A DNA stretch of 56,307 nt, taken from positions 124,001 through 180,307 of the forward strand of contig QPGO01000028.1 in the NCBI GenBank assembly GCA_008632985.1, read 5' to 3'. Numbering within the stretch: position 1 is the stretch's first letter; each line of letters starts with the position of its first letter. Shown here piece by piece: positions 1-56,307 of the stretch. A program made the translations under genes and the position numbers. Origin of the DNA: Psammoneis japonica. Lineage: Eukaryota. The notes beneath the pieces were generated by a model. The model saw nothing but the letters and a program-made list of their open reading frames with translations, ran no database searches and had not been told where the DNA came from.

Positions 1-2566
1 GATCTTTTCGCCCAAGTCATCGAAGCCTTACTAGAAGCCTTTCTTGGAGATCTCGACGTGGATTTGGAAGAGGATTCGTCCGAAGAGATGGACGTTCAAG
101 AATTCGATTCGGAACTGTCGAACGAAGACTTGGGTCGGATTTTTGACTGGCTACAGTTTGAGGTGGAACAACGAATGTTGCCGTTTTGTTGGCGGCAAAC
201 ATACTGGAAGTCGCCGTGGGATGAGTGCAACTATGGATACTCTTCCCATTTCGCGGAACTAGAATGCCTTCAAAACTGTGATTCAGATCAAGTGTCTTGT
301 GGAGATTACGCGTGCGCCTTATCGGAAACAATGTGTGGCCTCACAGTTGCTGACCAAGTCTGGTCCACTTTGGTAGTTGTAGCAAATGCGATCACAGGAC
401 TTACGGCATCTAGATTTACGGATGAAATTGATGACCAATTTGACGGTATAGTTGCTGGAGCGAGTACAAGTGCAGCCCAAAAAAAAGGCATGCTTGCTGG
501 TACTCTACGATATATCGTCAGCAAGCTTCAATCCATAGCACCTGACGGAAAACAGTTGTCCGATTTTGGAAGCTATAGCGCTTATATAAGATATGCAAGA
601 ACTGGCACCACGAAACGAAAAGTGTTTGCAGCGGTACGACAAATGGGTCAGGATTTTCTGTGTTTTCCAACTCTTCAATAGGTAGCCTAACACGCTTTTC
701 TTTGTCAACAGGGTAAACTCGGGGCAATTGCCTACAAGCTTTTGCGCTTCTATCGATACCACTTCTCTGTACGTTCACTAATGAAAAGGAAATACCAATT
801 CGTTTGTTGCACGCTTCAAGCTCATTTCGTTTTTTTTGGTCCAGTGCTCTTTTGACGAACTTTACCCCGAGCTTGCCCAAGAACTCAACTCGCGTTTTGA
901 TGTGGATACAGCGTCGTATATCAAAGACCGCTGGGCCATTGTTGAACTGGACAGGATGGACAAGGCGCTCAATTTTGGCATAGCCTCATTGGCTCTCTCG
1001 ACGGTTGATTTGTTGGAACAAACTGGTGTTCCTTCCGTGATTAACGCCTTCGCCAAACCCAAGTGCAGGACGATCGTTCCTTTTCCTTGCACCGCTATCG
1101 ACAATACTTGCACCCCGCCTATTGATTTTAACGTCGTGAATGGTTGGTCAATGGATCATCATATACGCGTCATGGGGGACATTGACGGGAACGGTATCCC
1201 GGACATTGTGGGTTTGTCGTGCGGTGCTGTGAATGAGTGTTGGTTTACTCGCCTCATTCCCTTCACACCTTTCTTTTCTTTATGCATAGATTGGGTTTGG
1301 AGGAACGGGCGTCCACGTCGCTGTAGGAAAAGGTAAGGAGGGAACGACGTGATAGACAAGTGTATCGAGCATTTCCGCGTCTTCCTTCTTCTCACTCGAC
1401 CTTGTTTCAATTCCTTCTTTAAGGTGACGGCAATTTCTGGTTGATCGGGAAAGTTGTTAACGATCTTTCTTGGGATCAGGGATGGAGGATAGAAACACAC
1501 AAACGTTTTGTTGCCGACGTAGACGGAGACGGAAAGGATGATCTCATTGGTTGCGGATATAGCGGCTGCTACGTTTGGAAATCCAAAGGAGATGGATACT
1601 TTGAGGATCCCATACGGGCGACCAAAGATTTTGGGGTTCAACAAGGATGGGAAGGAGACACGTACCCACGATTCATTGCGGACGTGAATGCCGATCAGCG
1701 GGCCGACCTGATTGGATTTGGATATTCTGCAGTGTATGTGAAGCTAGGTCAGGCCGACGGAACATTTCGAGACGGCCCTTCGTTCAACAAATACACGGAC
1801 AACCAGGGTTGGGGGGGTAACACTGATTACTTGCGAATTATGACCCGCGCCAACAAGGATCTCTACTCGGACATTGTCGCTTTTGGATATCACTCAACGT
1901 TTACGGCCGTCGGTACGTCGAACACCCAATCCAGTTTTTGGGACAAGGGAGTTTCCTACAACGGTTTTAGTGCCAGGAGTGGATGGAGAGAAGAAAAACA
2001 CATTCGCATGGTAGTCGACGTCAATGGTGACGGGTATGGCGACATTGTTGGTTTTTATTCGTCAAAAGTGTACGTCGCTCTCGGTATGACAGACAACTCG
2101 GGGCGTTTCAACCAAGCCATTGTTGCGCTGGACGGAGAGTTTTGCTACGACCAGGGTTGGCGAAAAGACATACATCACCGCTTTGTAGGTGACGTGAACG
2201 GAGGTAAGTAGACAAGCCTTGTCGTGCGCGATGTCTGCTATCAATCTAACCATAAATTCCTGTATTTGCTTATGTGGTGCAGACGGCATTGCAGATATTG
2301 TTGGCCTTGGAGCGACGAGAGCTTTGATTGCCTTAGGTAGGGCAGACGGAACGTTCTCTAACATCAGAAGCGCATTTCCATCGCCTTCGAAGTCCTTCAC
2401 TTATAGTGAAGGATGGCGTATGGACAAACACCCAATTATGATGACCGATATCAACGGCGACGGGAAGGCCGACATGATTGGTTTTGGTAACACTGATATC
2501 TTCGTGGCCCTAGGCACGGAAAGCGGTACATTTGCGACACCATTCAAGGCAACTCGAGCACTGTAA
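1..2566 (+). CDS. 5'-truncated spliced gene with C-terminal PVL-lectin-like / FG-GAP (VCBS) beta-propeller repeats; exons <1-633, 712-768, 845-1207, 1290-1332, 1424-2203, 2283-2566
   Basis: Frame is open from base 1. GT-AG introns 634-711, 769-844, 1208-1289, 1333-1423 and 2204-2282 join the ORF pieces in phase. Repeats of type 'QGWRIETHKRFVADVDGDGKDDLIG', 'GWREEKHIRMVVDVNGDGYGDIVGF', 'EGWRMDKHPIMMTDINGDGKADMIGFG'. Confidence 0.8.
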
Positions 2567-2699
2567 ATGGAGGAACCTTCGATCGAAGACCAAGCACAGC
2601 CGTGTTGTCAGCGGCATTCAAACCTTACTCGTAATTATATATAACAGAAGACATTTTCATTTTCATCTCTCATAAAGAAATTGTGCACCTGTTGTTGGA

Positions 2700-5600
2700 T
2701 AAGGGGGGGCGTGTCAACAATGTCAATCAGCCTCCTTCCTGTTGGCGTGGCAAGCAGCCGGAGACACACCTCTAGAATCCGCCTGTGGGCGAGGTTTAAC
2801 GGAAATTGTTCAGATTCTGTTGGCCAAGGGTTCACAGATCAGGGACTACATGCAGCAGGTTGCAGGTTTCACCACAATGCAATTGTTCAGTTGCGATTGG
2901 GTTTTGCAGCAACATTGACATGTGTGTTGACATTGGCATCACCAACAGTTGCACGCGTGCACGCAGTTGGCTTCAATGACGTGTGGCTCATGCCCCCTTC
3001 AACGGGTCGCTAATGATCTGAGATTTTGCTCAAATTCTGCATGGCAAAACACATGCTTCACCTGTGGTCTGCCATTTAGATTGCTTTCCCACCATGTTGG
3101 ACACGTGAACAATGTGTCTGCAGCAACATTGCAAAGCTTAAATGCAGACAAATGAGCTCTGTGGCACACGGGAGTGGCAGAAGTCAATTCTTGCACATCA
3201 AAATTTGCCTGCTGCACTCACCCTTTAAATTGCTTGTTGTCCACACATGACAACTAAACAGCGCATCTGCAGCACCATTGCAGATTTCTTTAAATGGGGT
3301 TGCATGAGCTCTGTGGCACGTCAGAATGGCAGAAGTCATTTTTCCCCACAATTTGCACTGCAATGTCTGCTTCATTGGCAATCTTTCCACTTTCCTTCTC
3401 CAACCAACCCACATCATAAAGAGAAAAGAGAAAGCCAGCCACAGCAAGCACACCAAGGGTTGGCCAGCTGACTGGACTTGGCAAAAGAACTTGGGTGTCC
3501 CAGCCACTTTTTGCACAGCTTGGGCTGTCACATCCTGCTTGCTTGAGGTTGAATGTTGGGTTCATGCACAGCTCTTGTGCTCAAATTCTTGTCAACAATT
3601 GTTGCCAAACTTGCTTCCAAATAAAAACACATGCTGAAAGCTCCTTTGTGAGGCCTTGCACAGCACATGATGCCACAAGTTGAAATTGGCAGGCATGGGC
3701 AACACACCTTGAAGCGGCACCCACCGGAGACAACTGGCAGGAATGGGGTGGCACAGGCAGGATGCCATTGCTTCCTTTTGAGTTGAATGCATGTGATCCA
3801 CAAAATGACGGCAAATGATGGTCACACAGAAAATGGAGAGCAAAGACTCAATGATGCCTTGGAGAAAAATGTTGTTGCCAAACACAAAGTTTTTGTGCTG
3901 AAATGAGGGCGTGCCATTGGCAGGAATGGCCAAAATGGTTTTTGAGAACCTGGCACAATGCTGTCTGAGAAGGGCAATGTCAATGCAAGAACAAGGCAAA
4001 CAGAAACACATTCAGGGGCTGCAAGCATGCAATTGATGTCAAAAAGTGTCTGTGCATGACCTCGTTTTGTTGTCAGCAGACACTCAAGCACCGCCAACCA
4101 CCTGTCAAAGTGCACCAACAAAAAGGTTGCTTGATGCTGCTTCTCTTTTGTGCAGAGTGCAACAGCAGCCTGTTTTGCATGCACTTAAAACTTAAAACAA
4201 CAATGCTGGATGGCATGACAACACCAGGCATGGTTTGCAAAAATGGCTGAGGAGAAACAAAAGTTCACCTGCTCTTGCCCTGCTTTGTTGCATGCTTCAT
4301 TGCTGGCACTCACCAGATTTTGCCATCTTGGGCAGTTTGCAAGTCAAAAAGTTGGCTGTGTGTGGGCTGCTCCTCTGCAGCTTGTGATGCCAGTGATGTC
4401 ATCTCCATGCCTCAACACCCAGTGCTGCACAGAGGACAAAGAGATGGTGAGATTGTCTCTCACTCCAGCCTGCTTTGGTGGATTGCAGCGCAATGGCAGC
4501 ATCTGCAAAACACATTTTGGGGGTCTGGATCATCTCCACTGGCTTTGTCTTTTGAGGCCACCATTTTGCATGCTGGCAGCACTCATTGCTCTCCAAGATT
4601 CAAGCACATCTTGCTGCTCACTCATCCTTTCACTCCAGCAGCTTGTTTGACATTGTGGCCAATGTTGTTTGGCCCCATCTCCTTCTGCTCCCCAGAGCAT
4701 GCAGACAAAGCTTTTGTGAATGACAACATTCATGCTGCTGCTCACACCACTTCTCAATTTCAGGATGCAATCAGTGCAAAAATCTCCTGCTCTTGTCACA
4801 GCCAAGTGGAATGATGCCACAGGCACTGTCTTCCTTGCCTTTTCAGCTTTGACCCGTGGCCATGATTTGTGCCTTGAGAAGCAAGCAGAGTTCCAGAACA
4901 TCTTTAATTGCTTGTGCATGAGGAGAGGCTGGCTTCACTGTCAGCCAACCACTTGGCATTCTCCAAAATGCTTTCTTCTCTGTGCCCAGTGGCACTCATC
5001 TGTCTCTGCACATTGCCGCTGCATTGAGCAAAGCAACAGCCAATCAGGCTCACCAAGCCTTTTACCAAGCCTTCTGTTGTGGCAGCTGCATGGGTTGCCA
5101 TCACAGTGCATGGTCCAACACCAAGCTCCTGTTTGTTGAGCATCCTCTTGACCCAATTGGCTGTCAGATCAAAGGGCTTTCAAACAGCCCCGTTGATGCT
5201 CAGAGAAAGCAGTGTTGCCTCTAATTTCCCTGGTGCCAACCCCAGACCATTTCCTCCTTCCATCACCAGCTGTTGTTTGTAAATTCACAATGTGTGTTTG
5301 TTTTTGTGCAGGCACTGTCTGTCAAGATTCCAATTTCTCATTCATGAATGAGTCAGCGACATCATGTGATTTCTTGCAAGGCTGCTGACACAATGCAGAG
5401 CATGTGTCAAAAGAACAAGCGCCATTGTGCTGGAGACTTTTTCATGCTTGTGATGTGGAATCTTTGGTGAAAAGCTCTGCAGCTGGTCATGAGAATGCAA
5501 GCACACATCATGAGCTGGCTGCTCATGAACCTCAGTGGTTTCTCCAAATGAATGCTGTCTCCAGAGAAGCGCAACAGACAGGGAAATCCAAACATTTCTG

Positions 5601-7520
5601 AACAGCAACATGCTGTGTGCAAATTGGATCTGATGAGGGGCAGAATGGTGAAACACAACTGGCTTCATTTGTCATCTCAATTTGGCTGGTCCTCACAGCT
5701 GCATCGGCAGTTGATCATGCAGCACACCTCATTTCTCCAAATCACCAGGTCCAACAATCCATTGCTTCCAAAAAAGAAGCAAACGTGATGTCATTCTCTG
5801 AAAGGTGCTCTGGCAGCTGAATTGAAAATTCATCAACAAATTCCAAATCCCCGCACAATTCTCTCGTGCATTTTGTTTGCTGTCCGGTTGCCTCCCCACC
5901 CCAATCAAAGGTTGCAAATGCCTCAAAGCACCCAAAAGGCTGCACACATTTGTGTTGAATGATTTGACAAAATTGGAGGTGCAGATGTTGTTGCCCTTTG
6001 ATGTTTGTGCTGTTTGGTCAAGCACCACTGTGCTTTAGAGCCCTTGTGTGGCAAGAACATGCCAGCGATGACCACGGTGATTGCTCATTTGCAATTTCAT
6101 CAATGTTTGAATTTGAGCAGCAACCACACATGGAATGCTTGAATCAATCTTGGAGAGAGGACATCAGTGGGTGATCATCACTTGAGCTGTCAATTGTTGC
6201 ACTTTTGCTGATGCCGTTTTTGCTGTCTATCAAAATTTCTGCAGCAGGTGCGCCGACCATGGCAGTGCTGTTGCAAGGTCCAAATCAGAGTGCAGTGCAT
6301 CAGATGCAATCACATTCATTCACTCACCATGTGTGCATGGCAGAAATGTCTGGCTTTTCAAGGCTGTTTTGTGTGAGCAGAAACAAGCACAAATCTGCCT
6401 GTTGGAAATGACTCACCAGTCACCCAAGAACTTGACGCGTTGCACACTGTCATCAAATCAACAGCATCTCACCATGAGTCCTCAACTGCAATGATTGTGG
6501 GCAATCAAAGTGAGCAGCAAAGCTCAACAAGTGCTTGAGACACCAGAAGCTGTTGTGAGCTGGATGTCATGATGGGCTGGGCTTGTCCAACCATGCAGAT
6601 CAGCGGGCATGGAAGAAGATTTGTGGGCAACCATCAGATGAAAACGCAATGATGCTGGTGGCAACAAGCAAGTGTGTTCTCTCAATGACACAAGATGGAG
6701 CTGTCAAATGTTCTTTCCATCATTGCAACTTGTGACTGTTTTGGTTGAAAACAGCTGACAATGTCTTGCCATCAGCTTGCAAACCCGGAGGACAACTGCG
6801 TGATGACCCCACAGTGCATGTCACAACTCAAAGAGTTGCACCTGGCTGGATGGAAGCTCCAGCTGCCCAAATTTCCATGCTTCAACAGATTTGGGCCCAA
6901 TGATGCTTTTTGATTGTTTGGAAGAGCATCATCACAAAATTTGGATGAGAGCACCACTTTTGATGCTCCTGCCAAACAAAGCCGACACTGGAAAACACAC
7001 ACCATGTGCGACATGAGGCGAGCAAGCGCTCGAGCGCAAGCTCTTTGCAAAATTTTCTTTTGTTGTGCTGCTCACAAAATTGGTTGTTTTCAACATCTTT
7101 GTTGTCAGGGAAAAGTTTTCTTGCCTGTTGTTTCAGAAAGAACAAGAGCCAAAAGAGCAGAGGAGAGAAACACATGTGAAAATTTTGCTGCAAAAATCAA
7201 ATGTCTGTGTGAGGAGGAGGAGCTGCTCACTCCCAACCAGCAGTTGGCAGCACTTTCTAAGACAAACCACTTCAAGAGCCCTCAATGACTGGCTTTGATG
7301 TGCATTGCATCAACAACAGATCTCTGAGAGGCACTGCACAACTCTGAGACTTTCTTCCACCACTGCTTCAGTGCGGCGGCAGCGTGTCCTTTGTTTCGCG
7401 CAGTGCGCGCGACCGCGTGCGACGGACAGACTTCAACGGAAGCACATGCACCTGAAGCGCACTAACTCACATTTTTCTCTGACTCAGTTTTCAGTTTTGT
7501 GAAAGAGCGGACCATGACGA
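2700..7520. repeat. TpA/CpG-depleted degenerate repeat block (block 1)
   Basis: Near absence of TA, strong TG/CA excess, only short Cys/His-rich Tyr-poor ORFs. Diverged internal duplication at ~3060-3330. Edges approximate. Confidence 0.7.
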
Positions 7521-7618
7521 GGACGGGATACGGAGCTGAAGCGGTCCATTTCTGTTTGACAGAAACGCGGTGTCTGAAAGCAGTTACTACTAACCCTGAC
7601 ACTTGAACTTATATAACC

Positions 7619-8635
7619 ATGACATTGGACAGCACAGCAACAACAAGTGATGCATCGCATCATCCGTCTGCCTTGGAGCTGACGCCGGCACAGATTGCAC
7701 GACGGGTCACTCTGCCTCTTCATAAAATTCATGAAATTACACGCCAAGAATTGTCTTGCGCCGTCAATGATCTCCTTGCGGGTGGTATTGCTGGCAGTGC
7801 TGGCATTGTTGTGGGTCATCCGTTTGATTCCATCAAGGTTCGAATGCAAATGGCAAGCAACAGCGCGGGTAGAAATATGCGAAGTACAGCAGCAATGTTA
7901 GCGACCGGCTCTCCCTATGGTGGCGTAACTACTCTCTTTCGTGGAATTGGTGCACCATTCGCCACGGCTGCCGTGGTTAATGCATCCATATTCACAACCT
8001 ATGGGGAGAGTGGTCGACTGTGGGATACATATTTTGAATCTTCATCCTGCGCAATTTCCAAGAAATTGGTCTGTGGCAGCTTGGCTGGCTTTGTATCGTC
8101 AATCATCATTTGTCCATCCGAGCACGTGAAAGTTCGACTTCAAACTCAAAGGAATGGCGGAGAAAACGTCATGTATCGCAACTCGTGGGATGCTGCCAAA
8201 CGGATACTTGCGTCTCATGGCATGGTTGGATTGTATCGAGGATTTGCTTCCACGTGCTTGCGGCAGTCACCAGCCTTTGCGGCCTACTTTGGTGTATACG
8301 ACCCGCTCAAGGAGCAGGGGCAGGCACGATTGTTTGGCAAAGACCACTTGTGGATGGCATCCATTCTGGCGGGAGGAATTGCAGGATCCTTGTCTTGGGC
8401 AGTGGTTTATCCGATTGACCTCATCAAGAGTAGAATACAAGCCTTGCCTCTAAACGCGACACGAGGCGAACGATCTCTTTGGAACATTGCCGTCAAAATT
8501 GTCCAGCAGCAGGGCTGGGCATCTCTGTATCGAGGACTTGGGATTACTATATTCCGTGCCTTTCCGGTCAATGCAATTATATTTCCTACCTATGAAGTTG
8601 CTTCAGCAATGCTGAATGATCGGACTGGTCGATAG
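7619..8635 (+). CDS. Mitochondrial carrier (SLC25) family protein, carnitine/acylcarnitine- or basic-amino-acid-carrier-like
   Basis: Three Px[DE]xx[KR]x[KR] signatures (PFDSIKVRMQ, PSEHVKVRLQ, PIDLIKSRIQ), each followed by [FY]RG motifs; 338 aa, single exon. Confidence 0.93.
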   Translation: MTLDSTATTSDASHHPSALELTPAQIARRVTLPLHKIHEITRQELSCAVNDLLAGGIAGSAGIVVGHPFDSIKVRMQMASNSAGRNMRSTAAMLATGSPYGGVTTLFRGIGAPFATAAVVNASIFTTYGESGRLWDTYFESSSCAISKKLVCGSLAGFVSSIIICPSEHVKVRLQTQRNGGENVMYRNSWDAAKRILASHGMVGLYRGFASTCLRQSPAFAAYFGVYDPLKEQGQARLFGKDHLWMASILAGGIAGSLSWAVVYPIDLIKSRIQALPLNATRGERSLWNIAVKIVQQQGWASLYRGLGITIFRAFPVNAIIFPTYEVASAMLNDRTGR

Positions 8636-9405
8636 TTTAGTTGGTATGTTGATCAACACGAGGGAGAAGCTGTCAGTGCAGAAGTGAATAGACATGCGAC
8701 TGCTTTTACAAGATGCACGTTATAATAACATGTGTCCAACGCGATGGCAACTCGCCAAGAATAATTCACAAATACGAAAAGCACACCCTTGTACATCTTT
8801 CTTTTTAGAGGCCTTAAAACCGCTTTTCCTGCAACGTTCGTGCGCCGGAAGCCTTGGATATATGTGAGTTGCGAGGCACTTGCTATTTGAAAAAAGCTGG
8901 CCCAGGACACGGTTGCTATAGCAGCGTTGCTGCATTGGAGAAATGGTTCAGAACATGCGAGATATAGCTCGACACCTCGGGAAACTTTTGAGTGCTCGTT
9001 ACTGCTTGTTGTTCACTCGAACATACGTGTTGCGTCAACGAAATGTAGTTGCAGAAAAGAAGAGCTACTAGATGTAGTAGAATAATCAGGAGTTACATAT
9101 TGTAATAATATGCAATCGATAGTCTATATGCAGTAGAGAGATGAGGCCTTTTTGCGCAAGCTTAACCTTCCCACCTTCAATCTAATTATCTCGCGGCCTT
9201 TCATAATATGTATATACAAGCAAATCGATCCTGCCATCTGTGGGGAAGGCGAAAAAAAGAGTACTGTTGATTCTTCATTCGACACACGCGGCAACGACTT
9301 CTCTAACTTTGCTATCACATACCTTCCTTCGCAGATTGTCCTAATGTCTAATGCATGACGGCTTCCTTGAACGCAATAATAATCTGAGCTAATCTGGTGT
9401 TGGCG

Positions 9406-9705
9406 ACAGAGTCCCATCCAAAGCCGAGGGCACCCGTTACGGGAAATCACCAGCTTCCTCAATGTCTTTCATAACCAAAAGCTCAAGAAAACCAATGAAG
9501 GCGATAGTCTGGAGAAGTCCTGCAGAAGGGATGGCATCAGAACCAATTACAGCGGCAATGGGGTGGGAATCGGAGTCGGAGTCAATCTCCCCTGGAAGGT
9601 GGATTCCCGCACGTGTCACGATCTGGCCAAGGAAGGCAACCTGACAGATGCGTCCATGCTTGATTTCGACATAACGGAGACGATCGAAACGTGCCTGGTC
9701 CGGAG
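9406..9705 (-). pseudogene. Lhcf (FCP) gene fragment, frameshifted after GDF, helix 3 missing
   Basis: Minus strand reads GGT GAT TTC [C] CGT AAC GG[G]T GCC CTC GGC TTT GGA TGG GAC TCT = GDFRNGALGFGWDS with two extra bases. No ELNNGRAAM helix follows. Confidence 0.8.
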
Positions 9706-10171
9706 CGTGGCCAAGGTTTGCGTCTTCAATCATCCTGTACATGCAATCGACGGTCTTCTTCGTCGATTCTTCCTCTCCTTGAAGAGCCCGTCTGTCTTTC
9801 GCATTGCACCGTTTAAAGTTGTTGCAGGCAAAGGCGCAAGCGCTCTTGTCATTCTTGGCTTTGGCAATCTCGCCTTCCTTGGCCAAAAGCTTAATAAGCT
9901 GGGTACACTGACTAACGCAATTCTCTGTTATGAGCTCCATGGGTATATAAAGCTCCGCGCCTCCCTCGACCGAGACCGGGACCAGCGTCTCCCCCATTGG
10001 ACTCCTCGCAACTTCAACATCGCGTGGCAAGATGCACATGATGCAATCACGTTTGATCAACTCATCTCCCTCCAACTTCTCCTTCTTGTCTTTGCAAGCA
10101 TCACGGAGATACAAACTATTGGCACGCACCGTTGAAAGCATGGCCATGAGAAGGAACGCGTTGAGCTTCAT
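9437..10171 (-). CDS. Chimeric ORF: signal-peptide Cys-rich N-terminus fused to a truncated fucoxanthin-chlorophyll a/c (Lhcf) fragment
   Basis: Signal-like start MKLNAFLLMAMLSTVRA. C-terminal DQARFDRLRYVEIKHGRICQVAFLGQIVTRAGIHLPG...AFIGFLELLVMKDI corresponds to LHC helices 1-2. Confidence 0.6.
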   Translation of the reverse strand: MKLNAFLLMAMLSTVRANSLYLRDACKDKKEKLEGDELIKRDCIMCILPRDVEVARSPMGETLVPVSVEGGAELYIPMELITENCVSQCTQLIKLLAKEGEIAKAKNDKSACAFACNNFKRCNAKDRRALQGEEESTKKTVDCMYRMIEDANLGHAPDQARFDRLRYVEIKHGRICQVAFLGQIVTRAGIHLPGEIDSDSDSHPIAAVIGSDAIPSAGLLQTIAFIGFLELLVMKDIEEAGDFP

Positions 10172-10289
10172 TGTTGGTGAGTATGTTGTCTGTGTAGAGA
10201 GCATGTAAACACACGAACAGAGGTGCGAATGAGAAGTGCTTGTGACAATCGTTTCAAGCGAACGTCTTCACGGAAAACCGCTCGCCCCC

Positions 10290-13140
10290 TCAGCGGCACA
10301 GTGCACTCTGTTGCAGATGAATGCACAGCGGACATGACATGGGAAATTGCCGCAGAATAGATGCACGCTCACCTTTCAACTCTTGCTCTCTCTTTTCTTT
10401 GTTGCAATGTGCGAAACGACAATCGTGCGTTTCGAGAAATTTCGCAAGTTCGCAAGTGAGAGGAAAAAGGATTCGGGAATGGGTGATCTTCCACGTCATG
10501 ATGTGATGCAACAGCGAATCATTTTGTGGGGACTGCAGGGGGATGCGAAGCCTGATTGCGTCACAGGCAGGGCGGAACCGATCCTTTGTGTTTTTCTTGT
10601 ACAACCTTTTCAGAGTTTGAAAACGTTTTGCGCACCAGTCACTCTTGCTGGCAGCAGTGGCATGTTGGCAGCATGCAAAAGCCGCAATCTGTCACACATC
10701 ATCGTCGTTTTGTTTGCACTGCATCTGATGAGATCTAACAAAATCTCTGAAAACGAACAACCAGAAAAAACATCATCGAATCCAAAGAGTCGTCCCAGAT
10801 GACGTGGCAACTTGAAGTTGTGGTGACGAGAGGCGGGTGAGTTCATTCAGCTCAGAGTTCTCTGGCATTTGCAGCCAAGGAGCGATCCTCGTCTTCGACA
10901 GAATTGCTTGTGTGGACATGGGATGATGTGATTGGATGGCAGTGATGCTGTCTTCTGGCATCCATCAATGCATCCACTGCATTGTGTGGTGTGGATTGTC
11001 AGAATCTGGGTCTGCGCAACAAGTTCTGCCCAGCCACGCCAATGTCCAGCGACGCCAGCAGGGTTCAAGATTTTCTCACTTGGAATCCATGGACAGCACT
11101 GGGTTGAGGTCAGCAACCACCAAGCTGTGATGGCCCTTGATGCTTCTTGTCAACTTGGGCCAACCAACCACATTCCTTTTTGCATGTCAAGAGCTCCTGC
11201 TCTGTGCACAACAATGCACTCAACATTGGGTGCTTTGTGCATGAGGTTTCTGTGATCTGTGTGCACAATGATGCAATGACCAAAGGGGGGGGCTTGACTG
11301 TGCTTTTTTGGAGTCTTGATGATTGCAAGCAATTCTTGCTCTCTGTTGCAATGTTGAGATTTCTGCTTTGCAAAGAAAGCAATGGAAATCTTGTGACATC
11401 TTGTGATGTTGCTGCTCCAAGTTGAAATTTAGATGCACCACAAAAATCAGCACCCACAGAATTGTCCTTTGCATGTGACTGAGTTGGTGCCAGTCTCTGT
11501 TGGCGCCATGGAGCTGCCAAGAGGTTGTGCCAATGTGACACAGCGAGCTGCCATTTGGGTGTTGAAGAAGGGACACTCTCTGCTGTGTGCCAACTTGGGA
11601 AAAAGCATGGCTCCAACATGGTGACCTGCTTCTTTTTGCACTCTCTCTCTCTCTCTCTCTCTCTCTGATTGCCAACAAGTGTGCTGCCCACATCAAAATC
11701 CATGCAAGATGCTTCAAGAGTGTTGCTGCATCAGCTTGTTGGTCATTGCTTTTTGTGCTTGTTTTGCTTTGCCCATTGCCAATCATGCATTCCAGCCATG
11801 CACATGAACTGAAAGTGCAAAAAATGGACATTTCATCAGATTTTGTGCAGTCACCAACTTGGGAACACAATGCTCACACAACCAAAACATCGCACTCTCT
11901 TTTCATTTGTGCATGTTTGGGTGCATTGACCAGACCTGCCAGAGTGCACCAAAACATGCAGTTGCTGTTCATTTCCCATTTTCATTGCCCCCAATGCATT
12001 GCAACACAAAGAGACATTTGTGCAAACATGTGTTGATGAGAAGCTTGCAATGTTGCAAATCAGACAGTGCATTTTTTGCCTCACACAAAGAGCCCTTTTG
12101 AGCTGGCAATGAAATTGTTCATGCCACATGACATGAGGAAATGACTTGCAGTGCTGCGGTGTGCAGAGCCAATCACATGAGTGAATCTCTGTGCAGAGTG
12201 TGACACAAGTCACCATGGTGGTTTGCAGTTGTTTGTTGACAACTTTTTTGCTTTGTGACTGCAGCACAGAAGCAGCATCAGTTGACAATGTGAAGCAGAT
12301 GTGACATGTGTGTCTTCATGGAAAAGATGAGAGTTGTGGTGCATTTCACACTGAGTGTGAACACCTGTTGCAGCACTCATTTAATTTTGCAGACATCTGG
12401 ATCCATGTGACAAAGAAGAAAATGACCATGCAGGCCAACCTTGATGTGGCAGATTCAACAGTGTCATTTGTGTGTTGAATGCTTTTTTAGAGCAGGGGGT
12501 CAAAATGGGCCGAAAAAGTGTGCCAAAACGTTGCGATTGAACACTGCTGAAATTGGCACAAGTTTGCTGTGGTTGTTGACCTGAACAAAAAAAATTGGCA
12601 CCCAATGACCAAGCAAAATGTGGCTGTTCCAATGGCATCATTTCAATCATCACAAGGTGGAAAACAGCCACAGACACATGTGTCATTTTCATTTTTCAGG
12701 GTGCACCATTTTTCTTGTTTGGTGGGAGTTTGTGCTTTTTGTTTTGAGGAAACGTTCAGCATGATTTGCTTGGAGTGTGGACGAGGCATTTAATTTTTAA
12801 TGCACCTGCTTAAGAAGAGTGCACATGAGTGAGAAGAACACCAGACAAACATTGACAAAATGTGTTCATCCATGTGTTTTCTCGCACCAGAGCAGCTGCG
12901 TGTGCCGCGATTTTCTGCCGTCTGCTGCAAACTCATTTGCTTCTTGTGGTGCACCCCTCTTCCACAGATCATCTCATCCTGACACTGCCTCACAAGTCTC
13001 TGAGATTCACAACTGCTGTACAAACGTTGCGTGGTGTGTGACACATTGCATTTGCGCTGTTTGCAGTGTTTGCTGGAAGATGTTGGTGACACTTTGTTCA
13101 TTTTCTTTGACAGTCATTCTTGTTGACAACAATGAGCGTT
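10290..13140. repeat. TpA/CpG-depleted degenerate repeat block (block 2)
   Basis: Manual count: one TA (11430) in 10861-12360; CG rare in the core. Confidence 0.75.
11641..11666. repeat. (CT)n microsatellite
   Basis: Uninterrupted run of about 13 CT units. Confidence 0.9.
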
Positions 13141-13560
13141 CGTTACTTGACGGACCCACGTAGATTTCTACGTGGAGTGTCCTGTACTATGATATTCGTA
13201 TCACAGAAATTTTATAATGTCTTTTCAAATGATTCAACTTCAAAACCTTATAATAAGATTAATGCGTTGAACGGAGGTAAAATTTTGTCAAGTCCAATTG
13301 CCCTCTTTGAAAGGAGGTCATCAACAACTGGATGAGCAGTACGAGAGTATTGGCATGGGCTAGCTATAGTGCTTCTTTTGGCCATCGTTCATCGTCCCGG
13401 ATCGTTCCATCAGTGGCTTTGTAGTCCTTCCGACATTCTTGTCGGACCTGTCTGCTGCTCTGTTCTAGTCTTGTTACACATCTCACCCAAACGACAAACG
13501 ACACAAAGATTGGTTGAAAAAAGGCAGGGACGCAGGCACACTGTACATCAAGCAATACAG

Positions 13561-15155
13561 ATGCGACACCAAAGCAGAGCTTTTCCATGCTCGTATGTGG
13601 CGATATGGGGAGCACTCTTTTCTCTCAATATGGTCCTCCTCGTCATGACTTTGCATATACATAACCAACTAAATCAACAACTTGTTAGATCCGACATTTT
13701 AGACAAGACTCCTCCACGACGAGAAGCAATCCGAAAGCCAAGCAGTCTAAACCAAGAGGCTACTGCTCCGTCTTTGCCAGACAAGAGTGTGGAAAAAGAT
13801 TTTAACAAGGAATGCGTGTCGGTCAGTGTGACGGATTTTGGGGCCGTGGGCGACAATGCAACCGACAACTCTGCTGCGTTTCGCAAAGCCATTGCAAAGG
13901 TTGAGGAAAACGGTTGTGGTGAGGTTGTTGTGCCGAGAAATGGAGTTTTTCAGACTGGACCCTTCAATTTGACTTCCAACATGGCATTGAGGGTGGAAGG
14001 AATCGTGTTTGGAGCACCCGACAGAGAAAAGTACCCCGTGATTGGAATTCTTCCAACTTACCCACGAGACTGTGACCTCACTACTACGCAATCAAGGTGG
14101 CATCCTTTGGTGAACGCTGTGAATGAGACCAACATTACCATTCTGGGAAGTGGAACTATAGATGGGGGAGGCTGGTACTGGTACAGTTGCTTAAGGAATC
14201 ACACACACTGCAAGCACTATGGAAGGCCACATCTGATGGAGCTTCAGAGCTGTGAGAACGTCGAAATCACGGAAGTGACGTTGAAAGACTCGGCATTTTG
14301 GACTCTTCACCCGGTCTATTGCACCAATGTCCGCATCCATCACATGCGAATCGAAGCGCCGTATTGTTCTCACTACCGCTGTCCAAACACAGATGGAATA
14401 GACGTTGATTCGTGTGAGAACGTTGTGATTGAGCACAATGTAATTAACGTCGGTGACGACCACGTTACAGTCATTGCGGGACGAAAACCCGTTGTCCCTC
14501 CCAGAGTTTGCCGCAACATTACAGTTCGTCACAACACGTTGATGAATGGAATGGGACTGTCGATCGGCAGTGGCACTTCCAATGGTGTTGAGAATGTTGT
14601 TTATTACAACAACGTCATGAATGAAACAAAGGGACATCGGGGGCAAGGATTACACATCAAGACACGTACAAGGTTTGGCGGGTATGTCAACAACGTTGCA
14701 TGGATAGACAATGTGTTTTACGTGGCGGGTAAACCAGGTGGATCGATTGTCATTGAACAGGGCTATCAATCGGGAAAAGCCATATGCGATCCAAATAAGT
14801 GCACCAGCATTTCGAACGTAGTCATTCGAAATCTTACAGTACACGAGGGGAATCCGTAAGTGCCGCATTGTTTATCCATTGCCTTTCGTGGTGAAAGCCT
14901 CTCACCTCCTTTGTTGATATGTCAATCACACACCAAAGCGGATACATGACGTGCTTTAAAAACAAACCTTGTATCAACATCACCCTTGACAACGTCCGCT
15001 TCTTGAATCCGCCGATGAATGAAAAAATCGATTGCACCAACGGCGTATTGGGTTCAGCTTCAAACTTATTCCCATCGGATATTCTGGGCGATTGTCCTGG
15101 TATGAAGACGGTTACTGATGTTGAAGTTTGGGACTATAAAAGCATGACGAACTGA
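13561..15155 (+). CDS. Glycoside hydrolase family 28 (polygalacturonase-like) type II membrane protein; exons 13561-14855, 14939-15155
   Basis: N-terminal hydrophobic segment; VTDFGAVGD, GTIDGGG, SAFWTLHP, PNTDGID, GDD, GxGLSIGS and xIKT motifs. GTAAGT..AG intron 14856-14938 joins in phase. Start codon inferred. Confidence 0.88.
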
Positions 15156-15559
15156 TTGGAGCGATTGCAACGGTGAGCAATAAAATAAGAGAGCTAATGT
15201 CACGCAAACAGCTGGTTTTGCCCTTGCGTTCAGAGGATGCTTTCACCGGTCTTTACACCAGAGACTTGACGCAGCACCTGACTGCTCCGACTATTTGCTG
15301 CTTGGCTCTAGAATAGTGTCGTGAGGACGTTCCTTAACCAAGGAAGCAAAACCGAAATCAAAATCAATTTCGATTTTGTCTCAAAAGCTAGCCCGTCTGC
15401 TTGCCGCGCAGATGAGAACAGAAATTCCAGCAATGCGTTTATTCTTTAATTTCTACATTGCACTTTTGGCAGCATAGACATGAGAAGGGGAATGCATTGA
15501 GTTTCATTGTCAGCAGCACATCACGTTGTCGGTGTGGAGAGCATGGCACATGGGTGGCT

Positions 15560-15818
15560 GGCCTGTTCCAGCTCCAGGTGTCCCACACAGGCGTGCGATC
15601 CATCACTGGCCCATTTTTGCATTCAGCACAATGAACTCCTTCAAAATCTTTTTTTTTCCCAAATCGACGGGTGAGTGCACATGAAACTTTTATTTTTTAT
15701 GTGCAGTCACCTTTCAATTTTCAAAACGATCAAATTTGAAGGAGTTTAATGTGCTAAACTGCACAGAAAATTGGCCTCTCGCATGATGGATTGCAGATCA
15801 CCTGGGCTGGAACAAGCC
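15560..15818. mobile_element. MITE, family A, copy 1
   Basis: Termini GGCCTGTTCCAGCTCCAGGTG ... CACCTGGGCTGGAACAAGCC; alignable by eye along its length with 50882-51115. Confidence 0.75.
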
Positions 15819-17159
15819 TGCTGCAGTGCATGATTGGCACATTTTGCCACCTTTCAGATGTCAAAAATGTGCCCTTGCATCCCACCATTTTGGGATGGCC
15901 CCCTTGCAATGACCCAAATGGCTCCACAGCTTTCGCATTGCTGGTGAGCTGACCTTGTCATCCTTGGAGGAGCTGTGCCAGCTTTTTGCTCAATTTCCAC
16001 AGTGTCTCTTCCTCCCCTGGTGCAGCCTGGGTGTACACAAAAGACTTGCACTCTCTTTGTCAGATGGCATGAGAGCCAGCAACCAAGTTGACTGGCAAGT
16101 GTCCAAGGTTTTCATGAATCATCACCTGCAAAAACAACAAGCTGGCAAAGATGAGTTGGTGCAATGCCGTCTTCTTCCTGTGAACAGGATTTCTCACTGT
16201 GTTAAAACCAGCCACCATGCCCACCACCCAGACTGTTCCACTCACCACTGTCAACATCCCATGGAGGACTGAAAACCATGATGTGCTGCAGAGCATCTCC
16301 AGGACAGACCAACACATGTGCACATGTTGCTGCACACATGGCAGCAGCAAAGTGTGCTGGCAGTGTGTGAGCTGGCCTGTTGCAAGTGTTCTGCCAGGCA
16401 AAAGTGCAGCAGCACCAAAACAAGGAGTTTTTGCCCTCTGGAGAAACAAGCTGAAGAGTGCGTGTTTGTGGGATCTCAACATGGCCCACTTCTGACACTG
16501 TGCATTTCTGCATGCAACCTTCTTCAAAGTCGTGCCTCACATTCCCTGTTTTGCAAAGCCTGACAAGGCTTTTTGCACTGTCCATTTGTGCAACACATGA
16601 GAGCAGGCCAGGCATTTTCTTCAATGTTTGAAGAAAATGCCAGCACAAACTTGAATTGAATGACTGCCTCTTTTTGGTTGGACCTCAAATTGACACATTT
16701 GCTGCCAAACAATTTTGCTGCAGATCTCATCAAAAGCATCAAGAGAGTCACAAGCACACCAAGCTGGTCAACCACACAAAAAGTGTGCTCACCATGAAAA
16801 AAACACTTGAGAAAAACACTGGTTTGCAAAGACGGTGTTCTGTCAGGGGCAAGTTTTCTGTGACTTGTGTGTGTGTGCGGCAAAAAATGAGGAGAAAATG
16901 ACTTTTTTTGCAAAAACTGAGAGAAAACAACAACCACTGGGCAAACTGGCATGGCAGCAATGTTGCTCTCTGCAACACAGCACAGCAAGGTGGCAGCAAC
17001 AGCAACACTTTTTACTGCTTCTTGCATTGGAGACACAGTGCAGCAAATCAGATTGAGGCCCAATTTTTGTCTTGTGAGGGAGTTGATCAAGTGGCTCCTG
17101 CACAACTTGACTCACAAGGGTTGTGTGCAATGCAAGTTTTGTCATGCAGAAAAAGATGC

Positions 17160-17528
17160 GTTCCAGCTCCAGGTGCTGCCTCGTGCTGCTGAACTGTGAC
17201 ATCAACAGTTTTTTGGATCACGTCGCATGTTGCGCACGTGCATTTCTGCGTGTGACATTCTACGAAATTGTTTCATGCTCCCTGTTTTGCGAAGCCAAAG
17301 GCTTTCTATTTTCAACATTCATGAGAATGAAAATGCGCTGGGTGCATTCTTTAATGTCTGAAGAACACACCTGGGCAAACTGTCAATGATGTGCTCCAAG
17401 CATGAAGGAGGAGGTGCGTTCACAAAATTGCCTCTTTTTCTGTTGGCGATCATTCACATTTTCATTGCAGCACAAATTTGCTGTGGAGCTCGCCCAATGT
17501 CACACGGAGTCCCACCTGGGACTGGAAC
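17160..17528 (+). mobile_element. MITE, family B, with related termini
   Basis: Termini GTTCCAGCTCCAGGTG ... CACCTGGGACTGGAAC; inverted homologue at 18740-19150 and partial inverted copy at ~17950-18075. Confidence 0.7.
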
Positions 17529-18739
17529 CCGTCAAAAGGGCATTTTTCAAAGTGCTCTCACAAAACCTCCTGTGCTCAAAAGGTGCGCGCCTTGGGCAGT
17601 GTTTTGGGTCACATCAATTTGCCAAAAACATGTGCCAGTGTCAAACCAAACAGTCCTGTCTGTGCTTGTCATGGACCAATCATGGAAAATGCGAAATCTT
17701 GACCAAATTCATTTTCAAGCATGTTTCCACACAAACAGTGCTAACGCAGCTTCTGCAAAATTTGTGGAAGATTCCCTCCGAAGCACGCCAAATTCCGCCA
17801 ACCAAAATGACGTTTTCGGGAAACAAAATCATTTTGGTCATGAGCATCAAATTTGTCAACAAATTTGGTTCGACCAAAATGACATTTTGGTCCGACCAAA
17901 ATGCACATTCAGGAAACACCAATGGATCACCTGACAACCGCACTATAAAATGACACAAAATTTTGCCAAAATCACGTGGAAATGTGCATGCGCAACATGC
18001 GATGCAATTCAAAAAACCATCGATGTCACAGTTCAGTGGCACGAGGTCCCACCTAGACCTGGAGTGCGTCTGGAGCACCTTGGGGTCATGAATTTGGAAG
18101 CTCTGTGTCCATGTTGGCTGATGGACGCGTTGTTGCAGTTAGATCGGCACATCACAAGGCATGCAGCATTGCAGCCGGATCTGCGTTTGTGTTTGCCGCA
18201 AACAACTGGAATTTCACACTTTTGTTTTTTTCCTCAATTCCTCCAGCGGACTCTGGTTTTAGTTTGTTGACAACAATGTCTGGCTGTGCATGATGCAGCT
18301 GCTGCTTCCAATGTGTCAAAACAAGGATGTGCACCATGGTGCTTTGTTCATGTCATTGGTCCTCCTCCTCCTGGTGCGTGCACTTGCACAGTGCTCTGAC
18401 AGACCAAAATGTTCAATGTTGCGGCAAAGTGAGGACGTGCTTGCAGAGAGTGCAGTTGTCCAAGTTTTGGAAGTCAAAACAAATGCTGAGCAATGCACAA
18501 TGCACACAACAGAGACAGGCTCTCAAGGAAGATGTGCGCTCTGGAAAAATGTGCACAAAGTGTGTGTTTGTGCTTGAACATTGTCCACAATGAGCTGACT
18601 CCCTGTTCTTGCTGGTGTGTCCAGTGCTGTGGCAAGGGAGACAACATGGATGTTTGCTCAGCTTTTAAAGAAAAGCAACCCAGTGTGTGCTGACATCACA
18701 GAGATCTCTGGCAAGAGCAGAGGCAACATTTGGCAGCCT

Positions 18740-19150
18740 GGCATGTTCCAGCCCCAGGCGGGACTCCATGTGACATTGGGTCTGCAGAATTCTGCGTGCG
18801 AGCTCTGCGAATTCTGCGTGCGAGCTCTGCAGCATTCTGCGTGCAAGCTCCACAGCAAATTTGTTGAGCAACGAATGTGCGAATGATTGCCAACAGAAAA
18901 AGAAGCAACTTTGTGAGTGTGTCTCTGTCTGCACACTTGAAGCACATCATTGACAGTTTGCCCGGGTGCGTTCTGCAGACATTGAAGAGTGTGCCCACAG
19001 CCTGTTTTCATTCTCACAAATGTTGAAAATGGAGAGCATTTGGTTTCGCAAAACAGGGAGCACAAAACATTTTCACAGAAGATCACACACAGAAATGAGC
19101 ATGCATGGCATGCAACATGATGCAAAAAACTCTTGATGTCACAGTTCACT
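18740..19150 (-). mobile_element. MITE, family B, inverted copy
   Basis: Reverse complement matches 17160-17528 (translations 'NCDIKSFLHHVAC..CSLFCETK' vs 'NCDINSFLDHVAC..CSLFCEAK'); internal ~22-bp tandem GAATTCTGCGTGCGAGCTCTGC at ~18787-18850. Confidence 0.7.
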
Positions 19151-20047
19151 CAGCAGCATGTGGCCCCACATGCCAAAGAGCTGGAGCGAGTTGCCTGATG
19201 TTGGAGAGTTTCGTGCCACAATGGGGTTGGGGGTTGTGTGGTTGTGGTGGGTTGTTGTCCAAAGCAGCAAGGGTTCAAGCAACCAGCTGTCAATCAAGTG
19301 TGTGTGAACCACTCCACCATCACATGCGGGGTGGTGGTGGTGGGCTGTGAGTTTTGAAAGGAGGGGCTTGGGGCGAGCAAAATTCATGCAGAAAAAACCC
19401 TGGCTTGTTTGTTGCGCCACTCCCATGCACACAAGATGCTGTGGTGGACCCCAAAGATTTAACTTCAAGCAACACAGTGACAACTGTCTTTCAGCAAAAC
19501 CCCATTGTTGGAGAAATGTGCGGCCCCATGATGGCCAGGGAGGTGTTTTGATCAAAGTTGTGGAAAACGGGTGAGCTTTGAAGGTTTGCTGGTGCACAGC
19601 ATCATTTTGTTCATGTGAAAGTCATCATCATGCAAAGGCGGCGTCAATGTTTTTAGGGAAAGGGATTCCTTGAGGTGCCGGGGAAGTGGAGAAGTGCGAG
19701 AAAAATGTCGGCCCAAACCGCTTCTCGCGAATTGTTTGAGCTCGCATCGTAGCTGGTCACTTCGACAGACGCGCGCACGACCGACAGAAATCAGGAGCAG
19801 CACGGAACGCGAACAAAGCGCGGATTTGTCAAAGTGGCACCATGATGCAAACGAGCAGCAGCAAAAGGGACCGCCAAATGCAGAGGAATTGACTCTGCTT
19901 GATTTGGTGTGCTCCAGCCATTTCCATTGCAGCGATGGCAATGGGGGTCATTCGGCTCTCAGAGTCATTGCGCAGAAGTTGTGTAGAACAGCACCAGAAA
20001 TGTTCATTGTCAGTCTGTCCACCCATCCATATTCGAATGTCAACTCC

Positions 20048-20146
20048 TCGGGAAATCAATTGAAATGTTATCTGACCAAGGGTGTTGCTCTTCACCATCG
20101 AAATCAAAATGCCCTTGGTCAGATAACATTTCAATTGAGTTCCCGA
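20048..20146. repeat. Inverted repeat/hairpin: 35-bp arms with one mismatch, 29-nt spacer
   Basis: TCGGGAAATCAATTGAAATGTTATCTGACCAAGGG (20048-20082) vs CCCTTGGTCAGATAACATTTCAATTGAGTTCCCGA (20112-20146). Confidence 0.9.
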
Positions 20147-20423
20147 AAAGTTAGTAGCCCCAATCACCCTCTCGTATGACATTGTGTACATTTCTACACG
20201 ATTTGGTATTTTTCCTTATGTAAAATGCCAATTATGACTCTTGCGACATTTTCGAATGATTCCTATTGAAATGATGCGAACCTGTCCTGACACTGCTGAC
20301 GTCGACGCTTTTTCATGTGTTCTCATGTTTTCGAGACACCAGACCACGACCCACAAACGCGACACTTGTTCACAGATTTTGCTATTTCGTCTCTAACGTT
20401 GTCTTCATAAAATACAAAAAGCG

Positions 20424-22238
20424 ATGAACAACCGTTCCAACAAGCCCTCAACCAAGTGGTACGCTCATGGAAGACGTGGGAGAGACAGGAATGAAGACGA
20501 CGAAGAAAAGGCGCAACACGATGTTGAAACATCATCTGAAGGCATGTTACAAGAAGAGCTTAGACAAGAAGAGACTATATCAAATAAATCAGTATCCGCA
20601 ACTCCTGCAGTTGGGGCCTTCGCTGTGAATCGTGAGGGAATAGTTCCAAGAGCAGGAAGAGACTTTGATAGTATCACTCTCATGTCGGAACCCGAAAGTG
20701 TTCTTAACGGTCCCACTCCGAATCGGCATCAGAGCACTGAACTTGTTCAAGCTCAGCGTGCTCAAGTGACTGATGAGGAGGCCGCCCGACTCCAAGACGA
20801 AATCGAGCTTCTTCAACAATCGGTTTCTCGCGATCACGCCCAGGTTGCTGAACCAATCGATTCAGAACTCAATGGCGACGACACTACTTCGAGCAGCGTA
20901 GCGGACAGTGTTGATCCTGTACAACAAGAAAAACTCCGCCATCGCAAATACTGCATGATTGGTGGGGTTGGAATTGTGGTGTTGATTTCTGCTGTGGTTG
21001 GAATTGTTGTAGGAGTGTTTTTAGGAGAAGATGGTGGTGGTGGTAGACACCGACCTATCGGACAAGTCCTCCATGGCAATTCTTCGCGTGATTATTTTGG
21101 CGATACCATTTCCTTGTCGCGTGATGGAAGCGTCATGGTGGTAGCGGCAGAACCACGCAATACTTCCAAACCTTGCTACGTGTCTGCCCATCGATTCAAC
21201 CAAACTACGAAAGAATGGAGTCGCATGGGAGAGCAATTGATTGGACAGGTGGACATTAACCGATATGGTACGGCTGTTTCATTGAACGGTAATGGCACAA
21301 TTCTTGCTGTCGGAGAACACTGGAGTGACAGCGATGCATTTCATAGTAATGGCCGTGTTCAAGTGTTTCAATACAGCTCTGCTTCGAACCGATGGGTTCA
21401 ACTCGGGAGCGATATTATTGGTCAAGGGGATTATGAATCTTTTGGCTTTTCTGTGTCCCTCTCGGACGCAGGAGACATGCTTGCTGCTGGGGCTCCTTGG
21501 GATGACACTGAAAGTAACGAAGTTGCTGGATCGGTTCGATTGTTTCAATACAACCACAACCGAACCTCCTGGGACCAACTTGGACAGACGCTATTTGGGC
21601 AGGCTGGACGTGATTATTTCGGTCGGTCAGTGTCTTTGAGTAGGTCGGGGAACATTGTTGCAGTGGGAGCAGATGGCAATGATTTGGGTGGAGAAGATGC
21701 TGGACAGGTCTCTGTGTTTGAATATAATTATGCCTCGTCCTCTTGGAATCTAATGGGAAGCCCAATCGTTGGTAATGTCGATGATGCAGGGTTTGGGCAA
21801 GATGTTTATCTTGATGACAGCGGTTTAGTCTTGGCAATCTACGCACTGGGAAGTGTCGGTGTTGACGGGAAAATTTTGGTTTATCTCCATGACCGTACAC
21901 AATCGACATGGAATCTACGCGGCCAAGCTCTTTATGCGCAGTCACCTGGTAAATCAATTTCTTTGAGCGGGGATGGAAGCATGCTAGCTGTTGGAAGTCC
22001 TTATCAACATGTTGATGAGTTAGATTTTACGGGTCAAGTAAGGATCTTTCAATACGACAGTGACACTGACGAGTGGCAGCAAGTTGGCGAGCCTCTTAAT
22101 GGCGAGGCTTCGGGTGGCTTGTTTGGAACTTGCGTGTCCTTGTCTTCAGATGGACAGGTCATTGGAGTTGCTGCTAAGGGCCATTCTGTCAATGGCTTTG
22201 ATTCTGGGTCGGTCCAGGTGTTCATGGTAAACAACTAA
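20424..22238 (+). CDS. Single-pass membrane protein with C-terminal FG-GAP-type beta-propeller
   Basis: 604 aa; low-complexity N-terminus with VGAFAV motif; TM segment IGGVGIVVLISAVVGIVVGVFL; repeated FGxSVSLSxxGxxLAVGAP..GxVxVFxY..WxQxG blades. Confidence 0.88.
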   Translation: MNNRSNKPSTKWYAHGRRGRDRNEDDEEKAQHDVETSSEGMLQEELRQEETISNKSVSATPAVGAFAVNREGIVPRAGRDFDSITLMSEPESVLNGPTPNRHQSTELVQAQRAQVTDEEAARLQDEIELLQQSVSRDHAQVAEPIDSELNGDDTTSSSVADSVDPVQQEKLRHRKYCMIGGVGIVVLISAVVGIVVGVFLGEDGGGGRHRPIGQVLHGNSSRDYFGDTISLSRDGSVMVVAAEPRNTSKPCYVSAHRFNQTTKEWSRMGEQLIGQVDINRYGTAVSLNGNGTILAVGEHWSDSDAFHSNGRVQVFQYSSASNRWVQLGSDIIGQGDYESFGFSVSLSDAGDMLAAGAPWDDTESNEVAGSVRLFQYNHNRTSWDQLGQTLFGQAGRDYFGRSVSLSRSGNIVAVGADGNDLGGEDAGQVSVFEYNYASSSWNLMGSPIVGNVDDAGFGQDVYLDDSGLVLAIYALGSVGVDGKILVYLHDRTQSTWNLRGQALYAQSPGKSISLSGDGSMLAVGSPYQHVDELDFTGQVRIFQYDSDTDEWQQVGEPLNGEASGGLFGTCVSLSSDGQVIGVAAKGHSVNGFDSGSVQVFMVNN

Positions 22239-22429
22239 GTGTTAATTCTTGCTTTCTTATGTGGTCCATGCTGTTGTTCTTGCTGTTTCCTTTTTCATGT
22301 TTTTTTCTGTAATGCAACAAAACTCAATGAACACCGGAGTTAGCACCAGTGCCCCTTACAGACTTTTGGCTGACTGACGTACAAAACTCCAGGGAGAGAT
22401 GTTTCAGACTGCATCTGAAACAAAAAAAA

Positions 22430-23830
22430 GAAATTGGATTGCAGCTCAACTCAAAACGTGATTGAGGACCAATGCCATCCAATCCATTTTGCTTGAGCAG
22501 GTCCCTGGCATAGCAGCACACAAAAAATTAAAACCCAGCATCAGCTCTAAGTTGCTTGCCTCATGCTCTTGTGCTTGAGTCATGTGATGAGCAGAGGGAG
22601 AACTTGAGTCTTTGTCACATGCTGCAATGTTGTTGATTTTTTCAGATGCAGCTGCGCAGTGGCACAACCCACTGCCAAGTGTCATTTTTTCCTTCTGCAG
22701 CTGCTCTCTCCAATCATGTTGAGAAAATGTTGGCAGCCCAACGGCATTTGTGCAGGCTGCAAGCCACACATGTGATTCAAGCCAGGTGGAGATTTTTCCA
22801 GATTGTTCATTCAAATGTTGAGAAAAGCCTGCTGTGTCTTCCTGGTTTCTCCTGACCCATCAGAATTTCCAGCTCAGCATGTGCTCGTGGTTGAACACAC
22901 ACTCAAATGACTGCATCAAAACACCACAGGCACTGTTGTGACAAGGAGCCCAGTTGATTTGCAACACAATGTGATTGATGTTGTGTGTCATTGTTGCGTC
23001 CATGGCCAAGGTTTCAGCAACCATTTGACGTGTTTTTCTGCTGAAACATCATGAAGTTGCCATCATTTTGTTGTCTGTTGACACTTCAATCTCATCATTT
23101 TTTGCCATTCTTTCTTTCATGAACACATCACAACAGCTCCCAAGCAATGAATTTTCACATCTCTCATTGGCTGAAGTTTGTTGTTGATTGTCAGTTGTCT
23201 CATTGTTGGTTGACATTCTGATGTTTTCTGCCATCATGGACAATGGTCATGACGAGTCTGTTTTCATGCAAAAAATTGCAAGCAAAAAATGCAAATCTCT
23301 GGTGGCCAATTTGTTGGCTGAATTTTTTGAGGGGCACACAACACCCCAAAATTGCACCCCGAATCTCACCACAGCTTGGCTCAACCTTGTTCCAAAAATC
23401 AGCTGAGCTGGGGTGCAAAACACTGGGAAGAAATGTGTGGCTGTGTGCCAGAAAAGCACAGCGTGGCTGCTCTGTCAACAACTGCTGGGTCAACAAGGGG
23501 TTTTTTCCCTCTGTTGAAAAGAATGGCATGGTGGAGCAGGGAACCCCAACTTGGCTGCCAGCACCCAAAAAATCTCTGGCTGGCTGCTCACTCGTCTGGG
23601 CTGTTGTCAATCTGGCTTCAAACTCGGCCATGATGACGGCGTGGCAGGTTTGAGAGCAGGAGGGTGTGAGTGTCCTTCCTGGTGGCATTGTGGTGTGCCA
23701 TCATTTTGGTGAGTGCTCGTCGACTTGGTGCTGCGAGACCATGAGCGAAAAAGAACATGTGTGTCTTTGTTTTGGTGCTCCATTTGCTCTTGCGTGGGCT
23801 CATGGTGCGCTTTTTGCAGTGTCGTCCGTG
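22430..23830. repeat. TpA/CpG-depleted degenerate block (block 4)
   Basis: TA essentially absent after ~22550; abrupt return of TA-rich sequence at ~23845. Confidence 0.7.
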
Positions 23831-24262
23831 ATGCAGTGCAGTGCTGTACGAGGGTTGTCATCGCTTTATTTTTATCCTTCATCCATGAGGTCTACAATTA
23901 TTTATATTTTATAAGTTCTTTATAGGCATTTGATGGGCAATTATTATTCCTACGCGTGCCATGACTGTCTACGTAGCATTCTACGTAGAGTTTCGTCTGT
24001 ATCACAAAAAGAGTAAAGACGAACAAAACGGCAAAAATCTCTCCAAACGACTCGCCTTCAACACTCTCCGTGCGTTGCACCACGACTCCCACAAAGACCA
24101 CAACAGAGTTGTCGAGTACCAATCGTTGCCGTTGTTTGTTGCTTCGTCGTTGTTGTAAGCATAGAGCTTGCAGCACAGAGTCTCTCTCTCCCTCTTGTTA
24201 TTATTGTTTCGCATCCTCATATAAAGAACGTCATACATCAAACGCAATAACAACATCAAATC

Positions 24263-25463
24263 ATGGAACTCCGCGTGGGCAAAAAGTATCGTTTGGGCCG
24301 TAAGATTGGTTCCGGTTCGTTTGGTGATATTTATCTCGGTACCAACATGACCACGGGAGAAGAAGTTGCCATTAAATTGGAATCCGTCAAGACCAACATC
24401 CTCAGCTCTTGTATGAATCGAAAATTTATCGTATTTTGCACGGGGGATGTGAGTGAACAAATAACCTGATTTATACGTGGAATGTACGTGAATAATCTCA
24501 CTCGAGGCCCTACTTTTTCTTCTTCTGCTACTTCGTTTTAGTGGGCATTCCCAACGTCCGTTGGTACGGCATTGAAGGCGATTACAATGTCATGGTACTC
24601 GATTTGCTCGGCCCATCGCTCGAAGACTTGTTTAATTACTGTGGCCGCCGCTTTCAACTCAAGACGGTCCTCATGTTGGCGGATCAATTTTAGGAAGACT
24701 CGAATATGTCCACACGAAATCGTTTATTCACCGCGACGTCAAGCCGGATAATTTTTTGATTGGTTTGGGCAAACGCCAATCGGTCATTCACATTATCGAT
24801 TTTGGATTGGCGAAAAAGTACCGTGATCCCCGTTCCCATCAACACATTCCCTACCGTGAAAACAAGAATTTGACGGGCACGGCGCGGTATGCTTCCATCA
24901 ACACGCACATTGGCATTGAACAGAGCCGTCGGGATGATTTGGAGTCGTTGGGGTATGTCCTCATGTACTTTATCCGTGGCTCCTTGCCCTGGCAGGGACT
25001 CAAGGCGAATACCAAGAAACAAAAGTACGAGCGAATCATGGATCGTAAAATGTCCACCTCGACGGAACAATTGTGCAAGGGCTATGCGACGGAATTTCGG
25101 TCCTACTTTGAGTATTGCCGATCGTTGCGTTTTGAAGATCGACCCGATTATGCCTATCTCAAGCGTCTCTTTAAAGAATTGTTTTATCGCAAGGGATTTC
25201 AATACGATAACATGTTTGATTGGACCGTGTTGAATTTACAACAAGAACGTTCGAGACTACCTCCATCGGAAGATGAACGCAAACCCGAAGCTCAAGCAGC
25301 ACATAACGTGAGTCACAAGAGTGGAACCGCCGCGTCCAAACAACACCAGCGTGTGCAAGCGTCAGAGCACAAGAGTCAACAGACTCATGGTTCTCAACAA
25401 CAGCACCAACAACAAAATGACGAAAAGCCGGTTGGATACCGTACCAGGTCGTCTGGACAGTAA
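24263..25463 (+). CDS. CK1: Casein kinase I; exons 24263-24448, 24542-25463; two apparent 1-nt deletions
   Basis: [84 protein letters not shown]. Intron GTGAGT..TAG 24449-24541. Frameshifts at ~24396 and ~24690. Confidence 0.92.
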
Positions 25464-27082
25464 ATAATGTATTTGTTTTCTTATTATAAAATAAGTTTGT
25501 GTTTATATGCTTTGCTCGGACTCTAGCACTAAGTAGAGGCTCTCTCTCTCTCGAACAACAATGCTTTCCGGTGGTTGCTGGAGTGCACAAAATGCGTTTT
25601 GCTTTTTTGTTGTTTTGCGCGACAATTTTTGCACAGTGCGTCTGCAATCTTACAAGAGGTTAACCCACTCTTGGTTGAATCTGTGCAATTGCCTCCATGC
25701 AAAAAAACCAAACACCATTGTGTTTTTGCACAGTGCATCTCAATCTTGTCGGCACAGTGAGTGACTCTGGTTGGTTGGCCCACAGTGTGCTGGAACCCAA
25801 GAACATGCGCTGCGGCTGCACACACTGCACTCTGTCCATCATGATGGCTGCACATTGGGGGAGGCAATTGGGTCAAGAACAATTTTGTCAAAGTGAGCAG
25901 AGTCATCTGTGTTGTGGCTCCTGGGGAACGAGCAGCACACTCCACCAGCAGGAAAGGAGTGCTGCAAGGGCTTTGCACAAAGGGAGGGCTCAAGTTGGGC
26001 ACCTGCTGGGGCAGTGCAATTTTGAGTTCAATGATCAGTTTTGTGGGAGGAGCAAGCATTGTGATGGTTGCATTTCTTGTTGCTTTCCTGCCTTCAAACA
26101 GTGTCTTGCAGCTCTGTTGGTTCTTTCCAACAAAAGAGAAGGGTTTGTGCTTTTGATGTGGGGGCACCACTGGCAGGCATCATGAAGAGAGCAAAAGACC
26201 AGCCACAAGAAGAGCTGTTCTCACTTCCCTTGATTGTCCTTCCATTCAACCTGCACTGTTTGGTGCTCTGCAAATGCACACAAAGAAACAGAGAACCCAA
26301 CAGCAGATGCAGCAACATGGCTGTCATTGCTGACATGAGATTGTGGGGGCAAGAACAGCACTCCAGCACCTCCCTCCCAGGTCTGCTGGAGGTCTCACTC
26401 CCAAACACTGCACAAGACTCTGGGTCTCCACCAAAGCATGCATGCACTCCAACCTCAAATGCGGCATCTCACACAAATGACTCTGTGATGTCAATGACAT
26501 CCTGCCCCAGCACACACTGAGATTGGCAGTCAACAACGATCCTTGAGTGCATGCTTTGCAGCCCCCAATGAATTGAAGTGCATCTGTGGATGCCCAGACA
26601 AAGCAGATGATGCCATGCACACATGTGCTCTCAATGTGTCAAATGAGATGGTTGCCATTCACAACAAAAAAACCTTGATTCACCCTCTTCCTTTCATGTG
26701 TTCAGTCAAAGAATGCTTGCTGGAAACAAAGGACACAAACAAATCAGCTGCACCATCATGTGAAAGAAAATGGTGCCAGCTGGTTGTGCTTTTCTGATGA
26801 GATGCAAAGTGAGCCTTGTGCATTTTGGAAGCACAGCTCTCGCCACTTTCTCACAATCATTGCTCAACCTCTTTGCCCCAGTTGGACAACTGGTGTTTTT
26901 TTTTTTTGGAGGCATCTTGGGTGCACTTGCGTCAACTTTCCACCATGCAAACAAAGAACACATTGTGTGCAAATGATGAGTGAGCCAGCACTTGTTTGTG
27001 ATTTGTTTGTGCACCACAGTTTTTCAAGCCAACAAAATTTGCACAAATGCACACTTTTCTTCATGAATGTGGTGCCAGTCAA

Positions 27083-28325
27083 TTTCCTGCAAGTGTGGAC
27101 AATGGCTGTGGTTTTGCAGCAGTTTGCGCCACTCACAGCAGCAGTGTGGTTGAAGTGCTGTTGTCTCATTTGTCGCAAGAGGTCATTGTCTTGGTGACAG
27201 CATCATTCCTGCATGGGTGCAGGGGTCATTGTGAGGTTGTGAGCAGTGCTCCCTTGTGGAAGCAAGGCCCCTCTGACAGCAACAAACACACAAAATTGCT
27301 TTGACAGCCTCTTCTTTTCAACAGTCTTGTTTTCCTGCAAGTGTGAACAATGGCTGTGGTTTTGCAGTGGTTCATGCCACTCATGGCAGCAGTGTGGATG
27401 AAGTGCTGTTGTCTCATTTGTTGCAAGAGGTCATTGTCTTGGTGACAGCATCATTCCTGCATGGGTGCAGGGGTCATTGTGAGGTTGTGAGCAGTGCTCC
27501 CTTGTGGAAGCAAGGCCCCTCTGACAGCAACAAACACACAAAATTGCTTTGACAGCCTCTTCTTTTCAACAGTCTTGTTTTCCTGCAAGTGTGAACAATG
27601 GCTGTGGTTTTGCAGTGGTTCATGCCACTCATGGCAGCAGTGTGGATGAAGTGCTGTTGTCTCATTTGTTGCAAGAGGTCATTGTCTTGGTGACAGCATC
27701 ATTCCTGCATGGGTGCAGGGGTCATTGTGAGGTTGTGAGCAGTGCTCCCTTGTGGAAGCAAGGCCCCTCTGACAGCAACAAACACACAAAATTGCTTTGA
27801 CAGCCTCTTCTTTTCAACAGTCTTGTTTTCCTGCAAGTGTGAACAATGGCTGTGGTTTTGCAGTGGTTCATGCCACTCATGGCAGCAGTGTGGATGAAGT
27901 GCTGTTGTCTCATTTGTTGCAAGAGGTCATTGTTTTGGTGACAGCATCATTGTCCTGCATGGGTGCGGGGGTCATTGTGAGGTTGTGAGCAGTGCTCCCT
28001 TGTAGAAGCAAGGCCCCTCTGACAGCAACAAACACACAAAATTGCTTTGGCGCCTCTTCTTTTCAACCGTCTTGTTTTCCTGCAAGTGTGAACAATGGCT
28101 GTGGTTTTGCAGTGGTTCATGCCACTCATGGCAGCAGTGTGGATGAAGTGCTGTTGTCTCATTTGTTGCAAGAGGTCATTGTTTTGGTGACAGCATCATT
28201 GTCCTGCATGGGTGCGGGGGTCATTGTGAGGTTGTGAGCAGTGCTCCCTTGTAGAAGCAAGGCCCCTCTGACAGCAACAAACACACAAAATTGCTTTGGC
28301 CGCCTCTTCTTTTCAACCGTCTTGT
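27083..28325. repeat. Tandem array of about 5 copies of a ~248-bp unit
   Basis: Near-identical ORF translations start at 27301, 27549 and 27797 (period 248); the last two copies differ by a few substitutions/indels. Confidence 0.93.
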
Positions 28326-28665
28326 TGTCATCTTTGATGTGTGCAAGAAGCTTGGTCTGTTGAGCAACTCATCCTTGTTGATGATGCAAATTTTGCTGTT
28401 TGTTTTCACCAACACAAGTTTTGTTGCCACCACAGTCTCTGCAACACCTGCTCCCAAAACTCAAGTGGGGAAAGATTGGTTGGCTCAGATGCAGATGACA
28501 AAGAGTCGTCAATCTCCCCAACCACCGCACACCCAGGAGGAACCCCAATGAAATCCTCAACCAGGCCCGCCCCAAACTGCACAATTGCTGGTTCTCAATG
28601 CTGCCATTTGCACTCACAGCTCATGGCCCTGCCACCACTGTCACTCCCCACTCCTGCCCCCCCCC

Positions 28666-28904
28666 NNNNNNNNNNNNNNNNNNNNNNNNNNNNNNNNNNN
28701 NNNNNNNNNNNNNNNNNNNNNNNNNNNNNNNNNNNNNNNNNNNNNNNNNNNNNNNNNNNNNNNNNNNNNNNNNNNNNNNNNNNNNNNNNNNNNNNNNNNN
28801 NNNNNNNNNNNNNNNNNNNNNNNNNNNNNNNNNNNNNNNNNNNNNNNNNNNNNNNNNNNNNNNNNNNNNNNNNNNNNNNNNNNNNNNNNNNNNNNNNNNN
28901 NNNN
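28666..28904. other. Assembly gap (N run)
   Basis: 239 N. Confidence 0.99.
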
Positions 28905-29033
28905 ATTGATCTTGCTTGTTCTAGCCAGATCTCAGACTGCTGGACATTTAAAGTGCAGATTGACACATCCGCAACAAAACAGCGGTGCAGCCTCTTGCAG
29001 CTGGCTGACCCAAGCCACAGCTTTGGTGCCGCC

Positions 29034-29944
29034 GACTTGTTCCAGACTTAGGTGCCCTCACGCGCGAAAAAATGACCCTTTTCGCATGAAACGCGCGGTC
29101 CACACTTGCGGTACCATTTTCGATAGTAAAAACATAACAATTTTCAAATGTGTTGTTATGGGTACATACAGAAAGGTCTTGTGCGTGTACCCATGTATTC
29201 GAAACTGTCGATGGGCTCAGTTATTAGTCCCTAAATTGTACCGCAAGTTGAGAGCTCTGTTTTCCGAGGAGCGATTTATAGATGTCTAAATGTGTGTAGA
29301 AACGTATAAAATATTATTCTTATATATAAATTAACCCTCTTACATAACATAATCAATCTTTGGTTACAATGCGCGAATACAACTTTGATTCAACGGATCG
29401 AATAAAACATACGTTGATTTATAAGTTTCGGACGACGTGAGAAGAAGGGTAGCTCAGCCCACGCAATGGCGTCGACTTCGGACCATTTTTCACTGTTTAA
29501 GAGGCATAAACAATTGAGACACTTGAATCCGTCGAATATATTGAGGAAGTATACATGGTAATGGCAAAGAAATGGTCCTTAGAGGCAAATTGTGAGTGAA
29601 TTGAGGCTCAATTGTTGTTGCTGACAGATTTAGTATTATTGTGCCGCGCTGCAACCTGTAACAAGCATTTTCACTATTGTTGTTGATGCCATAGACTATA
29701 TCAAATACGGAGGTCCTCGTCATGACATTAAATTTTCCATAAGGCTGAAAAAAGTGGGCCGTCATGGTCACTGAAAGCCATGGCCGGTTTGGCTGTTTGT
29801 TTGTTCGAGTTTATTCTGTTTATTTTACTTATAAGCAATTAATATGATCAATATGATGAAATATGTACGATGTTGTATAAAGCATAAAAAATTTTTTTTC
29901 TGCGAAAAGGGGCATGTGCGCGCCACCTAAGTCTGGAACAAGTC
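29034..29944. mobile_element. Young non-autonomous DNA transposon: 21-bp perfect TIRs, 4-bp TSD CGCC
   Basis: GACTTGTTCCAGACTTAGGTG (29034-29054) / CACCTAAGTCTGGAACAAGTC (29924-29944); CGCC at 29030-29033 and 29945-29948. Interrupts a repeat whose uninterrupted paralogue lies at ~30676-31030. Confidence 0.88.
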
Positions 29945-29948
29945 CGCC

Positions 29949-32834
29949 AACAGTGCAAGACCCGCACATAGAATCGGTTGCATTGGCTTCTCCAAGTGCA
30001 ATGTTTGGGGCTCAGAAAAGGAGCCAGGCCTGTGCCACATGACTGCTGAACCTCAAACCTCCAGTGTCCCCACCAACGCAACAGCAGCCAAAGTGGAGAG
30101 CAATGGAGTTGCTCACCGATCCATGAGGCAACCAAAATGCAGGCTCACATTGCAAGCTGCTGGACACAACAACCTTGCATCAATGGCATCAAAACCAGGT
30201 GGATGGGAAAGAAAAGTTGGCTGAATGCTTGAGTCCTCTGAAATCCATGAGACAAGACAACAGACAACTTTGCACAGTTTTCAAGGTGCAACTTTTCATG
30301 AGTCAATGTCAGAGTGAAAAGAGCAATGAGCTGGGCAAGTGTTCCAAAAACAAGAATTCAGCCACCTGCAAAAAAAGAATCCAATGCAAACCACAGCAAC
30401 TGTTGACATTTCACTTGGGGGCCATTGTTCTTGGAATCTTTGGCGAAATCCGAACCCAGAAGAAATTGTGCCTGAATTGGACCTTCGTGCCTTCTTGGCT
30501 CAATGTGTTGTAAAGTGATGTGTGTGATGACACTGGCAGAATCCAAATGATTTTGACATCTCTTTAAAAAGAGGGGAACCAAACCACAGATCAATGTCAA
30601 ATGCCCGAATTGTGGTCCATGACCAAGAAGATTGACTCAGTGCCTGGTGAACCCAGAGGTGCACAGAGGCTCTTCATCTTGCTTCTAGATCCTGGAATGC
30701 CAGACATTTAAAATGCAGATTGACACATCTGCAACAAGACAGTGGTGTGGCCTCTTGCAGCTGGCTGACCCAAGCTGCAGCTTTGGCTGCCAGCAGCACA
30801 AGACCCACATGGAATCAGTTGCATTGGCTTCTCTGAGTGTGATGTTTGCGGTTCACAAAAGGAGCCGGGCCCATGCTGCATGACCGCCGAACCCCAAACC
30901 TCTCTGGTGTTCCCACCAATGCAACAGCAAAGCAGAGCAATGGATTTGCTTGCTGATCCATGATGCAACCAAAACAGGCTCATGGTGCAAGCCACTGGCC
31001 ATGACACTCTTGCATCAATGGCTTCAAAACCTTCACATTCTCTTCCAGACCAAATCCTGCCACACCCGTTCAAGTCCACACAAACTTCAGGGGCATCTCC
31101 ATTCTTGGTGTCGACATCTGCCTGTGTGAGTGTGAAACAAGACCTGATGACTCACAGTGCACGTGAGAACCTCAAGAAAGTTTCCAACATTTTTGAACAT
31201 TCCAAACACACAAACTGCATGGGTCCCTTGACAACCAAATCTGTGCCTGTGCCCCATCACTCAGTCCAGTTGATGTTGGGTTCCTGCATCTCAGCATTCT
31301 GAGCTTGAGCAGTTGCTCCCCATCAGAAAGATCCAGCCAAACCACAAGCTTCAAAGACTGTGCGTTTTCATGCATTTGTCATTTGCTGCAGCTCCAAACT
31401 AAAATGTTGCAATTTTGGCTCCTTTTTCTGATTAGATTTGGTGCACAGCATCTTCAAAATCATGTGAAAACTTGTGGTTTCTCTCTACAAACAAGTCAAG
31501 GAGAGTGCAAACAAGTGGTCTGGACACTTCATCATGTGAAATGCTCAAGTTTCATCCTCTGGAAGAGGGTTGAAGTTGGTGAGGTGACTTTGGCAATTTG
31601 TGTAGAAAATGTGACAAGTTCTGTGCAGGTGGAATCTCTGGCCCATTTTTGCACACACACCACCTCAAACAACAATGCTTTCTGTTGGTGGTGTGTGCAA
31701 ATTGTGTTGCTTTCTTCATGTGCAACAACAATGCACTGTTGTGTCTGCAATGCCACACACAAAACAAAAACCAAATGCATGGACTTTTCATGTCATGTGA
31801 GGACAAGTTTGCTCCAGAGAGCAGGCAAAGTCAGTGGCCAAGCTCAGCCAACCAAAGGGGGGGTTGTTGGCAGTGTTCTCTGCAGCAGCTCCAATTGACA
31901 AAGTGGCAAAACATCAAACAGCACAATGATTTTTTTTGTTGGGCTTCACGCAAACAAGAACAAACAAAGCACAGTGAGTCAAATGGAAAAATTCCAGCCA
32001 GAAGTCTTTGAAATGAAAGAGTGTGCCATTCATTGACAGAGTGCACACAACTCATCAGCAGACAATTGGTTGAAACCAGAGAAACAGCATCCTGTGCCAG
32101 TGGTGTGTGCCATGACTGGCAGTGAACCATGACCCTTGAGTGTGTTTTGCAGCCCCCAATTGATGGGAGTGCATCCTTGTTGGATGCAGAAATGAAACAG
32201 ATGGCTCCTGTCACACACCTGTGCTCTCAATGCACCAAATGAGATGGTTGCCGCCCACTTGGATTTTTCATCACTTGAGAGGACATGAACAAATCAGCCA
32301 CATTGCCATGCAAAAGGGGGTGGGGCCAGTTGGTCTTGGTTTTCTGATGAGATGCAGACTGAGCCTTGCTCTTCTTGGAGGCAGAGCTCTTGCTGCTTTC
32401 TTGCCCTCGTCACTCAACCTCTTTGCTTGGGTCAGATGACTGACACATTTGCTCTTTTTTTGGGCATCTTGGGCACTTGTGTCAACTTTTCATTCAAACA
32501 AAAAACAGATTCAGTGCAAATGACCAAGGCAGCACTTGTTTGTGATGGCGACAAGCGACTTGTTGTTTGTGCACCACACAGTGCCTTCTTCAAGCCAATG
32601 AAATGCACAAAAATCCACACTTTTCTTTAATGAACATGACCCCCACCCCCGATTTACTCAAACGAAGCACCCTGCAAGTGTGACGATGGTTGCGGACTTG
32701 TCATGATGGTGCGTGTCATTCACAGCAGCGGTGCAGATGAAGTGCTGAAGTCTCATTTTTTGTGCCGGTGAGGATGGGGGTCCGACAAAAACAACTCTTC
32801 GTGCGTGAAGACGCAGATGCGCATTTTGCATTTT
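29949..32834. repeat. TpA/CpG-depleted degenerate repeat block (block 6)
   Basis: Contains paralogous segments (28905-29030 plus 29949-30197 vs ~30676-31030) and a copy of the ~26560-27180 family. Confidence 0.72.
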
Positions 32835-32838
32835 GACG

Positions 32839-33058
32839 CGAGTGAAATCCGATGCATCAGAGACTGTCCAGTGTGCTCTACAAGTTGAAGTGGCGGGACT
32901 GTGACGTGGTGTCGATGGGAAAGTGACCATGACCATCGATCGGTCTCACTTGTTGCATCCGTTGTAGTTGTAACAGGCCCAGAAGCATCTCATCGGTTGC
33001 ATCGTTGTCGTGCCAAGACTGTGAGTGGCTGAGCCTGTTCGGCAGCTAGATTCACTCG
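32839..33058 (+). repeat. 5' LTR (220 bp)
   Basis: Aligns to the 3' LTR with 12 substitutions and one 3-bp indel. Confidence 0.95.
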
Positions 33059-33072
33059 CTTCATCAGAGCCA
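33059..33072 (+). promoter_or_regulatory. Putative primer-binding site (tRNAi-Met-like)
   Basis: CTTCATCAGAGCCA; the ATCAGAGC core matches the canonical TGGTATCAGAGC but the first four bases differ. Confidence 0.5.
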
Positions 33073-33348
33073 AGTCGTCAACTCAAGTTTAGTTTGACGA
33101 AAAGCGTTGAACAACTGTAAAGAGACGGTCGCACCATTGTGGCAGGGTTGTGGCGACGAATGCCGGTCGATCGAAGGGTGCACGATGATTGTCATCGCCT
33201 GGCATCAGCGAATGCACGAGCAGTGAGGAGACATGGCCAGTCTCCATGCTTCCAATGGCTGTGTGTTGTCGCCAACACATGCTGAGACATCCTTTTGAAT
33301 TTGTGATTTCTCACATGACTCTGTTTTCCTGCTGGCACAGGTGCCACC

Positions 33349-34776
33349 ATGGCGGCTGCTCCTCCGGATCCTATCGAGACAGTGCTCGAATGGATCGGAT
33401 TTGTTGATCCGGCTCAACGAGTCCCGCTCATGACGGACTTTGCGTCTTTTGACGATTTAGAAGACCTCAAGGAAGAGGATGTCGATTCTCTTGCGTCTTC
33501 GCACGCCAGGAGGACGGTTGCTGAAGGGCGCATTTATTTTGGTTTGGCCCGCAGTCGTCGACTCAAAGCTCTCATACATTGGGTTCAGGACTTTGGTCGC
33601 GTGAGCGAGAATCCTGCTCTGGATGGGCTTGATCAAGCCACTTTCCGTGCTGCTCTCCAGACGGCACTTAGTCGCGCCAAGATCCGCTCCCAGACCAAGG
33701 CCACTGCTGACTCTCTCAGTAAAGAGGCGTCGCCCGGAATGTTAGAGAGCGAAAAGGATTGGGTCAAGTGGAGCACCGGTTTGACGAATGTGCTTGGCAT
33801 CATGCTGGGAGTTTCTGGCGTGCTGTTGGTGTGTTGCATTCGTCAAAACGATGCACCCGAACCTCAAGGCCACAACACTTTCGTCCAGAAGTGCATTGCA
33901 TGTGCACCCCTCCAAGGCCCAGCTTTCGAGGCTGACGCTCATACGGTTCATCTGCTCATCGAGTCCCCAACCACGGGCACACCTGGTGAGCAATGGTTGA
34001 AGGACCACAAGAATGAACAGAATGGACGAGTTGACTTTAGGGCGTTGTGCGACCATTGCCAGGGAGAAGGTGACACCTCCCGCCGCATCTCTGAAGCCGA
34101 GCGCATGGAGAACACCCTTCATTGCAAGAGTGAACGCGCCATGCCGTTTGAGTCGTTTGCAAACAAGCTCCAAGAAATGTTCAACATTTTTGACGAGAAC
34201 GACGAACCGAAAACGGAGGCCCAGAAGTTGCGGATCCTTTTTGAGAAGACGCAGCACCAATCACTGCAAGCAGCAGTTGAAACCTTGAAGGCGCAGAAAG
34301 AGTTTGGAGGAGGCATCACGTTCACCACGGCGGCCAATCATCTTGCCGCCAAAGTCGCCACCCTTCCAGAGACGATTGCGCATCGTCGTGCGATTGCCGC
34401 AGTTGCCTCTGGAGGAGGAAGAGAGGGTGGCACCATTTATGATGAGGATGGATCCATTGACACTGGATGCCACAAAAACTGGCACCAGTTGAGCAAGGAG
34501 GACAAACAGAAGGTCATCAACGAGCGCGTGCATCTGGGCATCGCCAAACAACCCAAACCAACCAAACGCCGTGCTGCATCCGTCAAGTCGCTCAAGAAGA
34601 AGAATCAGAAGCTGTCGTCGCAGCTTAAAGAAGCGAACCGCAAAATCTCCGCCCTGAACACTAATGTCAGTGCCGACTCTGGCGATGATGAATCAAGGGC
34701 TGGCGGCAGAGACGGAGACAATGCCGGAGACGCATTCGGTGGTCGCAGCGAAAAGCGCCGAGGAAAGCAGAAATGA
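33349..34776 (+). CDS. gag: Copia Gag-like protein
   Basis: 475-aa ORF between the PBS and pol; LKALIHWVQDF, GEGDTSRR and AFGGR motifs recalled as typical of diatom copia gags. Confidence 0.8.
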   Translation: MAAAPPDPIETVLEWIGFVDPAQRVPLMTDFASFDDLEDLKEEDVDSLASSHARRTVAEGRIYFGLARSRRLKALIHWVQDFGRVSENPALDGLDQATFRAALQTALSRAKIRSQTKATADSLSKEASPGMLESEKDWVKWSTGLTNVLGIMLGVSGVLLVCCIRQNDAPEPQGHNTFVQKCIACAPLQGPAFEADAHTVHLLIESPTTGTPGEQWLKDHKNEQNGRVDFRALCDHCQGEGDTSRRISEAERMENTLHCKSERAMPFESFANKLQEMFNIFDENDEPKTEAQKLRILFEKTQHQSLQAAVETLKAQKEFGGGITFTTAANHLAAKVATLPETIAHRRAIAAVASGGGREGGTIYDEDGSIDTGCHKNWHQLSKEDKQKVINERVHLGIAKQPKPTKRRAASVKSLKKKNQKLSSQLKEANRKISALNTNVSADSGDDESRAGGRDGDNAGDAFGGRSEKRRGKQK

Positions 34777-34815
34777 CTGCTGAGCTGGGCCCTGCTTGGT
34801 TGCATCATAAACTTC

Positions 34816-37800
34816 TTGTTGTGGTTGCCACAATGGGGTGGGGGACAGCCACATCGATCAAAGGAGCAGTGTCCACGTGCCTGTGTCAAACGCATCTGTG
34901 AGGTTGTCACCTCGACGAGACGTGTCTCGGCAACGCGGTCTGACACCACACGAATCACCCACATCCGTGATGTGAGCAAGGTACAGCATGGGCGTCTTGA
35001 AATGGATTCGCATGCTGACACCGCTGTTTTTTGTCAAAACTTTACCCTCTTGGGTCATTCTGGACGAGAATGTGACGTGTTGCCTTTTAACGAGGGATGC
35101 GAGTCCATCAAGAGTGTCCCAATTGTCTCGGCAGCCACGGCGTGGACTTCACCGACATCAGGAGCAACTTTCACTCTGGTCTTCCACGAGGGCTTGTGGA
35201 TGCCGGAGTCCATGGAGCACTCGCTGGTTAACCCAAACCAGCTGCGGCACTTTGGTGTTAAGGTTCAGGACAACCCCTGCTCCGATTCGCCACTGTACAT
35301 CCTCACTGAGGATAGATCTTTCATGATGCCGCTTGAAGCTGTGGGGACCAATGTCGTTGCGGCAACTCGCACTCCTGCAGAGCAGGAATTGCACGAATGC
35401 CCCAAGATCCAGATGACCTCCCAACAACCTTGGGATCCACAGACCGTCAAGTTCAAATCCATTGGAACTCGACGATCTGTGGAGGAGGAAATGGAGCTAG
35501 TTCGGTCAATTGCGACGATCCACACCAATCTAACACACGAGTTCAAAGCTGATCCTGCCTGCAGCAACCCCCAATCCGGGGACTGTTGCAATGAGCGATT
35601 CATTTGTGGAGTCGATCAAGTCCAATCAAGGCTCACAGCTGCCGTTAATGTGGAAATGGAGCCAACAGTCCAGATCTCCGCCACGGAAACAATCGGCAAA
35701 GGACCTGAAGACTCAGCACTCCCGAAGATGTTCATGTCCAAGGAGAGACACAGTGACGCATCGGCTGCTGACTCAAGTGAACGATGGTGCATGGGACTCA
35801 AGCAAGCAGCAAGTGCGCTCAAGAAGACCACACAAAAGCTCATCAGGTCAGCGTTGATGCCTGTGGGTCGGCGCCATCGGGCCGATCGGATGTTCACAAA
35901 GCCCAGGTTACGGGGTGAATGGGCAACCGACACGGTGGACGGCAAGGTGGTTTCGCTGGAGGGCAATCGACATGCCCAGATCTTCACAAACAAGCAACAC
36001 TTCGCTGCGATCTATCCCATGGACAAGAAGAGTAAGGCTGGCGAGGCTCTCAAGACGTTTTGCCAGGAATTTGGCGTGCCAGAGAAACTCCTGATGGACG
36101 GATCTAAGGAGCAAACAAAACCTGGCACGGAGTTCATGAAGACCGTGCGTGAGGAGGGCATAGATTGTCACATCATCGAACCTGATCGACACAACCAGAA
36201 TCCTGCAGAAGGAGTTGCACGCGAGGTTGGACGCAAGTGGTTCCGCATCATGGTCAAGAAGCAAGCACCGCGGCGACTGTGGGACTGCGGATTTACAAGG
36301 ACATGTGAGACCATGTCTTGCACATTCCTTCGAGCACATCATTTGGATGCAGGAGCACCACTAGAGAACGTTCTCAGAGAGACCGTGGACATCTCGGAGC
36401 ACCTCGACTTTGGATTTTATGATTGGGTCTGGTGCAGGGAGAATGCCGGTCCAGGGGACGAGAAGCTTGGTGGGTGGCTTGGTGCATCTCACAGAACAGG
36501 GAGTCTCATGTCGCACCACGTTCTGACACAGACAGGCAGTGTATTTCGAGAACTTCCGTCCAACGAGTCACCAATTTGGAAGCCGCCACTCAAGAGAAAA
36601 AGGCAGAGTTCGACAGTTTTGACGAGGAGATCAAGCGGCGGTTGAAGGAGCAAGATTTCCCCGATGACGAGGATCGTAAGATCAGTCCCGAAGACTGGAA
36701 AGACTGCCTTGGATACGACGATGAATTCCTCGATGAGTGTGATCGTGTCATGTCCTCAGAGGAGGTGGCAAATGACGACGACGATAAGAAAGACGAGGAA
36801 GCCTCACCGGAGGCGGCGGACTGGGGACACATTAACATGGAGGTTGCCCTTCCACGAGATGACAATGGTCCTGAGTTTGCTCATGTCACGAAGAGGTTGA
36901 GAGATGCCAATGGTGTTCCAACAGGAACGGCTGATGACAATCCCATCCTTGACACAAGGATGTGTGAGGTAGAGTGCCCTGATGGGCACCATGCTGCGCT
37001 CTCTGCTAACTCCATTGCCATGAACATGTTTGCTCAGATCGACGAGGACGGAAACCGGCACGTCTCATTCGATGAGATCATTGATTGCCGCACCAACGGG
37101 GACGTTCCTGAATCCGAATTCTTTGAGACCGAGCGAGGCATTTGGAAGAGGCGCAAGACCACCAAAGGATGGGAACTTTTATTCCAATGGAAGGATGGAA
37201 GTGCAACTTGGATCGACTTGAAGATTGCGAAGGAGAGCTTCCCAGTCCAAGTTGCCGAGTTCGCCATTCAGCGCAAGATCTCGGGTGAGGCAGCGTTTGC
37301 TTGGTGGGTTCCTCATGTCATGAAAACCCGCAAGCGTTCCATTGTGAAGGTCAAGTCGAAGTGCTGGCTACGAACACACAAATTTGGCACACGGATCCCG
37401 AAGAGTGTCAAGGAGGCGATCCAGATCGATCGCGCAAATGGCAACACACTGTGGTGGGACGCCATTTGCATGGAGATGAAGAACGTGCGGGTTGCTTTTG
37501 ATGAGTGTGAAGGGGAGCTTAAGGACATGGTGCCTGGTTTCCAGGAAGTGAAGTGCCACATGATTTTTGACATCAAGTTGGGAGAAAACTTCCGCCGTAA
37601 AGCTCGTATGGTGGCTGGAGGCCACACCACTGAAACCCCCGCACACATCACTTGCTCCTCTGTCGTCTCTCGGGATTCGGCAAGAATTGCACTGACGCTT
37701 GCTGCGCTCAATGACTCACAAGTCTTTGCGCGTGACATCCAGAACGCCTGCCTTGCTGCCCCTTGCAGGGAGAAGATTTGGACCAGAGCAGGGTCCGAGT

Positions 37801-39077
37801 TTGGCGAAGATGAAGGTTGCATCATGATTGTGGTCAGGGCCCCACACGGATTGAAGAGCTCTGGAGCAGTGTTCAGGGCTTTTCTGGCAGAGACGCTTTA
37901 TGATCTAGGGTGCAAACCGAGCAAGGCTGATCCGGATGTGTGGATGAGACCTGCGGTGAAACCCAACGGATTCGAGCACTGCGAATGCGTTCTAGTTTAC
38001 GTGGACGACGTGCTGTCGATTGGCCACGAACCCATGAAGACGATGGATGGCATCAGGTCCAAGTTCAAGCTCAAGGGTGATGAGGTAGCCGAACCGGATT
38101 CCCACCTCGGTGCCACGCTTTCCAAGATGACTTTAGCCGATGGGACCACCTGTTGGGCAATGTCTGCAGAGAAGTGCTGCAAGTCCGCTGTCCAAAATGT
38201 AGAGGACAGGCTTGGCAAGGAGGGGAAACGTCTGCCTGGCAAGGCGACAACCCCATTGAGCAGTGGATGCAAACCCGAGTTAGATGCCACTGGCGAGTTG
38301 GACGCTGAAGGACTTCACCATTGTCAAGAGCTGATTGGTGTGCTGGTTTGGGCGGCAGAACTCGGTGGAGTGGACATCCATTTGGAGGTTTCGTTGATGT
38401 CTGCTCACCTCGCTCTCCCTCGCATTGGTCATCTGGAACAGGCATTGCGTGTCTTTGCATGCCTTGAACAGGTCCCAAAGCGCCAAGCAGCATTCGATCC
38501 GGCTCATCCCAAGATCGATGAATCACGATTCGTGAAGTGCGACTGGTGCGACTTCTGCCGAGATGCAAGAGAAGCCATTCCGACAAATGCATCGCCAGCT
38601 CGAGGTAATGCAGTGTCGACACATTGTTTTGTGGATGCCAACCATGCCGGAAATGTTGCCGATCGCCGCAGCCATGCAGGTGTCTTGATGTTTGTCAACC
38701 GGGCACCCATTGTGTGGCACTCGAAGCGTCAGAATGCCGTGGAGGCTAGCACATTTGGAGCAGAGATCGTTGCACTCAAGAATGCTGTCGAGCTCGCAGA
38801 GAGTCTACGACACAAGCTTCGAATGTTTGGAGCACCGATCGAAGGGCCAACAAATGTCTTCTGTGACAATGAGGCCGTCCACAAGAATTGCTCTGTTCCT
38901 GAGTCTACACTCAAGAAGAAGCATCACTCCATTGCGCATCACCGTAACCGCGAAGCTGTTGCTGCGGGGACTGTTAGGATTGCAAAGGAGGGAACAGAGA
39001 CAAACCTTAGCGATCTATTCACGAAGGTCATGTCGTCTGTCAGGCGAAATTTTCTGTTAGACAAGTTCACGCACTAA
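34816..39077 (+). pseudogene. pol: Copia Pol (protease, integrase, RT, RNase H); frameshift at ~36542 and many missense changes
   Basis: PR LEMDSHADT; IN WATDTV / MDGSKEQ / QNPAEG; RT KARMVAGGH, GLKSSG, YVDD; RNase H FVDANHAG, STFGAE, CDN, NLSDLFTK. Two overlapping ORFs join at GSV/ISRTSVQR. Confidence 0.93.
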
Positions 39078-39261
39078 GATGGATGCGTGAAGCGGTGGTG
39101 AGTTTCTTCCCTAGTGAGGGTTTACACCATGCACAAAGGATTGGCGGCTTTTCCCTGGCAAGGGTTTTACGTCGATTAATGAGTCAAGATGTTTGAGCTA
39201 GATCACTGATGCAGCATTGGGTCGAATTGTGCCTTACGAGTCAGGTACATTTCGAGGGGAC

Positions 39262-39484
39262 CGAGTGAAATCCGATGTATCAGAGACTGTCTAGTGCGCT
39301 CTATAAGTTGAAGTGGCGGGACTGTGACGTGGTGTCGATGGGAAAGTGACCATGACCATCGATCGGTCTCACTTGTTGCATCCGTTGTAGTTGTAACAGG
39401 CCTAGAAGCATCTTATCGGTTGTATTCGCGTTATCGTACTAAGACTGTGAGTGGCTGAGCCTATTCGGCAGCTAGATTTACTCG
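39262..39484 (+). repeat. 3' LTR (223 bp)
   Basis: CGAGTGAAA...TTTACTCG; carries 15 TA dinucleotides versus 4 in the 5' LTR. Confidence 0.95.
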
Positions 39485-39585
39485 GACGTTTTGCAAAAAA
39501 AAAATCTCAAAAAACCGCGTGCGTCTTCGAAATCATGTTTCAAGTTTACCGGTCTGCTGAAGAAACTGAAAACAGAGCCATCCTC

Positions 39586-41032
39586 ATGAACGTGATGTCC
39601 TCTTCTTGCTATCATCGCCTGGAACGATGGCACAAATACACATTCGCCTTGATTGGTGGTTGTTTGTCGACAATTATCGTTGTGTGCTGTTGCAGATATA
39701 TTACAACGGTGTCCGTGACAACAACGACAGTAGTAGAACAGACTCAAGTCGGAACGACTTCTCACGATAATACGAACTTGTCACTGACGACCGTCCTTCA
39801 TGAAGTTGACACTGATAACGTGACAAAATTGCCCAACGTCATTGATGAGTACCTTCATTTCACCAATGTTGCCTTGAGTCGAAATGCGAATGGAAACACG
39901 ACGTTGCATGTGTTTCAGCCATCTCTGCAGACGAAACGAGCTTTGAGTTCGTGCACTCTCCCCCAATACTATCGATGGTCCTACAAGGATGACACACATA
40001 TTTACGATTTAATGCATCCCGGTACGATTGTCATCCATGACGACCGTCCCATGATGCCTGCTATGGATTGTCCTCATAATTTTCGTGATGAAATTGCCCA
40101 CTTTTATAGTCCATGGGTCACCTATCATTGTGTGCATGATTGATAATATACGACATACTCCCGAATGCAATAACCAAACTTTGGAATGTGATTTACCGTT
40201 GTCACTCTACTTGTTTCCAGGAACCGAACAACCACACCAAGAGGTCAAGGCTGCCTCGGAATTGAGGCACATGTTGTATGATTCGATACAACCGTGGACC
40301 GATATATGGGGTGGCCCAAAACAACAACCCAGCGTATCATCCGTTTGTTTCTCAGGTTTATCATGGGGACGAGGACCACGGTTTTACTACAAGGATAGAG
40401 AACCGTTCAAGCAAAATGTAAAGGACGCCGTTACCGCCTTGAATGGCATGGTGCAGTGACACTATGGATTTCCTCCCCGACACGAGATAGCAGTAGGAGA
40501 AAAGGGTAAGGCCGTGTACTTCCACCGGAAGAATACTGCCTTTCGGAGCATTCAAGATCCACGCCCCATTCTGGAGGCTTGCAAGGCGATGCAATGGGAG
40601 TGTGACGAATGCTGTGATTGGAACAAGGACAGCTTTCAAGTTATGCTGGAACATTTCCGTGATGCTCATATTGTGTTTGGACCACACGGTGCCGGGTTGA
40701 CGCACATATTATATGCTATGCCAAATGCAACTCTTGTCGACTTTGGGGAGCCAGAGAACTGGTTCCGGCAATTTGGCCGAATGGTGGAATCCGTGGGCTC
40801 TACTGGTAGTAACAGTAGCAATCCTCGAATTGTACGGGTACCAGACGTCAATAACAATTTCCGTTGGACACAAGAGGATGCCTTGAAATACTTTCGAATG
40901 GTCATCCCCCGCATCAACACAAAGGAAACGAGACCATGGGCAAGAGAAATGAGAACCGCTCCCTCGATACATAGAAAGCGATATAGAATCGAAAAGCCAT
41001 CATTCGACATACGAACGACGCTGAGTGATTGA
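39586..41032 (+). pseudogene. GT61/DUF563-like glycosyltransferase (type II membrane), disrupted
   Basis: N-terminal TM segment; C-terminal FRDAHIVFGPHGAGLTHILYAMPNATLVDF. Frame break at ~40141 and in-frame TGA at 40457-40459, after which the same frame continues. Confidence 0.7.
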
Positions 41033-41428
41033 TGGGGGCGAAGCGAGCAGCAACAGACACTCAAACCAAAAAACATCATGCACCGCAAGACATCGAAAAA
41101 GCCCACTTCCAAAGAGTGTGTCCGTAGTTACGTCATTTCGGCGGCGAATGCTTCTCATTGCGGTGGCTTGCCTCCAGAATGTGGCCACGTCTGTATGGCT
41201 GGGCGAGTGTGCCGGGGTCTCTGTTTTGTTGTTGCCTGCGACGTGAGCACTACCTTTCGAGAAGTGCAGGTGGGGAGAGTCCGCCCATCGAATCCCCGTC
41301 ATCTGTAATTCACAATAAAATTTGATTTATTGAGAAGAGTGGGAACTCTATTCGTGTGCTAAACCAAAATCAGAATACCTGTATACAACATGTGTGAGTA
41401 CCGTCGTGAATGATGTATTGCGCGGTCG

Positions 41429-42205
41429 CTACAACTCGTTGCCATGGTTTTGCGAGATGCAAATCTTTGGAAACCCAGCTTTTCCCTCAAACTCGTCGTC
41501 CGCATGATACTCTACAGAGGCATCCAGAAGTGTCGCCAAGTCATTAATTTCTTTCTCATGACGTTCTTGATCAATCCATAGACCGACTTGTCCCCCTGTA
41601 CGCAGGCATCGCGCAATCTCATTTACATTCTTTTGTGTTAGCGGAGCACCCTGCATGGTAATGTAATCTGCAAAGTGGTCCTCAAACGGAAATGAGGGGT
41701 TTGTGCTCCAATCTGGTACCTTGACTAGCAATGGAACGCTCCTATCTGGGTACTGGGAGTCCTTGTCTGTGTCGTTTACATTTATGGCATTTGCAAATCC
41801 GCTTACAACACCATCTTTTTCGTGATGACCTTCTCCTCCAATATCCAAGTGAATGCAATAATCATGGTTGATTCCAAGACTCTTGCGACTTACTTGTACA
41901 TTAGCCGGCACAGGAGGACCAATCTGACGGTTGATGTCGCAAACAATTTGTTGCAGGGTGGGACGTTGTTGTGAGCCGAGAGCGGCTTTGTTGTTGGACG
42001 TGTTGTTTGCTTTCTCTTCTTTTCCGCAATCATCATCATTGTTGAGGGCGTGTTGATGAGTCCCAACGATGGCGAGAACAACGATTGCGACAACAGCAAT
42101 AAAAGCAGCTTCTTTCGAGAGTTTCGTCGAGAAATCTTGCGTGGGGTCGAAAAAGCAAAAGGCACGCGCAGGGGGGCTGATTTCGTGCAGAAAAGCCATC
42201 GTCAT
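41429..42205 (-). CDS. Membrane-anchored/secreted protein with class I SAM-methyltransferase-like C-terminus
   Basis: Hydrophobic AAFIAVVAIVVLAIVG; HLDIGGEG (motif I-like), FPFEDHFADYI, EIARCLRTGG. Start uncertain (ORF open to 42409). Confidence 0.6.
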   Translation of the reverse strand: MTMAFLHEISPPARAFCFFDPTQDFSTKLSKEAAFIAVVAIVVLAIVGTHQHALNNDDDCGKEEKANNTSNNKAALGSQQRPTLQQIVCDINRQIGPPVPANVQVSRKSLGINHDYCIHLDIGGEGHHEKDGVVSGFANAINVNDTDKDSQYPDRSVPLLVKVPDWSTNPSFPFEDHFADYITMQGAPLTQKNVNEIARCLRTGGQVGLWIDQERHEKEINDLATLLDASVEYHADDEFEGKAGFPKICISQNHGNEL

Positions 42206-43800
42206 TCCACTGCATTCGCCTTGTCCATTCGCAGATGCACTCAACCGAGCGGCGTTCTTGCAAATTTGAAAGCTGTGCTTTGCAAGGAACGGGCCCGACA
42301 GTTTCCAATGTTGTGCGCAGGCAGGGGGGTTGCTGAACGGACAATGCTCTGGATGCCTTTGAAACTGACATTTTCCAAGTGGGAGACCATCAAGGAAGGC
42401 AACAACCATTCTAACAACATCTCAGGTTGACCGCAACCATTGCCGCGCCGCGAAAACCGACATGCGATCGATCGCGTGGCGCGCGCGCGTGCGGCTCGGC
42501 TGTCGGTCGCTCATGCGTGCAGGTCTTTCATTTCACAGAGAGTGAAGGCATCGCCCTCATCGCATCTCTTGCCTGCAAAATTGTCGGTTCCATACAAAAC
42601 GTACAGTACAAACATTTGACAAAGAACGAAATGACTGATTCAATTAAGAGTGGAGAATGGGTGTTATGTGGTGTTTCTATTGCCTTGCCAGTCAGATCCT
42701 TAAACACTGTAACATTTAAGCAATTTTTCGTTAAAAGTCGAGCGCACCGAAAGACCTCGGCTATACATGGCATACGACTCATGCTACAGTACAAATTTGA
42801 GAACACCTGGCTTTGTCGCGCACCAAGCTTTTTCGAGTTCCAGGTGCGGAAAAATTTTCCCTTCCTGCCTCGTTTGCACCAGATCAAGTGGAACACACAG
42901 AGAAAAGTGATGCCGCTCGCAGTCTCTGTCCTCTCCTTCTCCGACGAAAACAAGCGTGTACCGTCATGGGAGGGAACCTTGCAAACTACCACTGATGTCT
43001 TTTGTTGATTGCATTTGTGTCGTAATCTTTCGCGAGGATGTACAAGTCGTGGTCGATTGTGTAGAATTCTACTTGCTCTTGTACAAAATCTGCCTTGGGC
43101 GCGTGAGCTATGTCGCACAGCACTACTCTCTACGGTAATTTGACGTCATTTAGGGGAGCCAGTCATCCGCCATGCGCGAATTCTTGCAAATTGATTTGCC
43201 ATTTGTAAATTTGTATGGCAAATGCCCTCTTGGCACATCCTTGGGGCATGCATTTCGCGAGGATGATGTTTTGCATGTCGAAACGACCGCAAGATGAAGT
43301 CAAAACCAATCAGATCGAACCTTTGTGCGATGGTTGGTCCTGGTTTGCAAACATTTAACAACGAGAACCCCTCTCATTTCCTCTCTTTTCTACATACTAC
43401 CATTTTCTGAGATCGACTGATGAAGCCTCCTGCATCAAAAACCCCATAAAACGTCAACACACAAGAGACAACAACACCAATAGCGAACGGTAAGCTGAAG
43501 CTCTATTTTCAGAGATTTTGACTGAAGATTGCCACAGAAGTCGTCCAGAGTGCTATGTTGGATGTTTGCTGACAGCAGAGTGGACGCTGTCTTTAAAGTC
43601 TAGTGGATTCATCCTTGTATATGGTAACAAATTCTTCATTCGTCTCACTTATTTTCCCTCAATTGTACACAGACTACCAATAATTCAAGAAAAAGCATAA
43701 CAGCAGTATCCTGGCCGTGGGCTAGCAAGAAGCATACAACGTAGTAACAAGAACAGCTGACTTGTGACAATATACGAGGCGCGTCAAGAATACAACAAGG

Positions 43801-46800
43801 ATGAATCTCATTTTCGGAACATCCTTCTTTCTATTTCTCAACCTACTCATCTCGAAGACAACAAGTGCGACTCCTAATTTGGATCCCTCTGGTGATACCA
43901 GCGATTCCTACGAGAAAAGGCCATTCTCTACGGTAAGTCTTCCTCCAGCTTTGTACACCACGCACAATGTATCCATCTCCACTCATCTGTTTCCGCTCTG
44001 GCTATCAGCATATTGTTCCCTCGGAAGACGCATCAGACGCCAAGGAGGAGGATCAGGATTCTTCCGTTGCAACACGACGTACCGGATGGGAGAACCGCGT
44101 CATCTTTCACGGCACCGTGTGGTACGACGACAACGCTAATAGCAGAATCGACGAAGGAGAGGAAGGCGTGCCAGGCGCCATTATCCAACTCTACCGCACA
44201 TTCGGCTTCATCGATCGCGATCCGCAGCTCGTCAAAGCCACAAAAGCCCGTGGTGATGGGACGTTCATAATACTCTTGCAAGAGAAAGAAATTGTCAATA
44301 AAAACAAGTACTTCCTCAGGTTCCTTCATACCAACACTGATACCTACAAGTTTGCGCCCATCATAAAAGGTGGCGACAGTCATGTGAACAATCAAGGAGG
44401 AGACACTGTCCCGAAGACTTTGGTGTACGGAAAAACGTACCAGGTCGATGCGGGGCTCGTTGTAAGGGAAGGAGTCGTATTCTACGGTCGCGTGTGGCTC
44501 GATGCAAACCGAAACGGAAGGATCGATAGACAAGAGACTGGGTTGAGAGGCGCTAATATTCATCTATTTCATCGCGAGTTGTCAGGCAAGACTCCAAAGT
44601 TCAAGCTCATCAAGAGTGACAGGGCTCTCGGCGATGGCACATATGAGCTCCATTTGAACAGAGTTCCTGGTGGCAAATACTCTTTGAAGTTTTCCGGTCA
44701 TGACAAAGAAAAGTATGTTTTCACATCAAGACTGCCAGGTGGAGATAATCATGTCACGGCGAAAGGAAGCGCAAAACTGGAGAAAGTAGATGAAGGCAAG
44801 CGCTACAACGTAAACGCTGGAATAACTTATAAAACTCCGGTCTGTGGGGACCATGTGCTCTTCGACGAGGTCACCAAGACGCCGCTGACTGGGTCTTGCG
44901 ATGCGTACGACAAGCTTTACAAGGACTTGTGCCCGCCCGTCGACACGAGCGTTGCCAATCCTCAGTATCTTCCTCCTGGCGGCAGCAGCCCCACCTGTCC
45001 TGGCTATTGCTGCGGAAACTGGGGCTCTGGCGGGACTTGTCCCATCTCGTGGCAAAATAGCTGGCGGCATGCGTTCCCAGGAGTGATCGTTCCAGAATGC
45101 GACGGCAAGGAAGATCCTGGGGAATGTGAAGTCGTGTTGCTGAGAGACAAAAGGAATGCAGCTGGCCTCCCTTCCACCTCATGTTCTGTCGGGGAGGGTA
45201 ACTGGATCTTTCCATCTATCTCGTGCTGGACTGGCAATGACTTGACGAGTGAGGTTCGAGTGGGAGTGAACACAAAGGTGACTTTGTGCTCCCATGCTGG
45301 CGAATGCGCGAATGGCGGTTCCACATATACCCGAACGAGAACCTCTGGCCCAGAGTCGGTTCCGGTCTCTGGTCTTTCTGAGCTGCGCGTCGAGTGTGTT
45401 GCTAATAACCCATGTGATGACCGTTTGTTCTTTGATGCGGTGAACAAGATGCCACTTACCGGGCCTTGCAATGCGTACGACAAGTTCTACAAGGATTTTT
45501 GCCCGCCAGTTGACACGAGCGTCGCCAACCCTCAGTACCTTCCTCCTGGCGGCAACAGTCCCACTTGTCCTGGCTATTGCTGCGGATCGTGGGGCCAAGA
45601 CGGGACTTGCCCAAACTCATGGCAGAACAACTTGCAGAAAGCACATCGAGGAGTAATCGTTCCGGCGTGCGATGGCAAGGAAGAGCCAGGTGAATGTGAG
45701 GTCGTGTTGGTGAGAGATGAAGGGAATCATGCTCGCCTGCCTTCCTTGTCATGTTCTGTCAAAGAAGGTTACTGGTTCTTCCCATCTATCCAATGCTGGA
45801 CTGGCAATGACTTGACCAGTGAGGTCCGTCTGGGAGTGAACACAAAGGTGACTTTGTGCCCACATCATTGCGCAAGTGATGGCGGAACCACACATACTCG
45901 CACGAGAATCTCTGGCCCCAAGTCGGTTCCGGTTTCTGGTTTTTCTGAGCTGCGCGTTGAATGTATCCAGGAAGAACCCTCACCAGCTAGCTGCAAGCCT
46001 GATAATTCGTTGCTTCTCTTCTCTGGGCATGACATGGCATCTTCGTTGATGTTAGGGGAAGTCAATGTAACGTGGTCGCCCGCCTTTGTGTTTCACAAAC
46101 ACGATAAAAAGCTAATCTGGTGTGGTGATTACGTGTACGATGTCTTTATTGACTCAACTGGAGCTTTCGCCTTCGCTGCCACCAACGCAAGCTTCCCAAA
46201 GCTCCTTGAATTGGCAAACAAAGACTACCAGTATCATGTTAAACACTACGAGACACAAGACACAACACTTGCAACTTCCCTGTATCCGGGATTAACTTAC
46301 AAGATCCTTGTCACGGCACGAACTAAGACGGGTTTGGAATCCTTTAATCGCGATTTCGCCGAGGTTCAAGTGTCGTGGACAAACCCGGTTTTACGGGCCG
46401 GTTTTCAACGTGTTGTTAATCTTCCTGAACCAAATGGAGATTTCTCTGCATGGTTCGGAAAGCATGGGGGTGAGGATGTTGCCCACTTTCAAGGGGAGGT
46501 CCCTGATGAACTTCGAGACCTCAAAAAAGGGGATCATGTCTACATATCGGATGCTGACGGGAGGACAGAACTAGGACTGGTTAAGCAACTGCAAAATGAG
46601 CTCCTTGGTGGTCTGAGTCATGTCACGCTAGTCTACTCGCCTTCTGGCATGGATGGCATTTACGAGGAGCTTGACTTTGGCGCGGACGTTGCCAATGCCG
46701 ACGACTTGGATATCGATGACTTGGTCGACTTCAGCCCGGAAGTCGAGGAAATTGCGAGCGACGATGCGATCAGAAGTCTTGATGAGCATGTGCTGAAGCA

Positions 46801-48853
46801 CCTTTGCCTTGTTGCTTTCCCGGATAATGTTGATGATTGTTATTATGAGATTGTCGGAGAGGGGAGCGGGCGGCAACTAGGATGGGGACGACGCTGGTGG
46901 AGAAAGGTTAAGAAAGCAGCAAAAAAAGTGGTGAAAACTGCTCTCAACGTTCTGCAAGGCAAGTTTTCAGGAAGCGCGAGCTTCAATATCATTGATGTTG
47001 AGAGAGGAGCAAAGGCGAGCCAACATGACGGACTTGCAGAAATTGGTGTGAAGGCGGAGGTGTCCGCAAAGGTCCGAATGAAGATCAAGGTGTCAACCCT
47101 CCCACCAACCGCTGGCGGTTCCATTATATTATATGGTGGTCTTGGAGCTGATGCCTATATTTTGTTACGAGAGGCAGCGGTCATGAGACTGCAACCCAAA
47201 CCATTCGTGCTTTTCAAGACCAAGTTTGAAAAAGTGGTTCCTGTTGGACCAGTTCCTGTTTTGATTACTGTTAAGCCATCCCTTGCTGCTTTCATTGAAG
47301 CAGTTGCTGCCGTCGAATCCCAGGTATTTTCATCAATGTCCGCCGGCTGGGATTACGAATTCGGCTTCGCGGCCGGAAAGGAAATGGAGAAACCAAAAAA
47401 TAAGATTGTTGAACGTAAACCGCGTGTTAATCCGGAGTTCAACATGCGCTTTAATGCAGCAGCGGAAGTGGGTGCAACTTTTACGTTGGACGTTCGCTTT
47501 TACAAAATCTTGCAGGCAGTCGCAGCTATCGACCTGGGTTTCGGGGCCGAACTCGAAGCTGGAACCAGCCTTGAAGCAGCAGCGGTGACACCTCCCTATT
47601 TCTATACGCTTGACAAGCTTGACATTGATTTCTTCGTTAGAGGTCGAGCTGGTTTTGGCCTCAGCTTTGACATTTTGGATACAGTGAAGGATATTGCTGG
47701 AATAGACGATGATTTGATGGATGCGATCGAATACCGTCTCCCATCGCTACCCTCCGTGCCAAATGCTGTATCACCTGCGCTTGAAAAAGCGGTGGATATT
47801 GCGCGTAGTGTCGACGACTTGCACTCCAAGTTGGTGGATGTTATCGAAGAAGCAACCCAGCTTGTGCTTGAGGACCTTGACAGTTTCACAAGAAATTTTG
47901 ACACCGTCCAGCAGCTTGTAAGGGCCTTACCGGATATTATCGATAGGGGAATCAGACAGGCTCTGGATGACCTTGGTCTGCCGGAACTAATGGGAATAGG
48001 TGTCGAAGCCATTCTCGATTTCATTGATTTGAGGAAGGTTTTCAACGATGCCGTTCAACAGGTGCTGACCGCTGAACGCCCTTTTAGAAACATTGAAGAC
48101 AGTGACGTCGATGCTGCTGTCGATAAGGTGCGGTATGTGCTCAATGAAGCGGCAGGGATTGCCTTGAAAAGCAAAGACTTTTCTTTCAAGGGACTGGACT
48201 TCAGTGTTGATGACCTCCTTGCGTTGAAAGGCCTAAAAGATCCTTTCAAAGGAGTAAGGGGAGCACTGAAGGGCCAACGGTTGGATATAGACAAGGGATT
48301 CTCATTCGAATTATTCTCGGCAGATTATAAATTGCTCAGATTACCAAAAATCGAGTTGGTTCCATCTCAGCCTTGTGAAGGAGATAACAACGTGAGCCTA
48401 ACTATCAAGACCAATGTCACAAAATCTGGCGGGATACTCTCGGGAGGTATCAAGGAGGGCAAGTGGTTCGAGAACTTTCATGGAAGTCTTTCGGCCATTG
48501 GAGCCGGTCCGTGGAGGCTTGGCGATAGATCCAATCTAAACTCCGTAACCGCGACTTTGCCCGGTCGCAAAGGTCTTTACTCTCGGTACAACATGCCCAG
48601 CGGAAGTATCTACTTTCGAGCCACGCCAAAAATTCCTCCCATTCCGTATGTCATGTTGGTCAAAAGAGAATTCTCGGACATGTACGAATGCTGCGAGGGT
48701 GTACGACGTTGCCCGAAAGCTCCAATTGGTGATGGCCCCCCAGCAAGCCAGAGTGCCGACTGCGAATGTCACAGCAGCAGGCAACGTCAGAGTAAATTTT
48801 GCTGGATCCCAGATTCATCGTGCGACCCAACCATATCACGCATAGGCTACTAG
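43801..48853 (+). CDS. Large secreted protein (~1658 aa): signal peptide, two SdrD-B/CnaB-like domains, two Cys-rich ~190-aa repeats, FN3-like region; exons 43801-43932, 44009-48853
   Basis: Signal MNLIFGTSFFLFLNLLISKTTSA; in-phase intron GTAAGT..CAG 43933-44008; GTVWYDDNANSRIDEGEEGVPG and GRVWLDANRNGRIDRQETGLRG with matching D/NAG ends. Confidence 0.85.
44843..45967 (+). repeat. Intragenic tandem duplication, period ~570 bp
   Basis: Units start at 44843 and 45413; both encode CPPVDTSVANPQYLPPGG.SPTCPGYCCG. Confidence 0.9.
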
Positions 48854-49097
48854 TAGGTATGCTGCAAGTCGGGTAATTTTTAGGATGGATTGATCAATTG
48901 TAACTTGTTGATATTAGAAACACACAACAGAGAGAAACGCACAAGATAAAGATGCATTGTCAATTAGACCCGTCGTTCTCCAGAAGAGAGGGATGATGCG
49001 GTCAGCTTATTTCTCTTGAAGATGATGGATAAGACCGGCGCATTGCGGCATGGCGTGCGTGCGTTGACGTGATGTGAAGCATGAATATATAATTAAA

Positions 49098-50522
49098 CAA
49101 TTGCCGGCCGGCCTCCCACTTCCAGTATATTCCTACAGCCTCTACGGAGACTTCGGATTATTGTATGCTAAATTTTACGGGGCGGAGCTTTTTCAACGCA
49201 TGGGTCCAAATCTGTATAATACTACAAATTGCAAGACAATTGCGCGATTCACGTGCCCGAAGGTGGAATATCGTTGCCCGAAGCAACATTCTCCCTTCGC
49301 GCAGATGTCAATTCTACGTATGATGTGGTATCAAAATTTTCATTTTGGTCGTCTAAATCGTCCCAGTCATTTCATCAAATGACCTTGTGGTACTCTCCTA
49401 CGTGATCTACGCAAATCGGAGCTTTGGGCTGGCTGGTACATTTTCTACAGGCTCTACGCGCGCGAAGCTCGAATTTCAACAATCACCCTTCGGGCACGTG
49501 AATCGCGCAATTGTCTTGCAATTCGTAGTATGCGCATGCACCGTGTTACAGCAGGGCCCTAGGGCCCTGCTGCATCTTTTCAAAAATCAACAATCAACAT
49601 CTGTCGGTGTCATCGATGCCATCCACACCTGTGCGTTGTAAGGTATGTCGCAATGGTGTGTGCCTGCTTTTTCTTGCTCCTCTTGTCGTTGTCAATGTTG
49701 GCTTGATCTGCCGTTCTCTTCTTTGGTGCGTGCTCTTTTGTCGCTTTTTCTGATTTTGCCATGAGCTCCGTTCTGAACGCTGCTTTTGCACTCCCCATCG
49801 CTCTTTGGTCTGTAGTTTGCTTTCTGCATTTTTGGTGTTCGGCTTTGGCTCGGGCATGGACAACCTTTTTCACGAGATTCTTCCATGTGTGCTTCAGTGA
49901 TGCAACTGTCATCCGTTTGCTGCTGTTCTCTTGGGCTGTTTTCAAGAAGGAGCGCCACAAAGCCTTGTCTCCCATTGCGGCACCTTCTCCATGCAGAAGT
50001 CAAGAAAATCATTGCCACGATGTTCAAAAGCTTTTGCGTCACAGCATCCCCGCATCTGACGCAACAGTGTCTTTGCAACTGCAAAATGAGGTTTGGAAAC
50101 CAAGGTGAGCCAACCCATGTTTCGACTTTGTTCTCCACGTGAATGACAGTTGCTCACACAATCACAGTCCAATGTTGCTTTGTTGTGTGGCTCAGTGCGA
50201 TCAAGATGAGAGAAAACAACGAATGCGTCCGATTGTGAAAGATGGAATGAGGAGCCAGCTGTCACGTGCCCACAGGGTTCTGTCACAGTGCTGCAAATTC
50301 ACAAACAAAACAAAGTGGCTCCGATGGTGCTTGCATCCATTTCGTTGTTCCGTTGACAGCAACATCGATGCTGATTGTCAAGTGCCATTGTGGTGCAGTG
50401 GTGTGCAGAAAAAAATCAAAAATTTCGAAAAGCTCCGCCCCGCAAAATTTGGCATGCAAAAACTCAAAGTCCCTGCTGCCGATGCACAATCATGCTGAAA
50501 ATGGGAGGCCGGCCGGCAACTG
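49098..50522. mobile_element. DNA transposon relic with ~100-bp imperfect terminal inverted repeats
   Basis: CAATTGCCGGCCGGCCTCCCA...GGGGCGGAGCTTTT on the left vs its reverse complement at ~50428-50522. No clear TSD. Confidence 0.7.
49222..49528. mobile_element. Nested Tc1/mariner-type MITE, ~42-bp TIRs, TA TSD
   Basis: TA|CTACAAATTGCAAGACAATTGCGCGATTCACGTGCCCGAAGG ... CCTTCGGGCACGTGAATCGCGCAATTGTCTTGCAATTCGTAG|TA, one mismatch. Confidence 0.85.
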
Positions 50523-50881
50523 ATCTGACGCTAATTGAACAAGGACGAATCATTGAAGCCTGCGGCGGAGCCCACGCAGCCCTGCCTGTCCTGTTGTCCT
50601 GTTGTTTGACCATGTGTCCATGATGTGAAGATCGCCGGCCTGTCGTCCTCCCTCTGTCCGTCCATCCACGTGACAGTCTGGTGGTCTGGCCATCTGTTGA
50701 GCAGTCCAGTGGTGTGGCATGTGGTGTCAACCAATTGTTCTTCCTGCTCGGTTCATGCTGCCATAATTTCCAATTGCACATTTTCCACAAGACAAGGATG
50801 ATTGTTCTTCACCCCATTGAGGACTGTTTCTGATCTGAGACTGGCAGAGTTCAGCTGAAAGTTTTTGTTCGCCCGTCTCAT

Positions 50882-51115
50882 GGCCTGTTCCAGCTCCACC
50901 TGTCCCAAAAAGGTGTGAGATCCATCGCTGGCCCATTTTTGCATTTGGCACAATGAACTCCTTCAAAATTGATGTTTCCCAAATCATTTTTTTATGTGCA
51001 CTCACCTTTCAATTTTCAAAATGATCAAATTGAAGCAAATCAATGTGCCAAGCTGTGCAGGAAATCGGCATGTGTCGCACAATGGATTGCAGATCACCTG
51101 GATTTGGAACAGGCC
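50882..51115. mobile_element. MITE, family A, copy 2
   Basis: Termini GGCCTGTTCCA ... TGGAACAGGCC; homologous to 15560-15818. Confidence 0.75.
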
Positions 51116-53419
51116 TCCTCTCTGTGGACAATCAGAATGGTGGCTTGCTGCAGGACAGTCTGGGCATGGAAAGGTGGGTCACACACACATTCAAGCAACC
51201 CAGAGCTGGAGCTGGCCTTCATTTGACACAACCAAATGGCACAAAGAGGGTGCAAGAGAGAGGCTGTCTGATGCAGTGCTTTTTTTTAGCTGACGCTTGT
51301 GGGTCATTTTCTTTTCTTTGTTGTTTTCTCCAAGTTGTCAAGTGCTTTTGGAAGGTCTTTCCATTGGGCGTCAAGCCATTTTGCAACAATTCCTCCCTGG
51401 TTTGCAACATCACCACCTTGCATGCAATGCCTGGCCAGCTTGTCTTTGGCACAGCCAGGACACTCAATCAACATGCCAAAAGCACATTGCCAGCTGGAAG
51501 TTGCTTGGTCAAAGCACACAAACACAAATTGTGAACTGCTGCACAACAGCAGCCCACAGAAAGAGAAAAGGAGAAAGAGCAAAACATGAGAGTGCTGCTG
51601 GAAAGATGAGCAAGAGCAGCCACATGATGGCCAACATGCCAATGCCAAAGTGCTTGGCAGTGCTGGTGAGCAGCACTGCAAATCAGCTTCAAAACACCTG
51701 TTTGCTGCCAAAGCACAGACACTTCTGGCTGGCTGGTGCCATGCTGTCTGGAAGCGTCTGACAACTTTTGGGGCTGCAAGCAGTGGTGTGCTGAAAAATG
51801 ACATGTGTTCCAAGTCAAAAATGACACTGGCACAGCCTTCACTCAGTTTCTGAGCTGCAACCAAGCTCTCACCATCAAAAGAACAGATTCATTTGAACAC
51901 AGGAGTTTTGCAAGACTGGCAAGACTCACACCAGCATTGAAACACTGCTGTTGTTTTTGTGCTGTCAATGTTTTTCATTGTGACAAACATTGCAACACAT
52001 TGGATGACTTTTTGCAAAAATCTTGAGGACTCGCGCACCTTTGCTGTTTGGAGATTGACATGGGGCATTTGATTGCAGTGTTTTTCACCACATCCATTTC
52101 TTCAACTGCAGCAGAGGGAAATGCAGGGAAGGCTTGTTCCAGACTCAGGTGTGCACAAGCATGAAAAAATGACCATTTTTGCATGAAATGCAAAGTCCAA
52201 ACTCACTTTGCAGTGCTGCACCATTTTCAATTGCTGCAAAGGTTCACAGACAGACAGTCACATCCTGTGGCCACATTGTGCATGGCCCTGCATGATGTGG
52301 CCAGACATCTCAACACAACAGTGAGAACAGAGCCAGGATCAAATGCAATGCAGTGTGGCAATTGACACAAAAAACACATCTTTTCATTTGGAGCATTGTC
52401 CATTGAGGTGAATTGCATGGCACAGAAATGACACCCATCAGCGCCAACTCAAAGGTGTCTCTTTTCTGCATGCAATGTTGGTGCCATGTTCCCACACTGG
52501 ACAGCAGTGTCTTTGCATTGCCTCTTCAATCACCAATCACCGCAGAAAAAAAGAAAAGAAGTGCATGTTCTAACTTGGAGCAGCCCATGCACTTGCACTG
52601 TTGTTGCCACAGAGCTGCTCACACCAATCCATGTGTTTCACAGTGAGCAACCCCCTTTGACCTTTGGCTCAAAGTTTTGCTGAACAGTGTGGCACACTTG
52701 CCTTTTCTGCACAAGAGTGAGGCAGGCTGTTGCCAAAATGTGGCCCAAGCTTTTCTGCCCCTGTTGCCGGTGAGTGCCCTTGATGCCACCCATGGCAAAG
52801 AGACCTGAACAATGTGCAAATGTCTTCATCTTAATCTGCTGCATCTGTCTCTCATTGCCATGCACCTGTGTGCAGGTGCCACAGTGCAGAGGTTTGAAAA
52901 CCGCAAAGCTTCTTGCTCACGTGTCACCATGCAACAGCTGGCACAGTCCCAAGGACAAAATTTTTTTCCTCTCATCCTTTCATTGAGGCAGACAGCTCCA
53001 TCTGCTGCTGCCGTCATGCAAGAAGGAGCAAAAGATGGTGTAGAAAAAATTGTTGGACAAGATGAGAGACAGAAACGGCAGCAGCAAGAGAGGAACAGAA
53101 AAAGAAATGAAAGTGTGCTCACTGTCGTTTGAATCAAGCCATGCCAAATGGTGAAATTGAAAATCAATGGGACACGTGCATGACAGATTGGTTGACTGCA
53201 AGAAAAAACACAGACACATGTGTGCTCCAAAGTGTTGCAAGAAAAACAAAACTCTCACTGCTTGGGTTTGGAGTCAGTGGAATCAGCACAAGATCTTCAC
53301 CACCGGTGGACAAGTGCGCTGTTGAACTGGCCTTTGCTTTTGTTTCCTGTTCTTGTTTCAGCTTTGACATGATGCATTTTGATTTCTTTCTTTTTTTCTT
53401 GCAACTGTGCAGTTGCAGT

Positions 53420-54175
53420 CCACACCCATGAATGCAAAATGGGCTGCCAAATTGTTTGAAATTGGCGTTGCTTTTCAGAAAAAGGTTGTTTGTCCCCATC
53501 CCTGGGAAACTCATGTTGTGAAACTGCTTGACTTCAAGAAGCTTCATGGATGTTGTCAAGTTCCCTTGATGCATCCAGTGAGCATCTTTCAAGTGTTGTG
53601 AAGTTGTTGTGATGTTCCTTGTTTCTAATGGGTTGCATCTTTTCAAATCTCACGCATCATTTGCATTTCTCTTGAGTCTGATTCTTGCATCAACACATGG
53701 CCAAATCCTGAGCTCAGCATCTTGGCATTGTCTCAGCAGCAGGAAAAGCAAGCATTGGACAAGGGACACCCATCAAAACTGGACAGGGAAAGAGTCAAAA
53801 TTTTTCAGATTTTGGGATTTGTCTGTGATGCCAACTGGTGCAGTTGTGTCAGAAAGAATGGAGCTAAATGCACTCCTTGGAAAACCCATCTTGAAGAACT
53901 GATGGAGTTTAAAATGTGTCATGGCTGTTGTCAAGTTCCTTTCAAATGTGAGGCAAGGACCAGCAGTGACAAGAGAATGCTGTGATTGTGTTCAATGCAC
54001 CTCCTCTCTTTCTCTCACTGCTCACAAACACTTGGCCAAGTGTGCAACTTGGGCATTGGGTGCAAACTTGGTGCGGAGAAAGGAAAGCATTGGATGAGGG
54101 ACATTCACTGAAATTGGACACAAGAAAAGTCAAACTTCTGCAAGATCTTGGCTTTGTCTGGGAAGTTCAATGAGG
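53420..54175 (+). pseudogene. Decayed helicase-associated (HA) domain gene, at least two HA repeats
   Basis: WETHVVKLLDFKKLHGCCQVP, SKLDRERVKIFQILGFVC, WKTHLEELMEFKMCHGCCQVP and QLGHWVQTW...KLDTRKVKLLQDLGFVW match the HA pattern W..L..[FY]K..HG.C.VP..LG.WV..L..LGF.W. Intron-like interruptions start GTGAG. Confidence 0.75.
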
Positions 54176-56307
54176 TCCTCCAAAGAAATTTGACATTGAA
54201 GAGAATGTTGGTGGCCATGCAGATGGGAACATGCATCTGAGAGGCTCCTGCTCCTCAAGCAATGTGCCAGCTGCAATTGTCACTGCTGCTTCTGGAGAAA
54301 GAGTTGTGTCATCATGCTCTGCTTTGGGTGAGGTTGCATGGTTTCCTCCAAGATTCCAAGGGCCAAAGCCTTGCGAACCTGTTGCTTGGGTTCTGCCACA
54401 TCTTGAGAGCCATCCACACAATCAAGAGATGGCTCCACTGGCTTGTCCTCCTCCACAAGAAGTGAAAGTGAGTGTTGCTGCCAGCAACAGAGGACAACAT
54501 TGCTGCTGGCTGTCATCTTGTGCACCTCTGGGCATTGGAGTTGCATCCATTTGCATCCATGCCATGTGAGGATGCAACAACGTCAACCTGAAGTGAGGCA
54601 CGTTCCTCCACACCATTGCAAAGACCCACACTTGGATCAAGAGCATTCTTCAATGCCGCCATTTCACGGCAAATCATCACAACGGATGGTTGATCATGCT
54701 GTCCATGACAGGCGTGGGCTGTGCCAGCAAGAACCCCCTCCCTTCAAAAAAAGGCGAGGTCTGGAAAGGACGCAATGACGCTGCACAATTTCGAAACGGT
54801 TTGAAGGCAGAGCCACCGGCGACGTGTGGACGTGCTTTTTGACATGCACGCACGCACAGAAGCTGCTTCCTTTTCGCCATTTGGTGGAAGTGTGTGGCAA
54901 GATCGATGGGCAGTTGCAACACGGAAAGCAACCTCTGGCTCAGAGCTGGTCATGATGGACCACTTCACGCTAGACCAAATGCAGACCACGCTGGGCAGCA
55001 TCATGCACATTCACACAATCACTTGTGTTGTTTGTGCATCTGCAAACCACACTTGAATAAAATGTGTCCAACGGCCAAATGAGAACCACTGTGAAAACCT
55101 GCGAGTCACTCTGGCAGAGCAGCTTGCCTGCTCTGCCAGAAAAAACATGTGGATTTCTACGAGACTCGCAGAAGGCACAAAAAATCAGCAGCCAACGCGA
55201 GCAGCAACAGCCATCACTGCAATTGCAAAAACAAGAAACACACTCTCTGCAATGTGGATGACATGGCAAACAAGTGGAGGAGCAAGATGCGTGGGGCACT
55301 GGACTTCTCATTTTTGCACCAGTCAAGCGTTTGGATTCATCTGAAGGTGCCAAGAATCGCTTTTTGCCTTTGCTCAGCTCTGACACGCGATTTGATTCAA
55401 TCCATGTGGCCAAAGGCTTGGTTGATTTGTCAAGGAAAGCAATCAATGAGTCAATTGTCACAGGTTGTTGCAGTTGGTTAGAAGTTCTTTGCTTGTCAAG
55501 CAGAGAAATGGCTGGCAGCTGCAAGATGGTGAAAAATTTGGTGGACAAGCCAGCAGGAAATTGTTTTCAGACAAAGTGGTTGTTGGATGATGTGCTTGGT
55601 GGAAAGCCTTTTACAGAGAAATCCATTGCGACAATTCTTCATGAGGCAGAGGAAGTTGGGTCAGTGATGAAGGCACAGAAGACCAAAAGACGTCTTCGTG
55701 CTTGGGAGATTCAACCTGTCATGAATTCTCCTTGGAAAAAACAGCCAAGAACAAGCCTGCATTCTTCTGTGTCTTAATTTTGTAACAACATCTTTTAATG
55801 GAATGAAGTGTGCATTGTACAAAGATCTTGCAACATGTTTTCCTCACACACTTTGTGCTAAATTGCCAGGATGAATGAGTTGTGACTAAGGATTTAAATC
55901 AGCACAGTCAACAGATTGGTTCCACCCACATTGCATCCCACCAAACAGGTGACTGTTGTCCCATGGTGGGAGTTGATGGCAGAGTTGGTTGCCCTGCTGT
56001 GACATTGGCCACTGCTGTGACAGAGGCAATTGCAAATTCTGTGACAATTGGGACAAATTGATTGGGGGCACTCTTGCAACAGCCCCAGCATCCATCTCAC
56101 ACATCACATGACAGGAAGAGGACTTGTTGATAAACACAGTGATGGCACCAACTGTGAACAGACTTTTCTCAAAGTCAGGATCCACAGAAGCAGTCCCGGT
56201 CAGAAACGAGCGCTCCAAGCAAGTTTCGTGACTTCCTGAGTGCACCCAGAGATGTCGATGGATCACCACACCTGACATTTTTTTGGGATGGGTTTCTGAG
56301 ACATGGC

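Follow-up and report, generated by a model that had tools for sequence, protein, structure and literature searches.

CpG-poor, TpA-free blocks between diatom genes as a probable footprint of local TpA hypermutation

In a contig of the diatom Psammoneis japonica (QPGO01000028.1), genes of ordinary composition alternate with long blocks in which the dinucleotide TA is almost absent. The question raised by this locus is whether the blocks have always been so composed or have been rewritten by mutation and, if rewritten, when and by what kind of process. We address it across a window of 56,307 bp, by which we mean the whole stretch of DNA analysed. On balance we think it probable that the blocks are non-genic DNA, at least partly transposon-derived, that has been rewritten by local hypermutation acting at the DNA level.

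Extent and composition of the TpA-poor blocks

Blocks were called over the 56,307-bp window with a two-state HMM on TA counts per 50-bp bin (Table 1). Together with one small additional patch, the TA-poor segments comprise 32,500 of the 56,307 bases (57.7%), and their edges lie within ~50–360 bp of those drawn by an earlier sequence-only reading, which had described seven such blocks covering more than half of the window. Its example of a single TA in 10861–12360 is exact (the sole TA between 10736 and 12382 lies at 11430), and the adjacent genes do have the ordinary TA content that it ascribed to them: TpA observed/expected (o/e) ratios are 0.02–0.13 across the seven blocks versus 0.48–0.77 in the intervening genes. 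TpA o/e is bimodal rather than unimodal within this window, as 64 of 111 non-overlapping 500-bp windows fall below 0.30 and 47 at or above it, with just two between 0.30 and 0.40. The longest TA-free run (25661–28003) spans 2,342 bp; when the 1,135 TAs of the window were shuffled to random positions 1000 times, no run exceeded 685 bp. TpA depletion is regionally confined and strongly contrasted within this one 56-kb window.

The missing dinucleotides are matched by an excess of CA and TG. Within the boundaries of the earlier reading, o/e is 0.03–0.07 for TA, 0.15–0.40 for CG, 1.76–2.18 for CA and 1.76–1.95 for TG, except in its sixth block (29949–39260), which holds the copia element described below and has 0.15, 0.67, 1.48 and 1.53, respectively; the remainder of the window has 0.59, 0.99, 1.19 and 1.20. 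CA and TG are equally enriched block by block, both nearly twofold and on either strand, while CpG o/e is 0.03–0.4 in blocks versus 0.82–1.26 in gene segments. Despite the depletion, G+C is unchanged at 0.47–0.48 (per segment, 0.45–0.51 in blocks versus 0.41–0.48 outside).

Table 1. Features of the 56,307-bp window (TA, CG, CA and TG values without a count are o/e ratios)
Feature	Position	Strand	Details
Block 1	2851–7450		HMM: 17 TA, o/e 0.05; CG 0.23; CA 1.85, TG 1.84
Block 2	10251–13100		HMM: 10 TA, o/e 0.05; CG 0.38
Block 3, CpG loss patchy	15501–19950		HMM: 20 TA, o/e 0.07; CG 0.40
Block 4, TA-free	22551–23800		HMM: 0 TA in 1,250 bp; CG 0.25; TA-free run 22548–23847
Block 5, TA-free	25551–28900		HMM: 4 TA, o/e 0.02; CG 0.15
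Tandem repeat in block 5	27083–28329		248-bp unit, 5 units
Assembly gap in block 5	28666–28904		239 N
MITE-like element, young, unmutated	29034–29944		perfect 21-bp TIRs 29034–29054 and 29924–29944; CGCC both sides
Block 6, HMM segment	30001–38900		composite: saturated 6a plus copia
Block 6a, saturated, left of copia	29945–32838		windows TA 0–0.15, CG 0.04–0.35, last window 0.80
Ty1/copia LTR retrotransposon	32839–39484	+	TA-poor, still CpG-rich; three broken ORFs
Copia 5′ LTR	32839–33058	+	within TA-poor domain; 4 TA (o/e 0.33), 13 CG
Copia 3′ LTR	39262–39484	+	outside TA-poor domain; 15 TA (o/e 1.03), 15 CG
Small TA-poor patch	41951–42550		HMM: 2 TA, o/e 0.06; CG 1.15 (normal)
Block 7, runs off window	49651–56307		HMM 49651–55750: 16 TA, o/e 0.04; CG 0.31

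The edges of the blocks are generally as sharp as the earlier reading held: for example, zero TA in 22549–23846 is followed by 18 TAs within the next 140 bp. Its sixth block departs from this description, since the right edge is a gradient from ~38900 with no step at 39260, and the block, though TA-poor as claimed, is a composite of saturated DNA and a younger, CpG-rich copia element. Block 1 ends ~100–170 bp upstream of the ATG of a mitochondrial-carrier gene (7619), block 2 starts ~50 bp upstream of that of a chlorophyll a/b-binding gene (10204, minus strand), and the HMM call of block 7 is broken once, by a 150-bp segment (55751–55900). Among 121 block ORFs compared with Pfam, 119 had no match and the remaining two were sub-threshold; block 2 carries a weak, sub-threshold RT_RNaseH trace (11153–11428, minus strand, E 0.0018). 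The small patch lies at the 5′ end of an ORF (41429–42409, minus strand) whose first ~160 residues include no Tyr, and is probably non-coding DNA kept open by the absence of TAA and TAG.

The sequence itself is reproduced by short reads. Contigs of 1,477, 251 and 1,283 nt from run X1 (depth 61–64) cover 29917–32866 with 0–2 differences and without branching, and unique genes in the same run have a depth of ~58; a TA-free block recovered unbranched at single-copy depth is thus no base-calling artefact, although the run is probably the assembly's own source sample, so that the confirmation is not independent. The estimated-size gap of 239 N suggests that the assembly was scaffolded from short or Sanger reads.

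A copia element caught part-way

The element within the sixth block has the features of the Ty1/copia class: two LTRs, a target-site duplication (GACG on either side), a purine-rich tract preceding the 3′ LTR, and a copia-type reverse transcriptase polyprotein (Pfam RVT_2, E 1e-10) that aligns full-length with diatom-type copia polyproteins at 42–65% identity. The Pfam scan of the element reported no integrase or gag family, as expected of a heavily mutated copy. Read contigs show the element to be multi-copy.

Comparison of this element with its homologs gives a direction to the loss of TpA. The interior has a TA o/e of 0.21, and Tyr makes up 0.41% of its residues versus 3.65% in 40 homologs. 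Across 34 alignment columns in which at least 70% of 30 homologs have Tyr, the element has Cys (TGY) in 14, His (CAY) in 11, Phe in five, Tyr in three and Ala in one; that is, 25 of the 34 conserved codons have become TGY or CAY through TpA → TpG/CpA, and these replacements destroy the protein. More widely, 134 of 651 conserved columns are changed, including 45 single TpA changes (26 TA>TG and 19 TA>CA), while the other changes include four A>G/T>C outside TpA, eight other G>A/C>T and 35 transversions, the last probably being ordinary divergence from homologs of only 42–62% identity. The 56 inferred TA-loss sites include 29 TG and 27 CA outcomes in 27 strand runs (29.0 expected), without effect of the flanking base, which indicates A>G or T>C transitions at TpA that fall on either strand equally and independently from site to site. 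Among relatives, 79 metagenome copia loci have TA o/e of 0.48–0.93, none with a 1-kb window below 0.25, and none of 240 homologous polyproteins falls below 2.6% Tyr. From these comparisons, TA loss is not a trait of the copia family, and TpA loss in the element is mutation, not native composition.

The LTR pair preserves a record of change since insertion. Twelve substitutions separate its members. Eleven of them set TA in the 3′ LTR against CA (eight sites) or TG (three sites) in the 5′ LTR, and the remaining one is CG versus TG; there is no substitution of any other type, hence no transversion, and a single 3-bp indel. As LTRs of the same insertion, flanked on both sides by GACG, differ at TpA, mutation occurred after integration, and the hypermutation reaches copies that have already inserted. 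The polarity, with TA ancestral, is taken from the coding region. From this pair alone the rate at TpA is at least ~36-fold per base over that at other sites, with no tighter bound. At one LTR site the CA of the 5′ LTR completes a 6-bp terminal inverted repeat, and the polarity there may be CA>TA.

Copies elsewhere in the genome complicate this timing. Against a wholly post-insertion origin, ~61 G>A and C>T variant places over 20 kb compare with ~160 TAs lost from the copia interior, and among the 40 of 174 variant places listed, only two of the 34 in the copia element have TA in other copies. With so few TA variants among the copies, most of the TA losses in the element seem to be shared and may predate this insertion.

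CpG loss, repeat copies and the end state

Loss of CpG follows that of TpA within the same domains. CpG o/e remains at or above 0.6 in 22 of the 64 TA-poor windows, and among the 47 TA-normal windows a CpG value under 0.5 occurs just once. Specifically, CpG is normal in the left 600 bp of block 2 (windows 10251–10750: CG 0.94, TA 0.09) and partly kept in the left 1.3 kb of block 7 (windows 49751–50750: CG 0.64–0.71, TA 0–0.04). This pattern places CpG loss as nested within TpA-poor DNA and slower than TpA loss. In the copia element, 16 of 34 variant places, among the 40 of 174 listed, have CA or TG here and CG in other copies.

Repeats within the blocks carry the same two signatures. Seven repeat pairs inside blocks have TG↔CA doublets at 44 of 261 difference events, versus one of 105 in a gene-internal control repeat, and such doublets are what independent mutation of different repeat copies would leave; CG↔TG/CA differences are also present. 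An inverted repeat in block 3 (18843–19188 versus 17159–17493) has six TG↔CA doublets and 14 CG↔TG/CA changes, and the tandem units of block 5 differ from one another by changes of both kinds. A further repeat has one copy in block 7 (50428–50522) and an inverted partner outside it (49098–49192); these differ at six TA↔TG/CA sites, and the TAs, where legible in the alignment, sit on the outside copy.

The two losses also balance in quantity. Simulated mutation of TA and CG in the normal part of the window gives CA/TG o/e of 1.84–1.88, versus 1.81–1.84 observed, so that TpA and CpG losses jointly account for the CA/TG excess in quantity; the same simulation misses a GpC excess in the blocks (1.32 versus 1.05 simulated) and an ApT deficit (0.82 versus 0.96). 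The claim of the sequence-only reading that TA and CG drain into TG and CA is thereby borne out by repeat-copy differences, copia variants and mass balance. Its proposal that a mutator seen in the copia element has run to saturation in the blocks is upheld by the Tyr codons, the LTR pair and the doublets, which support regarding copia as the TpA process caught half-way. The end state indicated for both processes would be DNA that is TA-free, CG-poor and CA/TG-rich, with G+C unchanged.

Coincidence of the blocks with repeats, a further claim of that reading, holds only in part. Diverged repeat fragments are common to the blocks, but nearly all block ORFs are without a Pfam match, the old block part at 29917–32866 is single copy now by read depth, and a MITE-like element is intact. 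This 911-bp MITE has a summed contig depth of ~4,300 versus ~58 on unique DNA, a rough guide and not a copy number; the HMM segment containing it (28901–30000) has TA o/e of 0.77 and CG of 1.04, and block 7 holds an old, diverged copy of the element's end (52133–52203). A multi-copy element that is intact within TA-free DNA implies that block position is insufficient for mutation, unless the insertion is very recent.

The second, slower process indicated by these comparisons, CpG>TpG/CpA, is restricted to the affected DNA, as is methylation-type CpG decay, and would be ordinary 5-methylcytosine deamination in methylated transposon DNA. It is like the decay of methylated transposons in being limited to transposon-derived DNA, but here TpA is removed too, which CpG decay alone cannot do. 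Diatom transposons are reported to be CpG-methylated, in Phaeodactylum in a DNMT5a-dependent manner (PMC9998398).

Alternative explanations and known mutators

A different account of the symmetry between the two losses is that thymine at TpA is symmetrically modified in silent DNA (as 5-hydroxymethyluracil, 5-formyluracil or a base of the base-J kind) and occasionally pairs with G, giving T>C much as 5-methylcytosine gives C>T; this would make TpA and CpG a pair of decaying palindromic ‘epigenetic’ dinucleotides. Both lost steps are self-complementary YpR steps that disappear from the same domains, and the outcomes are strand-symmetric and independent between sites. T followed by A is a site of enrichment both for 5hmU in dinoflagellates and for base J in kinetoplastids, and uracils substituted at the 5 position mispair with G. 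However, the footprint looks the same whether T>C arose on one strand or A>G on its complement, and former TA sites are clean and fixed in the contigs, without mixed reads. Given clean, fixed substitutions, thymine modification alone is insufficient and must also cause mutations, and we regard this explanation as unlikely.

Less probable still is a homology-triggered process akin to fungal RIP, in which repeats are sensed by pairing in the sexual cycle. RIP in ascomycetes changes C to T mainly at CpA, creating TpA and stop codons and lowering G+C. The resemblance lies in DNA-level, dinucleotide-specific, defence-like transitions that leave ruined transposons in sharply bounded blocks between normal genes, and such a process would suit the repeat fragments shared among blocks, the multi-copy copia element, the sharp edges and the all-or-nothing appearance. 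Diatom DNMT4, which groups with fungal RID, might perhaps take part; it is described as related to RID and of unknown function (PMC9998398). The RIP signature of CpA>TpA, raised TpA and lowered G+C is nevertheless absent: TpA, and with it TAA and TAG, is destroyed by A:T>G:C change, no in-frame stops are made and G+C is not lowered. Nor is repeat dependence seen here, as the high-depth MITE is intact and two equally repeated LTRs are unequally mutated, which argues against a duplication trigger; single-copy DNA is also the main target in Bigelowiella natans (see below).

It is very improbable that retroelement RNA or cDNA was hyper-edited before integration, by ADAR/ADAT-like A>I or APOBEC-like activity, and inserted already changed. 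APOBEC/ADAR editing of retroelements is strand-specific and hits both LTRs alike. The element shares with such products a deaminase-type, context-specific hypermutation of an LTR retrotransposon, fixed in the genome, and the TA losses shared with family copies would fit an already changed source. Here, by contrast, TG and CA outcomes are near equal (29:27) and interleaved (27 runs versus 29), the LTRs, which reverse transcription should have left identical, disagree at 11 TA sites, and relics of MITE-type DNA transposons and non-coding sequence as far as the gene edges, which are not retroelements, are equally depleted. We give as little credence to there having been no mutation at all, but native composition, selection against TA or a sequencing, base-calling or assembly artefact over modified DNA: many genomes avoid TA more than any other dinucleotide and the confirming run is probably from the assembly's own sample, but the conserved Tyr codons turned to Cys or His, the relatives that are not TA-poor, and long, unbranched, single-copy contigs where a misread base would give ~50:50 CA/TG branching at each site largely refute it.

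Local hypermutation at TpA remains our preferred reading. An enzyme would deaminate adenine after T to inosine in untranscribed or heterochromatic DNA, which would match the silenced chromatin to which the sequence-only reading confined the process, and inosine copied as G would yield A>G at TpA, as has been proposed for this signature in B. natans. The block edges show the process stopping within ~100–300 bp of adjacent genes. Because TpA conversion creates no in-frame stop, long ORFs persist in dead elements.

In mutation-accumulation lines of B. natans, silent integrated viral DNA undergoes A>G/T>C changes at TpA only, at ~6e-7 per site per generation, and the Mettrop et al. 2026 preprint proposes adenine deamination by an ADAT2/3-like enzyme (10.64898/2026.01.13.699255). 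The agreement extends to changes that are almost exclusively A>G/T>C (11 of 12 of TA type in our LTR pair), to restriction to TpA with TpG or CpA by strand, to regional confinement (in B. natans, rates inside and outside the affected regions differ by orders of magnitude), and to long-term TpA depletion with CpA and TpG enrichment in clusters where transposon or viral domains and unannotatable ORFs abound; the preprint counts 124 clusters of at least three 1-kb windows. The differences are of several kinds. Here the evidence is a fossil footprint, whereas de novo mutations were measured in B. natans; depletion is deeper (TA o/e 0.02–0.07 over 58% of 56 kb versus a Rho of 0.45 for an NCLDV region); the identified targets are a copia retrotransposon and MITE relics, with viral genes not found, versus integrated viruses; block edges adjoin genes, unlike in the B. 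natans account; and TpA loss is coupled to CpG loss, where a term search of the preprint found neither ‘CpG’ nor ‘diatom’. A full-text literature search found no diatom report of TpA-erasing hypermutation. The footprint described here lies in a diatom (Stramenopila), and a TpA-targeted mutator footprint appears so far to have been described previously in one unrelated alga only, the chlorarachniophyte B. natans (Rhizaria).

Composition and limits of the blocks

The DNA falls into two compartments. In sliding 500-bp windows, long stretches of the seven blocks (TpA-poor and mostly CpG-poor segments, numbered 1 to 7 from left to right) hold 0-4 TA and 0-7 CG per window, against 13-42 TA and 20-40 CG in the genes between them. 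Expressed as observed/expected (o/e) ratios, the individual blocks have TA at 0.03-0.07, CG at 0.15-0.40, CA at 1.76-2.18 and TG at 1.76-1.95, versus 0.59, 0.99, 1.19 and 1.20, respectively, in the remainder of the window, and G+C is nearly equal in both compartments. A two-state HMM on TA counts assigned 32,500 of the 56,307 bases to TA-poor DNA, recovered the seven blocks proposed in the sequence-only reading to within ~50-360 bp, and added a patch of 600 bp (41951-42550). The nearly TA-free stretch pointed out earlier in block 2 does hold a single TA, at 11430, between 10736 and 12382, and the longest run without TA reaches 2,342 bp, as compared with a maximum of 685 bp when the 1,135 TAs were placed at random 1000 times. 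The TA o/e of non-overlapping 500-bp windows is bimodal (64 of 111 below 0.30 and 47 at 0.30 or above, with 2 at 0.30-0.40), and the HMM, the randomisation and the bimodal windows together confirm the two-compartment TpA observation. Among tetramers, TGCA, CACA/TGTG and GTGC/GCAC show the strongest enrichment; the TAs left in the blocks, mostly in TTAA, CTAA or TTAG, may be new products of C>T change.

Short-read contigs of three sequencing runs (X1, X2 and X3) were compared with the window. X1 contains 66% of the words sampled from 30001-40000, and its contigs of 1,477, 251 and 1,283 nt, at a depth of 61-64 (~58 at unique genes), cover the TA-free 29917-32866 with 0-2 differences. As X1 is probably the sample behind the assembly, it excludes an assembly or consensus artefact and does not stand for an independent isolate. 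A modified base that was merely misread would predict ~50:50 CA/TG branching and shattered contigs, but those of X1 stay long. X2 and X3 have zero cover over 29716-39039, which we take as evidence neither for nor against expression.

Genes occupy the normal segments (see the table), and the best named relatives of the mitochondrial carrier are diatom proteins (Thalassiosira, Skeletonema, Cyclotella) at 45-48% identity, so that the organism is a diatom, and none of the named matches comes from a close sequenced relative. Block edges come close to genes, at ~50-400 bp before start codons and ~100-800 bp after stop codons, and we infer that transcription units, together with one divergent promoter region (42551-43966), seem to make up the normal compartment. 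The chlorophyll a/b-binding gene is immediately preceded by ~600 bp (10251-10900) that are TA-free with normal CpG; the presumed promoter of this probably highly expressed gene is therefore TpA-depleted DNA. The additional patch at 41951-42550 has 2 TA and is CpG-rich (o/e 1.15). An ORF at 41429-42409 (minus strand) has no tyrosine in its first ~160 residues and is Cys- and His-rich there; the true start of its gene is probably further in, and what lies upstream of it is probably non-coding DNA depleted of TA, open since TAA and TAG are absent. Within the unbroken 1,628-aa ORF, an X2 contig omits 76 nt at 46225-46300, with ends CT..AC that read GT..AG on the minus strand. One of two things underlies this skip, an antisense spliced transcript or a 76-bp deletion allele; the very uneven depth of X2, a run not recorded as RNA, suggests that it may be an RNA library.

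Within the blocks, 205 stretches of at least 70 codons are stop-free (all six frames), because TGA is the sole stop left, TAA and TAG being absent. Among the 121 of ~90 aa or more that were searched against Pfam, 119 had no match and two had sub-threshold matches (RT_RNaseH, E 0.0018; HA, E 0.00035). In such TA-free blocks, gene finders are likely to predict spurious ORFs and transposon annotators to overlook relics.

Genes and repeat elements of the two compartments
Feature	Position	Strand	Location	Remarks
Mitochondrial carrier gene			normal segment	
Chlorophyll a/b-binding protein gene	ATG 10204	minus	normal segment	
GH28 hydrolase gene			normal segment	
FG-GAP protein genes			normal segments	
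Kinase fragment			normal segment	
Protein with SdrD_B domain	ORF 43967-48853	plus	normal segment	1,628 aa
Ty1/copia element	32839-39484	plus	inside sixth block	
Copia LTRs	32839-33058 and 39262-39484			
MITE-like DNA transposon	29034-29944			911 bp; perfect 21-bp terminal inverted repeats, CGCC on both flanks
Self-complementary sequence	20042-20152		just outside block 3, upstream of FG-GAP gene	111 bp
Inverted repeat	49219-49263 / 49487-49531		downstream of the large SdrD_B gene	45 bp, 98% identical

The copia element and the direction of change

The Ty1/copia LTR retrotransposon (hereafter the copia) is flanked by GACG on both sides, has a purine-rich tract before its 3' LTR and an RVT_2 match, and aligns to ~1,900-aa diatom-type polyproteins; with 16 copia polyproteins as queries, tblastn against the window gave 34 matches, all within 33000-39300. 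Its three broken ORFs contain 0.41% tyrosine versus 3.65% in 40 homologs, with Cys up 2.5-fold and His up 1.3-fold. At the 34 columns where at least 70% of 30 homologs have Tyr, the copia keeps Tyr at 3, that of the YVDD motif among them. Of the other columns, 14 now read Cys (TGT/TGC), 11 His (CAT/CAC), 5 Phe and 1 Ala. The other most conserved residues are mostly retained (W 23/25, D 39/41, G 56/63), and I (13/24) and T (22/35) less well. The copia departs from the consensus at 134 of 651 conserved columns: 26 changes are TA>TG, 19 TA>CA, 4 other A>G/T>C, 7 of CpG type, 8 other G>A/C>T and 35 transversions, and 35 need two or more changes. These alignments indicate that the TA poverty is the product of mutation, in the direction TA>TG/CA. 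The best database protein is only 65% identical to the copia, too distant for comparing Tyr>Cys/His between paralogs. None of 79 related metagenome loci is TA-poor (TA o/e 0.48-0.93; no 1-kb window below 0.25) and none of 240 homologous proteins falls below 2.6% Tyr, in a sample that favours intact elements and from which the absence of the signature elsewhere does not follow.

The two LTRs of one retrotransposon insertion are identical when it inserts. Those of the copia now differ by 12 substitutions and one 3-bp indel; 11 of the substitutions are TA in the 3' LTR versus CA (8) or TG (3) in the 5' LTR, one is CG versus TG, and there is no other kind. Their polarity is taken from the coding region, and one site may run the opposite way because the CA of the 5' LTR there completes a 6-bp terminal inverted repeat. 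The 5' LTR, with 4 TA, lies inside the TA-poor domain and the 3' LTR, with 15 TA, outside it, TA density rising again from ~38900, ~350 bp ahead of the 3' LTR. A repeat inside block 7 (50428-50522) and its inverted partner outside (49098-49192) differ at 6 sites by TA against TG or CA, and the TAs, where readable, are on the outside copy. A mutator that acts, in a position-dependent manner, on DNA already in the genome is thus a likely explanation.

Comparison among copies suggests that much of the TA loss is common to the copia family and may predate this insertion. Some 160 TAs have been lost from the interior, and the 20 kb compared yielded ~61 variant places of the G>A or C>T type. Of the variant places listed (40 of 174, from contigs that miss rare variants), 34 bear on the copia, and at 2 of them other copies have TA; also listed are 3 CA>TG doublets and 3 TAs kept here and lost in others. 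The summed depth over the copia, 1,000-2,600, gives no copy number, but points to tens of copies. TA>TG/CA change gives no in-frame stop (TAA>TGA/CAA, TAG>TGG/CAG, TAY>TGY/CAY), and since the YVDD tyrosine is also kept, a mutated copy could still propagate, perhaps in trans.

The MITE-like element has a TA o/e of 0.77 though surrounded by TA-free DNA, and a summed contig depth of ~4,300 versus ~58 for unique DNA; no ORF with a known domain was found in it. Unless it is very recent, location alone does not suffice to trigger the mutator. An old, diverged copy of its end in block 7 (52133-52203) differs by 5 exchanges of CG with TG/CA and 1 of TA with TG/CA. Two further places, 50881-51119 and 15559-15822, carry similar 'CTGTTCCAG' ends.

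Older blocks and the loss of CpG

Much of the difference between repeat fragments common to the blocks consists of doublets with TG in one copy and CA in the other: across seven pairs, they make up 44 of 261 difference events, as against 1 of 105 in a control gene-internal repeat, and changes between CG and TG/CA occur as well. Such doublets arise when each copy resolves an ancestral TA or CG independently of the other. A tandem array in the TA-free block 5 (27083-28329) consists of five units of ~248 bp, 92-98% identical, and because the units differ mainly by TG/CA doublets and CG to TG/CA changes, the array arose ahead of the mutational decay or in its course.

When TA and CG loss were simulated on the normal part of the window, CA/TG o/e came to 1.84-1.88, versus 1.81-1.84 observed. 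The two-process simulation did not reproduce three features of the saturated blocks: an excess of GpC (o/e 1.32, simulated 1.05), a deficit of ApT (0.82) and an excess of AA/TT (1.24-1.30). These stem either from a source of different composition or from a third bias that depends on context.

CpG loss is separate from TpA loss, and slower. CpG is kept at 0.6-1.0 in the TA-poor copia interior, 10251-10900 and 49651-51000; its o/e is at least 0.6 in 22 of 64 TA-poor windows, and below 0.5 in 1 of 47 TA-normal windows. At 16 of the 34 copia variant places listed, this copy has CA or TG and nearly all other copies CG, a pattern that we read as private CpG decay.

Known systems, mechanism and significance

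The closest known process was reported in a preprint on mutation-accumulation lines of Bigelowiella natans (10.64898/2026.01.13.699255), in which two integrated viral regions account for 231 of 302 nuclear mutations and A>G/T>C on TpA for 230 of these 231. The rate was ~6e-7 per site per generation, ~1000-fold over the remaining genome, and such mutations arose in some lines only; 124 clusters of that genome are TpA-poor and CpA+TpG-rich, and an ADAT2/3-like DNA adenine deaminase is proposed (10.64898/2026.01.13.699255). In a term search, 'diatom' and 'CpG' occurred 0 times in the preprint text. A full-text literature search, with subscription journals mostly outside it, turned up nothing on depletion or hypermutation specific to TpA in a diatom. 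Diatom DNMT4 enzymes cluster with fungal RID and are reported to be of unknown function (PMC9998398). The signature of fungal RIP is opposite to the TA>TG/CA of the window.

The blocks are the saturated diatom footprint of TpA-specific local hypermutation of the B. natans type plus CpG decay. We regard the TpA phenomenon itself as well supported and very probably sound. As to chemistry, adenine deamination is the leading candidate, at slightly less than an even chance, and modification of thymine instead seems improbable. At the 56 inferred loss sites of the copia, the outcomes are 29 TG and 27 CA, with no association with the 5' or 3' neighbour and with 27 strand runs (29.0 expected), and CA and TG enrichment is equal in every block. 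These results rule out strand-specific RNA or cDNA editing as well as long single-strand patches. That the mutator would be targeted to silenced chromatin, as the sequence-only reading proposed, is plausible. A wider reading is less likely than not: diatoms would possess a chromatin-targeted DNA-editing defence that turns each TpA in silent DNA into TpG or CpA and is the Bigelowiella system and an old SAR-wide counterpart of RIP, with the copia family continuing to multiply although largely purged of TpA, which is possible because TA>TG/CA never makes stop codons. If this were true, the defence would shape half of some algal genomes, and the copia would be a transposon that evades the mutator through loss of the target dinucleotide.

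From the footprint one would expect a natural enzyme that acts on A (or T) of double-stranded genomic DNA and is strictly specific for the dinucleotide, which would be of interest to base-editing technology. Since block edges closely flank coding regions, the signature may map silent versus active DNA from sequence only, and bimodal TpA o/e is a cheap test applicable to all published algal genomes. What gives the finding high interest is how extensive it is, the lineage in which it occurs and the questions that it opens to testing. TpA-specific hypermutation is, as far as we found, described solely in the 2026 preprint on one chlorarachniophyte; a saturated footprint in a diatom, and so in a group of prime importance among marine primary producers, shifts it from a one-alga curiosity towards a widespread eukaryotic genome defence.

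Follow-up and report, generated by a model that had tools for sequence, protein, structure and literature searches.

The question raised by this locus, in a window of 56,307 nucleotides of a diatom chromosome (the whole stretch that was analysed), is why the two LTRs of a single retrotransposon differ from each other almost exclusively at the dinucleotide TA. Judging from its direct LTRs, its target-site duplication and a pol region with RVT_2, the element is evidently a Ty1/copia LTR retrotransposon, with the following parts.

32835..32838 (+): target-site duplication GACG, 5' copy (the same four letters stand at 39485-39488)
32839..33058 (+): 5' LTR, 220 bp, the mutated copy, with 4 TA and a TA o/e of 0.33
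33062..33071 (+): primer-binding-site-like stretch directly after the 5' LTR, read from the sequence
33319..34773 (+): upstream ORF of 485 aa in the gag position, 0.4% Tyr
34777..36642 (+): first pol part, 622 aa, 0.5% Tyr, matching homolog residues 18-544
36423..39074 (+): second pol part, 884 aa, in another frame, 0.3% Tyr, RVT_2 with E=1.1e-10
39254..39260 (+): polypurine-tract-like GAGGGGA just before the 3' LTR, its putative function assigned from position
39262..39484 (+): 3' LTR, 223 bp, the unmutated copy, with 15 TA and a TA o/e of 1.03
39485..39488 (+): target-site duplication GACG, 3' copy

The stretch after the 5' LTR may correspond to the initiator-tRNA primer-binding site of copia elements. 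A Pfam search of the upstream ORF gave no match. The first pol part lies in the frame of that ORF with one TGA between them, and the frame of pol changes near 36528-36546, other copies having an extra base at 36541/36542. Pol is 57-65% identical to the 120 homologs listed, each of which has the precomputed Pfam domain PF07727 (RVT_2), and the Tyr of YVDD is retained in the second pol part. Coding capacity is not intact, with one frame change and 29 of 32 conserved Tyr replaced. The family amounts to dozens of copies in the contigs of a public run, and a single-copy contig (X1 record 4, depth 61) joins the upstream flank to the 5' LTR.

A sequence-only reading of this DNA had counted 12 substitutions and one 3-bp indel between the LTRs, with 11 substitutions at TA, and a scripted comparison returned the same figures. 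Eleven of the substitutions present CA (8) or TG (3) in the 5' LTR versus TA in the 3' LTR, involving both strands; the twelfth is TG in the 5' LTR versus CG in the 3' LTR; and the indel is a TCG present in the 3' LTR. TA dinucleotides cover 13.5% of the bases, and the binomial probability of finding at least 11 of the 12 substitutions there is 2.7e-9. The claimed excess over CpG also stands, since 11 of 15 TA sites have changed versus 1 of 15 CpG sites (Fisher p=4.8e-4; the 3' LTR has 15 CG and the 5' LTR 13). Terminal-repeat pairs in 22 of 80 related loci, which serve as a rough control, have 176 substitutions in all, comprising 20 TA<>CA/TG, 34 CG<>CA/TG, 40 other transitions and 82 transversions, and the TA<>CA/TG share of 20/176 compares with 11/12 here (Fisher p=4.7e-9). 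Estimated indirectly from the LTR pair, the excess in the LTRs is approximately 250-fold per base over background. The 56-kb window contains no further LTR copies besides these two.

The LTR pair by itself cannot give the direction of change. That TA is ancestral and has since been lost, as had been claimed, is upheld by the agreement of conserved Tyr columns, a second copy, the TA o/e of the family and regional continuity. Tyr columns, defined as those conserved in at least 80% of 25 homologs, number 32 in pol, and at these the element has 3 Tyr, 10 His (CAY), 15 Cys (TGY) and 4 Phe, so that 25 of the 29 changed columns became His or Cys by one transition. The four Phe (TTC) are the product of a transversion and lie outside what a TpA process explains. 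Intact controls (L001-L003) keep Tyr at 30-31 of the 32 columns, and none of 24 conserved His/Cys columns has turned to Tyr in the element. Tyr content is 0.3-0.5% in the ORFs of the element versus 2.7-4.3% in the 120 homologs listed, and 3.1% in a neighbouring host gene. A contig from the same sample (X2 record 12) is identical to 39432-39484 over its whole length before it continues into a different flank; thus, another genomic copy has TA, not CA or TG, at 5 of the 11 LTR sites, including 39479, the other six sites being without an outgroup. Of 80 related loci, 79 have a TA o/e of 0.38-0.90; the element interior has 0.19, and the 5' LTR (0.33) is also below this range; the 5' LTR adjoins a TA-poor domain and the 3' LTR adjoins normal DNA. 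Among the best-supported 40 of 671 differences from other copies, none polarises the LTR sites, and 15 have CA/TG in the window copy versus CG in the others. Pooled over all copies, changes in opposite directions are balanced (A>G 151, T>C 135, C>T 135, G>A 128), which is compatible with loss of TA without giving direction. The claimed action on both strands is supported by the 8 CA and 3 TG in the LTR and by the 10 His and 15 Cys in pol, and the CA o/e is approximately equal to the TG o/e in all blocks.

Depletion of TA extends far beyond the element, in the following regions, which are given without strand.

3341..7391: old TA-free, CpG-poor block (TA o/e 0.04, CG 0.17, CA 1.83, TG 1.90)
10321..12951: old TA-free, CpG-poor block (TA 0.05, CG 0.35)
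15901..19931: old TA-free, CpG-poor blocks in two segments (TA 0.04-0.05)
22561..23701: old TA-free block (TA 0.00, CG 0.20)
25731..28931: old TA-free block in which a 248-bp tandem repeat and an N run occur
30081..32781: old TA-free, CpG-poor block just upstream of the element; it is single copy in the run contigs
32549..39100: young domain, poor in TA but normal in CpG (TA o/e 0.19 and CG 0.82 in the interior)
49751..55601: old TA-free, CpG-poor block (TA 0.04, CG 0.30), the depletion running on to the window end

The young domain starts approximately 290 bp upstream of the element, within flanking DNA of single copy, and tapers off from about 38900 to 39100, some 200-350 bp before the 3' LTR. 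The CG o/e of the old blocks is 0.12-0.47, the GC of the depleted blocks is 0.44-0.50, and the longest TA-free run in the whole window is 2,342 bp (25661-28003). Depleted DNA totals approximately 27 of the 56 kb. The normal blocks carry host genes (Mito_carr, LHC, GH28, Pkinase, FG-GAP, GT61, SdrD_B), and the depleted blocks end near genes. The 123 ORFs of the old blocks yielded only 2 sub-threshold domain matches, leaving their origin unrecognisable; a weak, sub-threshold RT_RNaseH match is located at 11153-11428, inside block 10321..12951. TA has also been lost from old copies of a terminal-inverted-repeat DNA element and from single-copy intergenic blocks. At a given dinucleotide, one diverged copy has CA where another has TG, with indels and transversions around, which reads as independent decay of the copies. 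Within a TA-free block there is an unmutated TA-rich element of approximately 100 copies; thus, being repetitive does not suffice, nor does lying in a silent block. The description of the process as repeat-targeted is not borne out, given this untouched element, the start of the TA-poor domain in single-copy flank and its end before the 3' LTR, and the process looks domain-limited rather than repeat-limited.

A second case was found in an unrelated metagenome contig (L034), in which 31 Tyr columns read 4 Tyr, 11 His, 15 Cys and 1 Phe, with a TA o/e of 0.29 and a CG o/e of 0.86. Two other loci (L049 and L065) have the reverse, a CpG o/e of 0.01-0.02 with Tyr largely kept (14 of 18 columns in L065); thus, loss of TA and decay of CpG are separable. 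The TAs that survive, classified as RTAY/mixed/YTAR, number 7/26/23 in the window element (p=8e-6) and 5/30/23 in L034 (p=3e-6), compared with a baseline of 6292/8997/3411 in 68 intact relatives. This shift of survivors from RTAY towards YTAR suggests that the process prefers 5'-TAY. At Tyr codons, a purine precedes 6 of 7 His outcomes and 7 of 12 Cys outcomes, a difference in the direction that a TAY preference predicts but not significant (p=0.33).

The best explanation, with a probability of approximately 0.8, is that a post-integration process converting TpA to CpA or TpG hit the copia element and its flank, and that the same process made the old TA-free blocks. The analysis shows which changes occur and in which direction, where in the region they stop, how fast they are compared with background, and that they recur in the second, unrelated element (L034). 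The element would have inserted into the margin of an intergenic block that was silent and had already degraded; TpA would then have become CpA or TpG by A:T to G:C transitions on either strand, removing roughly 70-80% of TA from the 5' LTR, the interior and the approximately 290 bp of upstream flank, while the 3' LTR and the last few hundred bases, adjoining active genes, would have escaped. The old TA-free, CpG-poor blocks would be the outcome of the same process over more time, followed by slower CpG decay. As for the chemistry, the prediction is that an enzyme deaminates adenine within 5'-TA-3' and favours 5'-TAY-3'; the candidate agent is a TadA/ADAT-like deaminase that would work on DNA in silenced chromatin; and the putative role is genome defence, in which missense changes (Tyr to His/Cys and others) would disable mobile elements without stop codons.

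The sequence-only reading knew of no described system of this kind, which is outdated: hypermutation of TpA to TpG/CpA has been seen de novo, by Illumina sequencing, in mutation-accumulation lines of Bigelowiella natans (Mettrop et al., bioRxiv 10.64898/2026.01.13.699255). In that preprint, nearly all changes are A->G or T->C; they occur exclusively at TpA, affect either strand, are regional, with neighbouring genes mutating normally, and arise de novo at approximately 1000-fold the background rate. The long-term footprint consists of clusters of TpA depletion with CpA+TpG enrichment, of which there are 124 genome-wide; RT and DDE domains are enriched among TpA-depleted CDS; the demonstrated targets are two inserts, one of a giant virus (186 kb) and one of a virophage (25 kb), in which TpA is still 3.3% and 9.2%; and the machinery is at the stage of a candidate (10.64898/2026.01.13.699255). 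The diatom is alike in that the changes are almost exclusively A->G/T->C at TpA, giving TpG or CpA on both strands, and in that depleted regions lie beside normal host genes: 24 of 56 1-kb windows pass the cluster thresholds of the preprint, in runs of up to 6, and 11 further 1-kb windows pass the TA threshold alone. The hosts differ, B. natans being a rhizarian and the diatom a member of Stramenopiles, though both belong to Sar; the targets are viral inserts there, as far as the available text goes, versus an LTR retrotransposon and intergenic repeats here; TA is erased almost completely here versus the residual TpA of the B. natans inserts; the old blocks here add CpG decay to the loss of TA; and occurrence was seen in real time there, whereas the diatom case is known from its footprint. 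The available text makes no mention of a wider TAY context, of LTR pairs or of diatoms. On the footprint and the text compared, the diatom case appears to be the same kind of process as the B. natans hypermutation.

The nearest competitor of TpA-directed adenine deamination has the same spectrum produced by other chemistry or logic, either by a miscoding modified thymine in TpA or by untargeted damage at TpA for which repair operates in active chromatin alone, so that silent DNA would decay passively and not under attack. The frequencies of T->C and A->G are equal, which makes the affected base of the pair indistinguishable; the depleted blocks are CpG-decayed, presumably methylated silent DNA that ends near genes; and the fact that a young high-copy element has stayed unmutated inside a silent block shows that there is no immediate targeting. 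The modified thymine could, for example, be an oxidised one, with 5-hydroxymethyl- or 5-formyl-uracil pairing with G. Such a route is nevertheless unlikely, because the approximately 250-fold excess per base in the LTRs fits an induced enzyme better than passive decay, and the 5'-TAY preference resembles the U-A-C context of the natural tRNA substrate of TadA. The episodic, line-specific bursts in B. natans also fit an induced enzyme better.

It is very improbable that the depletion is an artefact of sequencing, base-calling or polishing at modified bases (modified T or A in TpA, 5mC in CpG), even though TA and CpG are typical modification targets and the depletion is limited to silent blocks. 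The de novo changes of the same kind in the preprint were seen in Illumina data; L034, from an unrelated metagenome assembly, has the same Tyr-to-His/Cys pattern; and diverged copies with CA versus TG, indels and transversions behave like evolved sequence. Contigs built independently from a public run by another assembler (X1, depth 61-64) match the unique TA-free flank at 29917-32866 with 3 other letters in approximately 3.0 kb, a check that is not fully independent in that the only public run matching the stretch may be the window's own assembly sample.

Editing before integration (ADAR/ADAT-type A-to-I on RNA, or deamination of cDNA), with the intact 3' end restored later by gene conversion, has just as slender a chance. 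Deaminases are known to act on the RNA and cDNA of retroelements, as APOBEC does on LTR elements, and the dozens of family copies are possible conversion donors, but the LTRs are copied from one template and earlier editing cannot make them differ. The numbers of changes on the two strands are similar, the 4-bp target-site duplication is intact, and TA has been lost from the approximately 290 bp of single-copy flank, from copies of the terminal-inverted-repeat DNA element and from intergenic blocks. RNA editing followed by retrotransposition was rejected, since it would leave identical changes in both LTRs and only on the transcribed strand, whereas 11 TA sites distinguish the two LTRs and the changes fall on both strands, and the earlier claim of a chromosomal, post-integration change is sustained by the difference between the LTRs and the extension of TA loss into single-copy flank. 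Hardly credible at all is a RIP-like or other C-to-T process, in which CA/TG would be ancestral and the 3' LTR would have gained TA by CpA->TpA: although the LTR pair alone is symmetric as to direction, the 5' LTR version lengthens the terminal inverted repeat at one site (33054 versus 39479) and the TA o/e of the 3' LTR (1.03) exceeds the whole-element range of relatives (0.29-0.90), this process is already contradicted for the element interior, with His or Cys at 25 of 32 conserved Tyr columns and Tyr at 0 of 24 conserved His/Cys columns, and further by the copy with TA at 5 of 11 sites including 39479, by a 5' LTR TA o/e (0.33) that is like the mutated interior and unlike the family norm, by TA-free runs of up to 2,342 bp that cannot be ancestral, and by a host that is a diatom and no fungus.

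Fungal RIP itself was rejected because TA is lost, not gained by C->T at CpA, and because the host, which homologs of its LHC gene identify as a diatom, is not fungal. RIP, which involves a RID-type methyltransferase, duplicated DNA and the sexual phase of ascomycete fungi, likewise hypermutates the chromosomal copies of mobile elements by transitions at a specific dinucleotide, affects both strands, leaves a diagnostic dinucleotide skew and serves as a genome defence, to which the role proposed here is likened. Its direction (CpA->TpA, C:G to A:T) is opposite, and it lowers GC and creates stop codons, whereas the TpA process of the diatom keeps GC approximately level and cannot create an in-frame stop. 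Deamination of 5-methylcytosine similarly acts on a palindromic YpR dinucleotide in repeats that are silenced, turning it into TG/CA, and CpG decay is present in the old blocks and in 1 of 12 LTR differences, but it leaves TA alone, and TA is lost far faster here (11/15 versus 1/15). APOBEC3 (on cDNA) and ADAR (on dsRNA, preferring 5' U) of animals restrict retroelements by enzymatic deamination, as is proposed here, but act before integration and on one strand, so that both LTRs are changed, whereas here the LTRs differ, both strands are affected and so is DNA other than retroelements. TadA, ADAT2-ADAT3 and TadA-derived adenine base editors convert A to I, as the diatom agent may, and require a 5' T/U; the TAY preference resembles the U33-A34-C35 context of the TadA substrate. 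Natural TadA/ADAT enzymes act on tRNA, their DNA activity being engineered. DNA activity has been reported for a few ADAT2 proteins (cited in 10.64898/2026.01.13.699255).

A:T-to-G:C dinucleotide-specific hypermutation of chromosomal DNA is not known to have been described before that one preprint of 2026. The footprint is now found in a second major lineage, where it is much heavier, and in an unrelated environmental contig; thus, the process looks widespread and not confined to one alga. A far broader proposal, which is tentative and rather less likely to be right than wrong, is that Sar (diatoms and chlorarachniophytes at least) shares an ancient genome defence in which adenines of silenced DNA are deaminated at TpA. 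This mirror of fungal RIP would be carried out by a DNA-acting TadA/ADAT-like deaminase at 5'-TAY, and in diatoms it would erase every TA from much intergenic DNA and leave ghost ORFs to be called orphan genes. The enzyme could be sought by knock-out in a transformable diatom model species, the 5'-TAY motif suggested by the surviving TAs can be tested against candidate deaminases, and a natural DNA adenine deaminase, if real, would interest base-editing work. The LTR pair is a natural clock, which runs for TA at approximately 250-fold over background per base and roughly ten times CpG decay. Because GC is approximately unchanged and TAA/TAG stops are destroyed, GC-based repeat scans miss such regions and gene finders call false ORFs; long ghost ORFs persist in the depleted DNA.

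The two LTRs of the Ty1/copia-type element (32839-33058 on the 5' side and 39262-39484 on the 3' side) differ by 12 substitutions and one 3-bp indel according to a scripted comparison, which found the sequence-only reading of the LTRs to be right in all counts. At 11 of the 12 substitutions, the 3' LTR has TA and the 5' LTR has either CA (8) or TG (3); the twelfth is TG in the 5' LTR and CG in the 3' LTR. There are 15 TA and 15 CG dinucleotides in the 3' LTR but 4 TA and 13 CG in the 5' LTR, and the probability that at least 11 of 12 substitutions would fall on the 13.5% of LTR bases that are in TA is 2.7e-9. In a rough control drawn from 80 related metagenome loci, the terminal-repeat pairs of 22 have 176 substitutions, among them 82 transversions and only 20 exchanges of TA with CA or TG (p = 4.7e-9 for 11/12 versus 20/176). 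The LTR rate is ~1.3 events per TA dinucleotide compared to 0.0026 for each of the other bases, a per-base excess of roughly 250-fold, and TA loss in the LTRs has outpaced CpG decay roughly tenfold (11/15 versus 1/15). By hand count, CA and TG outcomes are not clustered in their order along the LTR (5 runs versus ~5.4 expected) or along the element's coding region, pol (9 runs versus ~9.8 expected). The element has a 4-bp duplication, GACG, on both sides, and both of its junctions are spanned by single-copy contigs from a public sequencing run.

The direction of change is unreadable from the LTR pair alone, and therefore four separate tests were made. Among 8,000 candidates scored, 2,239 homologs of pol were found at E <= 1e-5, the best 120 of which have 57-65% identity. 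Alignment of the element's pol with 25 homologs yielded 32 tyrosine columns conserved in at least 80% of them, in which the element reads Tyr in 3, His (CAY) in 10, Cys (TGY) in 15 and Phe in 4, and three intact relatives (L001-L003) retain Tyr in 30-31. None of 24 conserved His/Cys columns has turned to Tyr in the element, and 85% of conserved residues other than Tyr are retained. The Tyr share is 0.3-0.5% in the element's ORFs versus 2.7-4.3% in the best 120 homologs, none of which is Tyr-depleted, and so these proteins are usable as outgroups only. A contig from a second public sequencing run of the same sample (X2) is identical to the final 53 bp of the 3' LTR and then enters a different flank; thus it represents a second copy, with TA at five of the 11 disputed sites, and this outgroup covers those five. 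At one disputed site, the 5' LTR letters would give a longer terminal inverted repeat; the outgroup copy reads TA there. Of the 80 related loci, 79 have a TA o/e of 0.38-0.90. Because of the Tyr columns, the Tyr content, the outgroup copy and the family norm for TA, TA is taken as the ancestral state, from which CA/TG arose in the 5' LTR and the interior; the family state of CA/TG at the LTR sites, named earlier as the finding that would overturn the reading, was looked for and not found. RIP-like conversion of C to T in the 3' LTR, which is the opposite direction and is indistinguishable in the LTR pair alone, is contradicted by the Tyr columns as well as by the outgroup copy and is hardly credible. 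The 11 LTR sites are absent from the best 40 of 671 differences to other copies, and 15 of these 40 are CpG lost in the window copy alone; across all copies, the four transition types are equally frequent (128-151 each).

Normal blocks (~20 TA and 28 CG per 500 bp) alternate across the window with depleted blocks that have 0-3 TA and 1-6 CG per 500 bp and nearly doubled CA/TG (o/e 1.7-2.2). The depleted blocks account for about 27.0 of 56.3 kb and include one run of 2,342 bp without TA, the longest (25661-28003); their GC level (0.44-0.50) is unchanged because the losses of TA and CG offset each other. About five tandem 248-bp units with 92-98% identity are located in a TA-free block at 27083-28329, and 239 consecutive N come after them at 28666-28904. 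The host genes, which encode a mitochondrial carrier, a light-harvesting protein, GH28, a protein kinase, FG-GAP proteins, GT61 and a 1,638-aa SdrD_B protein, are in normal blocks, and the depleted blocks are intergenic. The SdrD_B gene contains a tandemly duplicated Cys-rich module (44843-45397 and 45413-45964, 80% identity). From 195 ORFs of at least 70 aa listed in the depleted blocks, the 123 of at least 88 aa were compared with Pfam, giving only two sub-threshold matches, no more than chance would yield with 123 queries:

RT_RNaseH, E = 0.0018
HA, E = 3.5e-4

The sole clue to the origin of the depleted blocks is DNA similarity to terminal-inverted-repeat elements. The copia element is in an intermediate state, its interior having a TA o/e of 0.19 and a CG o/e of 0.82. 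This TA-poor, CpG-normal domain starts in flanking DNA that is single-copy in the run, ~290 bp upstream of the 5' LTR, and fades at ~38900-39100, ahead of the 3' LTR and the normal DNA that adjoins it. The TpA-converting process is limited to domains that end near genes, and it crosses the element border into unique flank.

A ~0.9-kb element with 19-bp terminal inverted repeats at 29036-29942 is unmutated (33-38 TA per 500 bp, CpG-normal) though surrounded by a TA-free block. The summed contig depth over this element is 4,000-6,200 versus ~55 for unique DNA, a ratio that corresponds to about 100 copies. Its flanks (28927-29030 and 29946-30196) are homologous to a contiguous sequence 1.7 kb downstream (30687-31031) that acts as an "empty site" paralogue, from which the element is recognized as an insertion. 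Older copies with the same or similar ends, decayed in both TA and CpG, are at:

52133-52203
15559-15822
50881-51119

Neither the 3' LTR nor this TA-rich element of ~100 copies has been hit by the process. It is probably episodic or bound to a rare life-cycle stage.

After integration, both strands of the chromosomal DNA undergo conversion of TpA to CpA or TpG. RNA or cDNA editing prior to integration, which would place the changes before the element entered the chromosome, cannot give LTRs that differ, changes on both strands or changes in DNA other than retroelements, and is very improbable. An artefact is just as unlikely. Contigs of the same sample made by another assembler (X1) have three different letters in about 3.0 kb of TA-free unique flank at a depth of 61-64, although the assembly itself may have been built from this run. 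Of the public runs, X1 alone was found to contain the stretch, together with two runs of its sample, and no RNA run was among those listed. Better evidence against an artefact is that diverged copies in the depleted blocks have CA versus TG at the same dinucleotide with indels and transversions around it, together with a second case, L034.

L034 is a 6.4-kb contig (1-6429) from an unrelated metagenome assembly that belongs to another copia lineage (54% protein identity) and is not among the 12 loci closest to the window in DNA. Its pol is a single uninterrupted match of 1,381 residues, with 4 Tyr, 11 His, 15 Cys and 1 Phe in 31 Tyr columns; TA o/e is 0.29 and CG o/e is 0.86, the first 1 kb being normal and ~1001-6000 TA-poor. 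Counts are weak in two other related loci, L033 (5 His and 1 Cys in 23 columns) and L041 (3 His and 1 Cys in 20 columns), and a search for an LTR pair in L034, L033 and L041 found none. The related copia loci L049 and L065 have CpG o/e of 0.01-0.02 and TA o/e of 0.38-0.47 with Tyr largely retained (14 of 18 columns in L065), and this decay of CpG only makes TA loss and CpG decay separable.

The context of surviving TAs was compared with 18,700 TAs in 68 intact relatives of the same family, a baseline of host-gene blocks having been set aside because it is confounded by stop-codon avoidance. The RTAY/mixed/YTAR counts are 7/26/23 in the window element (p = 8e-6) and 5/30/23 in L034 (p = 3e-6), a shift from RTAY to YTAR in both, the outcome expected of a strand-specific 5'-TAY preference.

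The conversion is probably due to a TadA/ADAT-like enzyme that deaminates adenine in silenced chromatin. The chromatin state may set the domain, as suggested by the coincidence of depleted domains with CpG-decayed, presumably methylated blocks. Another chemistry (a modified thymine that miscodes) or the passive decay of silent DNA left unrepaired is unlikely but keeps an appreciable share of the probability, because the attacked base of the pair cannot be told from sequence.

The sole earlier description found of this spectrum is a preprint on Bigelowiella natans (Mettrop et al., bioRxiv 2026, 10.64898/2026.01.13.699255), which makes the earlier statement that no such system had been described outdated and leaves the rest of that interpretation supported. 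According to the available text of the preprint, two integrated viral regions took 231 of 302 new single-nucleotide mutations in mutation-accumulation lines, nearly all being A to G or T to C and these all at TpA, at a rate of about 6e-7 per site per generation in some lines only; the genome has 124 clusters of 1-kb windows showing TpA depletion together with CpA+TpG enrichment; TpA-depleted CDS are enriched in RT and DDE domains; and an ADAT2-like protein is the proposed deaminase (Mettrop et al.). The preprint's thresholds, applied to the window, are passed by 24 of its 56 1-kb segments. B. natans is a rhizarian whereas the host here is a diatom and thus a stramenopile, both within Sar; the named best homologs of the light-harvesting gene are all diatom fucoxanthin-chlorophyll proteins. 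Diatoms, stramenopiles and LTRs are not mentioned in the available text of Mettrop et al., and no earlier report of TpA hypermutation in a diatom was found in the literature covered, which excludes subscription journals. The window case is a new, diatom member of a type of hypermutation whose first report dates from 2026. It contributes LTR evidence obtained in situ, a footprint that is much heavier, a second case from the environment and a candidate for a wider motif.

Conversion of TpA makes no in-frame stop and destroys TAA and TAG, so that killed elements keep long ORFs on both strands. Long open frames are found on both strands of 33059-39261 and of all depleted blocks; the element has 19 ORFs of at least 100 aa, and TGA outnumbers TAA and TAG combined. 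Gene finders would call such frames, lacking TAA and TAG, as orphan genes. Separately, a 390-bp patch with a TA o/e of 0.09 and a CG o/e of 0.99 in a normal gene region (42061-42451), overlapping an ORF on the reverse strand (41432-42421), could be either a small piece of hypermutated DNA or the product of chance.

Follow-up and report, generated by a model that had tools for sequence, protein, structure and literature searches.

CpG decay by deamination of 5-methylcytosine is a known fate of methylated transposons, and the transposable elements (TEs) of diatoms are methylated. For TpA, the closest described system is the chlorarachniophyte Bigelowiella natans, in which, according to the available text of a 2026 preprint, integrated viral DNA acquired de novo A>G and T>C mutations at TpA only, at about 1000x background, and in which reverse transcriptase and DDE domains were overrepresented among TpA-depleted coding sequences (Mettrop et al., bioRxiv 10.64898/2026.01.13.699255). 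That text names no enzyme and, as far as it goes, is so far the single account of TpA-specific A:T->G:C hypermutation acting on resident foreign DNA, in one chlorarachniophyte and on integrated viruses (bioRxiv 10.64898/2026.01.13.699255). Our searches of openly accessible literature turned up no account of TpA hypermutation from a diatom or any other stramenopile. Here, we describe the same footprint on an LTR retrotransposon, dated by its own LTRs, in an alga that has diatom-type FCP (fucoxanthin chlorophyll a/c) antenna genes, as judged from PDB matches of the antenna protein, and that is therefore not a chlorarachniophyte. An earlier note on this DNA had treated the phenomenon as unknown, a view that must be given up, since the preprint, in its available part, reports the same TpA-only spectrum (bioRxiv 10.64898/2026.01.13.699255).

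Structure and tyrosine content of the element

The window, i.e., the whole 56,307-nucleotide stretch of DNA that was analysed, contains a young and structurally complete Ty1/copia LTR retrotransposon at 32839-39484 on the plus strand, with its parts in the order target site duplication (TSD), LTR, gag, TGA, pol, purine tract, LTR, TSD. The two copies of the TSD, GACG, lie at 32835-32838, immediately before the 5' LTR (32839-33058), and at 39485-39488, immediately after the 3' LTR (39262-39484); four bases match by chance in 1/256 of cases, and the matching copies argue for one insertion event (the usual TSD of copia elements is 5 bp). Self-BLAST of the window returned the LTR pair (lengths of 220 and 223 bp; 93.3% over 223 bp) and otherwise only unrelated repeats. 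The 5' LTR is directly followed by a putative primer-binding-site-like stretch (33059-33071), assigned from this position, which may resemble the tRNA-iMet-type primer-binding site of copia elements. A gag-like ORF of 475 aa (33349-34776), which matched no Pfam family, ends in a TGA at 34774-34776, and the N-terminal half of pol (34816-36543) continues in the same frame. We collected 1591 relatives, the best 120 of which all carry PF07727. This half of pol, which corresponds to the protease/integrase region of the relatives' polyprotein, was placed by alignment to the pre-RT residues of 92 full-length relatives, and it aligned with the N-terminal ~800 residues of the polyproteins; Pfam reported no integrase model in the window and none in four intact relatives either. 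The RT-RNase H half of pol (36543-39077) was recognized by its match to RVT_2, the Pfam model of copia-type reverse transcriptase (42 bits; cut-off, 31.6), and it retains the Tyr of the YVDD motif at 37998. A frameshift separates the two halves at 36541-36543, where the frame switches between residue 576 of the second ORF and residue 41 of the third, amounting to a 1-bp deletion relative to other copies. The 3' untranslated stretch (39078-39261) has 7 TAs, at an observed/expected ratio (o/e) of 0.59, and closes with a purine run (39254-39261) before the 3' LTR. Tblastn with 4 of the 120 relatives as queries found no further copies in the window outside 33000-39200.

The ORFs of this element hold 8 Tyr among 1,968 residues: 3 in the 884 aa of 36423-39077, as few as the earlier note had counted there, 3 in the 609 aa of 34816-36645, and 2 in the gag-like ORF. 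The Tyr content of the best 120 of the 1591 relatives is 2.70-4.38% (median, 3.55%), and the depletion is far beyond chance. Four flanking genes with Pfam support contain 2.8-3.1% Tyr under the standard code, in agreement with the earlier judgment that a nonstandard code is unlikely. We then considered the 32 columns of the alignment at which 70% or more of the 92 full-length relatives have Tyr. The window reads Cys at 13 of these, His at 12, Phe at 4, and Tyr at 3 (5 His, 3 Cys, 1 Phe, and 2 Tyr at the 11 columns in the N-terminal half of pol; 10 Cys, 7 His, 3 Phe, and 1 Tyr at the 21 columns in the RT-RNase H half). Retention at conserved columns was accordingly 3/32 for Tyr versus 62-96% for every other residue type. 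The earlier note had regarded active relatives with Cys or His at the same positions as evidence against its reading; at 21 of the 25 Cys/His columns, the window residue was absent from all relatives, and at the other four, it was carried by 1-6% of them. Its motif examples held at the codon level against the relatives' consensus in 10 of 11 cases (codons TGC, GCA, TCA, TGC, CCA-CAC, CAC-TGC-..-TGC, CAC, TGC, CAC, and CAT), whereas IVWHSKRQ cannot be counted, since WHSKRQ is also the reading of several intact relatives. The four columns that read Phe reflect A>T, a change outside TA->CA/TG, and the relatives have Phe there in 2-8% of cases.

TpA was lost to CpA and TpG after integration, on both strands

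Across 33349-39077, TpA was reduced to an o/e of 0.20 (61 TAs), versus about 0.6 in neighboring genes. The corresponding values for CA and TG were 1.34 and 1.38, and CpG was still plentiful (0.83), as the earlier note had stated. In the RT-RNase H stretch, the TA o/e of 0.22 was the lowest among the 81 sequences compared, with 80 environmental relatives ranging from 0.29 to 0.94 (median 0.65, counted from the table). Comparing the window with columns conserved in at least 70% of the 92 relatives yielded 142 differences, 113 of them single-base. The largest class was TA->CA/TG (53/113); ordinary divergence between lineages contributes to the other 60, and CG->TG/CA accounted for 6. When conservation of at least 90% was required, TA->CA/TG made up 35 of 56 single-base differences. 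Sorted by context with both strands pooled, T>C occurred 53 times in TA, twice in TG, and once each in TT and TC. On the plus strand, the TA hits divided into 25 T>C and 28 A>G, and they showed no significant clustering by strand (29 runs versus 27.4 ± 3.6 expected). The wider context of hit versus retained TpAs was also computed, and it is uninterpretable because the sites were found via amino-acid or codon changes.

Two independent polarizations, one by the 92 outgroup proteins and one by the element's own 3' LTR, agree that TA was ancestral and was lost to CA or TG on both strands, as had been proposed. The frames remained open because TA->CA/TG cannot turn a sense codon into an in-frame stop, which fits the earlier point that the inactivating process, unlike repeat-induced point mutation (RIP), gains no stops. 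The accompanying claim of inactivation by missense load stood in part: Tyr, Leu, Ile, and Val codons were indeed recoded, but the 1-bp deletion also splits pol, and missense alone is therefore not the whole inactivation.

The LTR pair dates these changes. Its two members differ by 12 bases and one 3-bp indel, and at 11 of the 12 bases, the 3' LTR reads TA where the 5' LTR reads CA (8) or TG (3); the last is CG versus TG, with zero differences of any other kind. All 11 A:T->G:C changes thus lie at TpA, leaving 4 TAs (o/e 0.33) in the hypermutated 5' LTR versus 15 (o/e 1.03; CG 1.19) in the spared 3' LTR. Out of 15 sites each, 11 TpA and 1 CpG had changed, and the ~220 bp accumulated these 11 TpA hits against 0 background substitutions. 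The LTR pair and the TA-context spectrum therefore place the change after integration, on both strands, and make it fast. For the LTR site 33053/39479, an ancestral CA would agree with the terminal inverted repeat.

One-kilobase dinucleotide windows and a block map placed an older block, poor in both TpA and CpG, at 29901-32838, immediately before the element; between 30001 and 33000, the 1-kb windows have TA o/e values of 0.05-0.08, CG of 0.10-0.44, and CA/TG of 1.5-2.1. The hypermutated domain runs continuously from this block into the 5' LTR and almost all of the interior and then fades before the 3' LTR: TAs are dense from about 38900 on, the domain ends about 200-400 bp short of the 3' LTR, and the 3' LTR and the downstream DNA are normal. 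Block edges in the window are sharp, and Pfam-supported genes sit in TA-normal stretches. Such older DNA, which has lost TpA and CpG alike, makes up about 60% of the window, with TA o/e values of 0.0-0.1. Among 111 windows of 500 bp, 22 were TA-low and CG-high versus 1 that was TA-high and CG-low, which upholds the earlier proposal that TpA loss precedes CpG decay. The ORFs of the 29901-32838 block had no Pfam match, and in the old TA-poor blocks, none of 63 stop-to-stop ORFs (at least 110 aa) reached a Pfam gathering score. One weak HA-domain match was seen in the old blocks (E = 3.5e-4; 21.3 bits versus a cut-off of 28.4). The minus-strand ORF at 41429-42409, part of which falls in a TA-low, CG-normal stretch and whose relatives are bacterial-type, was tried as another target and rejected: 80 of its 93 conserved columns are intact, and a Tyr->Cys/His signal is not clearly visible.

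The element sequence was found in one sequencing run (X1) and in two further runs of the same sample, with no RNA run among those listed. The X1 sequences are contigs, possibly from the sample from which the window was assembled, and their summed depth does not equal copy number. They differ from the window by transitions at 374 of the 439 listed places, and they contain a single additional base after position 36541 or 36542. At no fewer than four places among those listed, X1 and the window have opposite states, TG in one and CA in the other. For two of these four (37717/18 and 38319/20), the proteins supply a polarity, since the Leu and Tyr of the relatives can only go back to TA; a CG ancestor, too, could yield CA-versus-TG double differences. 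As far as contig sequences can tell, this suggests that the X1 differences are independent hits in other copies.

The environmental comparison covered 80 of at least 504 relatives, and one of these (L041) bore the same signature, its matched stretch having a TA o/e of 0.29 and a Tyr content of 0.86%. Its pol is an unbroken 1404 aa with 6 Tyr, 52 Cys, and 53 His, and at the 32 Tyr columns, it reads Cys at 16, His at 11, Tyr at 4, and Phe at 1. Its top mutation class is T>C in TA context (47), and its RVT_2 score is 38 bits, compared to 42 in the window versus 62-71 in four intact relatives. Twenty-one columns are mutated in both the window element and this relative, with the same outcome in only 8, and the events in the two elements were therefore independent. 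Gag, TGA, and pol lie in a single frame in this relative as well, and since it is common to both, the TGA is probably native. No other of the 80 environmental relatives, and none of the best 120 of the 1591 proteins, showed the TpA signature, which may be confined to few hosts.

Candidate processes

We give a probability of roughly 85% to the reading that a young copia element was hit after its integration by a domain-wide process that changes A:T to G:C at TpA only. Such a process would convert TpA to CpA or TpG equally on both strands, and would have acted across a chromosomal domain that is continuous with the older decayed block upstream. It would have removed about 70-90% of the TpAs, with almost no other substitution and decay of a minority of CpGs meanwhile, recoding conserved Tyr (to Cys or His), Leu, Ile, and Val codons with the frames left open, so that the copy would have died from missense load and the one 1-bp deletion. 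CpG decay via 5-methylcytosine deamination would then follow more slowly in the same domains, and the end state would be the TA-free, CG-poor, CA/TG-rich blocks that make up about 60% of the window.

The spectrum, the direction, the timing after integration, the strand symmetry, and the domain limits are observed at this locus. By analogy with the mutation-accumulation lines of B. natans, we infer that foreign or silenced DNA would here be hypermutated by the same type of targeted and enzyme-driven process. The words "ongoing" and "enzyme-driven" are read here from a footprint rather than from mutations caught de novo. For the chemistry, adenine deamination at TpA in silenced chromatin is our leading candidate, at somewhat less than even odds. 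A broader reading, which we consider possible but rather doubtful, is a "reverse RIP" defense common to distant branches of SAR (Rhizaria and fucoxanthin-bearing stramenopiles). A domain-targeted base modifier, most likely a duplex-DNA TpA adenine deaminase, would then sterilize new transposons and viruses within a few generations, without stops and with rising GC, at roughly 7-20 times the speed of CpG decay, and would over time build the CA/TG-rich, TA- and CG-free DNA of more than half of the 56-kb region.

The same transitions would also arise if thymine at TpA were oxidized in silenced DNA to 5-hydroxymethyl- or 5-formyl-uracil by a TET/JBP-type dioxygenase and then mispaired with G, giving T>C. 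T>C on one strand is A>G on the other, so deamination and thymine oxidation are not told apart by data that fix only the dinucleotide and the transition. The 5-hydroxymethyluracil of dinoflagellates is located preferentially at TpA and TpC, and 5-formyluracil is mutagenic towards T>C, while we know of no modified thymine in fucoxanthin algae. We regard thymine oxidation as unlikely. The sole paper on the phenomenon, in its available text, favors adenine deamination, also without proof (bioRxiv 10.64898/2026.01.13.699255).

Another candidate, to which we give very little probability, is error-prone repair synthesis, in which a polymerase eta-type enzyme with a WA->WG hotspot would work repeatedly on methylated or silenced DNA. 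TA-poor domains later lose CpG, so that 5-methylcytosine lesions and repair patches would be co-located, and WA is the error motif of polymerase eta. Such repair should, however, also produce AA->AG, whereas the complementary T>C in TT was seen once versus 53 times in TA. Moreover, the 11 TpA hits in the LTR came with only 1 CpG hit, and TpA loss therefore does not wait for CpG lesions.

A copy that arrived already mutated, through A-to-I editing of the element's RNA or cDNA by an ADAR/ADAT- or APOBEC-like enzyme, is largely refuted. In the parts of the sources available, ADAR is stated to favor U before the edited A (bioRxiv 10.64898/2026.01.13.699255), and vertebrates are known to contain retroelement copies that were edited (PMC4866542). 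LTRs share template stretches and should match at integration, yet these two differ at 11 TpA sites; editing should favor one strand, yet the hits are split nearly evenly (25 T>C versus 28 A>G); and the affected domain extends upstream beyond the element into older DNA, with its other end lying within the element. According to the available preprint text, the same spectrum moreover arises in resident DNA of B. natans (bioRxiv 10.64898/2026.01.13.699255).

The reading without any mutation process, i.e., a natively TA-avoiding family, a different code in the host, or a 3' LTR that gained TA by RIP-like CpA->TpA, can appeal to the low TA that is widespread in eukaryotic coding DNA and to the relatives' o/e of 0.40-0.94, but it is refuted by Cys and His replacing Tyr at positions invariant in 92 relatives, the TA o/e of 1.03 in the element's own 3' LTR, the 2.8-3.1% Tyr of flanking genes under the standard code, the drop of RVT_2 from 62-71 to 42 bits, and the opposite effect that RIP would have on the interior, namely, raising TA and making stops.

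Significance and comparison with known systems

Beyond the host with diatom-type antenna genes and the LTR-dated target, the analysis adds a second, independent hypermutated element, present in environmental DNA. If confirmed genome-wide, the process would span supergroup-level distances, transposons would be a main target besides viruses, and the large TA-/CG-free tracts that defeat homology-based TE annotation would be explained. The enzyme could then be traced by its presence or absence across algal genomes with the footprint, that is, Tyr-poor, Cys/His-rich open pol frames together with LTR asymmetry. A natural TpA-specific DNA adenine editor would be of biotechnological interest.

Among known systems, CpG decay by 5-methylcytosine deamination likewise removes a self-complementary dinucleotide to TpG/CpA in silenced repeats, here in the same blocks of the window; it differs from TpA loss in dinucleotide and base, and it is slower here (1 versus 11 LTR sites). 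APOBEC and ADAR in animals are similar in that a deaminase-type transition hypermutation inactivates retroelements, as far as the available text of the source goes (PMC4866542). Unlike the process here, which left two different LTRs and struck both strands alike, they act before integration on RNA or single-stranded cDNA and with strand bias, on the same partial view of that source (PMC4866542). Fungal RIP, to judge from the accessible part of one account, shares with this locus dinucleotide-specific transitions in resident repeated or foreign DNA, on both strands and after integration, as well as the character of a genome defense that leaves domains of skewed dinucleotides (e.g., PMC2621366). 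The same account gives RIP as C:G->T:A, mostly CpA->TpA, which raises TpA and AT and makes stops (e.g., PMC2621366), whereas here, TpA is destroyed, GC goes up, and no stops arise. RIP itself was considered and rejected as a candidate, on the depleted TpA, the TA->CA/TG direction, and the open ORFs.

The closest likeness is to B. natans, where, within what the available text of the preprint covers, A>G/T>C likewise occurs only at TpA, on both strands, with enrichment of CpA/TpG, and in local domains of foreign DNA with neighboring genes untouched (bioRxiv 10.64898/2026.01.13.699255). Set against the same portion of the preprint, the target here is an LTR retrotransposon and large old blocks rather than integrated DNA of a giant virus or virophage, TpA is much more strongly depleted (TA o/e of 0.2 in the element and 0.0-0.1 in the old blocks versus a Rho of 0.45 in their NCLDV region), and CpG decay follows in the same domains (bioRxiv 10.64898/2026.01.13.699255).

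Structure and residue content of the copia element

A single LTR retrotransposon occupies window positions 32839-39484. Its LTRs are direct repeats (32839-33058, 220 bp, and 39262-39484, 223 bp; 93.3% identical) with inverted repeats at the termini of both, an identical 4-bp repeat, GACG, beside each, a PBS-like stretch (a resemblance by position) 3′ of the 5′ LTR, and a purine run 5′ of the 3′ LTR. A gag-like ORF (33349-34776), followed by a TGA, precedes pol, which is split into 34816-36543, sharing the frame of gag, and 36543-39077, in a different frame, where copia-type reverse transcriptase (RVT_2) scores 42 bits, compared with 38 bits in L041, a metagenome contig encoding a distant relative, and 62-71 bits in four intact relatives. 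A 1-bp deletion accounts for the change of frame: In run X1, the one public sequencing run containing this stretch, contigs have one base more behind 36541/36542. The gag-TGA-pol layout is probably native, because L041 shares it.

The three ORFs contain hardly any tyrosine (2 of 475, 3 of 609, and 3 of 884 residues), confirming what the earlier note had seen across gag-pol: The best 120 of the 1591 relatives found (61-70% identical) have 2.70-4.38% Tyr, and four flanking genes 2.8-3.1%. Across 33349-39077, the observed/expected ratio (o/e) of TpA is 0.20 (61 TAs), with CpG at 0.83, CpA at 1.34, and TpG at 1.38, while gene-bearing 1-kb windows mostly show TpA at 0.5-0.7 and CpG at about 0.8-1.3.

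Direction and specificity of the mutations

Alignment of both parts of pol with the 92 full-length polyproteins (≥1250 residues) among these 120 relatives yielded 1325 comparable columns, 771 of which had ≥70% agreement among relatives; the window is identical at 629. Conserved Tyr was kept at only 3 of 32 columns, every other residue type at 62-96%. The 29 altered Tyr columns now read Cys (13), His (12), or Phe (4), and at 21 of the 25 Cys/His columns the window's residue is absent from all relatives. A single-base change suffices for 113 of the 142 differences at these ≥70% columns, and 53 of the 113, the largest class, are TA to CA or TG, the direction that the earlier note had proposed. 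T>C in the three remaining contexts amounted to 2, 1, and 1, and CG to TG or CA to 6; at columns conserved in ≥90% of relatives, the TpA class makes up 35 of 56 single-base differences. The suggested loss on both strands also held, the two versions being equally common (+ strand: T>C 25, A>G 28), and these changes showed no strand clustering (29 runs versus 27.4 ± 3.6 expected). Ten of the 11 motif examples offered for this loss were right at the codon level, the exception being WHSKRQ, which also occurs in intact relatives. The overall reading is supported, with small corrections.

The codons recoded are those of Tyr, plus the NTA codons of Leu, Ile, and Val. Meanwhile the frames stay open, because TAA and TAG are destroyed and changing TA to CA or TG makes no TAA, TAG, or TGA from sense codons; the element contains 20 TAA, 19 TAG, and 113 TGA trinucleotides.

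The two LTRs of one element are made from the same template and start alike. Here they differ by 12 bases and one 3-bp indel, and at 11 of the 12 bases a TA in the 3′ LTR faces CA (8) or TG (3) in the 5′ LTR; the remaining one is CG versus TG, with no other kind among the 12. There are 15 TAs (o/e 1.03) in the 3′ LTR and 4 (o/e 0.33) in the 5′ LTR, the latter having lost 11 of 15 TpAs, with 1 of 15 CpGs decayed and 0 background substitutions in about 220 bp. Because LTRs that began alike now differ at TpA sites, the comparison shows that the change took place in the chromosome, after integration. By a rough estimate, TpA sites would have changed at least about 75 times as fast as background and 7-20 times as fast as CpG sites.

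The element and the affected stretch do not coincide: The latter joins an older decayed block upstream (29901-32838) without a break and takes in the 5′ LTR plus the interior as far as the last Tyr codon (39072, now CAC). Beyond this codon, TpA loss thins across the 3′ untranslated part (TpA o/e 0.59), and from the 3′ LTR onward the DNA is normal. In L041, the spared part is the first 1 kb. The edge looks like the limit of a chromatin domain, and a gene or promoter downstream, near 39451-40143, might set it. The spared 3′ LTR contains the start of a 230-aa ORF (39451-40143, +), which has 4.8% Tyr and no Pfam family.

Other copies, relatives, and older blocks

Word depth in run X1, possibly the window's own source, is about 50-60 in the flanks and sums to 1200-3200 over the element, which fits a multi-copy family, although a summed depth is not a copy number. 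The listing of places at which X1 contigs depart from the window has 439 entries, 374 of them transitions. Among 40 of the 439 places, four adjacent pairs have TG for CA or the reverse. The ancestor of such a pair may be TA or CG; relatives have Leu at 37717/18 and mostly Tyr at 38319/20, and there the proteins require TA, so separate copies were struck independently at the same TpA. About eleven of these 40 places show CG in X1 contigs where the window has CA or TG, so CpG loss has also begun in the window's copy.

Environmental contigs supplied a second case. We compared the RT-RH stretch in 80 of 504 confirmed loci encoding relatives; 79 had TA o/e 0.40-0.94 and 2.0-5.7% Tyr, and L041 had TA o/e 0.29, CpG 0.85, and 0.86% Tyr. 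Its copia element (L041:1-6429) has TA o/e 0.54-0.63 in the first 1 kb and 0.04-0.40 from 1001 onward, with an unbroken gag (487 aa, 1 Tyr) and an unbroken pol (1404 aa; 6 Tyr, 52 Cys, 53 His) that is 47.6% identical to the window's. Of its 32 Tyr columns, 16 are now Cys, 11 His, and 1 Phe, with Tyr kept at 4; the Tyr of the YVDD motif has become His, and T>C in TA context is the top mutation class (47 versus 16 for the next). At the 21 columns altered in both, the Cys-or-His outcome is the same in 8, the agreement expected of independent events; L041 was thus hypermutated independently of the window's element. Two further contigs (L072 and L074) have CpG o/e 0.00, TA o/e 0.40-0.43, and 14 and 1 stops in the RT-RH stretch, a state that reflects either CpG-only decay or some other process and differs from what the window shows.

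Blocks with TA o/e <0.3 cover about 34 kb of the 56-kb window. In most of these blocks CpG is low too (TA o/e 0.00-0.12, CG 0.05-0.6, CA and TG about 1.8-2.2). Seven blocks that alternate with genes of ordinary composition (2701-7600, 10001-13100, 15401-20100, 22301-23900, 25501-28900, 29901-33300, and 49601-56300) have almost no TpA left (o/e 0.05-0.12), little CpG (0.15-0.6), and CpA/TpG at 1.5-2.2; they resemble old targets that the same process has saturated and that have undergone CpG decay as well. Of 63 ORFs tested in the TA-poor blocks, none attained the gathering score of a Pfam family or matched the element's copia family. The 111 windows of 500 bp comprise 42 TA-low/CG-low, 22 TA-low/CG-high, 46 normal, and 1 TA-high/CG-low (Spearman correlation of TA and CG o/e, 0.80). 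Because 22 windows are TA-low/CG-high versus 1 of the opposite kind, CpG decay must come after TpA loss within these domains, bearing out the proposed order.

Three short stretches, 10001-11000, 42001-42500, and 50001-50500 (TA o/e 0.00-0.18, CpG still normal at 0.7-1.2), share the "young" state of the copia element. A tandem array at 27083-28329 (5 copies of about 248-bp units, 92-98% identical) lies inside a TpA-free block (0 TAs in 26001-28000) and is followed by a 239-N gap (28666-28904). A bacterial origin is possible for the 326-aa ORF at 41429-42409 (-), whose C-terminal half shares about 50% identity with hypothetical proteins from Legionella, cyanobacteria, and other bacteria; one of these proteins is annotated in one source as a SAM-dependent methyltransferase. 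The ORF's 5′ part lies in a TA-low stretch, yet 80 of 93 conserved columns are intact. The 1628-aa ORF at 43967-48853 (+), open throughout, has an SdrD B-like domain, normal Tyr (3.1%), and an internal 555-bp duplication (44843-45397/45413-45964, 80% identity).

The TA-normal parts encode, in long uninterrupted ORFs, a mitochondrial carrier, a GH28 hydrolase, FG-GAP proteins, and a light-harvesting protein. Because the top 15 solved relatives of the last are all fucoxanthin chlorophyll a/c proteins (diatom entries), the host is a fucoxanthin-bearing alga, not a chlorarachniophyte, and most likely a diatom.

Mechanism and comparison with known hypermutation

The A:T-to-G:C process is post-integration, TpA-restricted, strand-symmetric, domain-limited, and much faster than background. 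It could be the work of an enzyme that modifies A (by deamination to inosine) or T (by oxidation) at TpA in silenced chromatin. Polymerase error of the WA type is unlikely, as the AA context was not affected (1 versus 53 in TA context). The asymmetric LTRs, together with the strand symmetry, rule out RNA or cDNA editing, and RIP acts in the opposite direction.

Our literature search for a TpA-only spectrum found one report, a preprint on Bigelowiella natans (Mettrop et al., bioRxiv 10.64898/2026.01.13.699255), and term look-ups in three diatom papers, the CoDi paper (PMC2806351), a long-read reassembly (PMC8147415), and a histone-mark paper (PMC4504042), returned no mention of TpA hypermutation. 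Mutation-accumulation lines of B. natans yielded 231 mutations in two regions, one an integrated giant virus and the other a virophage; 230 were A>G/T>C changes, every one at TpA, and they arose at about 1000 times the background rate. TpA-depleted coding sequences there were enriched for reverse transcriptase and DDE domains, and an ADAT2-like DNA adenine deaminase was proposed, not demonstrated (bioRxiv 10.64898/2026.01.13.699255). The window's case shows every defining feature of that process that could be tested; it differs in its algal lineage, in its target, a retrotransposon, in a far deeper depletion, and in the CpG decay that follows. The window's case is a further instance of a kind of process described just months earlier, in B. 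natans.
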